From positions 1-64,000 of the forward strand of contig QPGO01000189.1 of assembly GCA_008632985.1 (NCBI GenBank): 64,000 bases of DNA, read 5' to 3'. Below are positions 1 through 64,000 of this stretch, piece after piece. This DNA is from Psammoneis japonica. Lineage: Eukaryota. The notes under the pieces were generated by a model. It ran no database searches, had not been told where the DNA came from, and saw nothing but the letters and a program-made list of their open reading frames with translations. Made by a program: the position numbers and the translations under genes. Position 1 is the first letter of the stretch. Every line of letters begins with the position of its first letter.

Positions 1-929
1 GACGGAGGTGATCTAAAAGATTTCCTCGAGGCGCGCATCCTGCGACACCCAGGCGGATCAGCTGAGTTGTTGCATCCAAGGGTGATTGACAGATGTCTAA
101 AAATGGTTGGCATTCCTGCTAGAGACAACAAGGAAGCCTCCAAGATGGTCAAAAAGCACGACACGATTCTCTTCAAGGATCCTGGTGGTGCTCCGAGACA
201 AGAAAATTGGAGCTGCCGCTCAGTGGTCGGCGCTCTAAACTGTCTTCAAGCTGTGAGCTGCCCTGAACTCACTTATGCAGTTCATCAATGTGCTAGATTC
301 TGCAATGAACCTAAATTGTCTCATGAGAAGGCCATCAAACGCATTTGCAGGCATCTCAAGAAAACCGAAAATCAAGGTCTCATTTTTAAACCTGACCCTG
401 CCAAGTCATTTGAATGTTGTGTTGATGCAGATTGGGCAGAAAATTGGAACAAGGATTGTTCAACCAATTCCAGCAATGCATGTTCTGGAACCGGGTGTCT
501 CATTGCCCCTGCCAGATGTCCCATCATCTGGGGCTCAAAATTGCAATCCCTCATCACACTGTCCACCACCGAAGCAGAAATCATTGCACTGTCTGCTGCT
601 CTCAAGGAAGTCATTTGCATGATGAATTCACTCAAGGAGCTCAAGGAAAGAAGAATTGACACTCCATTTACAAAACCTACGATCAAGTGCACTGCACTCG
701 AATGGAAGACAATTCAGCATGCATCGAATTGGCCAAGAATCCGAAGCTGCGTCCGAGGGGACCAAGCATCTTTGCTTCTTGCCGGTTGTTTCATTTTAGA
801 GATCACATCCGGAAAGGGGATGTTCAAGTTCAACACTGCTCCACCAAAGAGCAATTAGCAGATATCTTCACCAAGCCCTCACCGAAGGAAGCTTTCGAGT
901 GTCTACGGTTCAAGTTCATGGGATGGTGA
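1..929 (+). mobile_element. 3' part of a Ty1/copia (CoDi-like) LTR retrotransposon pol (RT C-terminus + RNase H), degenerate
   Basis: ORFs 67..858 and 687..929 contain copia motifs (x)RSVVG.LN.L, AVHQCARF, VDADWA, IIWGSKLQ..I.LSTTEAE..ALS, EDNSACIELAKNP and EQLADIFTKP. There is a frameshift near 700, and conserved Tyr are replaced by Cys/His. Confidence 0.93.
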
Positions 930-989
930 TTTTCTTTTGAATTTTCAAATTTATCCTCGCAATTCAAATTCGCACGATCTGCGAGGGAG

Positions 990-1147
990 TGTTACTCCGA
1001 GTAGATTTTAGGTATAAACGCGCTACTGAAGCGATCTCAATCGTGTTTCTCCAGTCCCGAGCGAATGCTCTGACTCTCAGAGATTTTAGAAACGTTTAGA
1101 AAAGTAGAAGAGTAAAACTAAGCTCACAATTTATCAGAATTACAACA
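990..1147 (+). repeat. Putative 3' LTR of the copia element (TGTT...AACA) preceded by a polypurine tract
   Basis: GCGAGGGAG at 981-989 is immediately followed by TGTTAC; the segment ends ...TACAACA at 1147. The 5' LTR lies outside the window, so the end is inferred. Confidence 0.7.
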
Positions 1148-1672
1148 TGGTATGCCCATATGTAAGATGCCGCTGGGGCACCAAAGGACAAATGTTGCAG
1201 AAGTATGGAGAGTTTGGTATCGAGTTGCAAATGGTGGACCGCTTTGTCATTGAAGACCGTATTCTGGTGGAACTGCATATGAGGATGGAGTGTGCATTAC
1301 ATGCCAACATTGAATTATTATGCTTGTGGAAGAAAATAATCTTTACGAACGCCTCCAAAGGAATCACCAGATGGAAGCAGAACTGTATGGAGTACCTAAA
1401 GAAGGATGAGTTGAAAACAATTCAAGAATAACAAACGTTTCTCGATTATCGGTAGGCATCACCATGCGGGTGGCACTACGGTATGTCGGGCGCTCAAAAT
1501 GTTTTGCATGTAATGATGATTCTAAATTTCTTCTTATACTTACATCAAAAGCTGGATCACTTTGATCGAGCTTGTCTCTAACTTGTGTCATTCAAAATCG
1601 TGCTTGATCTCGTGGATCAAGCTTCTTCTCTAAGTTGTTTCCTTCATAATCACTCGAACATCGGTCTGTAGA

Positions 1673-3871
1673 TTATAGATCGAACTTCTTCTCTTCAAAC
1701 TTGGAGCCTGATTCCTTCAAAATCATGCGGACATCGACAACCACGACACCTTGACCTTTCGGTAAGACGCGCATGGGATTTATATCCATCTCGGCGATTT
1801 CAGGATGATTGGTCACCATGTTGGAAAGGGAGACGAGGCTCTTTTCCAGTTCTTGAATGTCGGTTTCCGGTCTACCACGGAATCCCTTCAGGAGCTTGTA
1901 ACCCTTGATGCCGCTAATCATACGATGAGCTTCATTCCTCAAAATGGGGGCAAGACGAAATTCAACATCCTTAAACACCTCCACAAAGATACCGCCGATG
2001 CCAAACATGAGCAACGGCCCAAAGACTGGGTAACGATTGGCACCGAGAATGACTTCTTCTCCTTTGGGTGCCATTTTCTGAACAATGACACCATCAATTT
2101 CGGCGTCTGGATTAAAGTCTTCGGCACGCTTGAGGATGAGATCAAAGGCCTCTCGAACGTCCTCTGCCGACTTGAGCTTGACCATGACACCGCCGGCGTC
2201 CGATTTGTGCAGAATCTGTGGAGAGGCGATTTTCAACACGACGGGATAACCCATCTCTTCCGAAAGGGCAACAGCCTCATTGCTCGTTGTGGCTAACTTG
2301 GTTGGCATAGTCTTGAACCCGTAACATTCCAACAGCTTGTAACCATCCACCTCTCCCAAGTGAGTCTTGCCTCGGGCGATGCAGTCTTGGATAATCGCAT
2401 CTGCCTTGTTGGTGTCATGTCTCAGATCAAACTGAGCCAGGTGTTGACGATTGAGCCAATTCGAATAACGATAAAAGGCTCCCAAAGAGCGAGCCGCATT
2501 TTCGGGAAAACGAAAGACGGGAATACCGTGTTCTTGTAAGAAATGAACCCCGGCGGACACATCAATGACACCCATAAAGCAGCATACGATTGGTTTGTAG
2601 GTGCGTCTCGAAATCTTGACAATGGCTTCGGCTGTGCCTAGGGCATTTGTCATGGATTGTGGTGTGAGAATGACCATGATGGCATCCACTCCCTCATCCT
2701 TGACAACGGTAGAAATGGCGTGCTCGTACCGATCAGCGGCGGCGTCACCAATAACATCCACTGGATTCTTCAGGTTGGCGGTGTTGGGCAAGTGACTGGC
2801 GAGTGTTTCAATGGTATCTTCTCGGAAAGTTGCCAACTGGAGTCCAGAAGAGACTGTCATGTCGGTAGCAACAATACCCGGTCCTCCAGCATTGGTGACA
2901 ATGGCCAATTGATTCCCACTGACAACCTTGCGGCGAACATTGCCGAAGCTGTCTTCAATGTGGGAGGCAAAGGTTTTGGCGAAATCAAAGAGCTCATCGA
3001 TGTTATCGACTCGAATAATCCCAGCCTGCTTAAAGATGGCGTCGTACGCGCCTTCGGTTCCAGCGAGAGCCCCGGTATGACTTGCTGCCGCCGCGGCTCC
3101 GGCCAGTGTGCGACCGCTCTTGATTACCAAGACGGGCGTGGGGTGGTTGTCACCGCACGTGATTTCCTTGACCGCGTTGATAAACTTTTGTCCGTCACGT
3201 CGCAATTCTTCGAGATAAATCATAATGACGTCTGTTTCTTGGTCGGCATGAAAGTATCGAAGCAAATCCAATTCATCAACATCGGCTTTGTTTCCAATCG
3301 AGATGAATTTCGCAAAGCCAAAGTCCATTTCGGCTGCGAAATCGAGGACTGCTGTACACAGTGCTCCGCTTTGAGAGATGAAGGAAATGTTACCAGCCTT
3401 GGGCATGCGAGTGCTAAAGCTTGCATTGAGTCTGACAGAGGAGGATGGATTGATGACTCCAAGACAATTCGGCCCGACTAGTCGAACACCGGCATCTTTG
3501 GTCAACTTGACGATTTGGTTTTCAATGTCAAGACCCTCGCCACCGACTTCACGGAACCCTGCGCTGACAATCACAATGGCTTTGACGCCTTTTTCGATGG
3601 ATGCCTTTACAGCGTTCAATGCGACCCAGGGTGGGAGAATGATCATGGCGAGATCGACAGAGTCTGGGACGTCGCTTATGCTTGGATAGGCCTTGATGCT
3701 GGAAACAGACTTGGCCTTTGGATTGACGGGGTATAAAACGCCCGTAAAGCCACCTTTGAGAATGTTGACAAAGATATCGTGGCCTACCTTGCCTGGTTGA
3801 GTGCTTGCTCCAATCACCGCGACCGACTGCGGAGAAAACAGAGCATCGAACGAGTCTTCATTGAAACTCAT
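1673..3871 (-). CDS. ADP-forming acetate--CoA ligase (acyl-CoA synthetase, NDP-forming; fused alpha/beta subunits)
   Basis: 732-aa intronless ORF with LFSPQSVAVIGAS, VGPNCLG, SQSGAL, SIGNKADVDE, SHTGALAG (phospho-His), TNAGGPG, NPVDVIGDA and a C-terminal ATP-grasp (GYPVVLKIASPQILHKSDAGGV, FGPLLMFGIGG, EMDINP). Confidence 0.95.
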   Translation of the reverse strand: MSFNEDSFDALFSPQSVAVIGASTQPGKVGHDIFVNILKGGFTGVLYPVNPKAKSVSSIKAYPSISDVPDSVDLAMIILPPWVALNAVKASIEKGVKAIVIVSAGFREVGGEGLDIENQIVKLTKDAGVRLVGPNCLGVINPSSSVRLNASFSTRMPKAGNISFISQSGALCTAVLDFAAEMDFGFAKFISIGNKADVDELDLLRYFHADQETDVIMIYLEELRRDGQKFINAVKEITCGDNHPTPVLVIKSGRTLAGAAAAASHTGALAGTEGAYDAIFKQAGIIRVDNIDELFDFAKTFASHIEDSFGNVRRKVVSGNQLAIVTNAGGPGIVATDMTVSSGLQLATFREDTIETLASHLPNTANLKNPVDVIGDAAADRYEHAISTVVKDEGVDAIMVILTPQSMTNALGTAEAIVKISRRTYKPIVCCFMGVIDVSAGVHFLQEHGIPVFRFPENAARSLGAFYRYSNWLNRQHLAQFDLRHDTNKADAIIQDCIARGKTHLGEVDGYKLLECYGFKTMPTKLATTSNEAVALSEEMGYPVVLKIASPQILHKSDAGGVMVKLKSAEDVREAFDLILKRAEDFNPDAEIDGVIVQKMAPKGEEVILGANRYPVFGPLLMFGIGGIFVEVFKDVEFRLAPILRNEAHRMISGIKGYKLLKGFRGRPETDIQELEKSLVSLSNMVTNHPEIAEMDINPMRVLPKGQGVVVVDVRMILKESGSKFEEKKFDL

Positions 3872-4177
3872 GGTCGGGACTGAATGTGATGTATAATCAG
3901 GGGTGAGGGGGTGAAGTCTATGATACGAACAACTGGATGCAGAATGGGGTTCGCTATGAGGATGTGTGTGTGAAGCGGTGTAAGATAGAACGAGCTGCTT
4001 GTACTGTATTTTGTGAGAAAACTTGTGGCGATTGGCGAGTTGCGACAGTTTTCACGACTGCTTTTTGCTCCACCACCTGATTTTTCGAAGTCGTCGGAAG
4101 ATTCGGGGTTCGCATTTTAAGCCGGACTCGGCGGATCTTTCTTACCGTGCGTAGATTCCACCAGAAATATTAGCACT

Positions 4178-4185
4178 TGACGTCA
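4178..4185. promoter_or_regulatory. Perfect CRE/bZIP palindrome TGACGTCA upstream of the acetate-CoA ligase
   Basis: Exact TGACGTCA about 310 bp upstream of the ATG at 3871; function is inferred only. Confidence 0.3.
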
Positions 4186-4229
4186 TCTTTGCGCGCAGAT
4201 TCTCGCTCTTCCCTCTCCAGCTCACGACT

Positions 4230-7020
4230 CACGAAAAGCCGACAACATCGATGATGGTTGACGGTGAAGCAAAAGAAGCTGCAGAGAGAGAAAGATGTCT
4301 CGTCGCTTGACAAAAGCATTGGGCAAGAAATCAGAGGGTCGAGCGAGGTTGGTCACATGTGTCAACCAGCTCTCTGTGGCTGTGAGGATCTGCCTCTTGC
4401 GAGAGCCGAGTGCTGTCTCGGAAACAAGCAGGTCACCGGCCAGTCAGAAGTTCTTTGAAACCATCGCGGCCGCCAGTGAGAAAGCCTCCATTGAATGCTC
4501 TTGCGATGCATTGGTCCTTAGAAGAATGTGTGGCAAGACAGCCAGTGGTGTGAGCTTGAGCCGTGCAATTCATGCGACTCACGGACATTGTGGCTTGGCC
4601 CGGGCACCATCGTCAGGCAATCAAATTTGGTGTGGAAAGGGCATGAAGTCATGAAGGCCACAGGTGGCATTGAGGCATCCACTTCATTGAGTGCTTGGGG
4701 CTTTGTTTCTTTCTGTGATTGCTCAAATCTTGCACGTTGATGGAACACTCAAATGGAGGCTGAAGAATCGAGCAACAAAAGCCTCAGTTAAAAGCACTGA
4801 AGAAAAAGGAGAGTGGGTTGCAAGTTCTGTGTTTTAACGGAGTTTGCTTTTGCCAATGGGTGCTCTTTTGAAGGATGTGGAAGACTCTGAAATGAAGGGC
4901 TCCAGAATGCTCCCCGACTCATCATCTCACAGACAAAAGTGCGACGGATCATGCCGTGGCTAAAATGGTTCATGGTTGGATCTACGGGCTTGAGCCATTC
5001 ATGAAAAAGTGGAGCACCATGGTGTCAAAATCCACTCTAGATTAAAACGTCTCCAGCCTGGTCACCAGCCATGTGAGACAGGTTGGAGGACAGAATCTCC
5101 TCTCACAGCAATCACACACATGGACATTGCCAGCCTTGCCAGAGGTTTCGATGTGGAGGCTGAAGCAGGGGACATTTTCTGGGTTGAGACCAACAAAACT
5201 CTTGGGACAATCATTGCTCCTGTCTCAAATTGGTGTCAAGCCACACATCAAGGAGTTGCTGCTGTTGCGAGAGACTGCGCATGATGAGCGCATGAAGAAA
5301 CAAAGTGAAAGAACATTGACAATGGACATGGTGAAGCACTTGGAAAAGCTTTGTTTAAAGGGGCGGTTGGTGAGATGAATAATTTTGGCCATTGAGCAGA
5401 CACAGTTTGGTGAATTGATGGTGTTTTGGATGCAGTTTGAGGCACAACAAGCTTGCTCGCAACCACCCAGCATCAAAGGACTCTGGGTTCCATTGCGTCA
5501 CCCATGACTGAAAGACATGACTCAAGTCAGTGTGAGAATCCAGCCAGGGTTTTGCGCAAGCGCAGTGTTCAACATCACTCACATGAGCCAGGTCACTTGG
5601 GCACACAACATGCAAAGTGCAGTCTTGAGCGGGAAAAGCCCAGATGACATCTTTTGTCCAGGGATTCCATGCTTTGCAATGACAATGCCAATGGCAAGAT
5701 CAGACATGCAATCTGCTCTACAGAGTTTGTCAAGTTGGCCTTTGCGGCGCCCGAGGACAACAAATTTGCTCCAAAGGATCAGAGCCCACCAGTTGCGGGG
5801 TGTGTCATTGAAATCGCACACAGCTGAGATGCCAGTGCACAAACACTGCTTTTGGATGGACATGGCTGCCTCCACCAACCAGTTTGCTCATGTGATGCTG
5901 GTGGAAGTGCCAAGAGGCAACAGACAGTCATTCACAATGTAGACTCAGTGCACTCAGTTGTCTCCTTCATGCACTCATTTTAGTCAATGTTTGACAACCT
6001 GGAGATTTCTTTTTCAGATGTTCAAACAATTGCAGCCACAAATCCTTTGGAAGTGGGATGCGCAGTGTCACCTCAATTTCCTCTTTCACCCTTTTCCGTT
6101 TGGTCTGACATCTCATCCAAATCTGCAATGCCAACTCCATCAGGCAAAACTGTGTGGTCGTTGTCTGGCAGTCTTTGCATCAAATCACCATTTTTGTCAG
6201 CATCAGTTTCAAAGCTTTCCCTTGAACAACATTGGTTCGACATTCTTGAGTGGGAAAGGCACTCTTGTGATGATTTCCACATTGACTTGCAGAGTCATGG
6301 TCGACGCATGTCACTTTGCAAAGACGCATCGACAGAGGGCGGTTTGCACAGGTGGAGCGCAAGACCGTTGCTCACAACAAACAAAGAGCTCAACTCCATG
6401 GCTGTGGCACCCATGCCGGCAGGAGGCAGGCATGTGTGAATCAAGGGGAACAAAACGCCGGCGGCAACGGGAATGCCAAGGCAATTGCACACCAGAGAGA
6501 GCACAAAGTTCAATTGAATCCGGCGAAAAATGACTCGTGACAAGTCCGGTGCCATGCAAACGTCCGCCACATCCCCCTCCTCACCAAAACCATGTCGGAT
6601 GCTTCCGCTGCAATTTTTGCCCCCGTCCCAAGGCGCTCGCTCCAATGTCAGCTTGTGCCAGGGCAGGCGAGTCATTGACTCCAACCCCAACCATTGCGAC
6701 AACCCGCCCCTCTCCTTGGAGTTGGCACACATGGCGGAGCTTGGATGCGGGCAGTGCTTCCAAGATGACTTGGTTCTGAGAAAGACTGAGACACTTGGAA
6801 ATGGCCCTTGCGGTGTGGGAATTGTTGTCCCCCGTGACCATCCACATGTCAATGTTCATTTTCTTCTGCAGATGCAAAATGGCCGATGCTGCATCTGGTT
6901 TCAGCTCGTCCGCAACGCCCATTGCTGTCAACACCTCGTCGTTGAAAGCCGCCAGAATGGCTGTCTTTCCATCCTCTTCCAAGGCAATCATTTGTTCCTG
7001 CACTTGAGGGGGCATGCCTG
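4230..7020. other. TpA/CpG-depleted, TpG/CpA-rich degenerate domain containing gene fragments
   Basis: Very few TA dinucleotides by eye, and dense spurious C/H/Q-rich ORFs on both strands. Confidence 0.8.
6295..7015 (-). pseudogene. Truncated P1B-type (Cu+) heavy-metal ATPase fragment (P-domain end and last TM helices)
   Basis: ORF 6581..7186 has GVADELKPDA, WMVTGDN and VAMVG(V)GVNDSPALAQADIG. ORF 6295..6852 has LSRVIFRRIQLNF...(Y>C)NCLGIPVAAG...AM(E)LSS..VVSN. It is frameshifted, has GDG->GVG and lacks the N-terminal half. Confidence 0.88.
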
Positions 7021-7178
7021 CGGAAACATTCGTACCGCATGTAGCCCAAGATTTCTTACAGCCCATAAACCTAAAGACGATTGTGCAACATGGAAACTCC
7101 AAACTTTTGTGCACTTCGTTCTTCGTTTTTGCAAGAGCGTCGCAAGCCAGAACCTTCAACGAACACAATAACAACGGC

Positions 7179-9523
7179 ATGTTCATTACTATAACCTTCT
7201 CTTGTATATTTCTGCTTGTCTCTGCATCATCTCATGGCTTTTCTCATCGAAATGCCCGAAGAACTCTGCGTTCGGATGTATTCAGCACCAAATGCTCTAT
7301 CGAACTTTCGGATGAGGCTCTGATCGTCGACGGAGAAGCGTGGTTGACACCGACACAGAGATATTGTGTCCGAACGAATGGCGAAGAAGTCTGTGAGACA
7401 GATTCAGTACCATCATCTTATCGAACAGGAACTGATGCACTCGGGCATTTTGAAGAAAAATTCTCGACCTACGACTTGTTCGAGGTTGCGGCACGCAAGT
7501 ACGACTCCGATCCAAGGACGTTATTGTTCACTCAGACATTCCTTGAGACAATTAATGGTACAGATATCCCAGCAGCTTCTGCTGCCGAAGCAGCTTCGAA
7601 CGGGGTTTCGAGCTGGTTTCCAAGTTTTGAGATTCCAAGTCGTGCATCTAACGTCGACTCTGACAGACCTCCCCTCGGCATCTTTGAGCTTAGTGGCATG
7701 TTTATCGGTGCTGATGGTTATCAAATCTCAGCAATTCATGACTTGAAAGAAAGTAATCCACTGGAGAGCGGACCAGTTGCAATTTTCAGTGAAGAATGTG
7801 TGGTAGTCATGTCGCCTGCCTCTGCCTTCATGACTACGAGTAGTTTCTACAGGAAAGACATTCAACAGCTGGGATTTGGTGTCATGGGCTCTATCAAGAG
7901 CATACCAGATAACCATCGGACTTCGATAATTTTGTCGGCATATCCAAGCAAAGGAAATGGACCAGATGGGATCCGCCAAGCGTTTTCGAGGTGGGGCAGC
8001 AAACTCCAGAAACTTCACAACACGCAACGACTTCGTGACGTAACTTTGGATTACTTGCAATATTCCACAGACAATGGCGCTTACTACTACTATCACACAG
8101 AAGAAAACAAGGACTACGAAGTACGATTTTCGATCTCAAAGAGTATACCGAGGAAGTTGGCTTGCCTTTCCGTAGTTGGCTGGCCGACTCATGGTGGTAT
8201 TCAAGGGAATGATTCTGGAGTTAAGGAATGGATTGCTCGTCCAGACGTATTCCCTGATGGCATGAAGGGCGTACACGACACTACGAACTGGATGATAATG
8301 GCACACAATCGCTTCTGGAGTTCAGAGACAGTGTACGCCAAACAGAACGGAGGCGACTTCGACTTTATACTAGAAAAGTATGGTCTACCTCTCGAGGAGA
8401 CGTTCTGGGACTATCTATTCGGAGAAGCAAAGAAATGGGGACTTGATGTTTACGAGCAAGACTGGTTGAATGTTCAAAGCCAGAGTATGAATCTTACTCT
8501 CCAAAACATCGGAGCAGCAAGGCGGTGGTTGATGCAGATGGGTAAGGCAGCCAAAAGACGAGGGATCCCAATCCAGTACTGTATGGCTTGGCCCAGGCAC
8601 TTGTTGCAATCATTGGAGATCGATGCAGTTACGCAAATTCGAGCATCGGACGATGTAACTCCAAACAGTGGGAATTCGATAAGCTTGGGCGTGACTAGTA
8701 TGTTTGCACATGCGTTGGGAGTGACTCCACACAAGGATAGCTTTTGGAGTACACCAAGCGACCAGCCTGGAAATCCTTACCAGGACTACGAGGAGGCTAG
8801 CGTTCTACTCTCTATCATTGCTACATATTCTACCGGACCTGTAGCTCCATCAGACAAAAAGAGTTCCTGAATGTTGGACTGATCATGAAGTCGTGTTCGG
8901 CAGATGGTACAATATTGAAACCCGACGTTCCGGCCGTTCGAAACGATGCAACATTTCTCGCCGATGCCTGGTTGCCAACCACCAGTTTCCAAAGGAATCA
9001 AACTTGGAGCACAAGAACTAGTCTATCAGGATTCACTTGGACCTATACGTTATCTGCAGGAGCACCCTCATTTCACTTTTCGCGAGAAGATTTCTATCCG
9101 TCAGACTCAGCGACTCTGGGTAGGATCACGTGGAATCTCAACACAATGACAGGAAACACAATCATGATGCTTTCAGACCAGTCAGTGGTACCGGCAAGCA
9201 ACCGCACTCATCCTCAGCTTGTAGTTGCAGCTCCACTTTTCCCCAACCGATGGGCGTTTATTGGGGAGGGAACCACAAAATGGACCTCCGTCAGTCGTCA
9301 AAGGTTTTCAAACCTTGAAATACTCCAAGCAGGCTTCAAGATAGACGTGATTGGAAGTGCCGACGAGATTGTCGAGATGATCATCGTTGACCCCCAAAAG
9401 CAAGTACACCACAAGACTTGCAAGCTTGGGAAAACAGGGTATTCCGTCTTTGACACCGCTTCAATGTCTTGTAAAGAGGTGGAAAATGCACTCCACGATG
9501 CTAAACTTCAAGAGGAATCCTAA
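7179..9523 (+). CDS. Secreted putative glycoside hydrolase (uncharacterised family with a YSTDNGAYYYY motif, TIM-barrel GH-like)
   Basis: Signal peptide MFITITFSCIFLLVSASSHG; motifs YSTDNGAYYYY, FPDGM, AHNRFWS, YEQDWL, IQYCM, RASDD, STGPVAPSD and DGTILKPD. An alternative frame at about 8123-8210 restores LPFRSWLADSWWY, and a poly-A slip at about 8860 joins ORF 8885..9523. These are probably assembly indels. Confidence 0.75.
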
Positions 9524-9827
9524 CGCTCTTCGCAAAGTAAAGTGTACTTTTCGATTTGACCAACATGTACAGTTCAAATCTTGAAGATCAACCCGATAGG
9601 GTAGCAGGACTAAGACTGCTTCCATTCATAAGAACTCTTGCACAGTATTCAAAACAGGTCGACTTCGCAATGTTGTTACTAGTGTCTTGCTAGCTGATGC
9701 AACAGTGCGAATACTCTCACCCTTCTCGTTTGTCGGTTTGTCTGGCTACGGCAAGTAAACTAAAGGGAAACACAGTGCTTCGATTTCGAACAAACTATCT
9801 TTTCCGAAGTAGTTAGTAAGCCCAAAA

Positions 9828-11081
9828 TCACAGTCTCTCTTCAAGGCCCTTCCTTGTTCGAGCTTCCAACATTAGCGAGTAACTCCGCAGACTAGAAGCG
9901 AATCTTTTCATACAAAGGCTCTTTATGCAGATGCATCTTGGCTCGAGAGCATTGCCAAGGTTTTCCATTAAGGATAAAGACTCAAGTAGTCCGTCTGGCC
10001 CCGACAGCCCTCCGATATCTGCATAAATAACATCGTATGCCGAAAAAAGAGATTCTGTTGAGTTTTCTGGGTAGCACTGTTCCTTTATACGCAAAAGATC
10101 CATTGAACGAAAACCGTCTCCGACACAGAATTTCATATGTGGATGTTCTTTTTGTACTCTTTGAATGATTTTAGGTCCTATGTCAACACCAATACAGTAG
10201 CCCCCTTCAGACGGATCGGCTGCTTCGTGAACCAGAGCGGTGGTTACTCCACTGAAACAACCAACCTCTACCACTTTATCCCCCTTTTTGATCACATGTG
10301 GGATAGTGCGACGGTATTCCTCAACCCCCACACCTGCAACAATGTACGGTTTGCCATCCCGACTAAGGGTTTTCAAATCCTTGACTTCACTGCCGTCGAA
10401 AAGTCGCTGCGCGTGAACAAGCCTTCTGGCTAGTGAGGCAATTGATTTTGATTTGACAATCACAGCCCTCGGCCGGGTTTTGTTTCGCACCATTTCATCG
10501 ACAAATTCATTGAGAACAGAAAGTGACGTCAGCCCCAAGTCGTTTCCCAACATAGCCGTTGCATCGAGGATCATTATGTCGAAAGGAGTGTCAAAGTTCA
10601 TATCGATGATTGATTTCCACTGAGAGAAGTGGTCCAGTTCAATACATTCGTAGTTCTTTGACAATTCACCATTCGATCCCCCCTTAAATTTCTCAACATT
10701 TCGAGTACCTTGTGAAGTTCGCCCGGACGTAGTTTCAGTTCTCTTGATGTCAACAAGAACAGCGCTTCCCGACGACCCGACTCCTTTAAGAATTGCTTCC
10801 GTTGACGCATCAAGTTGTGTGCCAAGTTCCAATACTCGATCTCCATCTCTTATGAATTGCGAAAGGGCTTTCCCATGTTCGACTGTTGAAGTTGTTGAAA
10901 TGTACGGGATTGGTTTGATGCGAGTTCGGGGCTTTCTGTTATCCGATGTTGATGGACCTTGCGTTTGATCTTGAGACTTTTGGGGGGTGATTGAAAAGGA
11001 GGTCACAAACCTAGCGGGGAACAACACCAAGTACCAAAAAGGCAAGACCGAAAGTCTCCCTCGATGTATCTTCACATTCAT
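9828..11081 (-). CDS. SAM-dependent methyltransferase-like protein with two Rossmann-like repeats and an N-terminal targeting peptide
   Basis: 417-aa ORF with repeated GDRVLELG...LVDI and GDKVVEVGCFSGVTT...IGVDIG motifs; the hydrophobic N-terminus ends in VTSF. Confidence 0.7.
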   Translation of the reverse strand: MNVKIHRGRLSVLPFWYLVLFPARFVTSFSITPQKSQDQTQGPSTSDNRKPRTRIKPIPYISTTSTVEHGKALSQFIRDGDRVLELGTQLDASTEAILKGVGSSGSAVLVDIKRTETTSGRTSQGTRNVEKFKGGSNGELSKNYECIELDHFSQWKSIIDMNFDTPFDIMILDATAMLGNDLGLTSLSVLNEFVDEMVRNKTRPRAVIVKSKSIASLARRLVHAQRLFDGSEVKDLKTLSRDGKPYIVAGVGVEEYRRTIPHVIKKGDKVVEVGCFSGVTTALVHEAADPSEGGYCIGVDIGPKIIQRVQKEHPHMKFCVGDGFRSMDLLRIKEQCYPENSTESLFSAYDVIYADIGGLSGPDGLLESLSLMENLGNALEPRCICIKSLCMKRFASSLRSYSLMLEARTRKGLEERL

Positions 11082-14000
11082 AAGATTCTAATTTACCCTG
11101 TAGTCGACTAACGTAACGAAAAAATGGAAAGAACCTATTGTAGAAGTAGAAACATGCCATGTATGCTGGATGCGTTCATTTGAACGTCATGATTTCCATC
11201 TACAGTACCCGTGTCCCGTGTGCGAGCACTGGCCCACACTACATACAGTACAGGACTCCCACTGCTCGAGTGTGTGGGTGGGCCTAAGTAATTCTAAAAA
11301 CCGTTAACGGCCGTTACTATGTAATTTGGTAGTATTTTGGTACTCTATATATGAGGCATTTATGTAGAAATTACGTACGTACAAACATTAGGGGAAACGA
11401 GCGTGGAGAAGAGACGACGCGAGCGAAGCACGAGCGAAGAGACCGACAATGACACAAGTGCCGGAGAGAGACGCAAGGAGAGCAATCCAACGATATTGCA
11501 AGGGCGCAAAGAGAGGAAAGATCTATTTGAGTTAGTACCATATCTTCAATAAAAAGAACAAAGCAAGAAGACATTGGCATGCACAAAAAACTTGCACAAA
11601 GAAGCACGGCACCAGCGCCTGCAAAATGACCACATCTGCGGTGACGTGGAACAACACAAGGAGGTGAGAACATACTTTTTCTACAAATACAATGCAACAA
11701 CGAGCAAATGACCAATACAAACTCACCAGTAGGGTCAAAACTTGGGGTGCCTGGATCGTCAACGGCAGGAGGAACGACAGATGGAAGAGAGGCAGCCTGG
11801 TGGTTCCACGGAGCAGGACGACAAAAGCAGGCGGTAGATCGGCGTGAGCAATGGTAGAAAGTTGGCGCTTGGGCTCGAGTGACTCGTCCAGTCCATACAA
11901 GTCGTGGTAGTAGCTTAGAGAACGGAGGCAGCGCCATGGTAGGACGGCATGGACCGGGACAGAAGCAGCACGCCATGGTGGAACGGTGACGAAGCCAAAA
12001 ACGGTGACGGCGGCGGTGTAGACCCATGGACTTCGATGTCCCCATCTTCGATTCCTATACATCAAGATACGGGACAAGGAGGTTCAAGGTGAGCGCCATT
12101 GCGAACGAGAACGGGGAAAAAGACGCATGGTTCCACGAGAATCAGAACTCACCACATTTTGAGTCATTCTGACCCATTCTAGAGCCAGGACTCACTCACA
12201 TAGCACGACCCAATGGCGTGTAACACTATCAAGCAAGGTAGGGGTCGGGAGGCGGTGTCGTACCGGTCAAATCGGCCAAAAGCGCCATTGTCGGAGGGAG
12301 CGGTGGTTGTTTCGATCGGCCGCTCGGAAAAATTATGAGCCATCAACTCGACCGCGCACCGTTCGGAGTCGCACAAAATTTCTCGGTACAAAATGTACAC
12401 AAATGTACGTCAGTATAAAAATCGTGTATAAGGGTTGTAAGTAGAACCTTTACTGTCTCTATGTAGACTACAAGGATTCTGCCGTTAAACTGTGCCAATA
12501 TGTGTAATTCACGTGGTCGATTTGAATCAATCCCACCAACGTTTTTGAATTTCGATCGTAATAACGGCTTTAGGTGCTGAGATGAATATAATGTGTAAGT
12601 TTGAATCCACCCTCCTCGCTGGGGTCGTTCTCGCCATTGTGCAACCCGCCTCGTCGGTCTCCACCTCGTTGCTTGGACCCTTCTCGTCGGGTTCGGCGGG
12701 TCCTCGTCGGGCTCCATAAGTGCACAGGGCGCGTACCTGCAGCACACGCGTGCGCGCGCATACAGTGCCGCCAAAATCTAGAGGGCCCCACCGGCAAAGC
12801 ACATCAACCTGCTGCACAGTGCAGCAAGACGAATGTGCCACACTTCTTTTCGTTTTGCTCAGCAATGGCCATGAGCCCTTCATTGGCAATCTGGTGCTCC
12901 CATCATGCCAGACAGTGTCACAGTCACACGAAGCATGATGTGTGGTGCCTGTGTGACCTTGCAAGTGGCCGCCACTCTTCTTGCACACACGCGGACATTG
13001 AAACAATGCAGAGGAGCGTGCCGCCCTGCCCCACACATGCCAAAAACAAAAACACAGACAGCACGGCAACTGAGACCTGCATCCAAAAAAAAAACCTTCT
13101 GCACACACCCCACTTTCAGACCCAGTGGTCTGCCCCCCCCCCCTGTGCAACATCTGGTGGGTCTTCTGACCCAGCTTTGCCAGCGGCAGTCAATGTTGTG
13201 TGCACGTGGTTGGTTTGTGTGGCATCAGCTGTGCCCATCTCATCCATCTCATGATGGCAGCCAGAAAACAATCCAGGGCACTGCCATTGTGCCAGACAGT
13301 GTGGTGCCATGGCCACACAAAGAGCAGCACACATGAAGAGGCAGCAGTGCACAGCACTCGTGTGACCTCGCAGGTGGCTGCCACACCTTTGCATTTGCTT
13401 GCAAAAGTTGCCCCCAAACATGGACAGCGTTGCAAGCAAGCCCAACCTGCATTTGAAAAAACTGGCATTCCCCCCCCAGCCTGACTGGTGTGCCAATGTT
13501 TCACAAATGAGTGCTTTTTTCAATTTGCGCAACACTCGCGTTCAAATGCACTCATCTTAAAAACCAGCATTAAAAAAACTGAGCGCCTCATTCATTCTCC
13601 AAGGGGAACAATTTTCTCAATGAGAAGAAAGGCTGAAAGCAGCTCCAGACCCCCAACATGTCAATGAACATGACCGCGTGCAGCAGTGGCTGGTTTCCAC
13701 CTCATGGCAACAAAAACAGCACCACTGGAATCACCACATGTTGCTCAGTCTGCAGGCTCCATTTCTCATTTGATCAGGTCAGACTCATGGACGTTTCAGG
13801 GACTTTCAATTGCAAAGTTTGTGCAACCTCTTCTCAGGCCATTTTGGCTCCCTGCTCTTCAAGTGTTCAGCATGAAAACTGCACCATCAAATGTTAAATC
13901 AGCCACATCTAAATCATGGTGAGTTGCACAAAAAACCAGTGTCATTCCACTCAGAATTTTGCAGCGGTTCAATGTGTCAAGTTGTTTGAACATTTTTCAA

Positions 14001-14639
14001 CTTGTGGACATTTTCACAATGAGTTTAAAAGTGCTCTTTGTGTCAGGCAAACAGCGCACACAGTCAGATTCATTGAGACACAGGTCCTTGGTGAGGCAAT
14101 GTTTTCGCAATGTGAGTTTTCATTTGCATCATTTTAAATCATCACGACAAACACAAATTCCAACTCCAGATCAATGACCCTTTGTGTGTTGCCATGCTTT
14201 CAATGCAATGAAAACAGGAAACAAAGAGCAGCAACCACCTGTTTGGGCACACTCCAGTGGGGCTTGTTGGTGCACACCCAAGCATTTGCAAATGAACAAT
14301 GAGACATTGCTTTGGGTTTGCAAGTTCATTCCCAAGTTAGTGACTGTGTGAAATCTGTGTCTGCACACACAAAAATGTCCATTTTTTGCACTCTTTTGTT
14401 CACGCATGGCTGGAACACCTTGCCTGCTGCTCCACACAACATCCAGCCAGGTCTTCCATCCTGGGCATTGGCAGAGGTCAATGCTGTGTGAGCACAGTTA
14501 GTTTCATGTGCATGATTTTAAGCAGTCTGGCTGTTGTCCACTGGGCAAGTCATTGGCTGGCTCTTCTTCAGATTTTTTCATGACTCTGCTCCTGTCAGAG
14601 TCATTCCCAATTCTCACTGCATGACAAGATTGACTGTTT

Positions 14640-14940
14640 TGCCATGTTGCAGACTCTTTCCATCCTAAGACAAGATGAGACCAAACAAATTTGTTTTCTT
14701 TGCTTGTTGTCAGAGCTGAAACTTGCTGTGTGAGAGGCACACAAGAGCTGCAGCTGTCCTGAAGTGCAGAAAGTTCTTGCTCAATTGATGCTGCCTGATG
14801 GCAGCACACTGAGAGGGCAGGAGATTGGGGTCATGTGACATGAAAGAATCAGGAGAAGAAAATGTTGACTTGAGTGACCCCTGGCATGTGTGCATTTGCA
14901 CATCATCTTTTGCTCTCTGCACAAAAATGAGTGCAAAAAG
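14640..14940 (+). repeat. Dispersed repeat, copy 1 (partner at about 34710-34985)
   Basis: Shared ordered blocks: catcc(t/c)aagacaag, cagagctgaaact, cctgatgg..gcacactgagaggg, gggtcatgtgacatgaaa.aatca.gagaa, tgagtgacccc, catttgcac. Confidence 0.8.
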
Positions 14941-16135
14941 AGCAAGTGAAATGTGCCAGCACCACACACCACACCAGGGCTCATGCCCAGAGCCAAGCAA
15001 CTCTTTTCAAACAAAACAGCACCAGGTTTGATTGGCTCGCCATGGCACCAGTTGAGTGCACAAATTCACCATTGTTGCAGCACTTCTCTTGGCCAGGGCA
15101 CAAAGCCAAAGTGGGGGTGCATCATGCTCTCACACATTGTGAGGGCTTGTGCAAACAGCTTCCTTGTTTCTCTTCACCACATCTTTGCAATGTCTCACTC
15201 ACCTGGGATGCATTGCTTGCACTTGCCATGGCACCATTTGAGTGCACAACTCCGCTCATGCTGCATTGCTTCTGCAAAAAGGTTGCTGCTTTTTTTCATT
15301 GCATGGGCTTTCTTCCACTGTCAATTGCCTGTGCACTGGCATGAGTTTGCTTGTTTGGCGCAAGTGCATTGTTGTCATGCTGGTGTGTGAACAAAAAAGG
15401 GCTCAAGATTTTGGAAGATGCCCAAGGGCATCAGGGAGTCAGGCTCTGGTGACCAGCTCCCAATGCTCTGTGCAGAGCAATCTGAAGGTTTTTTTTTCAT
15501 TTGACACAGGATTTTGACATGGAGTGTGGCTGCACACTCCAAAAAAAATCATTTGAGCACGCGAGAGAGCGGAGAGAGTGCGGCTGGCAAGAGCTGTGCT
15601 CTGCAAATGATTTTTGTTTCCTGTGCAGGGATTTTGCCACTCATCTTGTCTGAGGGCACTGATGCAGCAATGTTTCCCATCAAGAAATGACCACCACAGC
15701 CAGCCCTCCTGCTGCATGGCTGTGCCCGGCACCTTCCCACCTGCACCCAGCCCATGCATGGCCCACCACCACATGTCTCTCAGGGGGCGGCTGGGGGGTG
15801 TTTCAAAGCCAGCCAGTCCACTCAAACCAATCTGCAACTTTTCTGAAGTTCTCTGGTTCTAACTAAGTAAAGAGTGAAAGAGCCCAAAGGCAGAAGGTGG
15901 ATGGAGCAGAGAGAGGACGATTGAGAAGGGCCTGGTTGTGCCTCTTGTTGCGGACTTCTAAAAGGCCTAAGATGCCGGGAGCATGGGAGGAACAGGCTCT
16001 ATGACGTCCTAAAAGGCCTGTTGAGAAAGGCTGTGTCGTTTTCACTTTGCGTGGTCTTGGTCTGTGGCCGCTCATTTTTTTTTCTGCAGTCTGCAGATGT
16101 CTGCATCTTCTCTCTCCATCTCACAACGTAACAAC

Positions 16136-18160
16136 ATGGCAAACGAGGAATCGGCACAAGCAGACGAAGGGACCAACAAGGTTGTGCCGGCAACCATTCT
16201 GTCTGGCTTTCTTGGTTCGGGGAAAACGACGCTCCTTCAGCATGTTTTAACCAGCAAGGAGCACAAGTTGAGAATTGCTGTGATTGTCAACGACATGGCC
16301 GAATTGAACGTTGACGCACAAACCATCAACCGGACTCCCTTTACGACGACGACGACGACAAGTGACGATGATCAGCCTTCTTCTTTGATGGATGATGAGC
16401 CCGCTGTGGTTAGAACAAAGCGAGAGGTCATTGCGCTGGAGAATGGTTGCATCTGCTGCACCCTTCGCGGTGATTTGATTCGAGAGATCCATCGCATTCA
16501 GGAGTTGGGTAGCTTTGACCACATCATCATTGAATCCACCGGAATTGCGGAACCTCAGCAAGTCGCAGAGAGTTTTTGTGTTGATCCAGAGACGTTGGCT
16601 CTGCCATCGGGTGGCGAGTCGAGGGAAATGGTCAACATGCTAAACAAGCACGCCCGATTGGACACGTGTGTCACGGTTGTGGACTCAGCAAATTTTCCGC
16701 AGCACCTGTGTTCACTGAGAAGGTTCAAAGAGCTTTTCCAGGATGGTGTTGATGGTGAAGAGGGTGAAGAAGGCGAGAAGAGCATCGCCGAGCTCATGGT
16801 GGAACAGGTAGAATTCGCCAACGTTGTTTTGCTGAATAAGATCGATCTAGTTTCCCCGGAACAAGTGACCGAAGCGAAACGATTGATCACTTCGTTGAAC
16901 CCAAAGGCACTTGTTGTCATGGCATTCCACGGAAAAATGAACGTCAAGGATGTTCTTAACACGGGGCTCTTTGACATGGAGGAAGCCAAGCAATCACCTG
17001 GATGGTTGGCATCGCTTCAGGATGGGATCGGTGCGACTAATGGCGAGGCCGACGAATGCGGTGTCGTTTCCTTTGTTTACCGTACCAACAAGCCCTTCCA
17101 CCCCCAGAGGCTCAACGACAACTTTATCTCCAAGATTTTGCACTTTGCGGGAGAGTGGAATGGCAAGGGGATCCAGGACACCACTGAAAAGGTCAAACGA
17201 AAGTATGTGGAGGATCGGCATGGATGCATTTTGCGGTCCAAAGGCACCATGTGGATTGCTGGCCGCGATGAACACGAGCACAATTGGTCACATGCGGGTC
17301 GTATCATTGCCATCAATCCCATCTCTCCTTGGCATTGTACCGTCCCTGAGGAGAAGTGGGATTACGACACCGAACAAGAAAGAGAGGCGATTCTGAAAAC
17401 GATTGAACAAGACAGTGAACATGGAGATCGACGACAGGAGATTGTCTTTATTGGGATCGACATGAAGGAAGATGAAATTCGAGGCGCGCTGAATGCATGC
17501 CTGTTGACAGACGATGAGATGGCAGGGCATGTCTTGGATTTGCCGCTTGGAGCATACCATGACACTCTCCCTCCGCTTCCATTTTATTGTTACGATGTCG
17601 GTGCAGTCTTGGCCACTGTCCGCCCTCGCCAAAATCACCACTTCATGATCCCCACCAAATTTAAGCTCACTCTTTCCAATTTGGCGCTGATGCCAATTAT
17701 TGACGAACAAGATCCGCCAATTGCAATGGTTCGCGTGTGGCTCGACAAGTGCTCCGGAACGAGCCAACATGGTGTGCTGCTAGCGACGCTCTGTCCTGAT
17801 GTCTGTGAGCAGCATTCCCTGTGTCTGCCGCTGCTTCACTCAGAAGGAAAGAATTCTGAACCGTCCGAATTTCGTCTTCGCATCGATGCAATTCCGTTAA
17901 AACGCGGACAGAAGCGAAAGCACGACGACCGCGAATCCGATGCCACGGTGAATGAGTCTGGCATTCAACTCCATGTCATGGGCAATGTCGAACCTGTCCC
18001 GTGCAATGCTGATGACGATGACAACAATGCCGATGATGACCACGACGATGATTGTCCCGATGGTGAATGTGACATGATCTCGGCGGCCGCGCAACATTTT
18101 TCTTTCGGGTGCTTTTGTGGGAAAGAGCCCTGTCGAAAACTTTGCCAACTCCCAGAATGA
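16136..18160 (+). CDS. CobW/COG0523 zinc-chaperone GTPase with a C-terminal nucleoplasmin-like domain and acidic tail; open frame but hypermutated, possibly a pseudogene
   Basis: Motifs VPATILSGFLGSGKTTLL, IAVIVNDMAELNVD, LENGCICCTLRGDL, IIESTGIAEP, VTVVD, EQVEFANV.LLNKIDL, FHPQRL, ILRSKG and GDRRQEIVFIG. ATG at 16136. Confidence 0.9.
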   Translation: MANEESAQADEGTNKVVPATILSGFLGSGKTTLLQHVLTSKEHKLRIAVIVNDMAELNVDAQTINRTPFTTTTTTSDDDQPSSLMDDEPAVVRTKREVIALENGCICCTLRGDLIREIHRIQELGSFDHIIIESTGIAEPQQVAESFCVDPETLALPSGGESREMVNMLNKHARLDTCVTVVDSANFPQHLCSLRRFKELFQDGVDGEEGEEGEKSIAELMVEQVEFANVVLLNKIDLVSPEQVTEAKRLITSLNPKALVVMAFHGKMNVKDVLNTGLFDMEEAKQSPGWLASLQDGIGATNGEADECGVVSFVYRTNKPFHPQRLNDNFISKILHFAGEWNGKGIQDTTEKVKRKYVEDRHGCILRSKGTMWIAGRDEHEHNWSHAGRIIAINPISPWHCTVPEEKWDYDTEQEREAILKTIEQDSEHGDRRQEIVFIGIDMKEDEIRGALNACLLTDDEMAGHVLDLPLGAYHDTLPPLPFYCYDVGAVLATVRPRQNHHFMIPTKFKLTLSNLALMPIIDEQDPPIAMVRVWLDKCSGTSQHGVLLATLCPDVCEQHSLCLPLLHSEGKNSEPSEFRLRIDAIPLKRGQKRKHDDRESDATVNESGIQLHVMGNVEPVPCNADDDDNNADDDHDDDCPDGECDMISAAAQHFSFGCFCGKEPCRKLCQLPE

Positions 18161-21059
18161 AATAAATAAAAAAAACACATTTTAAATGTCATTCAAGAAG
18201 CAGTTGCCCGGCTGGTTCAGATCAACCTTATGACAATGAATCAACGAAAAGATCCCCAATCCCTGAACCGTAGCACAAATGTCAAACATCATCATTGGCA
18301 CCGTGGAGCCACTCCACAACAGCTCGCTCTCCAACTTTTTGCAACAGCAAATGCAACAATTGAAGTGTTGTTTGATGCCACACTCATTGCAGCTCTGCAG
18401 ATCCCTTCTTGTTCTTTCTTGTTGGTGCGCATGTTGTCACTGTCACCAGTTTGCAGGGAGCTCCATGTTGTTTGTCAAGATCTCAGTTGTGGCCTTGCAA
18501 CTCTCATCTGACATCTTTGAGTTGATGATTGCCGTGCTTCTCTCTCTCATCATTTTGCAAGCCCATTGAGCCTGCCTCTTTTTTGATCTTTGTGGAGTTT
18601 TTGGATCAGAATCTCCAGAATCTCTTGGCACTTTCCAGGCCACAGGAAAATGCAGAATGTCAGCCCACCCCCTGCTGCCTTCATGTCCCTGAAGCCACAG
18701 AAACTTTCCTGAATGACACTTGTGCTAAAATGATTTTTGATTTGGGCCCCATTTTTTGACAATGAGAAACACACCCAAGCCAAGGATCATGCTCGTCAGC
18801 TGTGCCAGGGCTGGCTTCAACCTCCATGAAATCATTCCCCACATCAAATGGAAATCTCACAAGAACAGGTTGAGCATTGCACTCATCTTCTTCTGGCAAG
18901 CTTCTTTAAGGTGAAAGCTCTGTTGGCAATGATTCTCCATCTTGTTTTTTGCATCAGATGTTGGGCTGCAAGACCCAACTTGCTCTCAAGGCCTGTGAGA
19001 GGAGAACAGCCAAGCAGCCAGCACACAGCACATGTGCCCTTTTCAACCATGATGTGAAAACCAATTGTTTGGACTGGAATGAGTTTTCTGTTGAGCTGCA
19101 CACACCCAAATGAGTGCACTTGTCTTTGCTGATGTTGGCTTCACCAATCCACCATTGACCTTCTTTGTGCAAGCAGACGTCAAGCCCCACACACTGCTTT
19201 GCACAATGCCCAGTGGGTGTTGGGGACAAACCCCCACACCTCTCCTCTGCATGTGAAGATGTTCTGCATGTGACCAACCAAGAACTTGTGCACCCCCCAA
19301 ATGACAGCTTGTGTTGTGTGGTTCTTCATTGGGATCTGCATCACCCAACACTGTGCTGTTGGCTGGCACTGTGCTGCATCTTTTGCATCCAAAGATCAAA
19401 AGGATGTGGCTCCTGACAACACGCCCGTTGGGAAAGTTGAGAATTGCAAGGACCTTCAAACATTTGGTTGTCATCTTTGGGTCTAAAGACCCAGTTGGTG
19501 CTGTCGTACTAAGTTTCAGCCCAACTCTGAGAAAGGCATTTTTTGTCATCTTCCAGATGCTGCAAAGAGCGCTGTTTGGTGCGATCCTCCTGAAACCTCT
19601 TGGCTCAAGTTTGCCAAGAGTGCGCACATTTCTGCCAGGGCATGAGTGACCTCCCTGCTTGTGAGAAGGACCAACGCTGTTGGGCCACTCCACCTTGTGT
19701 GGCATCCATGCACGGTTGATGCAACTGCAGCAAATGAACACACAGCTTGGCTGTGGTCATGGTGCTTCTGCAGCCACTGTTTTGCGCAGTTGCTCATTGG
19801 AGATTGGCTTGCCCCCACAGCAGCCACCATGCCTTGCAAAGGTGCTGCTGCATCCATTGCTCCCACAACTGCAACTTTTGTCAGCACCATGGATGAAGAA
19901 ATGTTGCCAACCCCAGCAACTTGCATGTGCCAGTTGCTGTCACACCTGGCTTGCCAGCTGCAATGACAGCAACTTTGCCTTTTCAATCATGCGCAAACTC
20001 TTCCAAGAGCTCCAATGTGCTCACAGGGCCCAAGTTGAACCCAGCTCGCACATCCACCACCGCCAGCTGTGACGCTGCAGATGCACCTCAAGTTGAAAAT
20101 GTGCCAGCTGTGAGCACCCCAGCAGATCTTGTGAGCTGCCAGTTTGCTGAATGCCAAGTCTGCTGTGTCTGTTGTGGGGCCTGCAAGTGCACCATCGGCT
20201 GTGATCAGCTTTGTTTTGCTGATGTTGTCTGCCAGATTGATGGCTTTTTCCACCAGTGCCTGAGCCAACTCACTCTCCAGACCCCAAGGTTTTTGTTCCT
20301 GACTGCTCTGTTGTCACATGCAGTGGGAGTGACTTTTGTCTTGTGTGGTTGTGGTGAGATCACATGATGCTTGATGATGCAGTCACTGCTCTGTTGGTTG
20401 CCAAGTCACTTTGCATTTAGATTTTTCACTCAGATGTTGTTGGTTTTGGGGGGACACACAAGGCTGCTGTTGCTTTGCATGTCCAAACAAGACAAGTGTC
20501 AGAGTGTCAGCTGAGAGAGAAAGCTGCAAGCCACAAAGAGCACTCTCAAATGGCAGAGTGTCAGCTGTGAGAGAGGGCCACAAAGAGCACTCTCACCTTC
20601 TGCTGCCCAACCTCCATCCTCCACTCAGACTGCTCTTGTTGTTTCACATTGCACTTTTCACAGTGCTCTTGATCCACCAACTGTTGCCAATGACAACAAC
20701 CCTGTGATTTGCAACCAGGAAAAAGCAACGCACAGCAAAGAGAAAGTGTGCAAAGCTGATGGATGTGTGCAAGATTCTGCCAACAAGATGCCTCATTTGA
20801 CAAACAAGTTTTGAAAACTTTGTTTGATGCTCATCTGCCATTCATTGACATTTTTCTGATGCCAAGTCATTTTTTGAAGTTTTTCTTTGACCAATGTGCT
20901 TTTCAGAGCACATGACATGAGCCCCCATGCCTTTGGGTGGAAGACCCTGCATGCAGAACTGGTGGCCCCTGCATGTTCACCCAAATTTTGACTGCTTGTT
21001 TTCTTGTGCACACACAAAATCTCAACAAATGTCTGGAACTTTTGACGCGGTTTTTGGCC

Positions 21060-21210
21060 AGCAGAAATTCTCACTGCTCTTCTCCCTGCTTCTTGGGTTG
21101 ACGGTGATGATGTGTGATGCACAAAACTGTCTGTTGTCATGCATGCATCCAGTCAACACAATCTCTGCCATTTCTTGAGATGAAAGAAATTGTGTTGGTG
21201 GCAACACCGG
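21060..21210 (-). pseudogene. Degenerate tandem copy of the 3' end of the HYR-repeat gene
   Basis: gggttgacggtgatgatgtgtgatgcacaaaactgtctg...gcatgcatccagtcaacacaatctctgc...gaaattgtgttggtggcaacac aligns to 21619-21730. Confidence 0.8.
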
Positions 21211-21461
21211 CCCAACAATGCATGGCTCCATCACAGTTTTGCAATGAAAAAAAAAGACCCCAACCCGAAACAGGTTTTGACTGGTCTACAGTCTGCTGAG
21301 GGGTCACGGCTTTTGCTGGAGAGGTCGTGGCCATTTTGTCTTGATTGCATGCCCAAAGTGTTGACAAAAGAGATTGTAAAAAGAAAACTAAAAATCTGTT
21401 CCTTTCAAAACAGGCATAGATTTTTGATGCAATCAAAACATCAACCAACCCCAACAACGGT

Positions 21462-24400
21462 TCAGGTTCCTGAACCACGTTGTTTTTCGTCCCTTTTGCG
21501 CTGTCTTCTGGCGGCTTTCAGCATTGCCTTGCACGAGCGTTTTGATGCCCTCAATGACTTCAATCCGCGTTGATCTCCGCTGTCGCTGCTGCTGTCGCCA
21601 CTGCTGTCGCTACTTCCAGGGTTGACAGGCATGCTCTGTGAGGCACAAAACCGTCCGCAGCCATTCGTGTATCCCGTTAACACAATCTCTGCTGATTCCT
21701 TGTGAAGAAAGAAAACGTTGGCGGCAACACTAGCTTTCGAAGTGCCTGCAGAAGCATTGTCCAAATTCACGTGCAAGCCAAGGTCTCCAGCGCGAAAGGG
21801 AACGCCCCACGCCATTGCGCCTTTGCCATCAATGTTCTCCAAGACACATGGTGCATCTGTCAACGGAGACGCCTCTGTTCCTGTAATGCCACAATGAAGG
21901 CTGGCACAATCAATGACGCTCACCTTGTGTTCATCAGAAGACATGATGGTCACCCAAATTGTTTTTTCAGCGTTCAGATGAGAAAGCGTTCCCATTGACG
22001 ATAAGGCGATTTCCATGCTGACCGGCACTGTGGGTTGCATGCTGGGGAGCGCAGATGGAAAGCTGCCAGGCTGAACACTGGGTTCAAACGATGGTTTGTC
22101 ACTTGGCATCGATGACGGCTGCTCGCTCGGCGCCAGAGATGGCATCGAAGATGGCTGCTCACCAGGTCTAATGGATGGTGAACTTGAAGGATTTGCACTG
22201 GGCCTTGACGATGGATCACTCGAAGGGACATCACTCGGCACCGATGACGGCTGCTCGCTAGGCGCCAGAGATGGCATTGAAGACGGCGTCAAAGACGGCT
22301 GCTCGCTGGGCCCAAGAGACGGTGAACTTGAAGGATTGGCACTGGGCATTGACGACGGTGCTCTCGAAGGGGTGTCACTTGGCACTGATGACGGCTGCTC
22401 GCTAGGCACAAGAGATGGCATTGAAGACGGCGTCGAAGACGGCTGCTCGCTAGGTGCCAAAGACGGCATTGAAGATGGCGTCAAAGACGGCTGCTCGCTA
22501 GGCCTAAGAGATGGTGAACTCGAAGGATTGGCACTGGGCACTGACGAGGGTTCACTCGAAGGGACATCACTTGGCATGGATGATGGCTGCTCACCAGGCG
22601 CTAGAGATGGCATCGAAGACGGCCGCACACTAGGCCCAAGAGATGGAGAACTTGAAGGAGTGGCACTGGGCACTGACGAGGGCACACTCGAAGGGACATC
22701 ACTTGGCATCGACGACGGCTGCTCGCTGGGCGCCAGAGATGGCATTGAAGACGGCTGCTCGCCAGGCCCAAGAGACGGTGAACTTGAAGGATTGGAACTG
22801 GGCCTAAAAGATGGTAAACTCGAAGGCGTGACACTGGGTGCTGGCGAGGGTCCACTCGATGGCGCCCCGAGTGCAATAATGTTGAAAGCACGTGTTGCTT
22901 CGTTGTCGCTTAAATCTTTCACAGCGACAGTCGCATTCGCACTGCCGACAGGGAAGGAGTCGCCAGACTTGTGGCTGAATGTCCATGCGAGTTTTTCGTT
23001 AGGACAGCAACCATCCGAAGCTGTCGGGGAAACGTAACGTTCTTTCCCCAAGGTCCGTCCTCTTCAACCTCAATGTCGTCTGGGCAAAACAGAATGGGAG
23101 GAGTTTGATCAGCGACATTGACCGTGAAATTGCACCATTCCGAATTTTTCCACGTATCCGTGGCGGTAGCACGCACGGTTGTACTGCCTAACGGAAATGC
23201 AGTTCCAGAACTGTGGGTCATTCCCACAACAGGACTGGCATCGCATGTGTCGGTCGCCTTCGCATCGTTAAAATATACAGTCGCCCCTTGGTTACCAAAG
23301 CACTCCTCTTCAATATTTGGAGGACATTCAATGTCGGGTTTCGTTGTGTCCGTAACAAAGACATCTATTTTGCATGATCTTTTGTTGTTGCTCCCATCCG
23401 CAGCGGTGGCGGTGACCCTAGTTGGGACAACAACAACGCGATTCCTCATTTTCTCCCTCAGAGATAGATTGAAGAAGTCACCAGACGCATGGCTCGACGA
23501 CAATTGAAGGTCGGTGCCACAGCACGTGTCGTTGGCCGTTACTTCATCTTCATCAGAAAAAAAACGTTTGCACCTCCCGCTGTGTCACACTCTCTCGTGA
23601 TGCTGGTGGGGCAGGAAATCGTCGGCTTGGTTTGATCAACAATGTCCACCTGGAAGCTGCACGAGTTTGAGTTTCCAGATTTATCAGTGGCATTCGCCGT
23701 AACGGTCGTCATCCCTAACGTGAACTCCGTGCCAGATTCTTCGTCCGTAACTACGTCTAGACTGTCACTGCAGTCATCAGTCGCCTCAATGTCAAACTCT
23801 ACTCTAGCTTTTCCGTTTTTCTTGCACTCCACTTTGACATCCGAACACCTCACATGAGGCTTCGTCGTGTCTGTCACATCGACACTGAATTCACATGCGC
23901 CTTCGTTGCTGCTCCCATCCATTGCCTTGGCTTGCACCAAAGTCTGACCGACAGGAAAGAAGGCGCCAGATGCATGGCTCAGCATCAAATTACTAACTGC
24001 GCCATGACAAGTGTCGGAGGCCGAAATGTCAAATGTCACGTTCGACCCTCCTGTTTGGTCGCATTCTTTCTCCACTGTGCCACTCGGGCAGACCAGACTG
24101 GGGGGAGTCGTGTCAACTACTTCAACACAATTTCACAAGTGTTCGAATTTCCGCAGGGATCGATGGCGACTGCCACCGTGTTCGATTTTCCCAGCAAAAA
24201 GGTGTCATTCAGAATCGTCAAAGCAACTGCATTGGCAGCTTTGAAACACTCTTCCTCTGTTGATGGATGCTCACAGCCTGAGTTTGGCAAGGGTTTAGGA
24301 GCGCTCATTGAGTGGTTACATTCCAACTGCCAGGTGCCAGTGGGACAAAGATTGAGGTGGTGTGCTGTCGACAACTTTGACGGAGATATCTTTCCGATTC

Positions 24401-27400
24401 CAATTTCCCGCGTAGTCAGACACATTGTGCCATGTGTCAAATTGTTGCACCAAACAAGTCGAGTCGTTGTCAGGCAGATTCGGCGGAATCTGAGGATCAA
24501 GGGGCTTTGACCCGCTGTACATGACGGTGCGGGTTGTCTGGAAGCATGGATCATTGTCCAAGGCAACAGTTTGGTTGTCATCTGGAGGGTTCAGAGTGTC
24601 GAGGAAAGTGCTGTTAAAAGAGCCACATTCCAGATGACGAGTTTCTTGAAGCCACTCAGCAAAAACTGGTTTCTCAAAGTCAGTCATCCACTCAAAGTCT
24701 GCTTGCAATGGGATTTTTGTCTGTTGAAAGACCAGAAAATCAGGGTCGACACACGTGTCATTGATTGGCGCCGGAGCACAAGAGCAGGACACCGCCGGAT
24801 TTTTCTGACAAGTCCACAGGCAACAGTCGCCCCATCGAACCCGTGCGTTTCATTGTTGAGATGTTTGTCACAAACCATTGCCAACGAGGGCATCGTCATC
24901 CGACTCACAATCATGACTCCGGAATGTTTTACATTCATTTCGAATGTTCAACAGGTCGCCGCATTCACCAGTGTGCTCCTTCGGAGTGCGGAGGCTACAA
25001 TCAGCAGGTGGGACATCAATGTTGTCAGGGTCGATGCATTCCAGGACCTCGCAGGTTGTGGCCAGCGCAAATGTGGTGGACACGGCTGTGATTGCGTCCT
25101 GCTCAAAGTCCGCCAGCAAATCAGCCTCCGTCTTGTCTGCGAAATAATCAGAGTGCCGCGCATAAACTGACTCGACTTGAACTCAGAAAGCATCTCTGCA
25201 AAGGCCTCGATCGATGTGTTGTCACCACCTCTTAATCTACATCCGCAGTTTGGAAGACACGACTTCTTGCAACAGTCCCCCATCGCACCCGCAAACCTTC
25301 GTGTTCCATGGCCCTTTATTGCAAAATCCATTTCCCAGTTCTGCTTCAGCTTCTGTTCTGTTGAAGCTTCCTGGCTGGGTGTGGCTCATGATGAGATTAA
25401 GGCATCTTCTCTCAAGCAGTCTAGAAGAGCGAACAGAGCCTGTGCGGAGCCTCCGATCTTGAACGACCTCATCACAAGCGTCCTCACCAGCCTTGACAAT
25501 GGAAAGCAAGTCCCATTTTACGACAGGCTCACATGCTTCAGACGAATTTGCCCCCACATCCGCTGTTGTCGTTTCGGTGGACACATGTGACAGCTCGTTT
25601 CATTTGTGCTACTGTGAACCAGCCGATGGGGCAGAACGCGCAGGTCGTTGCACCGAATTGAGTTCCATGTGAGCCTGGTTCGCACGGAATCGGCTCCGGA
25701 GTCGCGGGAGCATTTGCACAATGACCCGGCGGCACCTCATGCAGATGGAGGCGTTGAGATGCTCGCTTCCATGAGTGCCCACAGGGCAAGCCGTGTAGTT
25801 TGTGGCTCCTTGCTCGGCGGCAATGTGCCCGGGAGGCGGCGCGGAGCAGCTCAAAGATCCCGTTTCACTGCTGTACGTTCCCGCGTGGCACGCCTCACAC
25901 TCTGTCTGGCCTCGTTCGTCGATGCATTGACCAGCCGGGCATTCCATGCAGCTTGAGGAGGATGGACTTGGCTGGTGTTCACCCTTCTCACACTCCACAC
26001 AAAATTTCGCCCCTTCCCCACTGTGGCAGCCCGGGTGACACTCAGAGCAAGATTTCATTGTCTTATTTCTGTGCGTTCCAGCCGGGCATTCTTCACAGCG
26101 GCCCTCAGAATTCGGGAACAGCTCGTAGGGCTCAATGCACAGACAGCTGCAGTCAATTGCCCAGCTGTTGCCTGGACAATCAGGAACAGATCCAGTGCTT
26201 TGCGGAGAGAACATGCACAAATTTAGTTCAGAGCAGGTCACATTGGAAGTCACCTGATCAATGACATTCTCAAAGTCAAGACCACTGCCATGGAGCGCTC
26301 TTTCCTGAAACCAGAAAAGAAAAGGCAAACGGAAGTCAGACAATGCGAAAACGGCAAGGATGAAATCACACAATGCGCACCACTCGGACAAAGCGATCAA
26401 AGCCACAAGTCATTGCCGAGTCCTCTGGAGTCGCCGAACCACTGCTAAGCGCGTAGTCAAAGATGACAGCACGCTTGAAGCTCTTTTCTATCGGCTCCAT
26501 CACACATGCGTAGTCAATGTAGTGCGCGCGACACTTCTCTTCAAGTTGTGAAGGGTCACAATCCGTTCCATTGACTTCAACACACGCTGCCAGTGATGGC
26601 TTACACCGTTCACTGTATTGGTCGGCAGCTTCCTTGTAGCATGGGTGTGGATTGTCAAACTCGGGCAAGTACTTTGTCGACATCTGAAGATCGTCCAATC
26701 TACCAGATTCTGCTGCATCGAGAGCTTTAAGGTACATGTCTCGACGATGGCAACAGAGCCGCTGGATGCAATTGTTCGACGCCCACAGATAGTCCTTGCT
26801 CGCGAAAGAATCACTTTTCGACAAGTCATTCTCAAGTCGGCAGCTCGTCATCCAGACGGTTCTCGGGAAAGAACGGGAACTCCTGGATCTCAATGCCACC
26901 ATCCCGATAATTACCCTGCGATCACACCTGTTGACGTCATGGTTGACCTTTGTGCTGCCGTAGTCGTGATACCTCCGAACTCGTCGTCTGTGCCTGTCGG
27001 ACAATAACCTGGTATGGCGATTGTTGTGTGATGCAGCACTCGGGAGCTATTTCGTTAAAGGGAAGGGGGCCACTCCACGTCATGCGTGGGACTCCATACG
27101 TGCAAGTAGGGATCACCGATGCAGGCTCTTTTAAGTCTCTGTAGGTGCCATTTGCATGCGTCCTTCGCCTTCTAGATTTGGACGGACCCCTGGTAGGTTA
27201 ACTTCGCAACGCTCAAATCGACTTATGAAGTCTTCCCACGTGAAAGTGCAGGCGGGCAAAAAAGGAGTAACCCAAGAAAGCTAGAACTTTCACGATTCTC
27301 AACAACTGCCCAGTTTGCGGGCGTTAGCCCGTGATCGGTGTCGTCGTCAATGATCTTGGTTGTCGTGTCAAGTCTAGTACGAGCACCAACGACCTGATGG

Positions 27401-30011
27401 TTCACGCCAGCGTGCTTAAAAGCCTTGCCTGAATCAAACAGCATCTTCCACCCACAAAGACTCCACATGTTCAGCAAATGCTCGCCTTCTGGAAAGCTGT
27501 CTTTCATTTCATTCGAATCGTGTATGCATCCCAAGAGACAAGGGTCAAATGGTCCTGGAACCGCAATGGGTGGTCTGCGTCGACGTGGATCCTGAGTGCA
27601 TTGAAAGGGCTTGCCCCACCTGTGTGTTCGAACGAATTACCTTAACGAGAACACGATCACGCTTGGTTATCTGTTCGCGGATGACACTTGTGGAGGAGCC
27701 TCCCTACCAACTCGGTTGAAAGCATTCTTTCCGTTGACCTTAAATTCGTTATGTTTCTTGTCCTACCGTTGCCACTAACCACATCTGTGCGGAAGTATTC
27801 ATAACCCGGAGGCTTGATCTCTAGTCCAATGGCAGTCCCAACACTTTGTAGCTCAGGAGCCAGTTCATACGGAACGTCCAGGGGCCACAAAGATACTGAA
27901 TGGAGAATGTTCTGGGCGGGTAGTCCATGAGAGTTTTATAGCTGAGATCCGGCCAGGGCGTTCCTGTTTCGCAGGTTAGCTGTGCACTCGTCACGGGGCT
28001 GTTTAGTTGGACCTCACAATTGGTGCTGTTGCCGCATGGAAATCGGAGAGATCCTGTGAGCGACTTGCTACAATCACAATGAGTGTAAATCGCTTTAGTC
28101 ATGATGGGGAAAGTGCCAACATCACACGCAACGGAGATTGGATCGAAGCTCTTGTCCTCATTTACAACGGAAGTGCTGGATCCGGTAATTGCAGGACAGT
28201 CGTGCTTCACTCCAAGGTTCCGTGATCCAGGATCACCTGTGCCAAGCATGAAGGGATTGGCGACATCGCTCAGCGTTTTGAAGAGCTTCACGTTCATGCG
28301 CAGCTCATCCACAAAACCGGTGAAGTTCTAACGAAACATATTATGAGTGTGAGCACCAATCGGGGAGTGCGATGTCATGTGAACGTAAACGAACTTACGA
28401 GACCCAGATCGATCTTGAAGGCTTGAATATCCGTGTACTCTCCTATGTCGGAAACTTCTGCCAGGTCTGAAAGCGCCGATTCGAAATCATCAAAGGCCCC
28501 AAGTTGAACATCAAACAAATCTCCAAGAGGCAGCTTGTCAAGCAATGGTTGAAGCAGATCCCCACAAGATTCTCGAGCACATCACATGGCAAAGCCTTGC
28601 AGACTGTTTTCTCAACCTTGCTGAGCACACAACCAAATGGCTGTGGAGGTTTGCTGGGGATAAAGCTCCAAGAGCAAAGAAATTATGACAGAACGGATGC
28701 GAACAAGTTGGCAGATATCTCGAACGCCAGAGAACTGTCAAAGCTCAGCGAATGACTTGCACCAATCTTCCGAGGCCATTTGAGAGCCAGATCAATTTCA
28801 TCTACAACATCTGACATTTCGTCCATCACGTCCATGAAGTTCCTTCCAAAATCGACCAAGAAAAGTTCGAGCACATCCGGAAGGCCAAGACTCTGTACTG
28901 TGAGCTTGAACTCATCCTGAAATGTCTTCAATGCGTTTACAAATGCACCGATACATTCGTTGGCTGCTTCGAACTCGTCTTCGATCGCTGTGGCAGCACC
29001 ATCGAGACGATCGCGCGTTTGGCTATCTGCGTTGTCATGTGTTTCATCATGCTTGTTTTTCAACCAGACGATCTGCTCGTCAATGTCCACGTCTTGCAGA
29101 GCTCGAATGCCATCTTCAGCATCCTGGACGCCATCTTTGCAGACATTCCTCACATCACGAACTTCCGCGTTCAAATCAATGCAGTTAAGACACAGCCACC
29201 CTTTGTGGAATCCCAAAAGTAGCTTGGCCACTGTCACCAAATCATCCATTTTATCAAAAAAATCTTCGATCAGCCAGCGATACGGCTCAACCCTCACGCA
29301 ATGCAAATCTACCGAATCATTGATCTTATCCGTGACGTCATCCAGCTGCTTCATGCCCGAATAGAGGGCTTTCCCAATTACTTTTGCCGGGGCAAATGGC
29401 ATTTTTTGAAGTGCCTGAGAAAGCTGCTTGATTGAGCCCGTGGTCTGATGGTACTTCCTCGCAATCTTCGCGACGACGGGTCTGTTTGGATTGGCTCGAA
29501 GAAGCCACGATGCCACGTTCTTTGGAAAGTTCTTGACTTTTTTGATTGCCGCCTTTATCTTCTTGCACAGCGTGGCTGGTTTTTCTTTCTTTAAAGGGTC
29601 CTTGCCGCACATCTGAATGTAAAAGTCATTTATGAGCGTGAACCAGCCAGTTGGGTGGGCCAGTTTGATTGTGGAAATCAAAATTTCCTGGGGTCCAAGT
29701 TCTTCCGATGGTTGAAACACATTGTTGGCAAGGGTGAATTGCCTGAGAACCTCTCCTGCAATTCCGTTGATCTTTTTGTATTTCAGACACTTCGATGATC
29801 TGCTTGTGATGTTGCCGGCCGTTTTGTTGCCGTGCAGCACTTCCAACTCGGCTGCCGCTTCCGGCGCATCCAAATAATTAAGCTCGCACTCCGGGATGAG
29901 GGCAAGCAAAACATCAACTGTTTGCCCAGCAACGTGGGAAGGCTTGGCAAAAAAAATGACACCCAGCACCAAGAAGCTCAAGGCACGGGCTTTCTTCAAG
30001 CAGCAGAGCAT
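21462..30011 (-). CDS. Very large multi-exon secreted protein gene or pseudogene: signal peptide, helical N-terminus, GCC2/ephrin-receptor-like Cys repeats, multiple HYR domains, PSxxPS mucin-like repeats
   Basis: 28683..30011 begins with a hydrophobic signal. 25538..26406 has CPAGT(H), CEKGE(H)Q and CPAGQ(C) repeats. 22919..24581 has D.T.P.I.CP....SG..FP.G.T.V...A.D..GN...C.F.V.V HYR units. 21462..23051 has PSS/PSEQPS repeats. There are several frameshifts and the exon structure is not fully resolved. Confidence 0.78.
22080..22830 (-). repeat. Intragenic tandem repeats encoding PSSMPSLAPSEQPS.../PSANPSSSPS units
   Basis: Recurring gacggctgctcgct, ggcgccagagatggcat(c/t)gaagac and ggtgaacttgaaggattggcactggg units. 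Confidence 0.9.
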
Positions 30012-31744
30012 CGCGGCTTACGGCACTCGGCTTGCGGCTGCAGAGAAGAGATGGAAAGAACAGCTTGAGAACACATGGCGAAGAGCCAACACATGGCACA
30101 AACGAGATGCTGTGAACCGCAGGGACATCATCATGGCGGCTGATGGCTGTCGGTGGGAGGGAACGCCGCGGACAGGAGGGTTACCATGGCTACGAATCGT
30201 GGTGAATGGGCCAATGGGCCGTGTGGACGAGTGCGAGAGTGAGTGCCTGCGCGCGATGTGCGCGCGGCGACGATGCGCTCGCAAGGGGTGCGACGTGCGA
30301 CCACACCATTCGATTTTAAAAATCAAATCGATCAAGTCGGACAATTCAATTATGTCGGAAAAACTGTGCCGTTTGAGCAGTGTGGTGTGAAGAGACATTT
30401 CTCTTTTCCTGTCCAAATGACCGCTGAAAAACAACGCAATTGACATGATGCGACCGACGATCATGACGACACAAACGACAGAATGAAGCAGCGGGCTTCC
30501 AAACCATTCAAAGGCAAAAGACATGATGCCAACTGATGACTTCTCTGGTGCAGGAAAGCAGGTGGGGAAGCTGTCCCATGGCATGGCGCCCGTGGAGGGG
30601 ATGACTGGATGAACACGCGTGTGGTGGTGGAGTTCATTTTTGTTGTTGACACTGCACAAGAATCGCTGCGAAAAGATGCAACGAGATGGCTGGATGCACA
30701 CACGTGTTACGAAAGCATAGAAAAGAGTTTGACTTGCCTTCGCGCTTCGCGGTGGCAGTGTGTCTGCCATTTGTTCTTCTTTCGCAACCTCGGGAATGTG
30801 GCGATTTCAAAATTGTTGTGAGTCGAGATGTCGGGATTTTTTCTGGATCTGTCTCTGCGGTGACTTTCGCATAAAACAAGCAGGGCCACACAGGCCTGCA
30901 GATGAGCATGCCAGATGCACCTGCCGTTCAGCAAGTTTTGCGTGAGCTCCCGGAACCAGGGTTCGCATTCGTCTTCTTCAATGGTCATCGTTGCAATCTT
31001 GCCATCCCTGGTTAAAATCTTATGTCAAAAGCAACCAAAACAAATACAATGACATTGCAAAATGTCTCCAGGCACATGTCTTGGAAGGTCTTCCTCACAA
31101 GAGACATCATGCTCCATCTTCTTCAAAGGCAATTATTGCAATCTTGCAATGCAACAACAATGCATGGGCAGGTCGAATTCTTTTGAATGGTCATTCATGC
31201 AATTGTGTCCCCAGCAATCAACTTTGAACATCTCGGAAGGTCATTCTCAATGGGAGGTCATCCCCGCCCCATCCATGAACAAGCCAAACATTTGTCACAG
31301 CTGCCTGTTTTGCTGCAGGCTTTTCATCTTGTTGCTTCCCAGTCGCAGTGCAAATTGACACATCTGCTGCAAAAATGGTGGAGCAGCCTCCTGCAGCCAA
31401 CCAACCCAAGCCGCAAACTTGGCTGCTGCCAACGCGTGCTGCCAGGCCCGCCTGACCTGACAGGATGAGCCCGGGCTCTCAGCTGTGCCAGTTTGTCAAA
31501 GAGATCCCCACGGGGCATGTGCAAAAGCTGGGCTCTTTTCATTTGGGCCAACCATGCACAAAAACAACCAGCACGCATTGGGGGGGGGAGGAGAGCAGGG
31601 AGGGGGCGGCGGCTCTCTCCAGCTGTCTCTCTGGGTGGGGGATCCAGCAGCGCTGGAGTGCAGCAACAACATGTTTGATGCATTTCAGATGTGGGTGAGA
31701 ATCTGTGCAACATCAGGCCAACGGCATTGTTGTGTGTGTGAGCC

Positions 31745-32337
31745 CTGCAGCAAGTTTGTTGGTGGTGATGAAAATGACATCGCCAACAGAAAAAAGGCAA
31801 TTTTGCAAGTGCACAAACTCGCCCATGAATGAAACACATTCTCATTTCTTGTTTGCTCCAGTGCACTTTTCAGACATTGAAAAATGCGCTCAGTGCGTTG
31901 TTGTTCCTGCAAGTGCATTGAACAAAAAGTCCTGGGTTTCACAAAGGAGGGAGTCATTGGAGCAATTCTGGGGAAGAGCACGTGCAAAAACGTCTGTGTG
32001 AAACATGCGGCGCATGACAAAAAATGATGGCTGTGTCACATGCCAGCACTGCAAGCACCCACCCAGGGTGGAGCACATTGTTTTTTGACTGTGTTGTGTG
32101 CCACACAAAACTGTGAAATTTTGGGTTTGCTTTGTGTCAGTTTGCAGCACAGCACCATCAGGCTGTCTGCTCACAAAACAACTTTCAAGAAGCAGCTCTC
32201 TTTTGCAAGGACATGCTCTTTGGCATCTGCAGAGAAGCTTGAGTGTGGAGAGGTGCAGCAGCACTGCAAAATTGCCTCTTTTTCTGTTGGCAATTGTTGA
32301 TTTGTTCATCATCACCTGGCTGACAATTTTGCTGCAG
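31745..32337. repeat. Degenerate inverted repeat (arms about 31745-31811 and 32262-32337), possible old MITE or foldback element
   Basis: The reverse complement of ctgcagcaag...ggtgatgaa...ccaacagaaaaaaggcaattttgcaagtg matches cactgcaaaattgcctctttttctgttgg...ttcatcatcacc...ttgctgcag. Confidence 0.65.
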
Positions 32338-34709
32338 AGAACTCCGGGGGGGGGGGGGGGGGCAACATCACAGGGCAGTTTGGTGATCAAGAGAAATCAC
32401 CTGTGCTTGATGCACATCATTTCTGCCATGCATGGGCATTTCCTTCAAAAATGAAGAAAACATCCAGCCTGTTTTTGTTCTCAGAAATGGCCAAATAAAA
32501 AATTCTGTTGACTCTCCACAACACAGGGCATGTGACACAATTTTGAAAAAAAGAGCACACACAGAAATGTGTGCATGCACCACACAGTGCATCATGGTCA
32601 ACAAACATTTTGTCACAGTCCAGTGCTGTGAGGTCTCACCTGGAGCTGCTGCAGTGTGTCGGGCAAGTTCTGCAGTGTCTGGCTTTTGCCATTGCAGAAA
32701 AAGCACACCAGCATGGGCACCACACTCGCCATTTGTGTCATGGTGCCCAGGCTCAGAACCACACCCTGCGAACTGCAAATGAGAAGTCAAAGTGGTGCAA
32801 GTGACTGTTTTTGAAACAACAGAAACATGTGCTTCCAATTTGAACAAATGGGGTCAGTGTGGAGCTGTGCAACAAAGCAAAGGAATGAGCAGTGCATGCA
32901 GCATGTGGCTGTTGTTTCCACTGTGGTGCTGTCAGCCTTTGCTGCCCCATGGCCATGTCCAAACTCTTGGCAGTTGCAGCACATGACTCCACCAGCAGCT
33001 TCTGTCATTTTTTGTCTGACTTGTGTGAGAGCCAACCTCTTGGGTGTCTTGACCTCAACCACAATTTCCATCATGCCCACAACCATGCTGATGGAAGGAG
33101 GGGAAGGCCCTGCTGGTGTTGCTGAGCCCAATCAACTCATTCAAAATGTCACTGCAGCAGCTGCAAAATCTGGCTGTGAAGGCATTCTTTCTAGCTGGTT
33201 TGAGTGACATCAAAAACTGAGGCACTTTCCAGAGAGTGTGAGAACTCTTTGATGGACCAAGGTCCAATGAAAAAGCACTGCATTTTTGCAGCAGGTCTTT
33301 GGCAAAAGTTTTGCTGCACAAAAATGCTGCCACCTCCTGTTTGTGGCAGCTCAGCAATTTGTTGTGAATGGGAACAATGCCAAGAACAATGCAACAACTG
33401 TGGAGACAGGAGCCACCCACACTGTTGAAGATGTCCATCACTGTGCAATGTCTCAAGCCAGCCATGGCCTTGATTGGCCAACACAGCAGCACACATGTCT
33501 GTCAAAAAACAAAGCCCTGAAATCTCTTTGGGAAAACAGCCTGTTGTGGTGTTTGGTCATCAGAGCTCTTTTTTCCTCCACTCCCCAATGCTGTTGTGAG
33601 ATTGTGGCTGCACTTGTAAGATTTGCTCCCTTCCAGAGCAAGTGGTGAGAATGAGACACCACCCATGTTTTCTCAGAGAGCCAAAAACTCCAGTTCATAA
33701 CATGGTGGATGTCTTGGCATTTCAACTCAGCAGCAAGCTCTCTCAACCAAAGATGGCAAATGGCCCATGCTTGGTGTCATTTTTCCCAGTCTTGCTCTGC
33801 TTTTTGCCCAGTTTGGGCCTGATTTCTCTGCTGTCTAGAACACAGATGACAGACAATGCCGTGTTGCTGACCACAAAAAAGAAACAATGAGGCCTCACTC
33901 TGAGTGTGCTGAGCATGCATGAAAAGCATTTGAGCAGAAAAAGAGGCCAGAGAAAGACTTGTTTGTGCTTGACAAGATGGCCAAATTGCTTGTGCTGCTC
34001 AACTTTGCTGCTCTGGAATGGACAAAAGGACCTTTTTCTTTGTCACCACATCTCGCCCCACAAGTCTTTGCCTTGTTCACAGAGCAGGTCAGAGGCAACT
34101 CTTGAAAGTTCTCTCTTTGATGTCTTCTGCAAGAGCTGGGGCTGATGGCCCTGGCAGCAGGGAGACAAACTGTGGCACTCAGATTTTGGAAGGTGCTTTT
34201 TTGAACTTCCATCTCTGCTGTGCTCCACAATTCCCCAACAATGTGAAACATGCCAGCACTGGTGCCGTGTGCTGGCTGCCGCTGTTCACAACCAACTCTT
34301 CCTCTTCCGCTGGGCTTGCAAGTGCAGGGGGGGAGCAGGGGGTGGCACATTTGTCTGGAGCACATGGATTGTGAGACACTGATGCCAGCTCTCAAGTGCT
34401 GCACAACATGTGGGGCCAATGCAGCATGCACCATGTGCGGCAGCACTGCAGCACTCACCAAAAACTGGGCCCCAGCCCTTTTTTGTCAGGGGGGATTTCC
34501 CAGTTTGTTGCAAAGTTCTCCCCCTGTGCTTGCAAGCCCACCTCTGCTCCTCCTCCAGCACTCAGGATCCAAGTGAACATGCATGGTTTGTGCAGCCTGG
34601 CTGCCTGTCAGGTTGAGTCATCAGCCAGCCATTCTTTGGGTTCTCTTTGTGACCATTGGAGTCATTTGCAGCACTCACTTTGTTGCAAGGATGACTGCTC
34701 TTTGCCCTT

Positions 34710-34985
34710 TTGCACACTCCTTCCATCCCAAGACAAGGTCAGGCTTGCTGAATCTGTTTGCTTTGCTTGCCATCAGAGCTGAAACTCATTTTGTGTTCTG
34801 GGCAAAGCTGCGCACTGCCCCCCATGGGACAGAAAGCTGTTTGCCTGATGCCACCTGATGGTGGCACTGAGAGGGAAGGATTGCAGGGTCATGTGACATG
34901 AAAAAATCATGAGAAAACATCAATTTGAGTGACCCCAGCATGCACACATTTGCACGTCCCATGTTTTGTTCTGCGCACAAAAGCA
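34710..34985 (+). repeat. Dispersed repeat, copy 2 (partner at about 14640-14940)
   Basis: Same ordered blocks as copy 1. Confidence 0.8.
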
Positions 34986-37900
34986 GGTGCAGCAGAAGAG
35001 CAAGCAAAGTTCTTTGTCAGGACTCATGTGCCTGGAAGCAAGTGGCTCTTCAAACCAAATGGTGTGGGGTCTTGTCACCCCACCATGTCACCAGCTGGTG
35101 GCACAACTCTGTTTGTGCTGCACATCTTCTGGCCAGGATGCACAGCCAGCAAGTGGGGTGCTTCATGCCAGCTCTGCTGCTCTTGCTCTGACACTGTGAA
35201 AATTTGCAAATGACCTCCTCTTTCACAACATTGCATCAGAGTTGCTCTTGTCTGGGATGTGTTGCTTGTGTGCTCATTGGTTGTTGACATTGGCAGCTTT
35301 TCAACATGACATGGACTTGTTTGACTGCCTGTGGCAATGGTTTGCTTGTTCAACAATGCAAGCTGCGCTGTTTTGTGGCACAAACGAAGGGCTGCTGAAG
35401 ATTGTGGAGGATGTGCTGGAGCACTGGAGAATCACATTTTGATGGCCAGTTCCTGCTCTGAACAGAATGAAATTGCACAGTTTGCCACACTCAGCAAAAT
35501 CACTTCTTTTTCAAACTCCTTTTGCAAAGTTGTCATTTTTTGACAAAAAAGGTGCTGGGTGCCTCAACACACAAAACATTTTGAAAATTTGCTTTTCTGG
35601 CTGGGCTTTCTCACAGGAGCTGGGAAAGAACCTGGGTGGCAAGTCTTGTGTGAAGCTGTGCCACAAATTGTGCAAAAAGCACTTGAGCTCATTCAGCCAG
35701 AAAAGCACTGGGTTCTGTGCTTTCACAAATGGTCTCTGCAAAAAGAGCACAAAAAAGGCTCTCTCAACTTCTTCTTTCACAAAAATGACTCCCTGTGAGA
35801 GCCACAGCAAGAACAGGCTCACAATGAAGAACATGTTCCTTTGGCTCAAATGATGCATGCTGCAGCTTTTGTTGCACACATCAGGGTGATTTTGCTTGAA
35901 GAAGATCCTCGGCACAATTGTGTGCAAAACAATTTCCAGGCAGTTGCAACATTTTCAACTGTGCATGTCACTCCAGGTTTTTTGGCTGTGCAACTGTGGG
36001 TTTCTGGAACAAAAATGTGAAAAAGTTTTGGCAGGCTGTCATTGTTGTTCTTGGGCAAAGGTGTTGTTTGCCTTGCAAGTGTGAGCTGATCAAAAACAGT
36101 GATCTTCTGCCCACCCACCCATCGCAGAGCCCACTTTGGCTTTTTTGTCAGTTTTTGTTTTGTTGGAAGTGGAAACTGTGAAAGACAGCTTGTTCTTTCA
36201 GAAGTGACTTTTCACATGCAAACTCTTGCAAAACACCCATGTCCATCTTGACTTTGGGAGCTCAAAGTCTTGTGTTGTCTGACAACCATCACACACTGGG
36301 CACATGTGAAGTTCTTCACATTGACTTTTCTGTGATTGAGGAGGCTGTGCAAGTCACCACTGTGGCACTCTGACTCCATTTTTTGATGGCTTTTTCAATT
36401 TTGGCCCCATCACAAAAGCTCAAACACTCAATGTCATGGAAGAAGAATGGCACAAGGTTTGTGAAAAGAAATGATGGCAATGTGCACAAACACAGCAGAT
36501 GCCTGGTTGGCTTCCAGTGGCATCACTTTTGTCCTTGTTGGTGACTTAAAAGATGCATTGTGGAAAGCCAATTTAGACCAGCACTGGACCAACATCCACA
36601 GAATGTAAAAACTGACCTCATTTGATGCAGGCCAATTGTTTGGATTGTGAAAAAAATTCACACTCCACTTTGTTCCATCAATCTTTGTTTCCTGCCCAGG
36701 GACTTGATCATTCACCCACATGGTCTGATGTGCCTGGCAACACCATGACCACCGCGGCTTTCATCTGGCAACAGCACACCCAGCACCACCCCACCTGCAC
36801 AATTTTGTGCATCATCCATTGTGCAGCACATGAGAGCACAGCACTGGCAGCCCAGCTTGGACCAGGGGGGTGCTCTGGCCAATCTGCACCTTGTTTAAAG
36901 TTCTTCAGTTTGGCAGAGCCAGAGAGTCACACAAGGATGAGCAGCAAGAAGACCAGGGGGCGCATTTCTTTGCCGCCAGCAAGCAGTGTAAAAAGTGTTG
37001 CCAAGCAAGCAAAAAGCCAGTCTGTGCTGGCAGTGTGCATGCTTCATGCTGCATGCTGGTGCAGAGCTGTGTGTGCACAGGCAGGAGCAAGGGCTCACAA
37101 GTCTGTCAGGGCACACACAAGCTCCAGCACAAATCTGGACTGTGCCAGGCTTCTGATGCAATGAACTTGACATTGTGAGAGGACACCCTGAAATGCTCAA
37201 GAGTTTGATTTTGTGGAATTTCTCAAAAGTTCTGTGGAGGATGGACAACAGATGGCCATTTTTCTGGAATTTTTGCTTTTGGTGCACACATGTGTTCAAA
37301 AGTGAAAACACAGAATTTGTGCATTGCAGCCATGGAACTTGCACTGTCAAGATTGCCCAACACTTGCCAATGTGTGCTGTGGTGCCCAGTGTGCATGGCC
37401 CCATGAGGGAGACATGCCAAGGAAACTCAGCAATTGGCCGTTGACCTCTCCTGTGGAGTTCTGTGCACCAATCTTGTCATGCCAATTTTTTGGGTGCAAT
37501 GTCACTCATTTGTTTTCTGCTGCTGCTGTGTGCACCCATGGCATGAGTGCCACAGTCAGTTGAGCACATGATTGACTCAAGTGCGAGCACTCAAGTGTGA
37601 GCACTGACAGCACTGATGTTGTGGACATGTGTCAAAAACACAGGAGAAGGACTTTGAGCTTGGAAATTTGGCACATGGCAGGATTTGTGCACATGATCCC
37701 AAAGAAAGATTTGCCCACAGGCTGAACTCACCTGGTGTGTGTCCTCACACTGATGCCATTGAATGCAGCGCTGCACAAGTTGCATGACCAGGCCACACCC
37801 ATGGCCACCTTGAGCACCACAGAGGAGAGCTGCCCCTGCCTGCCTCAGCTGCAACCAGAGCCTGCACATGAGTGATCTCTGAAGTTTTGCACTTCAAAAC

Positions 37901-39039
37901 ATGCTGTGAGTTGGGCCAAGTGCCCCTGTGCAGTGCAAGACTTGAGCAAAGAAAAGGCCAAATGCAAGCACCAGCACAATCTCTGGCATGCACTGATTGG
38001 CTGACATGGCTGGCCTTCATCACCGTCAACTCAACATCAGTTGCTTGTTGTCCAAAAACACAAGTCAACAACATGCCTGCTTTCTTCCAATTTAAAATGA
38101 GTCAAGCCACCCTGGGGATTCTAAAAAAAGTGCTGCTCACTTTGTCATTTTTCCTTGATTGTGGTCTTGAGTGGAAGTGCACCCTTTTTTTGTGCGGTGT
38201 GCTGCTTTTCAAAGCATGTGTGGCAGAGTGGCTCATGCTGGCAGATTCAGCAAGAAGCAGCATCCTCATCCCCTTGTCCCAGTGCAAGTTGTGCTGGCTG
38301 TCACCATGGTGCCAAGAGGAAAATGGCAGGAGCTGCTTCCAAACAATGAACCAACAAGCGCGGCAGGCAGTGTGATGAAGAAATGTCTTGGAGCATGGAC
38401 ATTTGTGAAATGAGAGTCTCATGAGCACACCTGCCCCCACCCCCTGCAAGTGCTGGCTTGTTGGCGTGCACCACACATTTCTCACACAACAACACCCCCC
38501 TGGCGGAGTTGATTGTGAATGTTTTCTTGGGTGTGGGCTCATTTTGTGAAGAAGCAGACCAAGCTTTGTGGGGAACAGATCCATGCCATGGAGAGTTGGC
38601 AGTGGAAATTTGTGGATGGTTTGGGCTCAATTGCCTTTGACTTTGGTGTGGCAAAGCTGCATTTTTTGTTTGCTGTGGTGCACCCACACTGGCAGCACCC
38701 TCACAAACAAACAACTGGTTGGGCTGCTGCCAAAGAAGAAGTTCCGCCAATTAAAAACACAGAGTGACAGACTGCAGATGAGGGCAAGGGAGACCAGCTG
38801 TTGTCTTTGACTTTTCCCCAAGAATCAACAATTCACTCACACCGTGGAGATGAAAGCCAAGATGGAGTGCAACATTCTCAAAAGGGCCAAGATGCAAGAA
38901 GCACCACAACGCATGGACAGGAGGATGGACCTGCATGAGAGATGGTGCAAACAAGCTCTGTGATGTCCTAAAAGGCCTTTTCCACACTGAGACAGGCAAT
39001 GCATGGGTGGGCTTGGAGGCTGCCATTTGATCTGTTGTC

Positions 39040-40900
39040 TGTTGGCCGCTCATTTTTTGCATCTTGAATCTTCTTTTGATCTCACAATGAAAGAACAACA
39101 TGGTGAATGACAAGGAATCATCAGCACAATGACAAAGAGATGACCAAAGGTCATGCCTGCAATGACTCTGTCAGGCTTTCTTGGCTTGGGGTAAAATGAT
39201 GCTCCTTCAGCATGTTTTGACCAGCAAGGAGCACAAGTTGAGAATTGCTGTGATTGTCGACAACATGGCTGAACTGAGTGTAGATGCACAAACAATCAAC
39301 TGGACTCCCTTTGCTGCAACAAGTGACAATGAGCAGCACTCTTCTGTGACTGATGAGCCCGCTGTGGTTGGAACCAAGCAAGAGGCCATTGCACTGGAGA
39401 ATGGTTGCATCTGCGTGCTTCACAGTGATTTGATTTGAGAGATCCATCGCACCCACCTGGATGGCTGGTGTTGCTTCAGGATGGAATTGGTGCAACCAAT
39501 GGCAAGGCTGATGGTGTGGTGTTGTTTCCTTTGTTTGCCATGCCAACACACCCTTCCACCCCCAGAGAGGCTTGACAACTGCTTCATCTCCAAGATTTTG
39601 CACTTTGCGGGAGAGTGGAATGGCAAGAGGATCCAGGACACCACTGAAAAGGTCAAACAAAAGCATGTGGAGGATTGGCATGGATCCATGTTGTGGCCCA
39701 AAGGCGCCATGTGGATTGCTGGCTGTGATGAACACGAGCACAATTGGTCACATGCGGGCTGCATTGTTGCCATCAATCCCATCTCTCCTTGGCATTGCAC
39801 CATCCATGAGGAGAAGTGGGGTTGCAACACCAAACAAGAAAGAGAGTCAATTCCGAAAAGAATTGAGCAAGACAGTGAGCATGGAGATCAACAACAGGAG
39901 ATTGTCTTCCATGGGATCAACATCAAGGAAGATGAAATTTGTGGCACATTGGATGCATGCCTGCTGACAGACAAGGCAGTGGCAGGGCATGTCATGGATT
40001 TGCCGCTTGGAGCATGCCATGACATGCTCCCTCAGTTTCCATTTTGTTGTTGCAATGTTGGCACAGTCTTGGCCACTGTCTGCCTCAACAAAACCATCAC
40101 TTCATGATCCCCACCAAGTTCAAGCTCACTCTTCCCAATTTAAGGCTGTGACGCCAATTGTTGACAAACAAGATCTGCCAATTGCAGTTGTTCATGTGCG
40201 GCTCAACAAGTGCTCCGGAGCAAGTCATCATGGAGTGCTGCCAGCGATGCTCCATCCCAACAATGTCTGTGAGCAGCATTCCCTGTGTCTGCCACTTCTT
40301 CACTCAGAAGAGAAGAATTTTCTGAACCATCCAAATTTCGTCTTTGCATCAATGCACTTCTGCCAAAGTGTGGACAGAAGCAAAAGCACAACAACCACAA
40401 ATCCGACACCATGGTGAATGATTCTGGCACTCAAGTCCATGTCATGGGCAATGTCAAACCTGTCCCATGCAATGCTGATGACAATGACAACAATGCTGAT
40501 GATGACCACAACAATGATTGCCCTGATGGAGAATGTGACATGATCTTGGCAGCCGCACAACATTTTTCTTTCAGGTGCTTTTGTGGGAAGAGCCCTTTCA
40601 AAACTTTGCCAACCAGAGCCAAACAAGTGCACAAACAAGCAACTCAAAGAGTGGCATGTGTGCTTCCATGCCAAAAGGCTTTTACAATGCCCTGCATTGT
40701 CCAGCCCAACCTTCTCCCAGAAGCAGTTGCCCAGCTGGTTCCGATCAACCTCATGAATGAACAAAAGCACCCTGATCCCTGAACGGCAGTGCAAATGTCT
40801 CAAGTGTCATTGTGGGCACCATGAAACCACTCCCACAACATCTCCCGCTCCAAGCTTTTGCTGCATCACAAGGAAACAATCAACAAATTGTTTGATGTCA
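39040..40900 (+). pseudogene. Second, heavily mutated CobW-nucleoplasmin-like copy with an internal deletion of about 500 bp and shared flanks
   Basis: Aligns to about 16065-18370 (LLQHVLTSKEHKLRIAVIV, ALENGCIC, ISKILHFAGEWNG, HVMGNV.PVPCNADD). At about 39452 it jumps from the equivalent of 16495 to about 16995. It has stops and frameshifts. Confidence 0.93.
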
Positions 40901-42884
40901 CATTCGCCAACAAACCTGCAGAAGTGAATGCCATCTTCAATGGTGCCTCTGTGCCTTTGGGGGGTTCCTCTGTGCACTCAGCATGTGCATCTGCCGCGCA
41001 TGCAAGAAATTGTGTGCAAGTTCTTTCTGCACCACTTTGGTGGTGGGAGTCCTGCATTCTGCATCAGCCAGAGTGATGCCAGCTCTTTTTGCACTTCTTC
41101 CTGCCAGCTCCAAGTGCTTTTTTCAAGGCCACAATGTCCCCATGATTCAACAAGCAGTTGGCGCTGATCTTGTTGAGCTGCTTGTTCACCCCCAGGAATG
41201 CTTGGCTCTGTTTGCTCATGTCAGCTGCTTTGCAATTTTTTGGCAAGCTTGGTCTTTGTTGCAGCCAGCTGCTTTGGACAAGCTGAAGCTTCCTCTGAAG
41301 AAGGCTGGCATTTTTGCTCTTCCAGAGGGGTTTCAAAACCCCTCACATTCAGCACCCTCCTTTTTGTGTTGCTCACAGACATCTGGAGCTTTCAACTTTG
41401 GAGAGCCTCTTGGGGTCCTCATTGCCAGGGCAACATTGTTGTTGCTGGGTTGGTTTTCTTCTTGCTCCTGCTGGAAGGCCCTTTGTCAAAATTGAGCTTG
41501 TTCAATTTGTTGCCAGTCAACACTTTTTCCACTTCCTCTGCTTGGCACATCATTTGCCAGCATGACGGGCAGCCAAGAGTCTGGCTGTTGAGGACTTGCC
41601 ATTGCCATCACTGGGCTTCCATCATTCATTCTCTCAGCTTTTTCTTTGTGCTGCACAGAAGCTTTGCATGGCCTGCTGACAATTGCTGCTGTCATGGCGG
41701 GTGCTGCAGGAAATCAGGTGCCATGTTCTCTCAGCTTGGGTTGGTCTCTTTTGTCTGAGATTGGTGGTTCAAACATCCAAGGCACCAGAAAGTCAGTGGA
41801 TTGAGATCAGACATTTTGTGTCTGCCCATCTTTCCACTCCCCTTCCCCCATCATGTGTGTGTGCTGCAGAAAGAACAAACAGGCATCACAGACACCAGTT
41901 TCCCAGCATTTTGCCGGCAAAACAATCATGCACAAATTGTGTGCAATTTTAAAAAAGAGATGAGGTTGGATCAAAAAATGCAACAGAGACACACAAAAAT
42001 GCAACACAACATGACAAGCGACAATGGCAACCATGTGGGGATAAAAAAACAACATTCACACTGATTTCGGGCATGCTGCAGTGACAACATGAACATGACA
42101 AGTGCAGCTGATGCAATGTTTGGCTCACTGGTGTCCATCTGATGGCTCCAATCGATCATTCGAGATGATGTCATTGTCGTCAACATCCCGCATTGTTGCT
42201 GCACATGGTTCATGTAGAAAATTGCAAAAAAAGCCGTTGACAATGATGCTCTGAAATCAACCACAAACTGCATCCAGAGTCAACATGGGCACATGTCTGT
42301 GCTTGTCACGCGCCATGAGACATGTCCAACGCGTTTTGTCTCACAAAAGTTGGTCAACAGCGTCGCCGGCGGCACGCCATTGTCAGCATCGAATGCCGCA
42401 CAAAAAGCACGGGGACGACAGAAATTGACTTCTTCTGTCGCACTTGTCTGTCCATCACCCATTTGTCTCGTGTTCTGCGCGCAGTGTGTGCTGTTTTTTG
42501 TTTGAGAAATTGCCCCTCATTTTCTCCCAATTTTTGGATCTGAGCTCACCAGATTTGCTGACTTTCAAGCACCAGCTGCTGGCAGTGGTGTCTCTCATTG
42601 CTTGGAGAAGGATGCAGACAACAACAACAAAAAATCTTCAAGAGGAGGCAACTTTTTTGCCAGAAAATGACAGCAGCAGACTGCGGGTGGCTCTCCTCTC
42701 TTTTCAACTCACTCCTTCCTTCCTCATTTGAGCCACACTGCCCTGCATGTGATGCTGTGATGGGCATCAGAGTGACACACGCATGACAGCCAGGCATTTG
42801 CAGTGACGCAGACAGCTCACAGCCTGAACTGACCAGGCAAAACGGAAACATTCTACTAACTCCCATCAGATTTTACACAGACTA

Positions 42885-42900
42885 TAACCCTAACCCTAAC
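42885..42900 (+). repeat. Short interstitial telomere-type repeat TAACCCTAACCCTAAC
   Basis: About 2.7 copies of CCCTAA at the right edge of the TpA-depleted domain. Confidence 0.6.
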
Positions 42901-43176
42901 ACGTATGTAGTCTAAACATCAATGTATCCGCGCCCATTTCCATCTCGTAGAATCTACGTCTGTTTCAGTACATACACTGCCACTAGTAGTAAGTAGCCAC
43001 CAGGTGCGCTGCAGGATGGCCTGCGCGCGCGACATACAATCGCACTGATGCGGATCGCCAGCCCCAGCGTCCCCCCCGTCAAAAGCCAAAAATGAGGCTC
43101 TCTGCAAACCGAAGATTATCAAAGCACAAAAAATTGATTGACACAACTAACGCGATATCTTATTATTCTCTACTTG

Positions 43177-44257
43177 ATGGAGGGCATTGTAGCTTCTTGG
43201 ATAAGGTGTTATTCTTGGTTTATGGGACCTAAAAAAGAGAATCGATTGCTGCTTCGGGACGCTGAGCAGCTCGACAAGGATGATGGCAATGCTGACTTGT
43301 TGTTGATGATGGGCGGCTCAGTCGCGACGGATGCGTCGAGTACCTCTAGCCATTTCGACGACGATGCGTCGTTCTGTGATCTCGAAATGCCTGGAGAAAC
43401 TCAAAACGGATCATCGTCCTTATCGAAAAGCGATGACGCAAAAATGAGCCATAAAGAGCGAGAAAACCTCCGAATTCCTTAGGCGAGCCCTGTTCTCCAC
43501 AAGAAGCAAATAGAAAACCAGCCGCTACAACACCAACTAGTAATAAAATTCGGAAAAACAAATTGGATAAGGACACTCTAAAAGTCATCATGGACTCGCT
43601 AAAACACCACAAGCCTCCGTCGTTGGACGTAGATCAATTCGAAAAGTTTCTGTCTCACACCAATCGTCAAGTGCAAGAAAAGATCCGTGTCCTTGATCCA
43701 GACAAGGAAGAATTCAAGCAAGAAATCGACTATGTAAGGGCGGAAGCCTTTTCAAACTAGTCGTTCGCGGAGCCTCCAAGGACAATGATCTAGACAAGCC
43801 AACGCTCACGTGGTTGCGTCGTGCGGTGGGAATTTACAAGCAACAAAACCTCTACGATGGACTCGAGCTGCCACGAACGCCGCTACAAGAAAACAAGAGC
43901 ACCGCGACACGAGTCAGATCAAAGCGTATCCAGAAGCTTAAAGAAAAAGAGGAACGAGACAATGCAGGCTTGGAGGCCCTGGTGGGAGCGGCGAAGGATT
44001 TGCAACCAGAAATTGCAAGGCACAAGGCACAAAAGTTAAAAGAAGCAATATTGGCGAAACAACGAGAAAAGGAAAAGTTAGAGGCGCAAGAAAGCGTCCA
44101 TTGCGTCGACAAAAGAATGCAAACTCGAGAAAGAAACCAAGAATTGAGCGTCGTCCAGTTCCGCTCTCGGATCGACAATTTGAATTGTGGTTGCAACACC
44201 TTGTCGACCAAGATACTCTTAAATAGCATGGGCCAGTGGATGAAACGAATGTTCTAG
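43177..44257 (+). CDS. Hypothetical protein (charged, coiled-coil-like), broken by probable frameshift errors
   Basis: Consecutive plus-strand ORFs 43138..43482, 43563..43760 and 43814..44257 with coding-like composition; no recognised motif. Confidence 0.45.
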
Positions 44258-44395
44258 GTGTATGGGTGTGGGGTAAGACTGAGAAAGGGGCACGATACAG
44301 AACTCTAAGTTCCCATTCAGTCAGTGATAATAAGATAGTTTTCGCCGTTAAATCCGATGGTCTTCAAGCTGCCAGAGTCGTTTCAGTTGTCCGCA

Positions 44396-46018
44396 TCATC
44401 GCAAGTTGCATGTTTCACTATCTGTTTCAATACAGGTTGCCATTGCTGCCTCCAATCCTCCCTCCAACGAATCATAAACGGCCACCAAATTACAACGAGG
44501 CGTCGCTTCTTCTGGATCCTGCTCTTGATAATTCCCCGACGAAACTGCGGCACCGTATACCACCAACACGGGAGCCGGTCCTTCGAACTCATTGCCGACA
44601 AAGCAATTGTTTTCCAAAATCGCTTCACCAGCGTCGACAATTATCAAGGCACCGTAGCTCTGAAGTAATGTACACAGAAGGAAAAGTCAGAAGGTCTTTG
44701 GAGAAATGACTACAGTACCATCTTCCATATAAGGTCTTTACTTACAAAGTCTCCGACGACACCATACGAATTCCCTTCAAATCGACAACCTTTGAATTTG
44801 GTGACTGTCTGGCCTTGAGAGACAACCATGCCTGGTAGAGTGCCATCGCTTGGAAGCTCGATTGCCGAGTTCCCCTACGACAAAGAGCAGGACGTGAAAT
44901 GCTTGTTGTTCAGACTTCTTCCTCTAGAACGACAGAAAGGCTGATAGTACGTTGAGTTTATGCTACTTACCTCAAAGACACAATTCTCATAGGTCAAGTC
45001 AAGGATATCGTCAATCGTGGGCTCCCGAGGGGCTTGATCCAATTCTGTCAACTTTCTTCCGTCATTCTTGATAGAGGCCGCATCCAGCGTCGACAAGTCA
45101 ATATTCTCTTTGTCCATTTCCAAACCTGAATCATCAGGGAACCACGCACCAAATGCTGGCCCGAAATTTGCCATATTCTAACAGACACTTAGTGAGAAGG
45201 GGCACCAAAACACACGCCAAAGACTGTTGGCTGTTCCTGACTCACCTTGAAGATACAGTCCGAGATTACTATTTCTCCCGGCAAAGTAATGAATGAGCCG
45301 TTTTCGGTAAGTCCGTCAAAGGTAAATCCCCTGATCTCGACATTTGCTAAATACTCAAAGTCATAATACAACGTGTTGGCCCAATGCCCAATATACCATT
45401 GGTGACCAAGCAACTGTTTGAGCTTGACCCATCCTCGCCGCAAAGAATTTCCATGTTGGGCCTCAATCCCAAAAAGAAATGATCGTCAGTTTCAATAACG
45501 CTATTTGGACAAATCACATAGGATCTCTTCTGAGACACATCCGCGTCAATTTCAAGTATGTTGATCGAATGAAAGTCTGCATAGCATGCAGCAGTCTCCA
45601 ACGGAGTTGACCTGGGACTTAGATCTGCGACCATCGACGACAATTCTCCATCTACACCAGGTGGCATTGGCGAAGGAGGACTTGTCGGGTATCTTTTCTT
45701 CTGATCAAGGCTGTGCGGATGCTTAACAAACCACAGCTTGTTACGAGGCACCTTCTTAGCGCGCCATGATTTCAGTTTTTTCTTCCCGCCCTTTTTTGCT
45801 TTCCAATTGTTTCCGCTTGTCTTCGCGCCATAATTATGCGGCATGAAATGATGGTAATATTTTTGTCGCGGCAGCATCGAAGATTCCTTTTTAGCCGGAT
45901 TCACGTATCTCCAGCGACCTTTTAGTCTCTTATAACGGGTGTACTTTTTGAATCCGTAAGCGCAAACTTGATGAGGGATCAGCAGGATCACAATGGCAGC
46001 GATAAAAGCAACAAACAT
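44396..46018 (-). CDS. Secreted K/Y-rich protein with a conserved C-terminal beta-helix-like domain, paralogue 1 (multi-exon)
   Basis: Signal MFVAFIAAIVILLIPHQVCA-YG, then a K-rich segment, CYADFHSINILE.DAD....RSYVICP, NMEILCGEDGSSSNSCLVTNG, GFTFDGL, ISDCIFK|GTGAG and NCFVGNEF. Confidence 0.75.
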
Positions 46019-46310
46019 GGTGGAGAAGGAAGTAATGTTCTTAACGTATTGTTTGGTGTGTGAGAGGAGTGGTTAGGGTAGCCGCCATCTAAACTGCAGC
46101 CGCACCTCGTTCTTTTTGTTGACCGACCAGCTGCGAGGCAAATTTTGTGACCGTGTGATGCGTTGAGTTAAATTCAATGTTCACAAATGGTAAAAATAAT
46201 ACCGGTAGTCTACAGGAAATCAACGACAAGCCTGTTTTGAATGCAGTGCGGGCGACAGAGCCGGCCAACGCATGTACGTACTTACGTACGGCACCGTATG
46301 CGACAACTTA

Positions 46311-47352
46311 GACCCGTCGCAGTCGTGACGAAGGGGTGTAATTCGGGGTGCGCGCGTTTTTACACCCCTCAAAAAAAATTACAGCCAACAATTACCCCTC
46401 CTGATGCATGTAATTTTTGCCTGTAATTTTTAGTAAGCGCCTGTAATTTTTCGTACGAAAACAGACTCATCATCGTCCATGACGGCAAAAAACATCAGAA
46501 TGTCGAACAACAATGGCAACCAACAATCTACGACGAACTTCAACCAGTAAGAGATGTAAGAACTCGTTGATGGCGAACTGTTATGATATATGTATGAAAG
46601 AAATAATGGCGAAAAACAATGAGATTGCCATCAACGGACAACAAAATGAGGGCAAGTTCATGCCATTTCAGAAGAAAAACACGTCATATGGTCACTGAAA
46701 CCTTGGCTATGGATACAATAGTAAAATATGATGTTAATCACGTTATTTTAAATGGACTAGACTTGTCAGAACAATGATTTCATATGCGTAAGGTCGCAGC
46801 GGCGCCGCCGAACGCCATGGTGTTTTGATGCTGTCAAAAGAATTCATCGTGGGACCCCACAAATACGGAGGGACCCGCAACCCGGAAATGTGTAGAGTTC
46901 TACGTGAATGTATGGGGACTGTTCACGTAGGTTTTGTACCAGAGCTATCTCGCGAACTAGGCGTTTTTTCGGATTTTTGTCGTAGAAACTGTACCAGTTT
47001 TGCGTATGTAGGCTACATGTTTCAGTACCACATACAAAAATTCGCGTAGAGCTCTACAGGAGGGTCCCTCCGTATTTTTTGTGGGGTCTCACGATGAGAA
47101 TGTTCAGCTTCGCGTACACATAAGTTGATTAAAATTAGAGATATAGAGTTATTCCTGTTTTAATATCAACAATTTTTGAGGAATATATATTCGATGTATA
47201 TATCATTTCTCGCAGAATTACAGACATCCAATTTCACACTCTCGCAGTCGTGAGAAAATCGAGTGTAATTTAGGTGTAAATTCGCCGATGCGCGTTTTAC
47301 ACCCCAAATTACACCCCGAATTACACCCCAATTTCCACGACTGCGACGGGTC
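46311..47352. mobile_element. Non-autonomous DNA transposon (MITE-like) with a perfect 17-bp TIR flanked by TA
   Basis: TA|GACCCGTCGCAGTCGTG ... CACGACTGCGACGGGTC|TA. The inverted match continues with GGGGTGTAATTCGGGGTG, and there are subterminal TTACACCCC repeats. No transposase ORF. Confidence 0.88.
46844..47097. mobile_element. Nested small MITE (about 250 bp) with roughly 33-bp TIRs and an apparent GAAT target duplication
   Basis: GAAT|TCATCGTGGGACCCCACAAATACGGAGGGACCC ... GGGTCCCTCCGTATTTTTTGTGGGGTCTCACGATGA|GAAT. Confidence 0.82.
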
Positions 47353-47399
47353 TACGACAAAGGCATTCGAGAGACCATGAAAGCTTTGACGTCTCCCTT

Positions 47400-47781
47400 T
47401 CGTCCGCTGTTAACAGCCAGTTTCAGTCCACTGATGTCACCACAAATTCCAACAGCAGAAGTGGCGGACAGCCATGGACAAGTTGTGAGTGGCAGGACTG
47501 TCAGCTGCAAGAAGCAAGTCGTTGTTGCTTTGTCATCATCAGGGAAAGAGACCAGCAGCCCCACAGCTTTTTTCTCCTTCTTCACCCGACTTTCTCAAGA
47601 AGCACCTTGCTGGCAACTTTTCACGCACGAACACTTGCCCAACAAGATGCTGAGGTTGTTGTTAACGGGTTGGCCTTTTGTGATGGAGTGCAGATGGGCA
47701 TGCTGCAATCCAAACTGGACCCCAGGCAGCAGCAGCAGACAGCAGCACACACACACACACACACAACACACACCCCCACAC

Positions 47782-47819
<38 letters not shown>

Positions 47820-48580
47820 ACCCCGCTGCAGCAGCAGCCCAGCCCACACTCTTTCTGTGATGATGCATTTGAGAGATCTCCATCATTTGCTGTTTTTTTC
47901 TGGCAGCTTCAAATGAGCTTTTGTGTGTGTGTGTGGTGAGTTGACAACAATGAGCAAAGGATGCCCAACATGGCAGATGCAGTGCCAGCACAGACACCGC
48001 CAAAGCCACAGCCAGCAAAACAATGAAAACAAAGGTTTGCTTTGTCTTTGGCTCAAGCTGTTTTTCCACAAATGAGGAGCCCTCCAAGCACTTTGGATGG
48101 ACACATGCCAGCGCAAAACATGCATGAGTCAATGGCTCGCCTGCTGGAGCTGTTGCACAACTGCTTGTGAGTGCTGGTGATGCCACCGCTGAGAAAGCCC
48201 AGCCATGCTGCACATTGTCACAGAGGAAACAGAGAGACAATGAGTGGGTTGTGTGTGATGAGCCTGGGGTTGTTGGCTGTGCAGGTGAAGAGAGAGAGAG
48301 AGAGACAAAAGCATCGCTGCACAAGGCTCAGTTGCAAAGCACATGGCAACATTTCCGTGTGCAGTGACTGTTGGCCCAGCCACAAAGTTGACATCAAGGG
48401 GCACAATGCAAACAAGCAGCACAGCAAACAAAACAAGTGGCAATGTCAATTCATTCATAACCCCACCACCTACGCACCCACACAGCACACAAGCAAAGCT
48501 TGTCACAGTCACGCCAGGAATGATGATTCTGACTCGCTCTTCTTGCACAAATGCATGCATGCCAACAATCAAGAAGGTCG
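47400..48580. other. Small TpA/CpG-depleted degenerate island with a (CA)n run, a long poly-C tract and (GA)n
   Basis: Very few TA; poly-C at about 47783-47824, CA repeats at about 47745-47782, GA repeats at about 48290-48305. Confidence 0.75.
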
Positions 48581-48736
48581 ACTAGAGCTGCAGTGCTAAC
48601 CGAGGAACACTTAAGAGTGTGCTGTTACATCTAAAAGCATCCCAAGCCCAATAACTTGCAGCAGTTATAATCCAATTATGCATGCATTTTATGAATCCCC
48701 TGTTGTCTGATGCCCCTTTAACCTGTTTTCTTTCCA

Positions 48737-50904
48737 TTATCCCAAAAGGCATGTGTTGCTGTCTGCTTGAAAGCATTCAACAAAATCCATGTTGAGTGGG
48801 CCATCAAAAATCGCAAGCAACTCACAACGCGCTGGAGTTTCTCGTTCGGTGATGAAAGTTCCATCCACTCCACTGATATAATCTTCGAAAGGAAGTAATA
48901 CAATGTTTGGGGCAGCCGCCTCGAAGATGTTGTCGAAGAAGCAGCTCTCTATTAGATTGATCTCGGCACCCTGGTATGCAAGAGACAGAAGACCAACAGT
49001 GCGCTGCAAACGCAAACGAGAAGAAGACCGAAAGATCAGATTGTGACAAGAAAAACGATGTCAAGTTTAAGTTTGCAATTTTTGAGACGACTTACACCTT
49101 CTGGGCCGTGTCTGAGATATGTATTGTCCTCAAAAAGGCAACGATCGAAAATGGTAAATACGTCCCCATTCATGGTTAGCATACCAGGAAGATCAAATGG
49201 AGATGTTGCATTGCCACTTCCCGTGTTATTCTGTCACAGCCAATATTTCAGAGAGTGCATTTCATTCATTAGGCATGTTTGGATATACTATCATGTAATG
49301 CAAGTGAGAACTGATCGTAAAGCTTACCAGAAAGACGCAATCCTCAAACAATACGTCAAGTACGTCATCGGCTGTCGGTTCACGCAGTACTCTACTACGA
49401 CCGGGACCCTCCAACTTTCTGTTGTCGAAACTACGCAAAAAACTTTCTGGCGACGGTATAAGGGACGGGTCGAGTCCGCCGTACTCGTCGGCACCAAAGA
49501 ACCAGTTAAAGACGACAACATTGTAGCTGAAAAAGTCCTGTAACGAGACAAGAGGAACAGAATTTTCACGAAGGATTAGTGAACTTATGGCCGGATGAGA
49601 GATATACTGCAGCTTCAGTCTTACCTGAAAAACACAGTCCGATATTGTCATGTTCCCTGGTAAGAAATCAATGAGTATGGCATTCTGGTCGAGATCCACA
49701 AACGTGAACCCAGAGACAAATACATTCTCCAAAACGTCTGACTGGTCCATGTCAGAAGCTCGCATGCCATATAATCCATTGGTAACTAAGCAATTGTTTG
49801 AGCTAGCCCCAGTTACTCCGCATCGGACTTCCATGTTCGGTTTTATGATCAAGAAATCGTTGTCTCCTGTTTCAATAATACCATTGGGACAATCTCATAT
49901 GATCTCACTTGTGTAATATCTTCATTTTCATCAAGTTCATTGATTTGAGCGAAACTAGGGACGCATGTGGGAGTCTCTGTTGGAGCTGCTGTAGGGGATA
50001 TGGTGGGTACCACGGAAGGACTACTTGTAGGTGCTGCTGTTGGCATATTGGAAGGTTCCGCAGTAGGTGTCAAAGTGGGCACTGTTGATGGGGGTTCCGA
50101 CCCCACAGGAACTTCAGTTGGAGCTGACGTTGGGATCAATGAAGGCATCGTCGACGGCTGTTGAGACCCGACCGGAGTCATCGATGGGGGCTGCGACCCA
50201 ATAGGATCCTCTGTTGGCGTTGTAGTGGGTGTCACTGTGGGTGTCGTCGATGGAGGCTGCGAGTCCATATCATCAGTCGTTGGTGTTTGAGTTGGTTCCA
50301 ACGTAGGAGTCACGGTTGGTGTTACGTTGGGTGTCGTAGTAGGCAGCGGGGGTGGGGGGTCTATGGTCTCTGTTGGGCTCTGTGTTGACTCGGGTGTCGG
50401 AGCGGGAGTTGGCATGGACGTCGGCTCCCCCGGAGTCGGTGTGGGACCCGGCGACGGCATGGGTGTGGGCTCCTCAGGTGTTGGCGAAGGTGCTCTAGTC
50501 GGAAATCTCGATTTTTTTGTGGGTACATGAGGAAAGAATTTTTTCAACGGGACATAGTGGGGCTTCGTGATTTTTTTAACTTTCTTTTTGCCCTTCTTCT
50601 TTCCCTTCATCTTTTTGCCCGCCTTCTTTCCTCCGTAGGAATGCTTCCCCCCAACGCCCTTTATGCCATACCCATACTTCGTTGTCGGGAGCTTTGGATA
50701 CTTCGGTTTGAAATATTTCCAAGGGACAACTGGCTTCTTTTTTGGGGTGAAGAAATGGAAACCTGGCACATGTTTCCTCACGTACCGGTATCCGCCACCG
50801 CCACCCTTTTTCCCTCGCGTTCCCGCTCCCTTTTTGCCGCCGTATGCGATGACTTCGTTGTTGAGAAAAACCAACACTAGAACAAGAGTTACTCTAAACT
50901 TCAT
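48737..50904 (-). CDS. Secreted K/G/Y-rich, Pro/Thr-rich protein with a conserved C-terminal domain, paralogue 2 (multi-exon)
   Basis: Signal MKFRVTLVLVLVFLNNEVIA-YGGKKG, then KKGKKK tracts, a PTPxPT linker, CVPSFAQINELDE...RSYEI, PNMEVRCG..GASSNNCLVTNG, GFTF, ISDCVFQ|GTAAG and SCFFDNIF...CFQADSNTC. Confidence 0.8.
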
Positions 50905-51553
50905 GGTGGAATCAACAAATAAGGATGCAGAGTCTTTTTGATCGTTACGGAAAGGGTATTCTGCCTTTTCTGTGAGTGGCGTGTGCGTTGTGTCCCGTTT
51001 TTTTCGGCCAAAAATGTGAGCTATATGCGTTGAGTTGATATTTGTATTAATTCATTAAAATAACTACAAAAAAGTTGCCTAATACCTGTATAAAGAATAA
51101 TGGTCACGCTTGCATTTAGAAGTAGATACTAAAATATATTATTGGCAGCAGAGTACATTTTAAAAATCCTGCATTTCCGGCCGTCGGAGTCTGCGCACCC
51201 TTCTATTATACTAGACTATTTTCAAATTTGGGCTTGGCTTCTTTCAGCATTTTCATCGTTTTCAATTGAGTATGAGCAGTTTGTTGCTTTCTGTTTATCC
51301 TCCACCCTCCATCATCTTCGTGACATTGAAATTATTAGACCACTGCATTGGTTATTGCATACAATGAAAAGTCACAAATAATAATGTTTCAACTAGAATC
51401 AATGAATAATCACTTAGGTCTACGTCAAACGTCTTTTGTAAAGAATCCCCAGAGGTGCGCCATGATGACAGTGCTTCTGTTCCAAATGATGTGACTGCTC
51501 CATCTTAACAATAACTGCATTCAGGAGTCCCCATTACTGACATTAGCTACCTA

Positions 51554-53537
51554 TCATGGCCCCAAAACGCAAGAGTCGGTATCTGCGTCAACGCATGTAA
51601 CCACTGTAGCGTTTGTAACTTCGTCAACTTCAAGGATTGCGAGCAGGCTACATTCGGCATCAGGATCCACCGGGTCAATATAAGTTTCATCGACACCGGA
51701 ACCTTCAATTGAGGGTGTAAATACTACATTCGGAGACGGGAAATCAAATTCGTTATCAATAAAACAGCATCTTTCGAAAAATATTGCGCCACCGCCATCT
51801 GATGCGACAAGAACGCCTCGTGTCTACATCAAGACAAAGGAACAGTGAAGAATTAGTAGACATTTCAATCGACTAGCTGCACGCATGATTTCGATTCACT
51901 TACAGCATCTCCGTTCATGACAAATGTATTGTCTTGGAAAAGACATCCCGAAAATCTGCTTAATACGTCACCAGTAGAAACGACCAATCCAGGTTCGAAG
52001 AATGGTTGCGGGGCAATTCCACCACCGGTGTTATCCTGTTAAGCAAGAAAGTGGACATCAGGCATTCTGCTCATTTATGTGCTCAAATTGAGTAGCGATC
52101 CACATCTTAATTCTCTTACCTTGAAGTCACAATCTACGTACGTCATACTTAAAATGTCACCATAGTCGACCGGATCATAAAAAACATCAATGACACTGTA
52201 GCTTGCAAAATTCTGTGTTTTAAAAGGAGAAAAAGTATAAGTCGAATGACCAGGTCAAAAGTCTTGCGCGAAAGAACTCTACTCACCTGAAATACACAAT
52301 CTTTAATCATCACATCTCCTGGAGTAGAATCAAAAAGTATGGCATCCACATCAAGACCGTCAAACGTGAACCCAGAAACGAGAACATCCGGAAGAGTTCC
52401 AAGCGTGTTGTTCACGGCAACCATGCCAAACTCTCCATCAGTGATCAAGCAATTGCTTGTCCGTTCTCCTTCGGGTCCACATCTAACGGTCATGCGTGGG
52501 TTCAAGACCAATGCATCGTCAAGTCCAGTCTGAATGATAGTGTCGGAACATATCTCGTAGGATCTCTCTTGATCAAAGTCCGCGTCTAGTTCAATGTCAT
52601 TGATTGAAGCAAAATCAGTAAAACATTCAGCGCCGTTTGGCGTTGGTGCTGGTGTAGGAGCCAACGTAGGACTTGGGGTTGGCGGCGTCGTGTCACTGCC
52701 GTTTGGCGTGGGAGCTGGTGTAGGACTTGGGGTTGGCGGCGTCGTGTCACTGCCGTTTGGCGTGGGCGCTGGTGTGGGAGTGCCTGTAGGAGCCGGCGTA
52801 GGACTTGGCGTTGGCGGCGTCGGGCCGATAGGCGTGGGTGCTGGTGTCGGTGGAGGTGTAGGTTCCCCCGGAGGTGAAGGAATCGATGGTGATGGCATGG
52901 AAGTTGGCTCAGGTGACGTTGAAGGCGAAGGTGGCCTTGTCGTAGGACTCGGTATCTTCTTGGGCACAGGAGCAAAGAATTTCTTGGGAGGTACAGCATG
53001 AGGCCGAACGAACTTTTTAATGATTTTCTTTCCCTTCTTCTTTTTGAATTTCTTAACCTTCTTATATCCGTATTTCTTGCCCTTCTTATATCCGAGTTTC
53101 TTGAACTTCTTCTTGCCCAACTTCTTTCCTAGTTTTTTCTTCCCCTTTATCATTTTCCCTCCTGGATTTTTCACGATATTCTTCTTCACAGTCGGGCTCT
53201 TGTAGTAGTCGTACTTCATTGGTGGATAGGCGCCTTTGATTGGCGTCTTCTTTGGTGGCTGTGGTTTGAAATGGTTCCAAAATGAGGTACCTGGACTCTT
53301 TTTTGGCGGAATCTTTATTGGAGGAAACTTGATTGGTGGGCCCTTTTTTGGTGCGTTATACTTGTAAGGGAAGCCGTGCCCACCACCTTTCTTGCCGTAG
53401 CCACCACCTCTCTTTCCGTAAATACCCCCGTGCTTATGCTTGTGCGCTCCCTTTTTGCCGTGGTGGCCATAGTATCCGCAAACTTCATTGTTCCAGAGAA
53501 GTAGCACCAGGGCTACGAAGCGAACTGTTTTCATCAT
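51554..53537 (-). CDS. Secreted K/G/Y-rich, Pro/Thr-rich protein with a conserved C-terminal domain, paralogue 3 (multi-exon)
   Basis: Signal MMKTVRFVALVLLLWNNEVCG-YYG, then KKLG/KKG tracts, tandem PTPNGSDTTPPTPSPT and CFTDFASINDIE.DAD...RSYEIC. Intron 52286-52213 (GTGAGT...ACAG) gives an in-frame NFASYSVIDVF...DCDFK exon. The last exon ends ADTDSCVLGP*. Confidence 0.82.
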
Positions 53538-54039
53538 GGATGAGAGAGAATGGTGCCGTTGACAGCTAGCAATGTGTTGTGAGCGTTATGGATGATGTTG
53601 CCTTGTTTCATTTTGTTTTTCCTGCCAAAATTGTGAGGAAGGAGCGTTGAGGTGTATTCACTATATACATACGAATATGTCCATTCCTAATGATGTATTC
53701 GAATTCTAATACTTTTATAGAAGTTGATATCCGTCGAAAGAACTTTCCGTCTGTCATTCCGCCCCTCCACGTGTGGTACGCGATGGATGATGGATGCACG
53801 ATGAGGTGCTGATGAGTGCTGACGCGATTTCAAAAACGTCAACAAAAAATCACAAAGCGCCGCACTTCGCCGTCTCATTTACGATGTCGTGTATGTGTCT
53901 TACACCGGCATTCAGTTGATTGATAGGCAGCAACAGCACCAACAAGAAAGCAGCATACTGACGTTCAGATAAATTTACTTTAAATTTCCGGCGGAACCGT
54001 GCATGCAATGTGTCAACACGACGCGTCTGAACCAAGTGC

Positions 54040-57000
54040 AATGACTACAAATAATCATCACGAAAGTGCGTCTGAACCAAATGTCGTAGCGGATGCTATA
54101 CCACACGAAAGTGACAGCATTGAAGAGATATCTACATCACATAAGGATCGTCCAGCGAATCCGTATGTAGAAGCATCTCTCTTTTCAAAACTGCTCTTTA
54201 CGTGGCCGTACAGCTTGCTGAAATTAGGTATGGAGCGTCCCATTGAAGAAGAAGACTTACCAAATATCATGGACGTCGACAAATCAAAAGAGAACCGAAG
54301 TCACTTTCAGAAGCTATGGGAAAAAGAATGCCGTCGATCGAAAAAGCCCAGTTTGCACCGTGCTTTGCTGCAGGACTTTGTAAAGAGCTTGTGGTATGTT
54401 CAGCCAATGATGTGTGCCTCCACCACGGCAAAAGTTGTTCAGTCCCTCGCATTGGGCGGTTAGTTGAGGCTATTGACAATGACGACAAAAGTAGCAACGA
54501 GGGCTATTTATGGGCCGGAGTGTTGAGCTTTTGCGCCATGGTGGTCCTGTTTGAGCATCATCACGTCTTTTTTATCACGTGGCGCAAGGGCATGAGATTG
54601 CGAATTGCGTCGGTTGCAATGATTTATGAAAAGTGTCTGCGCTTGTCCTCGACACAAAGTGGTAGTACCTCCTCCTTGACTGCGAGCTCGGGGCAAGTTA
54701 TCAACCTTGCCACTAACGACGTGAACAGGTTCTTGATGGCTGCCTTGTTTATATTCTACTTGTTTTGGGCCCCCCTTCAGTCGATTGCCATTTTGTTTAT
54801 CGGCATGGCAGTTCTCTCTTGGGCCTTTTTGTTTGGGTTCCTCTTGCTGATACTTGTCTTTGTCCCGTTACAATTCTTTCTGAGCCAAAAGTTTGCCCAG
54901 TATCGCTCCAAGGTTGCCGCTGTTACAGACCGTCGCGTAACCCTGCTATCCCAGGCAATTTATGGAGTGCGCGTCATGAAGATGAGTGGATGGGAAGAAC
55001 AGTTTCAAAAACGCATTCAACAGATACGAGAGGAAGAAATCCATGTGATTACAAAGCCAATCGTCTCAAGGCTTGGAACGAGGCCCTCTTCTTCTCGGCC
55101 AATGTCGTGATTGCCATTGTTGTTTTTGTGATTCATGTTTTTTGGTTGGGCAAAACTCTGACTCCAGGCGTCGTCTTTGCGACAATGAGCTTGATCAATA
55201 TTGTTCAAATTGAAATGACCAAACATGTTTCCCTGGCTGTCATGGGCGTGTCGGAGTGCTACGTGTCTGTTACAAGAATACAAAAGTTTTTGGAATTCCC
55301 AGAGATCGAACTGGGGGACAGCGGTGATCGAGCGGAACAAGAAAAGCAAAATAAGCTACAAGAGAGCACATCTTGTAATGATCGCAGTGACACCAAGACG
55401 GTCATGTCCTTGTCGAACGCCACTTGCTATTGGAATGAGGAGTTACACAACGAAAGCGTCGCTTCAACCTCGAAACATAGCCAAATGACAATGACAGCTG
55501 ACACCAAATTCAAGAGGATCACGAGAAGGATACCGACTTTTGCCACCGGGGAGATAATAACGTCTTTTGTGGCGCTAGACAGGATATCGCTCAAGCTCTA
55601 TTCTGGTCAGTTGACATGCATCATGGCACAGTGGGTAGTGGCAAAAGCGCTTTGATACAAGCACTCGTCGGTGAGCTACCTGTTTCATCAGGTAGTTTTG
55701 TTCAAGATTGCAATAGCACCAATTGCATATGCTTCACAAGATCCTTGGATCATGGATGGAACGGTTAGAGAGAATATCATTTTTGGAAAAGAATTGGATC
55801 AAGAATGGTATGATCAGGTCGTAAAATCATGTGGACTGCTCATTGACTTTCCAGCAGTTCCGAAATGGGGATTTGACGATCGTTGGTGATCGGGGCGTTC
55901 AATGTAGTGGTGGTCAGCGAGCACGGATTGGTTTGGCACGAGCGTTATACCGAGATGCATCCACCCTCATTGTGGATGACCCCCTCTCCGCAGTTGACGC
56001 CAAAGTGGGGCGAATCATTTTCCGCGAAGCTATTTTGGGTCTCGGAGTGGAACGAGGCAAATGTGTGGTTTTGGCCACACACCAGCACCAATATGTTGGT
56101 GACTATCGTTGTGTGCTTATGGTGAGCGGTAGAATAGAATGCGATGGGTCGTATGAGGACTGTGTGAAAGCATCTGCGGGCAAGCTAACAGCGCATGCCG
56201 CTGATGACGACGAGAATGAAGTGGCGTCTTCAGACGCAGGAAGTCAAGCTAACGAAGGCAACGTGATCATCGATGCTGTAGCTAGCGATGCCAAAGCTGC
56301 CGATGCTGATTTGAAAGAGGGTACTGCTCAAGAAGATGCTGACGAAGACGTTCAAGAAATGAATGTTACAGGCGTAGTACGGCTTGATACCTACATGAAC
56401 TACGCCCGAGCTATGGGTGGCGTGTGGATGGGCTTCGCGCTATTATTCGTCTTCGCCATTACTCAAGCCTCGGTTCTGATATGCATTGCAATTATTGGAA
56501 GATGGGCAGAGAGGCCCGATGATGAGCAGGTGCGTCAATCCCAATGTGTTGTCGCGTTTTGGTTTTTATCGTTGCATTCTCAAACTCTTGGACTTTTATC
56601 TGCCCCCGCTGTACGACTACACAAAGGACTCGACCGAAATTTTGGGCTTGGTGCTTGGCATGGCATTGCTAGTCATAGTCTTGGCTCTCTTCCGCGCATT
56701 GCTTAGTTTTGCGCTGACCATTAAGGCATCTCAACGACTTCACGACCGCATGACTGCTTCTGTACTCCGGGCAAGGGTTAGTGAGTTTTTTGATGTCAAT
56801 CCAGCTGGTCGTATCTTGAATCGCTTTTCTGCAGATGTGGGCAGCAACGACGACCTTTTGCCCCACACCTCTTTGATTTTTTGATGACGGCGTTTATCGT
56901 GTTGGGTGCGGTGATCACTGCTATTACCGTGCTGCCATTTACACTGGTCATCATTCCGCCTCTGCTATGCTATTTTCTGGCGGTACGACGAATCTTTGTT

Positions 57001-58275
57001 ACGACTACAAGAGAACTCAAACGTCTCGAAGGTATAGCGCGCTCCCCCATCTTTGCCATGCTGAGCGAGTCCCTCAGCGGCATCGCCACAATCCGAGCCA
57101 ACAATGCTTTGAGCTACTTCAAGAAGAAATTTGATGAAATTCACGACGCCCATACTCGGGCTTTCTTTTCCTTCATTTCAAGTTCGCGGTGGGTGGGATT
57201 TCGAATGGATGGGCTCATGTTTCTATTCTTAAGCGCGTGTAGTTTTCTCGCCGTGCTCTTTAATCAACAAGGCTGGTTCAATGTGGATGCAGCGGTTCTG
57301 GGTCTGGCGCTCACCATGCTTTTGCAACTAGCGGGGATATTTCAGTGGTGCATTCGTCAAAGTGCTGAAGTGGACAACCAAATGGTATCTGTTGAACGTG
57401 TGCTGGGCTTTGGTCAGTTGCCCCCAGAGGCACCGCTTGTCCTTGAGTCCGATGCGGACTTGACGAACAACGATTGGCCTCACGAGGGATCCATTGAAGT
57501 GAAAGACCTTTCCGTACGCTACAGATCTACCTTACCCTTGTCGCTGAAGAACGTGTCTTTTCGTATTGAACCAGGCCAGCGCGTGGGGGTGGTTGGACGA
57601 ACCGGATCAGGCAAGTCAACGCTTGTGCAGTCCTTGTTTCGACTACTGGAAGCTCAAGACGGATCAATTCACATGGACGGAGTAGATATCGCCAAGGTGG
57701 GTCTACATACACTTCGTACCAAAATTTCGGTGATTCCGCAGATTCCCGTGTTGTTCAGTGGGTGCACCGTACGGGAAAACCTAGATCCGTTTCAAAAGCA
57801 CTCTGATCAAAGTCTCCGCGAAGCCCTTGAAGATGTTCACATGGCCAAAGTACTCGATGACTTACCCGAAGGCTGGAATAGCATGGTTTCCGAAGGCGGC
57901 TCGAACTTTTCTGTAGGACAACGACAGCTCTTGTGTTTGGCACGAGCCATTCTGTGCAAAAACAAAATTTTGGTGCTGGACGAACCAACCGCCAATGTGG
58001 ATCGACGAACCGATGACCTATTGCACCAAGCTCTTGAAAAGAGTTTCCAGGACTCCACCATTCTCTCCGTAGCACACCGTCTCGACACTGTGATTGAAAA
58101 CGACAAGATTTTAGTTTTGGGACACGGGAATGTTTTGGAGTATGGCTCCCCTGCTGAGCTCTTGGATGATTCAAGTGGTCACTTTTCTTCCATGGTTAGT
58201 GACACCGGATCCACCATGGCGCAAGACTTGCGCAGGCGAGCGAACCAGAAGCGCGATGAAAAGAAGGTCGTTTAG
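54040..58275 (+). CDS. ABC transporter subfamily C (MRP-like), full-length TMD-NBD-TMD-NBD
   Basis: NP...ASLFSKLLFTW, GQVINLATNDV, IAYASQDPWI..GTVRENI.FG, VGDRGVQCSGGQRARIGLARALY, DDPLSAVD, GRILNRFSAD, ELKRLEG.ARSP, VSVERV, GVVGRTGSGKST, NFSVGQRQLLCLARA, LDEPTANVD and VAHRL. Several single-base frameshifts and a probable intron at about 56530-56627. Confidence 0.93.
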
Positions 58276-58385
58276 AGAGAGCTACGAATGCTCACTATTT
58301 AAAGGTATAGATAGAATTAGACATTGCTGAACTGCGCGTCTTAATGCGAATTCGTTTGAGTGCTGTACTGCAACCAACAAGCCAA

Positions 58386-59300
58386 CTAGCTCATTATCTT
58401 CCACATTGGTTTCTTTGACTTTTTGGTCGCCGGCGCCGGTCCCTTGTGAACGCGGTGTTTTGATTCCAATTGATACAATACACGATTGAGCTGCCTCGTG
58501 TCCGGACGAATGCCTTCGTTCATCTTTCTACGAATCTCCAATACATTCATGCTTGTCTTTTCCTTGCATAGAATCTCCTGTACAATGGTGGCAATATCAT
58601 CATCCGTCACGTCGTCCATGCGAATGGAAATGACAGGCGACGTAGATAACGTCTTGATGCTTGTGTTGTCCTTGTTCTTTTTGCCAAACACATAGACACG
58701 AGCATCGCGGTGTTGGACGGTAGCAACTCCGTTCTTTTCTCCCTTGGTAGATCGATGCACATAACCAGGAAAGAGACTCGTGTCGAGCTTGTGATTGGAC
58801 AGTGGCTCAATCTGAAACTTTTGCTCAAAGAATTGCGGAAAACTCCAAGCGTTGTAGGGCATGCTCGTTTTCAGGGTGATTTGAATCTCGCCGTTTCGCT
58901 TCAAGAGGTGTTGCGATGAGAGGAGGAAATCTTCAATCAATTTCTTATTGTCACGAATGGATTTTGTGTTTGCACCACCGCGAATATAATTGGGAGCTCC
59001 CGTATGAGGAAAGGTAAACATGATAATGTCAAACTTTTCTTGGGACAGCCTCTTGTCGTTGTGGAGATTCGTGGCATCGACTTGAAAAAGAACAGTCAAT
59101 CCAGCACTTTGGAGAATCTTGATATTGTCCTTTGCCTTGGAATACTTGTTCAGTACCGTTTTTTCAGAGTCATAAAAGGTCGTGACGATGTTGCGGTGGC
59201 CCTTTTTGAAGATCGACACTTGTTGCGATCCATCGCCACTCCCCACCGACAAAATACGCTTCTCCGCAGCTCGAAGCGTGGTCGACAACAAGTCGCTCAT
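58386..59300 (-). CDS. DUF2431/BMT5-like (25S rRNA uridine-N3 methyltransferase-like) domain fused to a C-terminal Z-alpha-like winged helix
   Basis: N-terminal part has RILSVGSGDGS, VTTFYDSE..V..KY, LFQVDAT.L, FDII.FTFPHTG, L...F..S...L...GEIQITLK...PY..W and FPGY.H. C-terminal part has QLNRVLYQLE...VHK......KPMWKI. Confidence 0.8.
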   Translation of the reverse strand: MSDLLSTTLRAAEKRILSVGSGDGSQQVSIFKKGHRNIVTTFYDSEKTVLNKYSKAKDNIKILQSAGLTVLFQVDATNLHNDKRLSQEKFDIIMFTFPHTGAPNYIRGGANTKSIRDNKKLIEDFLLSSQHLLKRNGEIQITLKTSMPYNAWSFPQFFEQKFQIEPLSNHKLDTSLFPGYVHRSTKGEKNGVATVQHRDARVYVFGKKNKDNTSIKTLSTSPVISIRMDDVTDDDIATIVQEILCKEKTSMNVLEIRRKMNEGIRPDTRQLNRVLYQLESKHRVHKGPAPATKKSKKPMWKIMS

Positions 59301-59527
59301 GCCTCAGCTCTGTTTCAATAGAGTAGCAGGTACGCATAGAATGAACCATTGTATCAAGCGTTGTGTGCATCGTTCACTCGAAAACTTGAGATTGCAATGG
59401 GGGTGATAGAACTACTTGTAGGCCCTCTACTAGAGGGCCCTAGCTAGAGAGTAACCTTAGGTGTTAGGTGATGTCGCGACGGTTCAGCAGGGTGAGTTTT
59501 TATTGTAGAATTTTTTTCAATTTTGAA

Positions 59528-59561
59528 TGACGTGGGAGTTCAGGACGTCATATTTACGTCA
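59528..59561. promoter_or_regulatory. Cluster of three TGACGT/ACGTCA motifs in a divergent promoter
   Basis: TGACGT at 59528-59533, ACGTCA at 59545-59550 and ACGTCA at 59556-59561, between head-to-head genes starting at 59300 (-) and 59702 (+). Confidence 0.45.
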
Positions 59562-59701
59562 CAAAACTCGATTTTAAAAAGCTTCATACACGAAAATAGA
59601 ATACCGCAACGCCGCCCACACCCACCGCGGCAAGCGGCAACATCCTGAGTTCATCGCCATTCGCCATTCATCAACCTGTTGGTGTTCTTAGCACGGCCAC
59701 C

Positions 59702-60838
59702 ATGGTTTCATCAAGGGTTTTCTGGTTCTTGTTGCCATCTACAGTTCTTGCTTTTAGTAGCAGTCGGCCTGCAGAATACAGTGAATCGGTTTACTTTGAT
59801 CAGGCCGAAGCTGGAGTGCGCTTAGATCAAGACGCGTATGAATCACCAGATTTCTGGAAAGAAATCGACAAATTAATCCCCGGTTGGCGTAGCAAACCAG
59901 AATACGAACGGTTTCGAGGCTTTTGTACCAATCTACAGAAAGAAAAACCCGGTGAAACGACGATTCTGCCCAACGGTCAGCAGCTCTTGTCGCAATACAT
60001 CTTTCCCGGTCTCGACGATTCTCCCGAAACACCCCGCGCCGCCTATCCCGCAGAGCATTACAAAGAATTACAAAAACTCCAGAGCAATCTCGAACAAAAA
60101 GTCGCACCGGTCGCTCGACGAGAATTGAAAAAGTTGCTGGAGAACCGTCCGCTCGTCAGTGACGATGCTGAGTTTGCGGGAGACGCCAACGATGGTGATA
60201 CGTGGCAACGAGCCGCGTGGTATGGGTGGCAATATCTCAGCATGCGGGGTGCCAAGCGTTTCATGCCCAAAACAACGAATGCTCTCAAGAGCGCCATGCG
60301 AGGTGTGGGACCGGCGCATCGGTTTGTGGGATTAGTACGGCAAAAGCAACAGTGTACTGGAGTTGTGCATTCGGATCATCGAAATTACATGCTGTCCACA
60401 CTGACACCTGTGTCGTGCCCAAAAGAAAATTGCGGAATTATAGTAAACGAGGAAGAAGCTCATTTTACAACAGGCGGTCCAGCTATTATTCTGGACAATA
60501 CCTTTCCACACTACGTGTACAACAATGCTGAAATGGATCGTTTTTGTCTCATGGCCGAGTGCTGGCATCCGGCCTTGACTGCCATGGAACGAGACGCTCT
60601 GGCTACGCTCTTTGCCGCCAAGGATCGCTTTACAGTGGTGGAGCTGCAATTAGCACCGTGGGGGTATGACGATGATGATTTGGCTCTAGCCTTGAAAACG
60701 GGAGCTGTGCATGATTTAGATTTCTGGAAAGAAATTGGATACAATGTTGAGGCTGCGCCACAAAAGGACTTTGTGTCTTCGAAAAAATCGAAAAAGAAGG
60801 CAGCCGGAAAGAAAAAGGCACAAGGATTTGGAAAGTAG
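59702..60838 (+). CDS. Aspartyl/asparaginyl beta-hydroxylase-like 2OG-Fe(II) dioxygenase with a predicted signal/plastid-type presequence
   Basis: HSD..N facial-triad-like motif, ILDNTFPHYVYN....DR..L..ECWHP.LT..ER, and N-terminus ...STVLA-FSSS. Confidence 0.75.
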   Translation: MVSSRVFWFLLPSTVLAFSSSRPAEYSESVYFDQAEAGVRLDQDAYESPDFWKEIDKLIPGWRSKPEYERFRGFCTNLQKEKPGETTILPNGQQLLSQYIFPGLDDSPETPRAAYPAEHYKELQKLQSNLEQKVAPVARRELKKLLENRPLVSDDAEFAGDANDGDTWQRAAWYGWQYLSMRGAKRFMPKTTNALKSAMRGVGPAHRFVGLVRQKQQCTGVVHSDHRNYMLSTLTPVSCPKENCGIIVNEEEAHFTTGGPAIILDNTFPHYVYNNAEMDRFCLMAECWHPALTAMERDALATLFAAKDRFTVVELQLAPWGYDDDDLALALKTGAVHDLDFWKEIGYNVEAAPQKDFVSSKKSKKKAAGKKKAQGFGK

Positions 60839-60966
60839 AAACGATGCGCGAATTCGTCTCGTACCAGTATGAACATAACTACATAAGTTTCAATTAGAAA
60901 ACAGACATAAGATTTTATTCTGTTGAAAGTACTTACTGAATTACACTAACAAACAATTACTTATCG

Positions 60967-61572
60967 TTAGGCCCGATGAAAAATGAGTTGCGGCGAATCC
61001 TCCAACCCAAAGTCCGTAAGCATAGCAGACAATTCCAAATAAGCCCGAGGCCCCAATTTCATTTCGGAATTCATGCTGTCGCGACGAGACCTTTCTTCCG
61101 CCAAAACAACCCACCCCTCATCAATCAACTGGTCCAAACAATCTTCGGTAGCCTTGATTTCAGGCATTTTGTACGGATCCGAAAGGTTGTTTCGGAGGTT
61201 GATAAGATCCATACGACTCGCCGTATCCTCGTTGGAGAGCTTTTCCAACACGGAGCGCACATACGCACACTCGTGCGGAGTAAAAATAGAAGAAAAGCTC
61301 TTTTTCGAGACATTGTCCGCATTCTGGTTAATGAGAGCATGGTATCGTTCACGCTGACCGCTGTTGCCCTGCGGTATGGAAACGGTGGCAATCTCCAAAC
61401 CACAACCCTTGATGAGTTGCTTGTTGATGATACGAAACATATCCTGAAGCGACGCGGCCGGTGAGCCGAGCTCTTCAAACAACTTTTGTGCGTCCGCGTC
61501 TTTCAAGACATGCACAGCGACGAGGCGTTGAAGAAAGAGTTTGTAAGGGCGGGGAAGAGCAGAACCCGTCAT
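60967..61572 (-). CDS. Nse1-like (SMC5/6 non-SMC element 1) winged-helix region
   Basis: FLQRL, INKQL...GLEI, YHALIN..AD..SK...FT..E..Y, E..LD.LI.EGW and LGPRAYLEL, as in Nse1 family proteins. Confidence 0.7.
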   Translation of the reverse strand: MTGSALPRPYKLFLQRLVAVHVLKDADAQKLFEELGSPAASLQDMFRIINKQLIKGCGLEIATVSIPQGNSGQRERYHALINQNADNVSKKSFSSIFTPHECAYVRSVLEKLSNEDTASRMDLINLRNNLSDPYKMPEIKATEDCLDQLIDEGWVVLAEERSRRDSMNSEMKLGPRAYLELSAMLTDFGLEDSPQLIFHRA

Positions 61573-62073
61573 GGTGGAGGAGCGATTGCTGTTTTTTTCT
61601 GAAAAATGCGGGTCTGGCCTCTGGCCGCGGGCCTGGCGATTTTTGGCGCGCTAAATTCGCGCTGGCTTTCGCGCGGGAATCCGGACTCCGGATACGCGGC
61701 CGCTCTCGACATCTGAGACAGACGCTGTGAGGTCGTCATCTATCTCTGCAAGATGATGGCAAACTTGAATTGGACATAAGTACATCAGAATTCCTCGTCC
61801 GCGGGATTGTGATTACGATAATTGTATGCTTTTGTCGTTTGCTTCGCATTGTTTCTGCATTCAAACGGGTGGACCCGTGGTGTCCTGTGACGCGCTGTTG
61901 AGAGCACTGCCTTTTTGTTGTTGCAGTAATTCATACAGTAGTTGCGATTATTCAATCGTTTCATTCTTGTACAGTCGTCAAAGTATAAAGATCGAATATA
62001 GAATAAACAAAAGAAATGAAAATTGTGTAGCGTATTGTTTTCTATTATATATTCTAGCGTGATGTATTATGAA

Positions 62074-62514
62074 TTATGAAGTTGGTGCTTTTTTGTGTCG
62101 TCTATCTCGTTTCTTCTTGCGAAACAGTTTTACTTTCCTTTCCTTTTTCTTCTTTGGTGATTTTTCTTTGTTGTCACATTTCTTTTCTTCAACTGGCTCT
62201 ACAGAAATTGCGTCAACTATGAGGTTGACCTTGGACGCTCCAATTAGCGCATAGCAGCTAGCATCCTGCAACAGCTGCGGTCGATCGTGGTTTTCGCTGG
62301 AGGATGATTCCACGTGTCTACCCCATGCTGGATAGCTACCAAAAGCTCGGCCTTCTCGGTAGTATGCACCAGGTTGGACTGGAGATCTTTCTTCGCGTTG
62401 TTGCGTCGTTGAGCTTTTCTCATGATCTATTTCTTCCGTCAACTTTTTCGTCAAGCCATTTTCCTCTGCTTTGTTATTCTGGGAGAATTCTTTCTCGTCG
62501 TTGTGTTCGTTCAT
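62074..62514 (-). CDS. Hypothetical protein
   Basis: Open frame from MNEHNDEK with a QPGAY motif and a basic C-terminus. Confidence 0.45.
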   Translation of the reverse strand: MNEHNDEKEFSQNNKAEENGLTKKLTEEIDHEKSSTTQQREERSPVQPGAYYREGRAFGSYPAWGRHVESSSSENHDRPQLLQDASCYALIGASKVNLIVDAISVEPVEEKKCDNKEKSPKKKKERKVKLFRKKKRDRRHKKAPTS

Positions 62515-62968
62515 TGTGGACCATAGATTATTTGTAAAGGTTGAAGAATGCTTGTTCTCAAAAGTAGTCGTTGTTGATAATGTGTGAGATGTGAGCACGC
62601 ACGAGGAATAACGAGAATTTGCGTACTAATCGTATCTAACCGGGATTGTGTGGGATCTACGCGGTACTGGTAGCATTCGACTCAGTCGTGTCTTTTTGTC
62701 CGCGAATCATCACCTACGTCCTTCTACAGAAAAGTTGATACTGAAAACTGTCGGAGTAGACGGTTGAGTCTTGATCAAATCGGACGAAGGCCAGATTCAA
62801 ACGCCACCAATCGCACGGCGGGATTGAGAAAAACATTCGCACACACAAATCCTGCACGACCTCAACCTGACCACTCGTGGTACAGAAGATGACCTCACAA
62901 TCTCCACAAGTGTTTTGCGAGACTGCCCACAGTACGCAAAGACACAATCTGCGTTTTCCAATACGATA

Positions 62969-64000
62969 ATGACGACGCTAAGGCAGCGAAAACAGCAACC
63001 GGCTCCACCACAGAAGCAGTCCTTGTTGCGGCAGGAATCCAAGACATCATCCACTGCCGAAACCGGATCGCTTGTGTCGTTAGTCATTATCGCAATCCTA
63101 CTTGTCGCATATTTGTCCCAACAGCATTTCATCAGCTGGGTGGAAATAGTATTCGAGCTACAAGATCGTTCATATACCAATAGGAGTAACAAAGAAATCG
63201 TGCGAACCTTTCCATTTAGAAGAATCAGGGGCAGCAACAGCAATGATCAACTCGAGGAGAGAAGCGACAAACGCATAATAGTAGAGGATCGACCAGAATT
63301 GACACTTGATGATTTCAAAGTCATCAAGTACTTAGGAAAGGGTGAAGTTAATGTGGGGGTGCTGGCATCAGTTGCAAACGAAACTTTGGCTCGACAGTTC
63401 AACCTTTGGGATGAAAACAAAGCCAAGTCTCACCCGGTCGTGATTAAATACGTCGATACTCGCACGCTTGGGCACACCGAAATCGAAGTCTTTGAGCAAC
63501 TACTGACAGTAGACAAGACCGAGGCTGCAAAAGCGGGCTAGTCCAAGCCGTGTGGACAGCTCGGGATGTTCCAAATCCGTTTCACTGTGGTGGTCACCCT
63601 TGCGAAGAGAACGATCGCATCCCGCCCGGCTCCTCCAGTTCATCTGGCTCTCATCACGAACGATTAGGGGAATTGCCTCTCGTTGATGTGATTGTTTTGC
63701 CCTACTATGAAGAGAACTACATTCTGGACACCTATAATGGAAACATTGAAAGCATAAAAGTCTTTCTGGCAAGTCTGATGGAGCAATTGGCACTGGCACA
63801 TTCAGTTGGAGTTTCTTGCCTCGACTTGCAAGTAAGTCGTAATGTGTTTTGCCATCCGGATACAAGCAAAGCCATTGTCTTTGATTGGAATGCACATGCA
63901 CCGCTGGGTGGATACACCCGTGATCCAACGCAGAGTTGGCACATTGCCGCACCCGAATCATGGTTACAAGATGCGTTTGGCATCGAGGCACGCGTCACAG
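62969..64000 (+). CDS. Type II membrane-anchored atypical protein kinase-like protein (runs off the window; frameshift near 63540)
   Basis: TM segment LVSLVIIAILLVAYL; DFKVIKYLGKGEV, VVIK and EIEVF. A downstream frame reads LMEQLALAHSVGVSCLDL...NV...IVFDWN...IAAPE. Confidence 0.65.

What the first reader, a model, noticed from the sequence alone, without database searches (positions are those of the whole stretch)
12790..42860. Candidate new repeat-associated hypermutation system: TpA->TpG/CpA ('reverse RIP') across a 30-kb domain
Seen: large domains nearly lack TpA and are saturated in TpG/CpA, while neighbouring single-copy genes have normal TA content. Every recognisable protein relic in these domains has conserved Tyr (TAY) changed to Cys (TGY) or His (CAY). 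Established: 5mC deamination explains CpG->TpG/CpA but cannot remove TpA, and fungal RIP (CpA->TpA) goes in the opposite direction. Inference: a strand-symmetric, context-specific A->G (equivalently T->C) process acts on duplicated or heterochromatic DNA. Candidate mechanisms are deamination of A or 6mA in TpA, a modified thymine read or repaired as C, or biased mismatch repair. I do not know of a description of this in diatoms; a literature search is needed.
Basis: partly seen in the sequence, partly recalled or inferred. Interest (0 to 1): 0.93.

Follow-up and report, generated by a model that had tools for sequence, protein, structure and literature searches.

The report
TpA-erasing hypermutation domains in a diatom
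Sharply bounded stretches of this diatom chromosome have had nearly every TA dinucleotide turned into TG or CA, the same rare mutation signature recently caught in the act in an unrelated alga, so a little-known DNA-editing process may be widespread in marine algae.

Summary
Five blocks of the window (about 31 kb, including 12780-42853) have lost 68-93% of their TpA. TA-free runs reach 2,711 bp, and the TpG+CpA gain matches the loss exactly. The borders are sharp to within tens of bases. Outgroup-polarised tests show lineage-specific TA->TG/CA. The open CobW ORF keeps 2 of 7 conserved Tyr (4 His, 1 Cys), a Cu-ATPase relic keeps 0 of 4, and a normal-TA control gene keeps 5 of 5. High-depth contigs of a public run reproduce the TA-free sequence, so a base-calling artefact is unlikely. 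CpG decay is a separate, slower layer, and all 5 CpG-poor segments lie inside TA-poor ones. New details: sites are hit in the order RTAY > YTAR; there is no strand coordination; there were at least two rounds, one before and one after a segmental duplication. The claim of a "new system" must be tempered. A 2026 preprint on Bigelowiella natans shows de novo hypermutation at TpA only, giving TpG/CpA, in integrated viral DNA. I found nothing on this in diatoms. "Repeat-associated" is only partly supported. The enzyme is unknown; a DNA adenine deaminase is the leading inference.

The parts
12780..42853 (.). The flagged TpA-depleted domain. It is a mosaic of TA/CG-free cores (class A), TA-poor CG-normal stretches (class B) and one near-normal island.
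   Evidence: TA borders at 12779|13558 and 42215|42854. Segmentation gives TA-low at 12601-26400 and 28501-42800.
13101..15900 (.). Class A core: TA and CG both nearly absent.
   Evidence: 0-5 TA and 0-9 CG per 500 bp. CG-low segment. 14506-15222 is an old duplicate of 34577-35271.
16025..18160 (+). CobW/G3E GTPase ORF (711 aa). It is still open, TA-poor and CG-normal (class B), and is hypermutated at Tyr codons.
   Evidence: Pfam cobW 3.8e-48 and CobW_C 3.7e-17. Tyr content 0.8%. 5 of 7 conserved Tyr became His or Cys. 10 of 54 replacements at conserved columns are explained by a single TA->TG/CA step.
18101..21400 (.). Class A core.
   Evidence: 0-5 TA and 1-17 CG per 500 bp. CG-low segment. 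No Pfam hits in its ORFs.
21462..26409 (-). PT-repeat/HYR/ephrin-receptor-like surface-protein gene or pseudogene, read as several ORFs. Class B.
   Evidence: Pfam PT, HYR and Ephrin_rec_like. Tyr 0-1.1%. 132-bp tandem repeats at 22.1-22.9 kb.
26401..28500 (.). Near-normal island inside the domain (TA 32 per kb).
   Evidence: Segmentation. ORF 26366-27046 has 4.4% Tyr.
28683..30008 (-). Orphan ORF that starts with a Met and a signal-peptide-like stretch. Class B.
   Evidence: Translation. No homologue at E<=1e-5. Tyr 1.3%.
31001..42853 (.). Largest class A core. It has 21 TA in 10.5 kb (32001-42500) and the longest TA-free run, 2,711 bp.
   Evidence: X1 contigs of 1.4-2.9 kb with 0-12 differences at depth about 57-63.
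38918..40922 (+). Degenerate duplicate (relic) of the CobW gene and its flanks.
   Evidence: blastn 77-85% identity. 95.7% purine/pyrimidine identity over 1,208 columns. Pfam cobW 1.8e-10 and CobW_C 1.7e-5 on fragments. 21 of 26 gene TA and 85 of 109 gene CG are TG/CA here.
31334..32667 (.). Multi-copy element inside the TA-free core.
   Evidence: X1 summed k-mer depth 327-1,144 against about 60 nearby.
41339..42672 (.). Multi-copy element at the right edge of the domain. It is TA-poor, and CG is normal from about 42.0 kb.
   Evidence: X1 depth 406-1,264. TA only at 41950, 42042 and 42215.
4201..7032 (.). Second TA-depleted block, outside the flagged range.
   Evidence: 12 TA in 2.8 kb. TA-free run 5981-7033.
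6260..7075 (-). 3' fragment of a copper-transporting P1B-type ATPase pseudogene with two frameshifts. Its homology begins where the TA-free block ends.
   Evidence: tblastn in frames -1, -3 and -2, matching residues 683-909 of a 937-aa homologue. 0 of 4 conserved Tyr and 3 of 8 conserved Arg kept.
47412..48457 (.). Third, 1-kb TA/CG-poor island between normal sequence.
   Evidence: Single TA at 47663 between 47411 and 48458. CG-low segment 47501-48800.
46008..47341 (.). Counter-example: a multi-copy element with normal TA and CG.
   Evidence: X1 depth 843-1,774. 29-32 TA and 26-32 CG per 500 bp.

Best explanation
Shown:
- In this raphid pennate diatom, discrete chromosome segments have undergone a real, lineage-specific hypermutation that converts TpA to TpG or CpA (A:T to G:C at TpA).
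- It acts on both strands independently, site by site, with no regard for coding function. Conserved Tyr codons become His or Cys.
- Its end points are sharp to within tens of bases. One end point coincides with the breakpoint of a gene fragment.
- It ran in at least two rounds, one before and one after a local segmental duplication.
- R-T-A-Y sites are hit about 6-10 times faster than TTAA-type sites.
- CpG-to-TpG/CpA decay is a separate, slower layer. It occurs only inside TA-depleted DNA and mostly in its non-coding parts.

Inferred:
- The process is the same kind as the TpA-only hypermutation seen de novo in Bigelowiella natans.
- It is most likely enzymatic deamination of adenine to hypoxanthine in nuclear DNA, read as G at the next replication. 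A tRNA-A34-type (ADAT2/TadA-like) or other CDA-fold deaminase would be directed to silenced, inserted or duplicated DNA as a genome-defence or silencing by-product.
- The CpG layer is ordinary 5-methylcytosine deamination in the methylated sub-blocks.
For: Signature and size: (TA down 93% in class A and 68% in class B; TG+CA excess equals the TA+CG deficit).

Polarity:
- 21 of 26 TA and 85 of 109 CG of the CobW gene are TG/CA in its relic, while TG is kept at 140 of 175 and CA at 124 of 157.
- Conserved Tyr kept: 2 of 7 in CobW, 0 of 4 in the Cu-ATPase relic, 5 of 5 in the control.

Reality of the bases:
- X1 contigs cover the TA-free core at the same depth as the flanks, with 0-12 differences each.
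- Of the 38 listed differences, only 1 would create a TA in X1.

Ongoing or recent activity:
- 2 of the 21 TA left in 32-42.5 kb are TG/CA in X1.
- There are 2 TG<->CA double differences between window and X1 and 16 between the CobW copies, the commonest of 115 double differences.

Timing: 5 of 5 derived Tyr codons are shared by both CobW copies, and 2 more were lost only in the relic.

Context: the same hazard order T>C>G>A for the base 3' of the mutated A appears in class A and in class B independently (likelihood-ratio p=3e-18 and 3e-7). 33 of 57 surviving TA lie in TTAA/CTAA/TTAG, against a 12.4% share in normal DNA.

No strand coordination.

All 5 CG-low segments are nested in TA-low segments.

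Precedent: B. natans mutation-accumulation lines, where 210 of 211 and 20 of 20 mutations in two viral regions were A->G/T->C, all at TpA (passages of bioRxiv 10.64898/2026.01.13.699255).
Against: - No enzyme, no inosine and no de novo event was observed here. Deamination is only an inference.
- The platform of run X1 is not on record, and X1 comes from a single study that may be the assembly's own sample, so it is not independent biological replication.
- The targets differ from B. natans. The recognisable relics are host-type genes (CobW, Cu-ATPase, a surface protein), and no viral or TE domain was found in 116 ORFs.
- A multi-copy element with normal TA lies 300 bp from a TA-free island, so the targeting rule is unknown.
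- Only one window of the genome could be examined.
- About 170 kb of other diatom-like environmental contigs show no such block.
- The context model cannot separate 'A followed by Y' from 'T preceded by R', because the site is palindromic.
Confidence: 0.65

Rival explanations
1. Same mutational outcome, different chemistry. A modified base at TpA mispairs at replication. This could be a hydroxymethylated, formylated or glucosylated thymine that pairs with G, or a methylated adenine. Alternatively, a repair pathway resolves mismatches towards G:C in silenced chromatin. No deaminase would be involved.
For: The signature is strand-symmetric and palindromic, so T->C and A->G cannot be told apart. 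Thymine replacement by 5-hydroxymethyluracil with a TpA preference is known in dinoflagellates (recalled, not from a call).
Against: Searches found no report of 5-hydroxymethyluracil in diatoms; the listed papers holding both terms concern dinoflagellates (listings only). The papers holding diatom and 6mA terms concern other organisms (listings only). Eukaryotic 6mA is reported at ApT, not TpA (recalled). A general G:C-biased repair would not spare ApT or erase CpG.
Confidence: 0.17
2. Sequencing or assembly artefact. Modified DNA in heterochromatin is systematically miscalled, so the real DNA has TA and CG at these positions.
For: Window-versus-X1 alignments show many small indels (15 gaps in 2,142 bp), which suggests the window comes from a long-read assembly. 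X1 is from one study that may be the same sample.
Against: - X1 contigs at k-mer depth about 57-63, which only accurate reads can give, carry the TA-free sequence. Only 1 of 38 listed differences creates a TA.
- The changes have an evolutionary history. Derived states are shared between paralogous copies. The relics carry frameshifts and 126 transversions. The site-context hazards are graded. Partial depletion occurs in an otherwise well-conserved open ORF.
Confidence: 0.04
3. RNA-level A-to-I hyperediting of double-stranded transcripts, followed by reverse transcription and reinsertion (retrocopies).
For: An upstream U is favoured by ADAR-type enzymes (stated in section 15 of the preprint). 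Both strands are affected, as for dsRNA.
Against: - The CobW duplication includes upstream and downstream flanks and a further upstream segment, which fits a DNA-level segmental duplication.
- Blocks of 10 kb and more contain several genes on both strands plus intergenic DNA.
- No reverse-transcriptase relic was found.
- The 3' preference is Y > G > A, unlike the 3'-G preference of ADARs (ADAR preference recalled).
- ADARs are metazoan (recalled).
Confidence: 0.03
4. Not mutation but origin or selection. The blocks would be foreign DNA from a TA/CG-poor donor, or would be under selection against TA and CG, for example to avoid nucleases.
For: Sharp borders would fit insertions. In B. natans the targets are integrated viruses.
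Against: CobW and Cu-ATPase are diatom-type genes; their best hits are pennate diatoms at about 50-60% identity. The TA loss is derived relative to 34 and 16 homologues and destroys invariant residues. The dinucleotide budget fits conversion exactly.
Confidence: 0.03

Closest known systems
TpA-restricted hypermutation of integrated viral DNA in Bigelowiella natans (Mettrop et al., bioRxiv 10.64898/2026.01.13.699255; I read the abstract, outline, sections 11 and 12, and the TpA/motif passages; supplements not seen)
   Same: The signature is identical: TpA->TpG/CpA on both strands. It is confined to discrete regions. The long-term footprint is TpA depletion with CpA+TpG gain in clusters of windows. 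Many affected sequences cannot be annotated.
   Different: - Lineage: a stramenopile diatom here, a rhizarian there.
- Extent: depletion here goes to completion (rho TA 0.00-0.08 over 10 kb), against rho 0.45 for their NCLDV region.
- Targets: the recognisable targets here are host-type gene copies and fragments, not viral genes.
- CpG: here CpG decay is nested inside the TA-depleted DNA, whereas the word CpG does not occur in their main text.
- Extras: a flanking-base hierarchy (RTAY > YTAR) and a multi-round history were derived here.
- Evidence type: no de novo events were observed here.
Repeat-induced point mutation (RIP) of Neurospora and other ascomycetes (features recalled)
   Same: It is a dinucleotide-specific transition hypermutation with sharp segment borders. 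It riddles both copies of a duplication and ignores coding function. It is accompanied by cytosine methylation of the products.
   Different: - The direction is opposite: RIP makes TpA from CpA, whereas here TpA is destroyed.
- Dependence on duplication is not shown, since 5 of 5 shared hits predate the CobW duplication and a multi-copy element is untouched.
- Any link to a sexual stage is unknown.
5-methylcytosine deamination (CpG decay) in methylated repeats
   Same: It explains the CpG->TpG/CpA layer in the class A cores. Conserved Arg became Cys, His or Gln in the Cu-ATPase relic.
   Different: It cannot remove TpA. TA loss also occurs where CpG is intact (class B).
Deaminase-based restriction of retroelements and viruses (APOBEC3 C->U; ADAR A->I) in animals (features recalled, and section 15 of the preprint)
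   Same: Context-specific deamination is used against selfish nucleic acids.
   Different: Those systems act on single-stranded cDNA or on dsRNA and leave strand-biased or RNA-derived footprints. Here the footprint is on chromosomal DNA and is strand-symmetric, with no strand coordination.

Membership tests
TpA-restricted hypermutation as in Bigelowiella natans | The changes are A->G/T->C transitions located at TpA, giving TpG or CpA. | tested here: met
   21 of 26 TA became TG (10) or CA (11) in the CobW relic. Tyr became His or Cys at 5 of 7 and 3 of 4 conserved columns. The dinucleotide budget closes.
TpA-restricted hypermutation as in Bigelowiella natans | Confined to discrete genomic regions while the rest of the genome is normal. 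| tested here: met
   Five TA-low segments with borders sharp to tens of bases. Flanks have 42-49 TA per kb, against 4-9 inside.
TpA-restricted hypermutation as in Bigelowiella natans | Targets are of viral, transposon or other foreign origin. | tested here: inconclusive
   No viral or TE Pfam domain in 116 ORFs of the cores. The recognisable relics are diatom-type CobW and Cu-ATPase. Most core DNA cannot be annotated, and two multi-copy elements lie in it.
TpA-restricted hypermutation as in Bigelowiella natans | Arises de novo at about 1000-fold elevated rate, in some lines only. | not testable with these tools
   There is only a hint: 2 of 21 remaining TA differ between the window and X1, against about 0.4% of all bases.
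Fungal RIP | C->T/G->A, preferentially at CpA, which enriches TpA. | tested here: not met
   The direction is opposite: TpA is erased and CpA/TpG are enriched.
Fungal RIP | Triggered by sequence duplication, with both copies mutated. | tested here: inconclusive
   Both CobW copies are mutated, but 5 of 5 shared conversions predate this duplication. A 1.3-kb element at 15-30 times depth is unmutated. Three roughly 70%-identical paralogues at 45-53 kb are also unmutated.
CpG decay through cytosine methylation | Loss of CpG to TpG/CpA without an effect on TpA. | tested here: not met
   It accounts for part of class A only. TA loss occurs with normal CpG in class B (5.77% CG against 5.46% in normal DNA).
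ADAR-type RNA hyperediting fixed through retrocopies | An RNA intermediate, with the ADAR neighbour preference (5' U/A, 3' G). | tested here: not met
   The duplication is at DNA level and includes flanks. The 3' preference is T>C>G>A. No RT relic was found. The ADAR 3' preference is recalled.
ADAT2/TadA-like (tRNA A34-type) deaminase acting on DNA | A CDA-fold deaminase with the HxE/PCxxC motifs that is nuclear and active on DNA. | not testable with these tools
   No genome is held for this window. The T-A-Y preference resembles the U33-A34 context of tRNA substrates (recalled), which is a lead only.

The most novel reading that the evidence does not exclude
Diatoms and chlorarachniophytes share an old, SAR-wide DNA-adenine-editing pathway. 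It marks discrete inserted, duplicated or silenced chromosome segments and erases their TpA sites in repeated bursts. It works independently of and ahead of cytosine methylation, making it a functional mirror image of fungal RIP. Its R-T-A-Y preference betrays descent from the tRNA-A34 deaminases. It would be able to kill host gene copies as well as viruses, and so would shape gene birth and death in major marine phytoplankton.
Probability: 0.3. Interest if true: 0.9.

Novelty: new member of a known kind. Interest (0 to 1): 0.74.

Why it matters
Apart from one 2026 preprint, no natural process is known that edits adenine in chromosomal DNA in a dinucleotide-specific way. A second, independent occurrence in a diatom would mean several things:

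- The Bigelowiella result would not be a curiosity of one strain.
- The process would be shown to run to completion and to destroy host-type genes.
- The phenomenon would move into a group with transformation, CRISPR and crossing protocols, where the enzyme and the targeting signal could be found.
- Genome annotators would gain a simple marker (rho TpA near 0 with a TpG/CpA excess) for silenced or dead DNA in algae.
- A natural double-strand-compatible, TpA-specific adenine editor would interest genome engineers.
- It warns that long open reading frames in such DNA are meaningless. Only TGA stops remain, so long ORFs appear in all six frames.

Tried and rejected
- **Whole genome.** None is held for this window, so no genome-wide scan, repeat overlay or deaminase search was possible.
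- **RNA evidence.** No RNA holder was listed for the stretch, so nothing can be said about expression.
- **Six-frame read-through Pfam scan of the cores.** I did not pursue it another way. The ORF-based scan of 116 ORFs of 90 aa or more found only the CobW relic, a HAD-type hit and two sub-threshold hits.
- **Second class B replicate.** The secreted ORF 28686-30008 has no homologue at E<=1e-5, so no Tyr test was possible. The apparent in-frame stop at 30018 simply precedes its start Met.
- **Low-complexity explanation.** Rejected.
- **Strand-coordinated, processive editing.** Not supported. Runs tests gave P=0.09 (TA, n=21) and 0.035 (CG, n=85), and local skew variance was about 1.
- **Generality in other diatoms.** 80 loci (878 kb) around CobW homologues from metagenomes gave 1 flagged bin of 1,637, in a 68%-GC locus. 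The roughly 18 diatom-like loci had a minimum rho TA of 0.35. That sample is small and gene-rich, so it says nothing against occurrence elsewhere.
- **Earlier notes of this scan.** There are none for this genome. The word searches returned only phage cases of CA/TG bias, which do not bear on this finding.
- **Literature.** Seven searches found no description for diatoms. The library lacks most subscription journals. The supplements of the preprint were not seen and may hold a wider sequence motif.

Full report
**1. Observation**

The window has three kinds of sequence.
- Normal DNA has 42-49 TA and 51-55 CG per kb (TpA observed/expected 0.5-0.69).
- Class A cores have almost no TA (0.28% of dinucleotides, against 4.26% in normal DNA) and little CG (1.16% against 5.46%). 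TG and CA rise to 11.3% and 11.6% (normal 7.3% and 7.05%).
- Class B stretches have lost about two thirds of their TA (1.36%) but keep normal CG (5.77%).

A two-state segmentation gives the following.
- TA-low segments: 4201-7000, 12601-26400, 28501-42800 and 47401-48600, plus a weak one at 1-900.
- CG-low segments: 4601-6300, 13101-15900, 18101-21400, 31001-42300 and 47501-48800.
- All 5 CG-low segments lie within, or within 200 bp of, a TA-low segment.

TA-free runs reach 2,711 bp, where a 400-bp gap already has P=6e-8 at the flank density. The borders are abrupt: TA at 12779 then 13558; 42215 then 42854; 5981 then 7033; 47663 then 48458. However, that domain is a mosaic with a near-normal island at 26401-28500, and two further blocks lie outside it.

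The sequence is complex, not microsatellite. The TG+CA excess equals the TA+CG deficit in both classes: 8.50% against 8.28% in class A, and 2.79% against 2.58% in class B. That is what conversion predicts, as opposed to avoidance.

As a specificity control, 1 of 1,637 one-kb bins from 80 environmental loci meets the criteria that 46 of 127 window bins meet.

**2. Are the bases real?**

One study holds the stretch. Its run X1 consists of 657,387 Logan contigs totalling 141 Mb. It covers all 30 bins of 30-50 kb. Contigs of 1.4-2.9 kb lie on the TA-free core with 0-12 substitutions each. Their k-mer depth is 57-63, the same as on the normal flank at 49-55.

Only accurate reads give such 31-mer depth. 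I therefore infer short or high-fidelity reads, although the platform is not on record and the sample may be the assembly's own.

Of the 38 best-supported differences listed for 30.0-39.5 kb (326 more were not shown), only one would create a TA in X1. Together with the evolutionary evidence below, this makes a base-calling artefact unlikely.

**3. Polarity**

The organism is a raphid pennate diatom. The best CobW hits are Seminavis, Pseudo-nitzschia, Nitzschia and Cylindrotheca at 44-52% identity.

The CobW ORF 16025-18160 (class B) has a degenerate copy at 38918-40922 (class A). Of the TA in the ORF copy, 21 of 26 are TG (10) or CA (11) in the relic, and 1 is kept. Of the CG, 85 of 109 are TG/CA. 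By contrast, TG is kept at 140 of 175 sites and CA at 124 of 157.

With a purine/pyrimidine recoding, which transitions cannot alter, the copies are 95.7% identical over 1,208 columns. Almost all of their divergence is therefore transitions.

Against 34 homologues, the still-open ORF keeps 2 of 7 conserved Tyr columns. The others are His (4) or Cys (1), including a column that is invariant in all 34. Other conserved columns are kept at 248 of 297 (Fisher p=0.002). Ten of the 54 replacements at conserved columns are single TA->TG/CA steps, including three Ile->Val across a codon boundary.

A control gene with normal TA, the CoA ligase at 1673-4051, keeps 5 of 5 conserved Tyr.

A second, unrelated relic lies in a different block. 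It is the 3' quarter of a copper-transporting P-type ATPase (7075-6260, minus strand, two frameshifts). It keeps 0 of 4 conserved Tyr (2 Cys, 1 His, 1 Phe). It keeps only 3 of 8 conserved Arg, the rest being Cys, His or Gln, which is the signature of CpG decay.

Class B ORFs in general have 0-1.3% Tyr, against 1.0-4.5% in the normal-TA ORFs (2% or more in 8 of the 9). TA is lost in all three codon phases. The loss is therefore not codon bias filtered by selection.

**4. Anatomy of the process**

- **Symmetry.** TA->TG and TA->CA are equally frequent. The variance of the local TG-CA skew in class A is 0.93-1.32 at 100-1,000 bp, which is the binomial expectation. The two strands are therefore hit independently, site by site, not in long single-strand runs.
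- **Context.** A model in which each of the two adenines of a TA site is hit at a rate set by its 3' neighbour was fitted to class A and class B separately. Both give the same order, T > C > G > A: hazards 2.86, 2.27, 1.13 and 0.39 in class A, and 1.06, 0.81, 0.39 and 0.10 in class B (p=3e-18 and 3e-7 against a uniform rate). Thirty-three of the 57 surviving TA in class A sit in TTAA or CTAA/TTAG, contexts that hold 12.4% of TA in normal DNA. Because the site is palindromic, this is equivalent to "RTAY fast, YTAR slow".
- **Timing.** At the 5 conserved-Tyr codons that are derived in the ORF copy and alignable in both copies, the relic has the same derived residue (Cys, His, His, His, Cys; chance about 3% if independent). 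Those hits therefore predate the duplication. The relic later lost the last two Tyr (TAC->TGC). Sixteen TG<->CA double differences between the copies, the commonest of 115 double differences, point to independent conversions after the duplication. So there were at least two rounds.
- **Recent activity.** Two of the 21 TA left in 32.0-42.5 kb are TG or CA in X1, and two TG<->CA doubles separate the window from X1. This compares with about 0.4% overall difference (25 substitutions in 6,541 bases of three contigs). The numbers are small and the table was truncated.
- **Borders.** The Cu-ATPase homology begins at 7006-7075 and the TA-free run ends at 7033. One border therefore coincides with a rearrangement breakpoint.
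- **Relation to CpG.** CG-normal, TA-poor stretches coincide with coding or formerly coding sequence (CobW ORF, the surface-protein gene, the orphan ORF, the Cu-ATPase fragment). CG-poor cores are mostly unannotatable. TA loss therefore does not need CpG methylation, and it is either the wider or the faster of the two processes.

**5. What is targeted?**

The domain holds the following:
- an old segmental duplication, about 14.5-18.4 kb matching 34.6-40.9 kb;
- gene fragments;
- two multi-copy elements, at 31.3-32.7 and 41.3-42.7 kb, with 5-20 times the depth in X1.

Against a simple repeat rule:
- Most of the largest core is at single-copy depth at 85% likeness or more.
- A 1.3-kb element with 15-30 times the depth at 46.0-47.3 kb has normal TA and CG, although it lies beside a TA-free island.
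- Three roughly 70%-identical paralogues at 45-53 kb are normal.
- No transposon or viral domain was found in 116 ORFs of the cores.

The targeting rule therefore remains open. Candidates are inserted or duplicated segments, or a chromatin state.

**6. Comparison with what is known**

A preprint dated 14 April 2026 (bioRxiv 10.64898/2026.01.13.699255) reports mutation-accumulation lines of the chlorarachniophyte Bigelowiella natans. I read its abstract, sections 11 and 12, and the passages on TpA, motif and methylation.
- Two integrated viral regions mutate about 1000-fold faster than the rest of the genome.
- 210 of 211 and 20 of 20 mutations are A->G/T->C, all at TpA.
- This happens in only some lines.
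- The authors propose DNA adenine deamination and name an ADAT2-like candidate.

The words diatom, CpG and trinucleotide do not occur in its main text. Its supplements were not available to me.

The present case has the same signature in a different supergroup lineage. Here it has gone to completion, on host-type gene copies, with CpG decay nested inside.

Fungal RIP (recalled) is the nearest functional analogue, but it runs in the opposite chemical direction. CpG decay explains only the second layer. ADAR- or APOBEC-type editing does not fit the DNA-level, strand-symmetric footprint.

Seven literature searches found no description for diatoms. The library lacks most subscription journals.

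**7. Mechanism**

*Shown:* a TpA-specific, strand-symmetric, segment-limited, multi-round A:T->G:C conversion, plus separate CpG decay.

*Inferred:* enzymatic deamination of adenine in DNA. The inference rests on two things. One is the Bigelowiella precedent. The other is the T-A-Y preference, which recalls the U33-A34 context of tRNA-A34 deaminases and the YAC preference of early TadA-derived base editors (both recalled, not tested).

A mispairing modified thymine or adenine cannot be excluded, because the palindromic site hides which base is attacked.

**8. Verdict**

It is only partly right about repeats and about novelty. This is best filed as a new member, the first in stramenopiles, of a kind described once. 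It adds new mechanistic detail and a clear experimental path.

Noticed in passing
window 46008-47341: A multi-copy element (X1 summed depth 843-1,774 against about 55 for single copy) with many internal-deletion joints and loose ends. It has no long ORF and normal TA and CG. It is probably a young non-autonomous transposon. A 12-bp tandem repeat sits at 47297-47331.
   Followed up: partly
window 45233-46072, 49612-51051, 52149-53585 (minus strand): Three tandemly arranged paralogous ORFs of unknown function (241, 400 and 478 aa, no Pfam hit), about 77-79% identical in purine/pyrimidine coding. TA and Tyr content are normal.
   Followed up: no
window 47746-47824: A (CA)19 microsatellite directly followed by a run of 42 C, inside the 1-kb TA-free island. 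X1 contigs break there.
   Followed up: no
window 35402-37528 versus X1 contig: 15 gaps but only 12 substitutions in 2,142 bp between the window and the X1 contig. This suggests residual indel errors of a long-read assembly in the window, so frameshifts seen in relics should be treated with some caution.
   Followed up: no
window 26366-27046 versus 25609-26409 (minus strand): Two adjoining ORFs of what looks like one ephrin-receptor-like surface-protein gene differ sharply in Tyr content (4.4% against 1.1%). A border of the hypermutated segment therefore appears to lie inside a gene, at about 26.4 kb.
   Followed up: partly
window 12601-42800, all frames: Because TAA and TAG are gone, ORFs of 150-240 aa appear in all six frames and overlap one another. 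Gene finders would over-predict here.
   Followed up: yes
window 37406-37746: A 340-bp stretch that matches its own reverse complement at 78% in purine/pyrimidine coding (score 88, against a control maximum of 78). It may be an old inverted repeat hidden by transitions.
   Followed up: no
window 1-900: The first 900 bases are also TA-poor (14 per kb) with normal CG, so a further class B stretch may run off the left end of the window.
   Followed up: no

Follow-up and report, generated by a model that had tools for sequence, protein, structure and literature searches.

The analysed window is a 64,000-bp stretch of DNA from Psammoneis japonica (contig QPGO01000189.1, assembly GCA_008632985.1), which holds two copies of a CobW/COG0523 gene. 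Copy 1, at 16136–18160 on the forward strand, is an intact open reading frame of 674 codons with normal CpG and depleted TpA; an alternative ATG lies at 16097. The Pfam models cobW (PF02492, residues 18–260) and CobW_C (PF07683, residues 310–456) matched its translation with 164.1 and 62.6 bits, against gathering cut-offs of 20.7 and 22, respectively. GTPases of the COG0523/G3E family carry a GxxGxGK[ST] P-loop, a CxCC metal motif, an ExxG switch and an NKxD motif. The copy 1 translation contains GFLGSGKTT at 24–32 (GSGKTT at 27–32), GCICC at 104–108, ESTG at 133–136 and NKID at 234–237, and the homologue alignment shows little or no variation in these columns. On its domain content, copy 1 is a COG0523 (cobW plus CobW_C) GTPase gene; it has both domains and the P-loop, CxCC, ESTG and NKxD motifs in common with the metallochaperone GTPases CobW, YjiA, ZigA and ZNG1, and differs from them as a long form of ~640–670 aa, with a C-terminal extension common to pennate diatom proteins. 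The predicted product is ZigA-like and not a ZigA equivalog, scoring 371.5 bits with the equivalog model NF038288, under the NCBIfam curated cut-off of 600. The best solved relative of the protein is E. coli YjiA, and its nearest homologue is just 52% identical. In a tree, copy 1 branches deeply and alone next to the pennate clade, and its terminal branch ranks third in length among 58 (0.586; median 0.26). Since no close relative is sampled, this length is ambiguous as a sign of accelerated evolution, and we did not adopt that reading.

Dinucleotide composition was scored in 128 bins of 500 bp. Of these, 57 are normal (state A), 20 have lost TpA only (state B), 37 have lost both TpA and CpG, one has lost CpG only and 13 are unclassified; GC content is unchanged across the three main states (0.47, 0.51 and 0.49). 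Copy 1 has an observed/expected ratio (o/e) of 0.95 for CpG and 0.22 for TpA. The CpG strings quoted by an earlier note on this frame are present, and its statement that CpG is abundant holds. TpA is depleted in every codon phase, with 6 observed against 37.1 expected at positions 1–2, 6 against 31.9 at 2–3 and 13 against 46.7 at 3–1, and CpG persists in each of these phases, in contrast to the clearly dead DNA around copy 1. The state-B island at 16001–18500 (CpG o/e 0.66–1.01, TpA o/e 0.14–0.30 in 500-bp bins) coincides with copy 1 and with the segment of clear homology to copy 2. It lies between two doubly depleted blocks, one at 13001–16000 (CpG o/e 0.0–0.35, TpA o/e 0.0–0.18) and one at 18501–21000 (CpG o/e 0.04–0.24, TpA o/e 0.0–0.07), in neither of which a Pfam domain was found. 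In the same 500-bp bins, an 11-kb doubly depleted block containing copy 2 extends over 31001–42000. The doubly depleted blocks have a TpA o/e of 0.04, with TG at 1.85 and CA at 1.84. Spurious long reading frames are plentiful in the depleted blocks, which yielded 62 frames of at least 110 aa; in a comparison with Pfam, their sole credible matches were to CobW_C, in copy 2, and to a fragment of a P-type ATPase. Matches of two overlapping frames at 47.4–47.9 kb to PRIMA1 are weak (E 0.0013 and 0.0082) and far under the gathering score.

The two losses differ in how far they extend. In the first three 500-bp bins off a doubly depleted block, TpA o/e is 0.24, 0.38 and 0.48, and it then settles at ~0.5–0.56 (Spearman rho with distance 0.31, p = 0.003), whereas CpG o/e is 0.74 in the first bin and 0.97 in the second. 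TpA loss reaches ~1–1.5 kb past the blocks and CpG loss at most 0.5 kb. TpA loss also depends on the flanking bases: tetranucleotide frequencies in state B relative to state A are 0.08–0.13 for ATAC/GTAT, ATAT and GTAC, 0.55 for CTAG and 0.78 for TTAA. That the two losses are separable processes is supported by the 20 TpA-only bins against a single CpG-only bin and by copy 2, in which none of 20 TpA sites and 11 of 102 CpG sites are kept. The earlier note had proposed that TpA mutation acts earlier or faster than CpG decay, or independently of it; separability is supported, with TpA loss reaching further and running nearer to completion.

Copy 2, at 38950–40922 on the forward strand, is a dead pseudogene in which both CpG and TpA are eroded. 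It lacks an equivalent of 16497–16994 (codons 121–286, which hold ESTG and NKID), carries several frame-shifting indels and a CGA-to-TGA change at codon 116, and has a longest ATG-started frame of 208 codons (222 codons from stop to stop). The copies differ by 263 substitutions over 1667 aligned positions, of which 146 are of neither CpG nor TpA type; by codon position, substitutions outside these two types number 31/25/43, a third-position excess that is not significant (p = 0.078). The 20 TpA sites of copy 1 read CA (10), TG (9) or CC (1) in copy 2, and its 102 CpG sites have mostly become CA (48) or TG (33). The homology continues upstream, where 14506–15462 (+) matches 34577–35455, upstream of copy 2, with 84–88% identity after collapsing to purines and pyrimidines. 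The two longest pieces of this match score 345 and 109 bits, against best scores of 62–72 in five shuffled controls; the middle piece of 89 nt scores 54 bits, under the shuffle range. In the contigs of one DNA run, copy 1 recurs unchanged, and contigs with variants correspond to copy 2, so that the run gives no allelic information.

The consequences for the protein were assessed with 57 diatom homologues of copy 1 of at least 580 aa. Codon 129 (16520–16522) is CAC (His) in a column that is Tyr in 56 of 57 homologues, within the stretch deleted in copy 2, and codon 308 (17057–17059) is TGC (Cys), with Tyr in 55 of 56 homologues and TGT in copy 2. Codon 429 (17420–17422) is CAT (His) in both copies, in a column with Tyr in 35 and His in 9 of 57 homologues. 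The earlier note had reported His or Cys where COG0523 proteins have Tyr; H129 and C308, at near-invariant Tyr columns, confirm this, and H429 is a weaker case. The earlier note named the same residues in orthologues of related species as a refuting condition; the homologues, of which the nearest is 52% identical, lack them at columns 129 and 308. The equivalents of 129 and 429 in E. coli YjiA are Arg and Trp, which means that these Tyr residues are not universal in COG0523. At the ten columns in which Tyr is commonest, copy 1 has Tyr at two, His at six, Cys at one and Ser at one. It thereby departs from the COG0523/G3E GTPases, with His or Cys at 7 of 10 subfamily Tyr columns (70%); the homologues average 9%, and none of the 57 exceeds 44%. 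In the comparison with Arg columns that the earlier note had suggested, Cys, Trp, His or Gln replaces Arg in copy 1 at only 1 of 21 columns, which is normal (homologue mean 5.5%). A CpG-type change at a conserved Arg is seen at codon 553 (17792–17794), a column with Arg in 56 of 57 homologues: copy 1 has TGT (Cys) and copy 2 has CAT, and these opposite directions indicate that an ancestral CGT decayed independently in the two copies. Overall, the Tyr content of copy 1 (0.89%) is below that of all 57 homologues (1.23–2.49%), and its Cys content (3.26%) is above that of all of them (maximum 2.96%). A control gene in the window (1673–3871), which encodes an ADP-forming acetyl-CoA synthetase, has 15 such columns; Tyr is retained at 11 of them, and none has His or Cys. 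As a second TpA-poor gene for this comparison, the ORF at 28683–30011 had no homologue among proteins of 243–774 aa, and the remaining TpA-poor ORFs in the window are repeats or fragments.

Such a gene might also arise with no special mutation process, if UpA were selected against in mRNA or codon preference lowered TpA, the His and Cys residues then being lineage-specific and possibly adaptive changes in a metal-binding protein. TpA is under-represented in all window genes (o/e 0.42–0.64 in nine ORFs from its normal part), His and Cys are metal ligands, some homologues have His at column 429, and YjiA lacks Tyr at the equivalents of 129 and 429. However, TpA is also depleted in non-coding DNA on both strands, down to an o/e of 0.04 in blocks without genes, and the depletion scales with distance from these blocks. 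Moreover, copy 2 has CA or TG at 19 of the 20 sites that are TpA in copy 1, and Tyr is preserved in the control gene, which comes from the same organism. In a metagenome scan for orthologous DNA, most loci were bacterial and ZigA-like; the only long-form relative, L001 (42% identity), has a TpA o/e of 0.61, which also speaks against this reading (n = 1), and a CpG o/e of 0.85. We consider an origin in selection on mRNA or codons very improbable.

Since just two TpA are left in copy 2, it has no power as a direct timer of TpA loss in copy 1 and was set aside for that purpose; timing was based instead on concordance in the direction of change and on the family consensus. C308, H362, H400 and H429 of copy 1 are also Cys or His in copy 2, each changed in the same mutational direction. 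Copy 2 later lost six further Tyr, five to Cys and one to His, and by our own arithmetic the chance that the four replacements agree by coincidence is ~0.004–0.06. The four testable Tyr replacements, at 308, 362, 400 and 429, being common to copy 2, are therefore probably older than the duplication. Opposite-direction TG/CA pairs, read together with homologue residues, indicate that copy 1 itself mutated once the duplication had occurred, with, at a minimum, two changes of TpA type (codons 17 and 292) and one of CpG type (codon 553).

Copy 1 has been under constraint since the copies separated. With the family consensus as outgroup and only conserved columns covered by both copies, it shows 0 private deviations against 20 in copy 2 at the 92 columns that are at least 90% conserved, 1 against 34 at a threshold of 70% (152 columns) and 3 against 38 at 50% (213 columns). 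Of the 162 columns with conservation of 90% or higher, it retains 154, which lies within the span of 0 to 25 changes seen among the homologues.

Copy 1 might nevertheless be an already non-functional pseudogene, its intact look being due to a short time since inactivation and to the rarity of new stops in TpA-poor DNA. Such DNA cannot form TAA or TAG, so that an open frame is weak evidence of function, and the depleted blocks show how commonly long frames arise there. The replacements Y129H, Y308C and R553C, at columns conserved in 55–56 of 56–57 homologues, imply that the protein could be impaired. Against this, the GTPase and metal motifs are all intact, the conserved columns are retained almost in full, CpG persists in every codon phase, and not one private deviation at the 92 most conserved columns has accumulated in a frame that is still open, despite 146 differences of other types between the copies. 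Pseudogene status is unlikely on this evidence.

The earlier note had described the locus as a duplicated gene part-way through inactivation. Under such a reading, copy 1 would be one of two duplicates subject to repeat-triggered, RIP-like inactivation in which TpA is lost first and CpG later, its frame being a leftover. A second, fully mutated copy is present, the three near-invariant residues have changed, codons 17, 292 and 553 changed after the duplication, and TpA loss is equally strong at non-synonymous and synonymous phases, all as this reading would have it. The 0 private deviations of copy 1 against 20 in copy 2 do not fit, and the four testable Tyr replacements are found in the same direction in copy 2, whose later losses went mostly to Cys. 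Copy 1 also held on to 6 Tyr codons and 20 TpA while copy 2 lost all of them. As to duplication as a trigger, copy 2 was hit, and the neighbouring TpA-poor, CpG-normal ORFs (TpA o/e 0.18–0.27) have no second copy within the window. We therefore do not retain the earlier note's inactivation scheme, and hold RIP-like decay of copy 1 to be unlikely. These results collectively favor, with a probability of roughly 60%, copy 1 as a working parental gene in the flank zone of hypermutated DNA and not a decaying duplicate.

Based on these findings, we propose a plausible mechanism for the locus. Copy 1 would encode, in a diatom-like alga, a ZigA-like metallochaperone GTPase of the long COG0523 form, and would be a 2.5-kb island between two putatively silent blocks in which CpG and TpA have been turned into TpG and CpA. 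Two mutational processes would act on this chromosome region. The first, CpG to TpG/CpA, may be the usual deamination of methylated cytosine, restricted here to silenced DNA; that it spared copy 1 in all codon phases fits an unmethylated, active gene. The second, TpA to TpG/CpA, amounts to A-to-G on either strand and would be a distinct, context-dependent process, strongest at RTAY and weakest at YTAR, possibly carried out by an enzyme of the adenine-deaminase type. It would run to completion in the silent blocks and leak ~1–1.5 kb into adjoining DNA, including copy 1. Because Tyr codons are TAY, it would convert conserved Tyr to His (CAY) or Cys (TGY), and it would likewise have stripped TpA at synonymous and between-codon positions. 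Leakage does not account for the TpA-poor island at 24001–26500, at least 3 kb from the nearest depleted block, or for the sharp edges of the block at 47501–48500. We further speculate, at somewhat less than even odds, that diatoms, or this lineage at the least, own a genome-defence mutator, namely a methylation-independent DNA adenine deaminase acting at R-T-A-Y that turns TpA into TpG/CpA in silenced DNA, is like the one in Bigelowiella and hence SAR-wide, and strips Tyr by its spill-over.

If a mutator of this kind is at work, the window would show three stages together, namely normal, TpA-only and fully eroded DNA, and spill-over would measurably reshape host proteins by removing Tyr from genes that adjoin its targets. 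As a practical consequence, TpA-poor DNA carries long spurious ORFs, and where proteins of such genomes are poor in Tyr and rich in His and Cys, mutation and not adaptation may be the cause.

Comparison with known systems helps to place the TpA process. Decay of methylated CpG by deamination produces CpG to TpG/CpA, as seen in copy 2 and all depleted blocks, but it leaves TpA untouched and spared copy 1, and this contrast is the point of the finding. In fungal RIP, dinucleotide-specific transitions ruin repeated or foreign DNA and spill into adjacent single-copy genes; the changes are C-to-T, mostly at CpA, and raise TpA. The present process is likewise a dinucleotide-specific transition process with probable leakage into flanks. 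Unlike in fungal RIP, TpA is destroyed here, falling to 0.04–0.18 while CpA rises, and GC content is unchanged, which does not fit the C-to-T pattern of RIP.

A literature search, with subscription journals outside its coverage, found no report of TpA erosion in diatoms. The closest parallel comes from mutation-accumulation lines of Bigelowiella natans, in which two integrated viral regions gained 231 new mutations. Of these, 230 were A-to-G or T-to-C changes, all assigned by the authors to TpA and arising at ~1000 times the background rate, and an ADAT2-like deaminase was proposed for them (bioRxiv 10.64898/2026.01.13.699255). If the footprint described here reflects an active process, TpA-directed hypermutation would have a second instance, far removed in phylogeny and in an ecologically major group, the first having been described only in that 2026 preprint. 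Going by the text of the preprint, the two systems agree in converting TpA to TpG/CpA and essentially nothing else (here at 19 of 20 copy 1 sites and in the composition of the depleted blocks), in acting regionally and leaving TpA-poor clusters rich in CpA and TpG in the genome, and perhaps in having silent or foreign-looking DNA as the main target; host genes are also among the TpA-depleted DNA of this window. They differ in lineage, B. natans being a chlorarachniophyte (Rhizaria) and the homologues of this window being diatom, and in that rates were measured in B. natans, whereas the present process is known from its footprints. Unlike the viral targets of B. natans, the depleted blocks here carry no recognisable viral or transposon domain. 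The preprint's text never mentions CpG or diatoms, and the fully hit blocks here have lost CpG as well; to that text the locus adds a clean separation of TpA loss from CpG decay. It also adds a visible flanking-base preference (RTAY over YTAR) that constrains the enzyme, and collateral damage to a conserved host gene, with Tyr replaced by His or Cys at near-invariant positions.

The CobW gene at 16136–18160 (+), hereafter copy 1, is an unbroken 674-codon frame that matches the Pfam models cobW (164 bits) and CobW_C (62.6 bits) and contains the P-loop GSGKTT, the CxCC metal motif GCICC, ESTG and NKID. Its nearest NCBIfam model is the zinc chaperone ZigA (371.5 bits, under the cut-off of 600 bits). 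Among 7984 database relatives, the top matches come from pennate diatoms (Seminavis, Pseudo-nitzschia, Nitzschia, Cylindrotheca and Amphora) and are long-form proteins, at most ~53% identical to copy 1 at query coverage of at least 90%; no close relative was found in this set. In a 58-sequence tree, copy 1 forms a lone branch next to the raphid pennate clade.

The observed/expected (o/e) TpA ratio of the copy 1 ORF is 0.22 and is depressed alike in every codon phase (6/37.1, 6/31.9 and 13/46.7), compared with 0.42–0.64 in nine ORFs from DNA of normal composition elsewhere in the window. CpG o/e is 0.95, in agreement with the low TpA and retained CpG described in an earlier note. The protein was aligned with 57 hits of at least 580 aa among P0002–P0059. 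At the ten columns where Tyr is commonest, copy 1 has His at six, Tyr at two, and Cys and Ser at one each; when each homologue is put to the same test, His or Cys averages 9% (maximum 44%), and none of the 57 reaches the 70% of copy 1. The clearest cases are columns 129 (Tyr in 56/57 homologues, His in copy 1) and 308 (Tyr in 55/56, Cys in copy 1). Column 429, also put forward in the earlier note, is a weaker example, with Tyr commonest (35/57) but His in 9/57. The CpG-type counterpart, Arg to Cys, Trp, His or Gln, affects 1 of 21 columns, a usual value among homologues. The count proposed against diatom homologues gives 7/10 versus 1/21. Copy 1 has the lowest Tyr content (0.89%) and the highest Cys content (3.26%) of the 58 sequences. 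These results confirm, with strong statistical support, the loss of Tyr codons and TpA from copy 1. An ADP-forming acetyl-CoA synthetase in the same window (1673–3871, −; 732 aa), used as a control, retains Tyr in 11 of the 15 columns of this kind, with His or Cys in none, indicating that Tyr loss is not a whole-proteome trait of the organism. Escherichia coli YjiA has Arg and Trp at the positions equivalent to columns 129 and 429; these tyrosines therefore mark a subfamily rather than all COG0523 proteins.

Classification of the window in 500-bp bins by CpG and TpA o/e yielded 57 normal bins (CpG ~1.0, TpA ~0.6), 20 with TpA loss only (pooled CpG 0.84, TpA 0.18), 37 with both lost (CpG 0.15, TpA 0.04, TpG and CpA each ~1.85), one with CpG loss only and 13 unclassified. 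The 20 TpA-only bins versus the single CpG-only bin support the proposal that the two losses are separable. GC content is nearly equal across states (0.47 normal, 0.51 TpA-only, 0.49 both lost), as expected if CpG and TpA both become TpG/CpA. Copy 1 lies in a TpA-only island (16001–18500) between two doubly depleted blocks (13001–16000 and 18501–21000). The ORFs in further TpA-only stretches at 21–23, 24–26.5 and 28.5–31 kb are unrelated to it, with TpA o/e of 0.18–0.27 and low Tyr. Outside the depleted blocks, TpA o/e climbs with distance (0.24, 0.38 and 0.48 over the first three bins and ~0.5–0.56 beyond them; Spearman rho 0.31, p = 0.003), and CpG o/e is already 0.97 by the second bin. The island at 24–26.5 kb adjoins no depleted block, and the depleted block at 47.5–48.5 kb has sharp edges without a TpA-poor margin. 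A Pfam search of the frames in the depleted blocks recognized no viral or transposon domain. The doubly depleted DNA at 13–16, 18.5–21 and 31–42 kb contains many overlapping frames of 110–240 codons on both strands; ORF length is no evidence for genes there, since without TAA and TAG only TGA stops a frame.

TpA loss depends on flanking bases. In TpA-only DNA (10 kb, small counts), RTAY tetranucleotides remain at 0.08–0.13 of their normal frequency, TTAA at 0.78 and CTAG at 0.55, and the ranking is identical in doubly depleted DNA. In pooled bins across the window, RTAY was worst affected and YTAR (TTAA, CTAG, CTAA/TTAG) least; CpG loss was weakest at GCGC and CCGC/GCGG and strongest at TCGA and ACGA/TCGT.

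The window has several other features. The control synthetase is ~70–73% identical to many Desulfobacterales/Thermodesulfobacteriota proteins, with only three JGI proteins closer (87, 79 and 68%), and looks like a bacterial gene gained by the algal lineage. A P-type ATPase fragment at 6581–7186 (−; HAD hydrolase domain, E 2e-13), with TpA o/e 0.0 and CpG 0.54–0.70, adjoins a doubly depleted block and is probably a further eroded gene remnant. A frame at 1–858 (+), open past the window start (TpA o/e 0.22, CpG 0.54–0.65), has no Pfam match; we take it to resemble the RNase H end of a Ty1/Copia polyprotein. A Pro/Ser/Thr repeat gene at 21462–23037 (Pfam PT repeat, E 2e-24) with internal tandem repeats is TpA-poor (0.21), contains 0.2% Tyr and has a long antisense ORF (22171–23037). 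Three ORFs that look alike by eye (45347–46018, 49849–50904 and 52149–53537, all −) share a signal-like N-terminus, Lys/Gly-rich and Pro/Thr-rich stretches and normal composition; they have no Pfam match and may represent a diatom cell-wall protein family.

A pseudogene at 38950–40922 (+), copy 2, is a duplicate of the CobW gene and its immediate flanks. It lacks the equivalent of 16497–16994, the part including ESTG and NKID, and carries several frame-shifting indels and a stop at codon 116 (CGA to TGA). The two copies differ by 263 substitutions in 1667 aligned positions. They are 85% identical over 1164 nt and 77% over 450 nt. Of the two halves, the 5′ part (16108–16500 versus 39069–39455) has 77% identity, or 89% after purine/pyrimidine collapse, and the 3′ part (16994–18150 versus 39453–40614) has 85%. 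The 3′ part is 96.5% identical after the same collapse, and almost all of its divergence therefore consists of transitions. This unequal divergence hints at gene conversion, or at a two-step or composite origin of copy 2. The 102 CpG sites of copy 1 appear in copy 2 mainly as CA (48), TG (33) or CG (11), and its 20 TpA sites as CA (10), TG (9) or CC (1), with none kept; copy 2 has two TpA in total. Upstream flanks of the two copies are also homologous (14506–15462 versus 34577–35455) and far more diverged (84–88% purine/pyrimidine identity), and the copy 2 locus has ~3.6 kb of extra DNA between this flank and the gene.

The earlier note regarded copy 1 as a duplicate part-way through inactivation. 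With the family consensus as outgroup at columns covered by both copies, the 92 columns conserved at 90% or more show deviations in both copies at 6, in copy 2 alone at 20 and in copy 1 alone at 0, which argues against that view. The corresponding counts (both, copy 1 alone, copy 2 alone) are 18, 1 and 34 of 152 columns at a 70% threshold, and 38, 3 and 38 of 213 at 50%. Since the split, copy 1 has thus changed very little, and the decay has fallen on copy 2. It differs from the family at 8 of 162 strongly conserved columns (Y129H, I231V, Y308C, R318N, C372M, L443M, R553C and E584D), within the homologue range of 0–25. Differences between the copies outside CpG and TpA fall 31/25/43 by codon position, a third-position lean that is not significant (p = 0.078).

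Four of the seven Tyr replacements (codons 308, 362, 400 and 429) fall where copy 2 aligns, and at all four copy 2 has the same residue, changed in the same direction (TGY at 308, CAT at the others). All six Tyr codons remaining in copy 1 are lost in copy 2 (five Cys, one His). Because four matches by independent change are improbable (~0.004–0.06 by our own arithmetic, given the bias of copy 2), the four replacements most probably arose before the duplication. At 14 sites one copy has TG and the other CA, each implying that the ancestor had TA or CG there and that it decayed separately in the two copies. Judged from homologue residues, codons 17 (Ile in 48/57) and 292 (Val in 29/57) were once TpA sites, and codon 553 (Arg in 56/57), now TGT in copy 1 and CAT in copy 2, was once a CpG site. 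Some erosion of copy 1 thus went on after the duplication, and the claim of no CpG loss is nearly, though at codon 553 not strictly, true.

Based on these sequence comparisons, we propose that copy 1 is most likely the working parent gene, lying within reach of a TpA-directed mutation process. This process would wholly rewrite the silent DNA around copy 1 and spill over into the gene, and copy 1 would be spared the CpG decay that goes with silencing, most simply methyl-cytosine deamination. Function of the protein may be impaired by the substitutions. The TpA process behaves as an enzyme-driven one would: it is A-to-G only, on either strand, confined to TpA, selective for flanking bases and sharply regional.

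A comparable process is described in a 2026 preprint for two integrated viral regions of Bigelowiella natans, where 230 of 231 new mutations were A-to-G or T-to-C (bioRxiv 10.64898/2026.01.13.699255). The authors assign all of these to TpA, put the rate at ~1000 times background and suggest an ADAT2-like DNA adenine deaminase as the agent; the text of the preprint mentions neither CpG nor diatoms. The process in P. japonica matches the TpA-directed mutation of B. natans, a kind of process described only very recently, and what the present case adds is its occurrence in a lineage from a different supergroup, with visible effects on a conserved host protein.

Follow-up and report, generated by a model that had tools for sequence, protein, structure and literature searches.

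To our knowledge, hypermutation aimed at A:T pairs in nuclear DNA was first described in 2026, in a preprint on a single rhizarian alga. According to the accessible part of that preprint, two integrated viral regions accounted for 231 of the 302 mutations in mutation-accumulation lines of Bigelowiella natans, all 231 changing TpA to TpG or CpA in a hypermutation about 1000-fold over background, and the proposed agent was an ADAT/TadA-like enzyme that deaminates adenine at TpA (Mettrop et al., bioRxiv 10.64898/2026.01.13.699255). For diatoms, the available sections of PMC9998398 describe DNMT5-dependent methylation of transposons, and our literature searches returned no report of TpA loss or RIP-like mutation in this group. 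The DNA analyzed here is a stretch of 64,000 nucleotides (the window), which we take to be nuclear DNA of a diatom-like stramenopile, and it carries two copies of a CobW gene, one intact and one decayed (Table 1). Regional transition hypermutation of TpA and CpG in silent DNA probably explains both the decay of copy 2 and the composition of the domain in which it lies.

Table 1. Features of the 64-kb window, ordered by position; O/E, observed over expected dinucleotide frequency.
Feature	Coordinates	Strand	Remarks
TA-free run	5981..7033	-	1052 bp, ~41 CG per kb; overlaps Cu-transporting P-type ATPase fragment
TA/CG-free stretch immediately upstream of copy 1	12779..16000		
Upstream paralogous segment	14506..15481	+	Partner 34577-35471; both TA/CG-free, differing mainly by transitions
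CobW copy 1	16136..18160	+	Intact intronless ORF, 674 aa + stop
Part of copy 1 absent from copy 2	16497..16985	+	~490-bp deletion, from alignment blocks; contains ESTG and NKxD motifs
Copy 1 3' flank	18196..18385	+	Homologous to 40719-40905; blastn 74% identity
TA/CG-free stretch immediately downstream of copy 1	18250..21287		
Spliced genes (HYR, ephrin-receptor-like, PT-repeat domains)	21300..31000	-	TA O/E 0.13-0.6, CG near-normal
TA/CG-free domain around copy 2	31000..42854		~12 kb; O/E TA 0.03, CG 0.16, CA 1.85, TG 1.86
CobW copy 2	39037..40613	+	Pseudogene, 86% identical to copy 1; ORFs only fragmentary

Both copies belong to the CobW/COG0523 group of G3E GTPase genes, as indicated by the cobW and CobW_C domains and by the CxCC motif present in copy 1, which also bears a C-terminal extension. 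The Pfam matches of copy 1 are cobW (PF02492, 3.2e-48) and CobW_C (PF07683, 3.3e-17), and its nearest named relatives come from pennate diatoms, at about 50% identity. The GxxGxGKT, CxCC, ESTG and NKxD motifs, which occupy invariant columns, are all retained in copy 1, and C105, C107 and C108 are the CxCC residues that are invariant among the orthologues. Alignment of 16060-18150 with 39036-40615, counting blocks of at least 10 columns, gave 1527 columns with 213 mismatches (86.1% identity), comprising 167 transitions and 46 transversions. The region 16497-16985, which the orthologues contain, is missing from copy 2, where the deletion junction lies near 39451/39452. Besides, copy 2 carries several frameshifting indels and a stop at codon 116 (CGA>TGA), and its changes hit conserved residues, the P-loop among them.

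In copy 2, TA and CG have been almost wholly converted to TG and CA. This had been proposed in an earlier note on the basis of six quoted pairs of strings, all of which we located by eye where the note had placed them, and the full alignment bears it out. Among the 19 TA of copy 1, nine became TG, eight CA (17/19 in total) and two something else, with no survivor, against transitions at about 6% of other A/T positions in the pseudogene. Among the 98 aligned CG, 47 became CA and 33 TG (80/98), 12 were unchanged and 6 had other fates. Transitions affected 18 of 39 TA bases (46%) compared with 43 of 712 other A/T bases (6%; odds ratio 13.3, Fisher p 3.3e-11), confirming an excess at TA of about 8-fold per base, and 81 of 197 CG bases (41%) compared with 25 of 579 other C/G bases (4%; odds ratio 15.5, p 2.4e-33). 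The transversion rate was alike in all contexts (2.7-5.3%, about 3%), CA and TG were the dinucleotides least changed between the copies, and A within AA was no more changeable than background (106 AA, 7 to AG and 6 to GA). The suggestion that each site changes at only one of its bases held for every one of the 96 changed YR sites: there was not one change of CG to TA or of TA to CG, although independent mutation of the two bases would predict, by arithmetic from the observed rates, about 16 CG>TA (probability of zero about 3e-8). That no site was altered at both bases supports the intact dinucleotide as the target, as the earlier note had suggested. The CpG changes are those expected of methylation-driven CpG decay, giving TpG or CpA symmetrically on the two strands with one change per site, and the TpA changes are the A:T>G:C transitions to TpG or CpA of the B. 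natans type.

Polarization with 59 orthologous proteins places the ancestral state in copy 1, so that TG and CA are not ancestral. At 119 nonsynonymous codon differences, the residue commoner among orthologues was found in copy 1 in 81 cases and in copy 2 in 23, the remaining 15 being ties; across 42 strongly conserved columns, copy 1 had the conserved residue in 39 and copy 2 in three. Polarized examples include Tyr315 (TAC>TGC), Tyr474 (TAC>TGC) and Leu549 (CTA>CCA). As a reference, copy 1 is itself not pristine; it has already shed TA relative to the orthologues, conserved tyrosines there now being His or Cys, and so under-reports TA loss. Its CG content is normal and its TA content partly depleted: codon boundaries read T|A 13 times against C|A 71 times, and synonymous positions retain CG (C|G 58, NCG 44). 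At nine columns with an orthologue-conserved Tyr, copy 1 has His in six, Cys in one and Tyr in two, and a control gene in normal DNA kept Tyr at 11 of 15 such columns (the other four being Phe, Phe, Phe and Ser), a comparison that covers nine columns only and sets CobW orthologues of about 50% identity beside closer ones, of about 72%, for the control gene. To judge from these codons, TA loss appears to have reached the live gene, whereas CG loss has not.

The 12-kb domain around copy 2 contains TA-free runs of up to 2711 bp, against an expected mean gap of 15 bp. The summed O/E of its YR steps is 3.90, compared with 3.94 in normal DNA, and the losses of TA (0.56) and CG (0.84) approximately equal the gain of CA and TG (1.36); other dinucleotides are near normal, with G+C at 48.3% vs 46.7%. 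TG and CA are balanced along the domains (1.86 and 1.85), which gives no pointer to a transcription- or replication-strand effect. Near 42854 the right border is sharp within tens of bases, and in a 250-bp profile an islet at about 42250-42500 is TA-free with CG retained. In 42855-47250 and 48600-64000, intergenic DNA included, TA O/E is about 0.5-0.9 and CG about 1. The effect is therefore regional within the window, where domains with TA O/E of 0.00-0.1 adjoin 20 kb at 0.5-0.9. Of 127 segments of 1 kb, 42 had TA O/E below 0.15, and 32 of those 42 also had CG O/E below 0.3; in metagenome contigs, a crude background of 80 related loci (30-40% identity, none of them a close diatom relative), 15 of 1677 such segments had TA O/E below 0.15, all 15 with CG O/E of at least 1.0. 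A telomere-like motif, CCCTAACCCTAA, was considered at the domain border; it gave one match, as did 7 of 100 shuffles, and was set aside as too weak. Three trivial arrays were the only tandem repeats in 30-44 kb.

Across the 64-kb window, CG loss is always nested inside TA loss. The spliced genes between the two CobW regions have lost TA without CG loss; their introns, seen through the X2 contigs, are 71-93 nt long with CT..AC ends on the plus strand. The X2 contigs are transcript-like and cover 24955-30193, with none over 30671-42009, an observation that we do not count as evidence. The TA-free run near the left end overlaps the remains of a Cu-transporting P-type ATPase; this frameshifted C-terminal fragment (6295-7231, minus strand) matches HMA4 (5.8e-12) and ATP7B (1.7e-22) in PDB, reads GVGVND in place of GDGVND, and has Cys at two of three aligned Tyr. 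The identifiable targets are host gene remnants (CobW and Cu-ATPase). Since DNA free of TA has no TAA or TAG stops, long spurious ORFs are abundant in these domains, and a Pfam search of 138 ORFs of at least 75 aa from the TA/CG-free stretches gave no match above threshold and one sub-threshold CBM_14. These 138 ORFs thus lent no Pfam support to a derivation of the depleted domains from transposons or viruses, although heavy mutation may mask a foreign origin.

The 3' flanks of both copies are poor in TA and CG, and in a purine/pyrimidine (RY) alphabet 18196-18402 aligned with 40719-40923 at a score of 93, against at most 30 in shuffles. The upstream paralogous pair gave 70% identity by blastn (14598-14946 vs 34659-35004) and an RY local score of 255 against at most 32 in 10 shuffles; nucleotide identity was 65% and purine/pyrimidine identity 91%, the latter inflated because the alignment was optimized in RY space. 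As these upstream segments are paralogous, the duplication exceeded the gene. Taken together, the flanks and the 14.6k/34.7k pair contain 88 YR pairs, of which 15 set TG opposite CA; the coding part has 8 such cases among 224 (p 1.3e-4), and about 20% is predicted if ancestral TA and CG decayed separately after duplication; decay occurred in place and independently in the two copies.

If heavily modified CpG or TpA bases were systematically misread during sequencing or base calling, the depletion would be an artefact, and the window and the X1 contigs do disagree at about 0.3-0.8%, including numerous single-base indels and several sites at which the window has TG or CA where X1 has CG or TA. 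The X1 Logan contigs (word depth about 57-65) nevertheless match 32346-35206, 35402-37528, 38361-39249 and 40264-41816 with 2 to 12 letters differing in each, repeating more than 8 kb of the TA/CG-free sequence at an exact-word depth of about 60, and one spans 42442-43750, across the domain border. Assembler or polisher error is ruled out by this agreement, with the qualification that X1 may be the sample behind the assembly and is then not fully independent. Restoring the differing sites shifts O/E only marginally, copy 2 bears real marks of decay (the deletion, frameshifts and 3% transversions), and copy 1 has an open frame of 674 codons and carries His or Cys at Tyr columns, all of which make misreading extremely improbable. 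Among the 40 of 358 differences from X1 and X2 that were listed, 13 of 19 in 24-30 kb have CA or TG in the window against TA, a count that is unpolarized, so that the other allele could have gained TA; in 31-38 kb, among the same 40, seven have TG or CA in the window against CG and three are the reverse. This variation looks recent. Selection in place of mutation, with TA (UpA) and CG avoided as harmful or destroyed in RNA or DNA, would have a parallel in the joint UpA and CpG suppression of many cytoplasmic RNAs and viruses, as reported in the accessible text of PMC3829696. Here, however, the depletion lies in a frameshifted pseudogene and in 12 kb without a recognizable gene, the strands are equally affected, conserved residues were destroyed and a stop created, adjoining intergenic DNA is unaffected, and an O/E of 0.03 is far beyond known suppression, which leaves selection highly improbable.

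Polymerase eta prefers WA contexts, and a single trigger is also imaginable in which deamination or removal of 5mC recruits patch repair by a polymerase of this type, making TA loss a by-product of CpG methylation. The nesting of CG loss in TA loss would suit such a scheme; nonetheless, some stretches with CG largely intact (5981-7033, copy 1 and 21-31 kb) have lost TA completely, A in AA changes at background level, and the B. natans process, as far as the accessible part of the preprint describes it, has no CpG component, so that we hold error-prone repair to be very unlikely. A duplication-triggered defence like fungal RIP would mutate both copies at TpA and CpG, with selection purging damaged alleles of copy 1. 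Both members of the duplicated segment do lie in TA/CG-free DNA and decayed independently, and diatom DNMT4 enzymes cluster with fungal RID in the available sections of PMC9998398. Fungal RIP, however, produces C>T at CpA and thereby enriches TpA, the opposite direction from a TA O/E of 0.03 with CA and TG at 1.85; CG persists at synonymous sites in the coding part of copy 1, where selection by itself would give it no protection; and most of the 12-kb domain has no blastn partner in the window, its word depth, a poor measure of copy number, equalling that of normal DNA except in two short repeats. Such a defence acting alone is unlikely to account for the pattern.

Under regional transition hypermutation in silent DNA, the reading that we favour, a segment of at least 6 kb carrying the CobW gene would have been duplicated, one copy remaining a gene and the other coming to lie in the silent-looking 12-kb domain. 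A process aimed at intact dinucleotides would then convert TpA and CpG to TpG or CpA, and because a mutated site is no longer a target, TG and CA would be the absorbing end state. Two components may be distinguished: TpA loss (A:T>G:C) would be the wider, over about 4-42 kb, eroding live genes too, and CpG loss (C:G>T:A) would be restricted to non-genic stretches, halting at the edges of the copy 1 gene, as expected from methylation-dependent deamination of 5mC. Direction, context specificity, a single hit per site, regional limits and the independence of the copies are properties of the data themselves. An ADAT/TadA-like enzyme may deaminate adenine at TpA, or the chemistry may be that of a modified T pairing with G; since TpA is its own reverse complement, A>G and opposite-strand T>C are indistinguishable from sequence. 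A TpA preference of 5-hydroxymethyluracil would make this modified thymine a candidate cause; it was set aside, given that the accessible text of PMC6313786 gives no TpA preference and nothing ties it to diatoms. CpG methylation of the DNMT5 type may accompany the TpA chemistry, and silencing, duplication or foreign origin may be the trigger. As CpG loss falls outside the B. natans signature, two unrelated processes may simply coincide. It is conceivable, although we consider it doubtful, that diatoms possess a novel type of RIP-like enzymatic defence that marks silent or duplicated DNA and deaminates the two self-complementary pyrimidine-purine steps, at A in TpA and at C or 5mC in CpG, until whole domains are TA/CG-free, with enough strength to spill into neighbouring live genes (Tyr to His or Cys).

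Overall, the pair of gene copies provides an independent, polarized, base-by-base record of the TpA signature in a diatom-like genome, here taken to saturation and coupled to CpG loss, and indicates that the TpA process is not confined to one species. Its footprint is detectable from sequence alone, through TA and CG O/E near 0, CA and TG near 2 and a conserved YR sum. The erosion of functional genes means that the process would shape protein evolution and not just junk DNA. For practical purposes, alignment in a purine/pyrimidine alphabet finds homology in such DNA where ordinary searches fail, and the spurious long ORFs are a warning for annotation. If the RIP-like diatom defence were real, together with Bigelowiella it would point to an old, widespread adenine-editing DNA defence in SAR lineages.

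Among the known systems, methylation-driven CpG decay shares with this locus the CpG>TpG/CpA change, one hit per site, the sparing of an active gene body and its presence in silent flanks. Vertebrate CpG O/E is about 0.2; the 0.02-0.16 found here is below that level, and CpG decay alone accounts for only half of the pattern. Ascomycete RIP, too, is hypermutation by transitions only and in a dinucleotide context; it riddles both a duplicated gene copy and the DNA flanking it, and leaves compositionally distinct domains with sharp borders. Unlike in RIP, TA is destroyed here with CpA and TpG as the products, and A:T as well as C:G pairs are mutated. Both changes fit deamination (A to I, which is read as G; C to U or 5mC to T), as in the deaminase defences APOBEC/AID on C and ADAR/ADAT/TadA on A, and a T 5' of the edited A is also what ADAT/TadA and ADAR prefer according to the accessible part of the preprint (bioRxiv 10.64898/2026.01.13.699255).

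The likeness to B. natans is close, as far as the accessible part of the preprint describes it: A:T>G:C transitions occur only at TpA and give TpG or CpA, discrete regions of tens of kb of silent DNA are affected, TpA depletion with CpA and TpG enrichment is lasting, and differences among lineages or alleles suggest an ongoing process. In contrast to the same description, TpA is nearly zero here (O/E 0.03, against a rho of 0.45 in the NCLDV region), the purge extends to CpG, a duplicate of a host gene takes the place of viral or transposon DNA as the identifiable target, and nearby live genes are eroded, Tyr codons included. Moreover, B. natans is a rhizarian and the window that of a diatom-like stramenopile, a different branch of the supergroup.

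The two CobW copies are a sound internal control that serves its purpose, and every string quoted from them in the earlier note was recovered in place. Their alignment comprises 1527 columns, of which 213 are mismatched, by a transition in 167 and a transversion in 46. Among 98 aligned CG of copy 1, only 12 are kept in copy 2, while 47 became CA, 33 TG and 6 something else; none of the 19 aligned TA is kept (8 CA, 9 TG, 2 other), which bears out the proposed near-total conversion to TG or CA (80/98 CG, 17/19 TA). Counted by context over the full alignment, transitions affect TA bases far more than other A/T, as had been claimed (18/39 vs 43/712; odds ratio 13.3, p 3e-11), and the same applies to CG against other C/G (81/197 vs 25/579; odds ratio 15.5, p 2e-33). 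Transversions amount to about 3% in all base classes, and the excess is therefore limited to context-specific transitions. Moreover, no CG to TA and no TA to CG change separates the copies, whereas by our own arithmetic about 16 CG to TA changes would be expected under independent hits on both bases. The intact dinucleotide is thus the target, hit once per site, and TG/CA an absorbing state, in agreement with the earlier reading that one base changed at each site.

Features of the window, with observed/expected (O/E) dinucleotide frequencies
Feature	Position	Strand	Description
Acetyl-CoA synthetase-like gene (ADP-forming), control	1676-3871	-	in normal DNA
Further TA/CG-free stretches	4250-6000; 47500-48500		composition profile
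TA-free run	5981-7033		1052 bp; ~41 CG per kb kept; overlaps frameshifted Cu-ATPase fragment
Cu-transporting P-type ATPase, C-terminal fragment	6295-7231	-	split by frameshift
TA/CG-free stretches flanking copy 1	12779-16000; 18250-21287		composition profile
CobW copy 1	16136-18160	+	open intronless frame, 674 codons
Spliced genes	21-31 kb		TA 0.13-0.6, CG 0.7-1.0; TA loss without CG loss
TA/CG-free domain (contains copy 2)	31001-42850		TA 0.03, CG 0.16, CA 1.85, TG 1.86; sum 3.90; G+C 48.3%
CobW copy 2	39037-40613	+	flank homology reaches 40905; 86% identity to copy 1
Normal DNA	48601-64000		TA 0.59, CG 1.00, CA 1.18, TG 1.17; sum 3.94; G+C 46.7%

The direction of change was polarised with 59 orthologous proteins as a stand-in for a close DNA outgroup. 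For 119 nonsynonymous codon differences, the commoner orthologue residue occurs in copy 1 in 81 cases and in copy 2 in 23 (15 ties), and restricting the count to the 42 strongly conserved ones gives 39 vs 3; the changes therefore took place in copy 2. This upholds the assumption that copy 1 is ancestral and TG/CA derived. The polarised changes include Ser28, Thr31 and Thr32 of the P-loop (TCG/ACG to TGG/ATG in copy 2), Tyr315 and Tyr474 (TAC to TGC) and Leu549 (CTA to CCA). Copy 2 is a pseudogene with a TGA stop at codon 116 (from CGA), several frameshifting indels, only fragmentary ORFs and no counterpart of copy-1 positions 16497-16985. Copy 1 carries the Pfam domains cobW and CobW_C with all family-invariant motifs retained. 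Its best named relatives are proteins of pennate diatoms (Seminavis, Pseudo-nitzschia, Nitzschia, Cylindrotheca, Amphora and Fistulifera; 44-53% identity), and the protein search returned no near-identical record. The window is eukaryotic nuclear DNA with short spliceosomal introns (71-93 nt, plus-strand ends CT..AC), which transcript-like contigs skip.

The depletion extends well beyond the gene. The combined O/E loss of TA (0.56) and CG (0.84) approximates the gain of CA and TG (1.36) while other dinucleotides stay near normal, and this balance, with a conserved sum over pyrimidine-purine steps, is the numerical trace that wholesale transitions at TA and CG leave. The longest TA-free run measures 2711 bp, against an expected mean gap of 15 bp. 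Composition is normal in 7033-12779 and, apart from 47500-48500, in 42855-64000, intergenic DNA included, which makes the effect a regional one whose borders are sharp within tens of bases. An assembler or polisher error as the source of these sequences is excluded by Logan contigs of sequencing run X1, which may be the sample of the assembly itself rather than an independent isolate: they match 32346-35206, 35402-37528, 38361-39249 and 40264-41816 apart from 2-12 letters in each, a single contig (42442-43750) spans the domain border, and their exact-word depth of about 57-65 argues for accurate reads.

Additional observations concern the domain itself. Dispersed repeats at 32005-32671 and 41343-42676 raise the X1 word depth from about 60 to 300-1090, with numerous loose ends and joints and exact words shared among copies; they may have multiplied after turning TA/CG-free. 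An islet at 42250-42500, with 17 CG in 250 bp and no TA within otherwise CG-free DNA, could be an unmethylated promoter-like island. A single telomere-like CCCTAACCCTAA at 42888-42899 (+), about 35 bp past the sharp right border, may be due to chance (also in 7 of 100 shuffles).

The two losses are separable. Within the window CG loss is always nested within TA loss, but the reverse fails in three places, namely the TA-free run, the spliced genes and copy 1, showing that TA loss is wider in reach. In the Cu-ATPase fragment the GDGVND motif reads GVGVND and two of three aligned Tyr are Cys. Codon boundaries read TA 13 times and CA 71 times in copy 1; the corresponding ratios in genes of the normal region are 28:43 and 34:46. 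Synonymous CG is undepleted in copy 1 (58 across codon boundaries, 44 NCG). It is therefore something other than selection that halts CG loss at the live gene's borders, and this fits methylation limited to silent DNA. Besides, repeats at 22080-22862, inside a PT-repeat ORF (21465-23063, -), recur at multiples of 132 bp with 75-86% identity.

The live gene is itself eroded. In nine columns where orthologues conserve Tyr, copy 1 has His in six, Cys in one and Tyr in two (for example, Tyr in 58/59 orthologues replaced by His, CAC, and Tyr in 57/59 by Cys, TGC). These replacements match exactly the products of TAY through TA>CA (CAY, His) and TA>TG (TGY, Cys). Within the family, Tyr is usually replaced by Phe. 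The control gene retains Tyr in 11 of 15 conserved columns, the others being Phe, Phe, Phe and Ser. The nonsynonymous differences between the copies do not include residues 362, 400 and 429, and Tyr losses there are therefore common to copy 2 and older than the duplication. The control protein (732 aa) shares 70-73% identity over nearly its full length with proteins of Desulfobacterales/Thermodesulfobacteriota, closer matches being only three unnamed ones (68-87%), and its gene, normal in TA and CG, may be of bacterial origin.

Homology between the loci extends past the gene (blastn: 18196-18385 vs 40719-40905 and 14598-14946 vs 34659-35004). Because transitions preserve purine/pyrimidine identity, a two-letter R/Y alignment stretched the upstream pair to 14506-15481 vs 34577-35471 (score 255 vs at most 32 in 10 shuffles), with 65% nucleotide and 91% R/Y identity, the latter flattered by optimisation in R/Y space. 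In ordinary-alphabet alignments, TG stands opposite CA in 15/88 pyrimidine-purine pairs of non-coding paralogous stretches vs 8/224 of coding ones (p 1.3e-4). Independent decay of ancestral TA/CG after duplication predicts about 1 in 5, and decay therefore occurred in situ, in parallel and independently at both loci.

Possible signs of an ongoing process come from unpolarised differences between window and reads. Among the 40 listed of 358, the window has CA/TG against TA in 13 of 19 at 24-30 kb, and at 31-38 kb TG/CA against CG in 7 and the reverse in 3; for run X2 overall, window C/G opposes T/A 144 times and the reverse 39 times, likewise unpolarised. Spliced X2 contigs cover 24955-30193 (-), with introns at 25363-25435, 26304-26379, 28328-28398 and 28668-28760. 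They lie 2-11% off the window, mainly as window C/G vs T/A, which suggests an expressed allele or paralogue that has diverged and is richer in TA.

Taken together, a regional, mutational process targeted at TA and CG dinucleotides is very probable, while any particular enzyme as its agent is far less certain. The loss of TpA would be enzymatic, perhaps by deamination of adenine, which is then read as G, or by way of a modified T that pairs with G, two routes that look alike in sequence because TpA is self-complementary. CpG loss would follow cytosine methylation, and silencing, not duplication as such, may be the trigger. Since TA-free DNA lacks TAA and TAG, it teems with spurious ORFs and is a trap for gene callers and annotation: 31000-42850 has neither stop in any frame, with stop-to-stop ORFs of 75-200 aa in all six, and no family match was found for 138 ORFs from depleted stretches. 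R/Y alignment finds homology in such DNA that ordinary searches miss.

Fungal RIP has a similar logic but the opposite direction at TA, because it produces TpA. Methylation-driven CpG decay accounts for the CG half of the pattern; in diatoms, transposon methylation through DNMT5 and a RID-like DNMT4 are described in the account consulted (PMC9998398). Our literature search found no diatom report of joint TA/CG loss, and the pattern would be a variant, not seen before, of a very recently described process. The closest precedent, as far as the preprint's account extends, is TpA hypermutation in Bigelowiella natans. Two integrated viral regions took 231 of the 302 mutations in its mutation-accumulation lines, and every one of these was an A:T>G:C change at TpA that yielded TpG/CpA, with a rate of about 6e-7 per site per generation; 124 genomic clusters show depletion of TpA together with enrichment of CpA+TpG, and an ADAT2-like adenine deaminase was proposed (Mettrop et al., bioRxiv 10.64898/2026.01.13.699255). 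On that account, the TA half of our pattern shares its signature and regional nature. The window differs in lineage, in what is hit, namely a duplicate of a host gene (the 138 ORFs yielded no viral or transposon domain), in the added CpG purge and in the depth of depletion, with a TA O/E of 0.03 vs 0.45 in B. natans.
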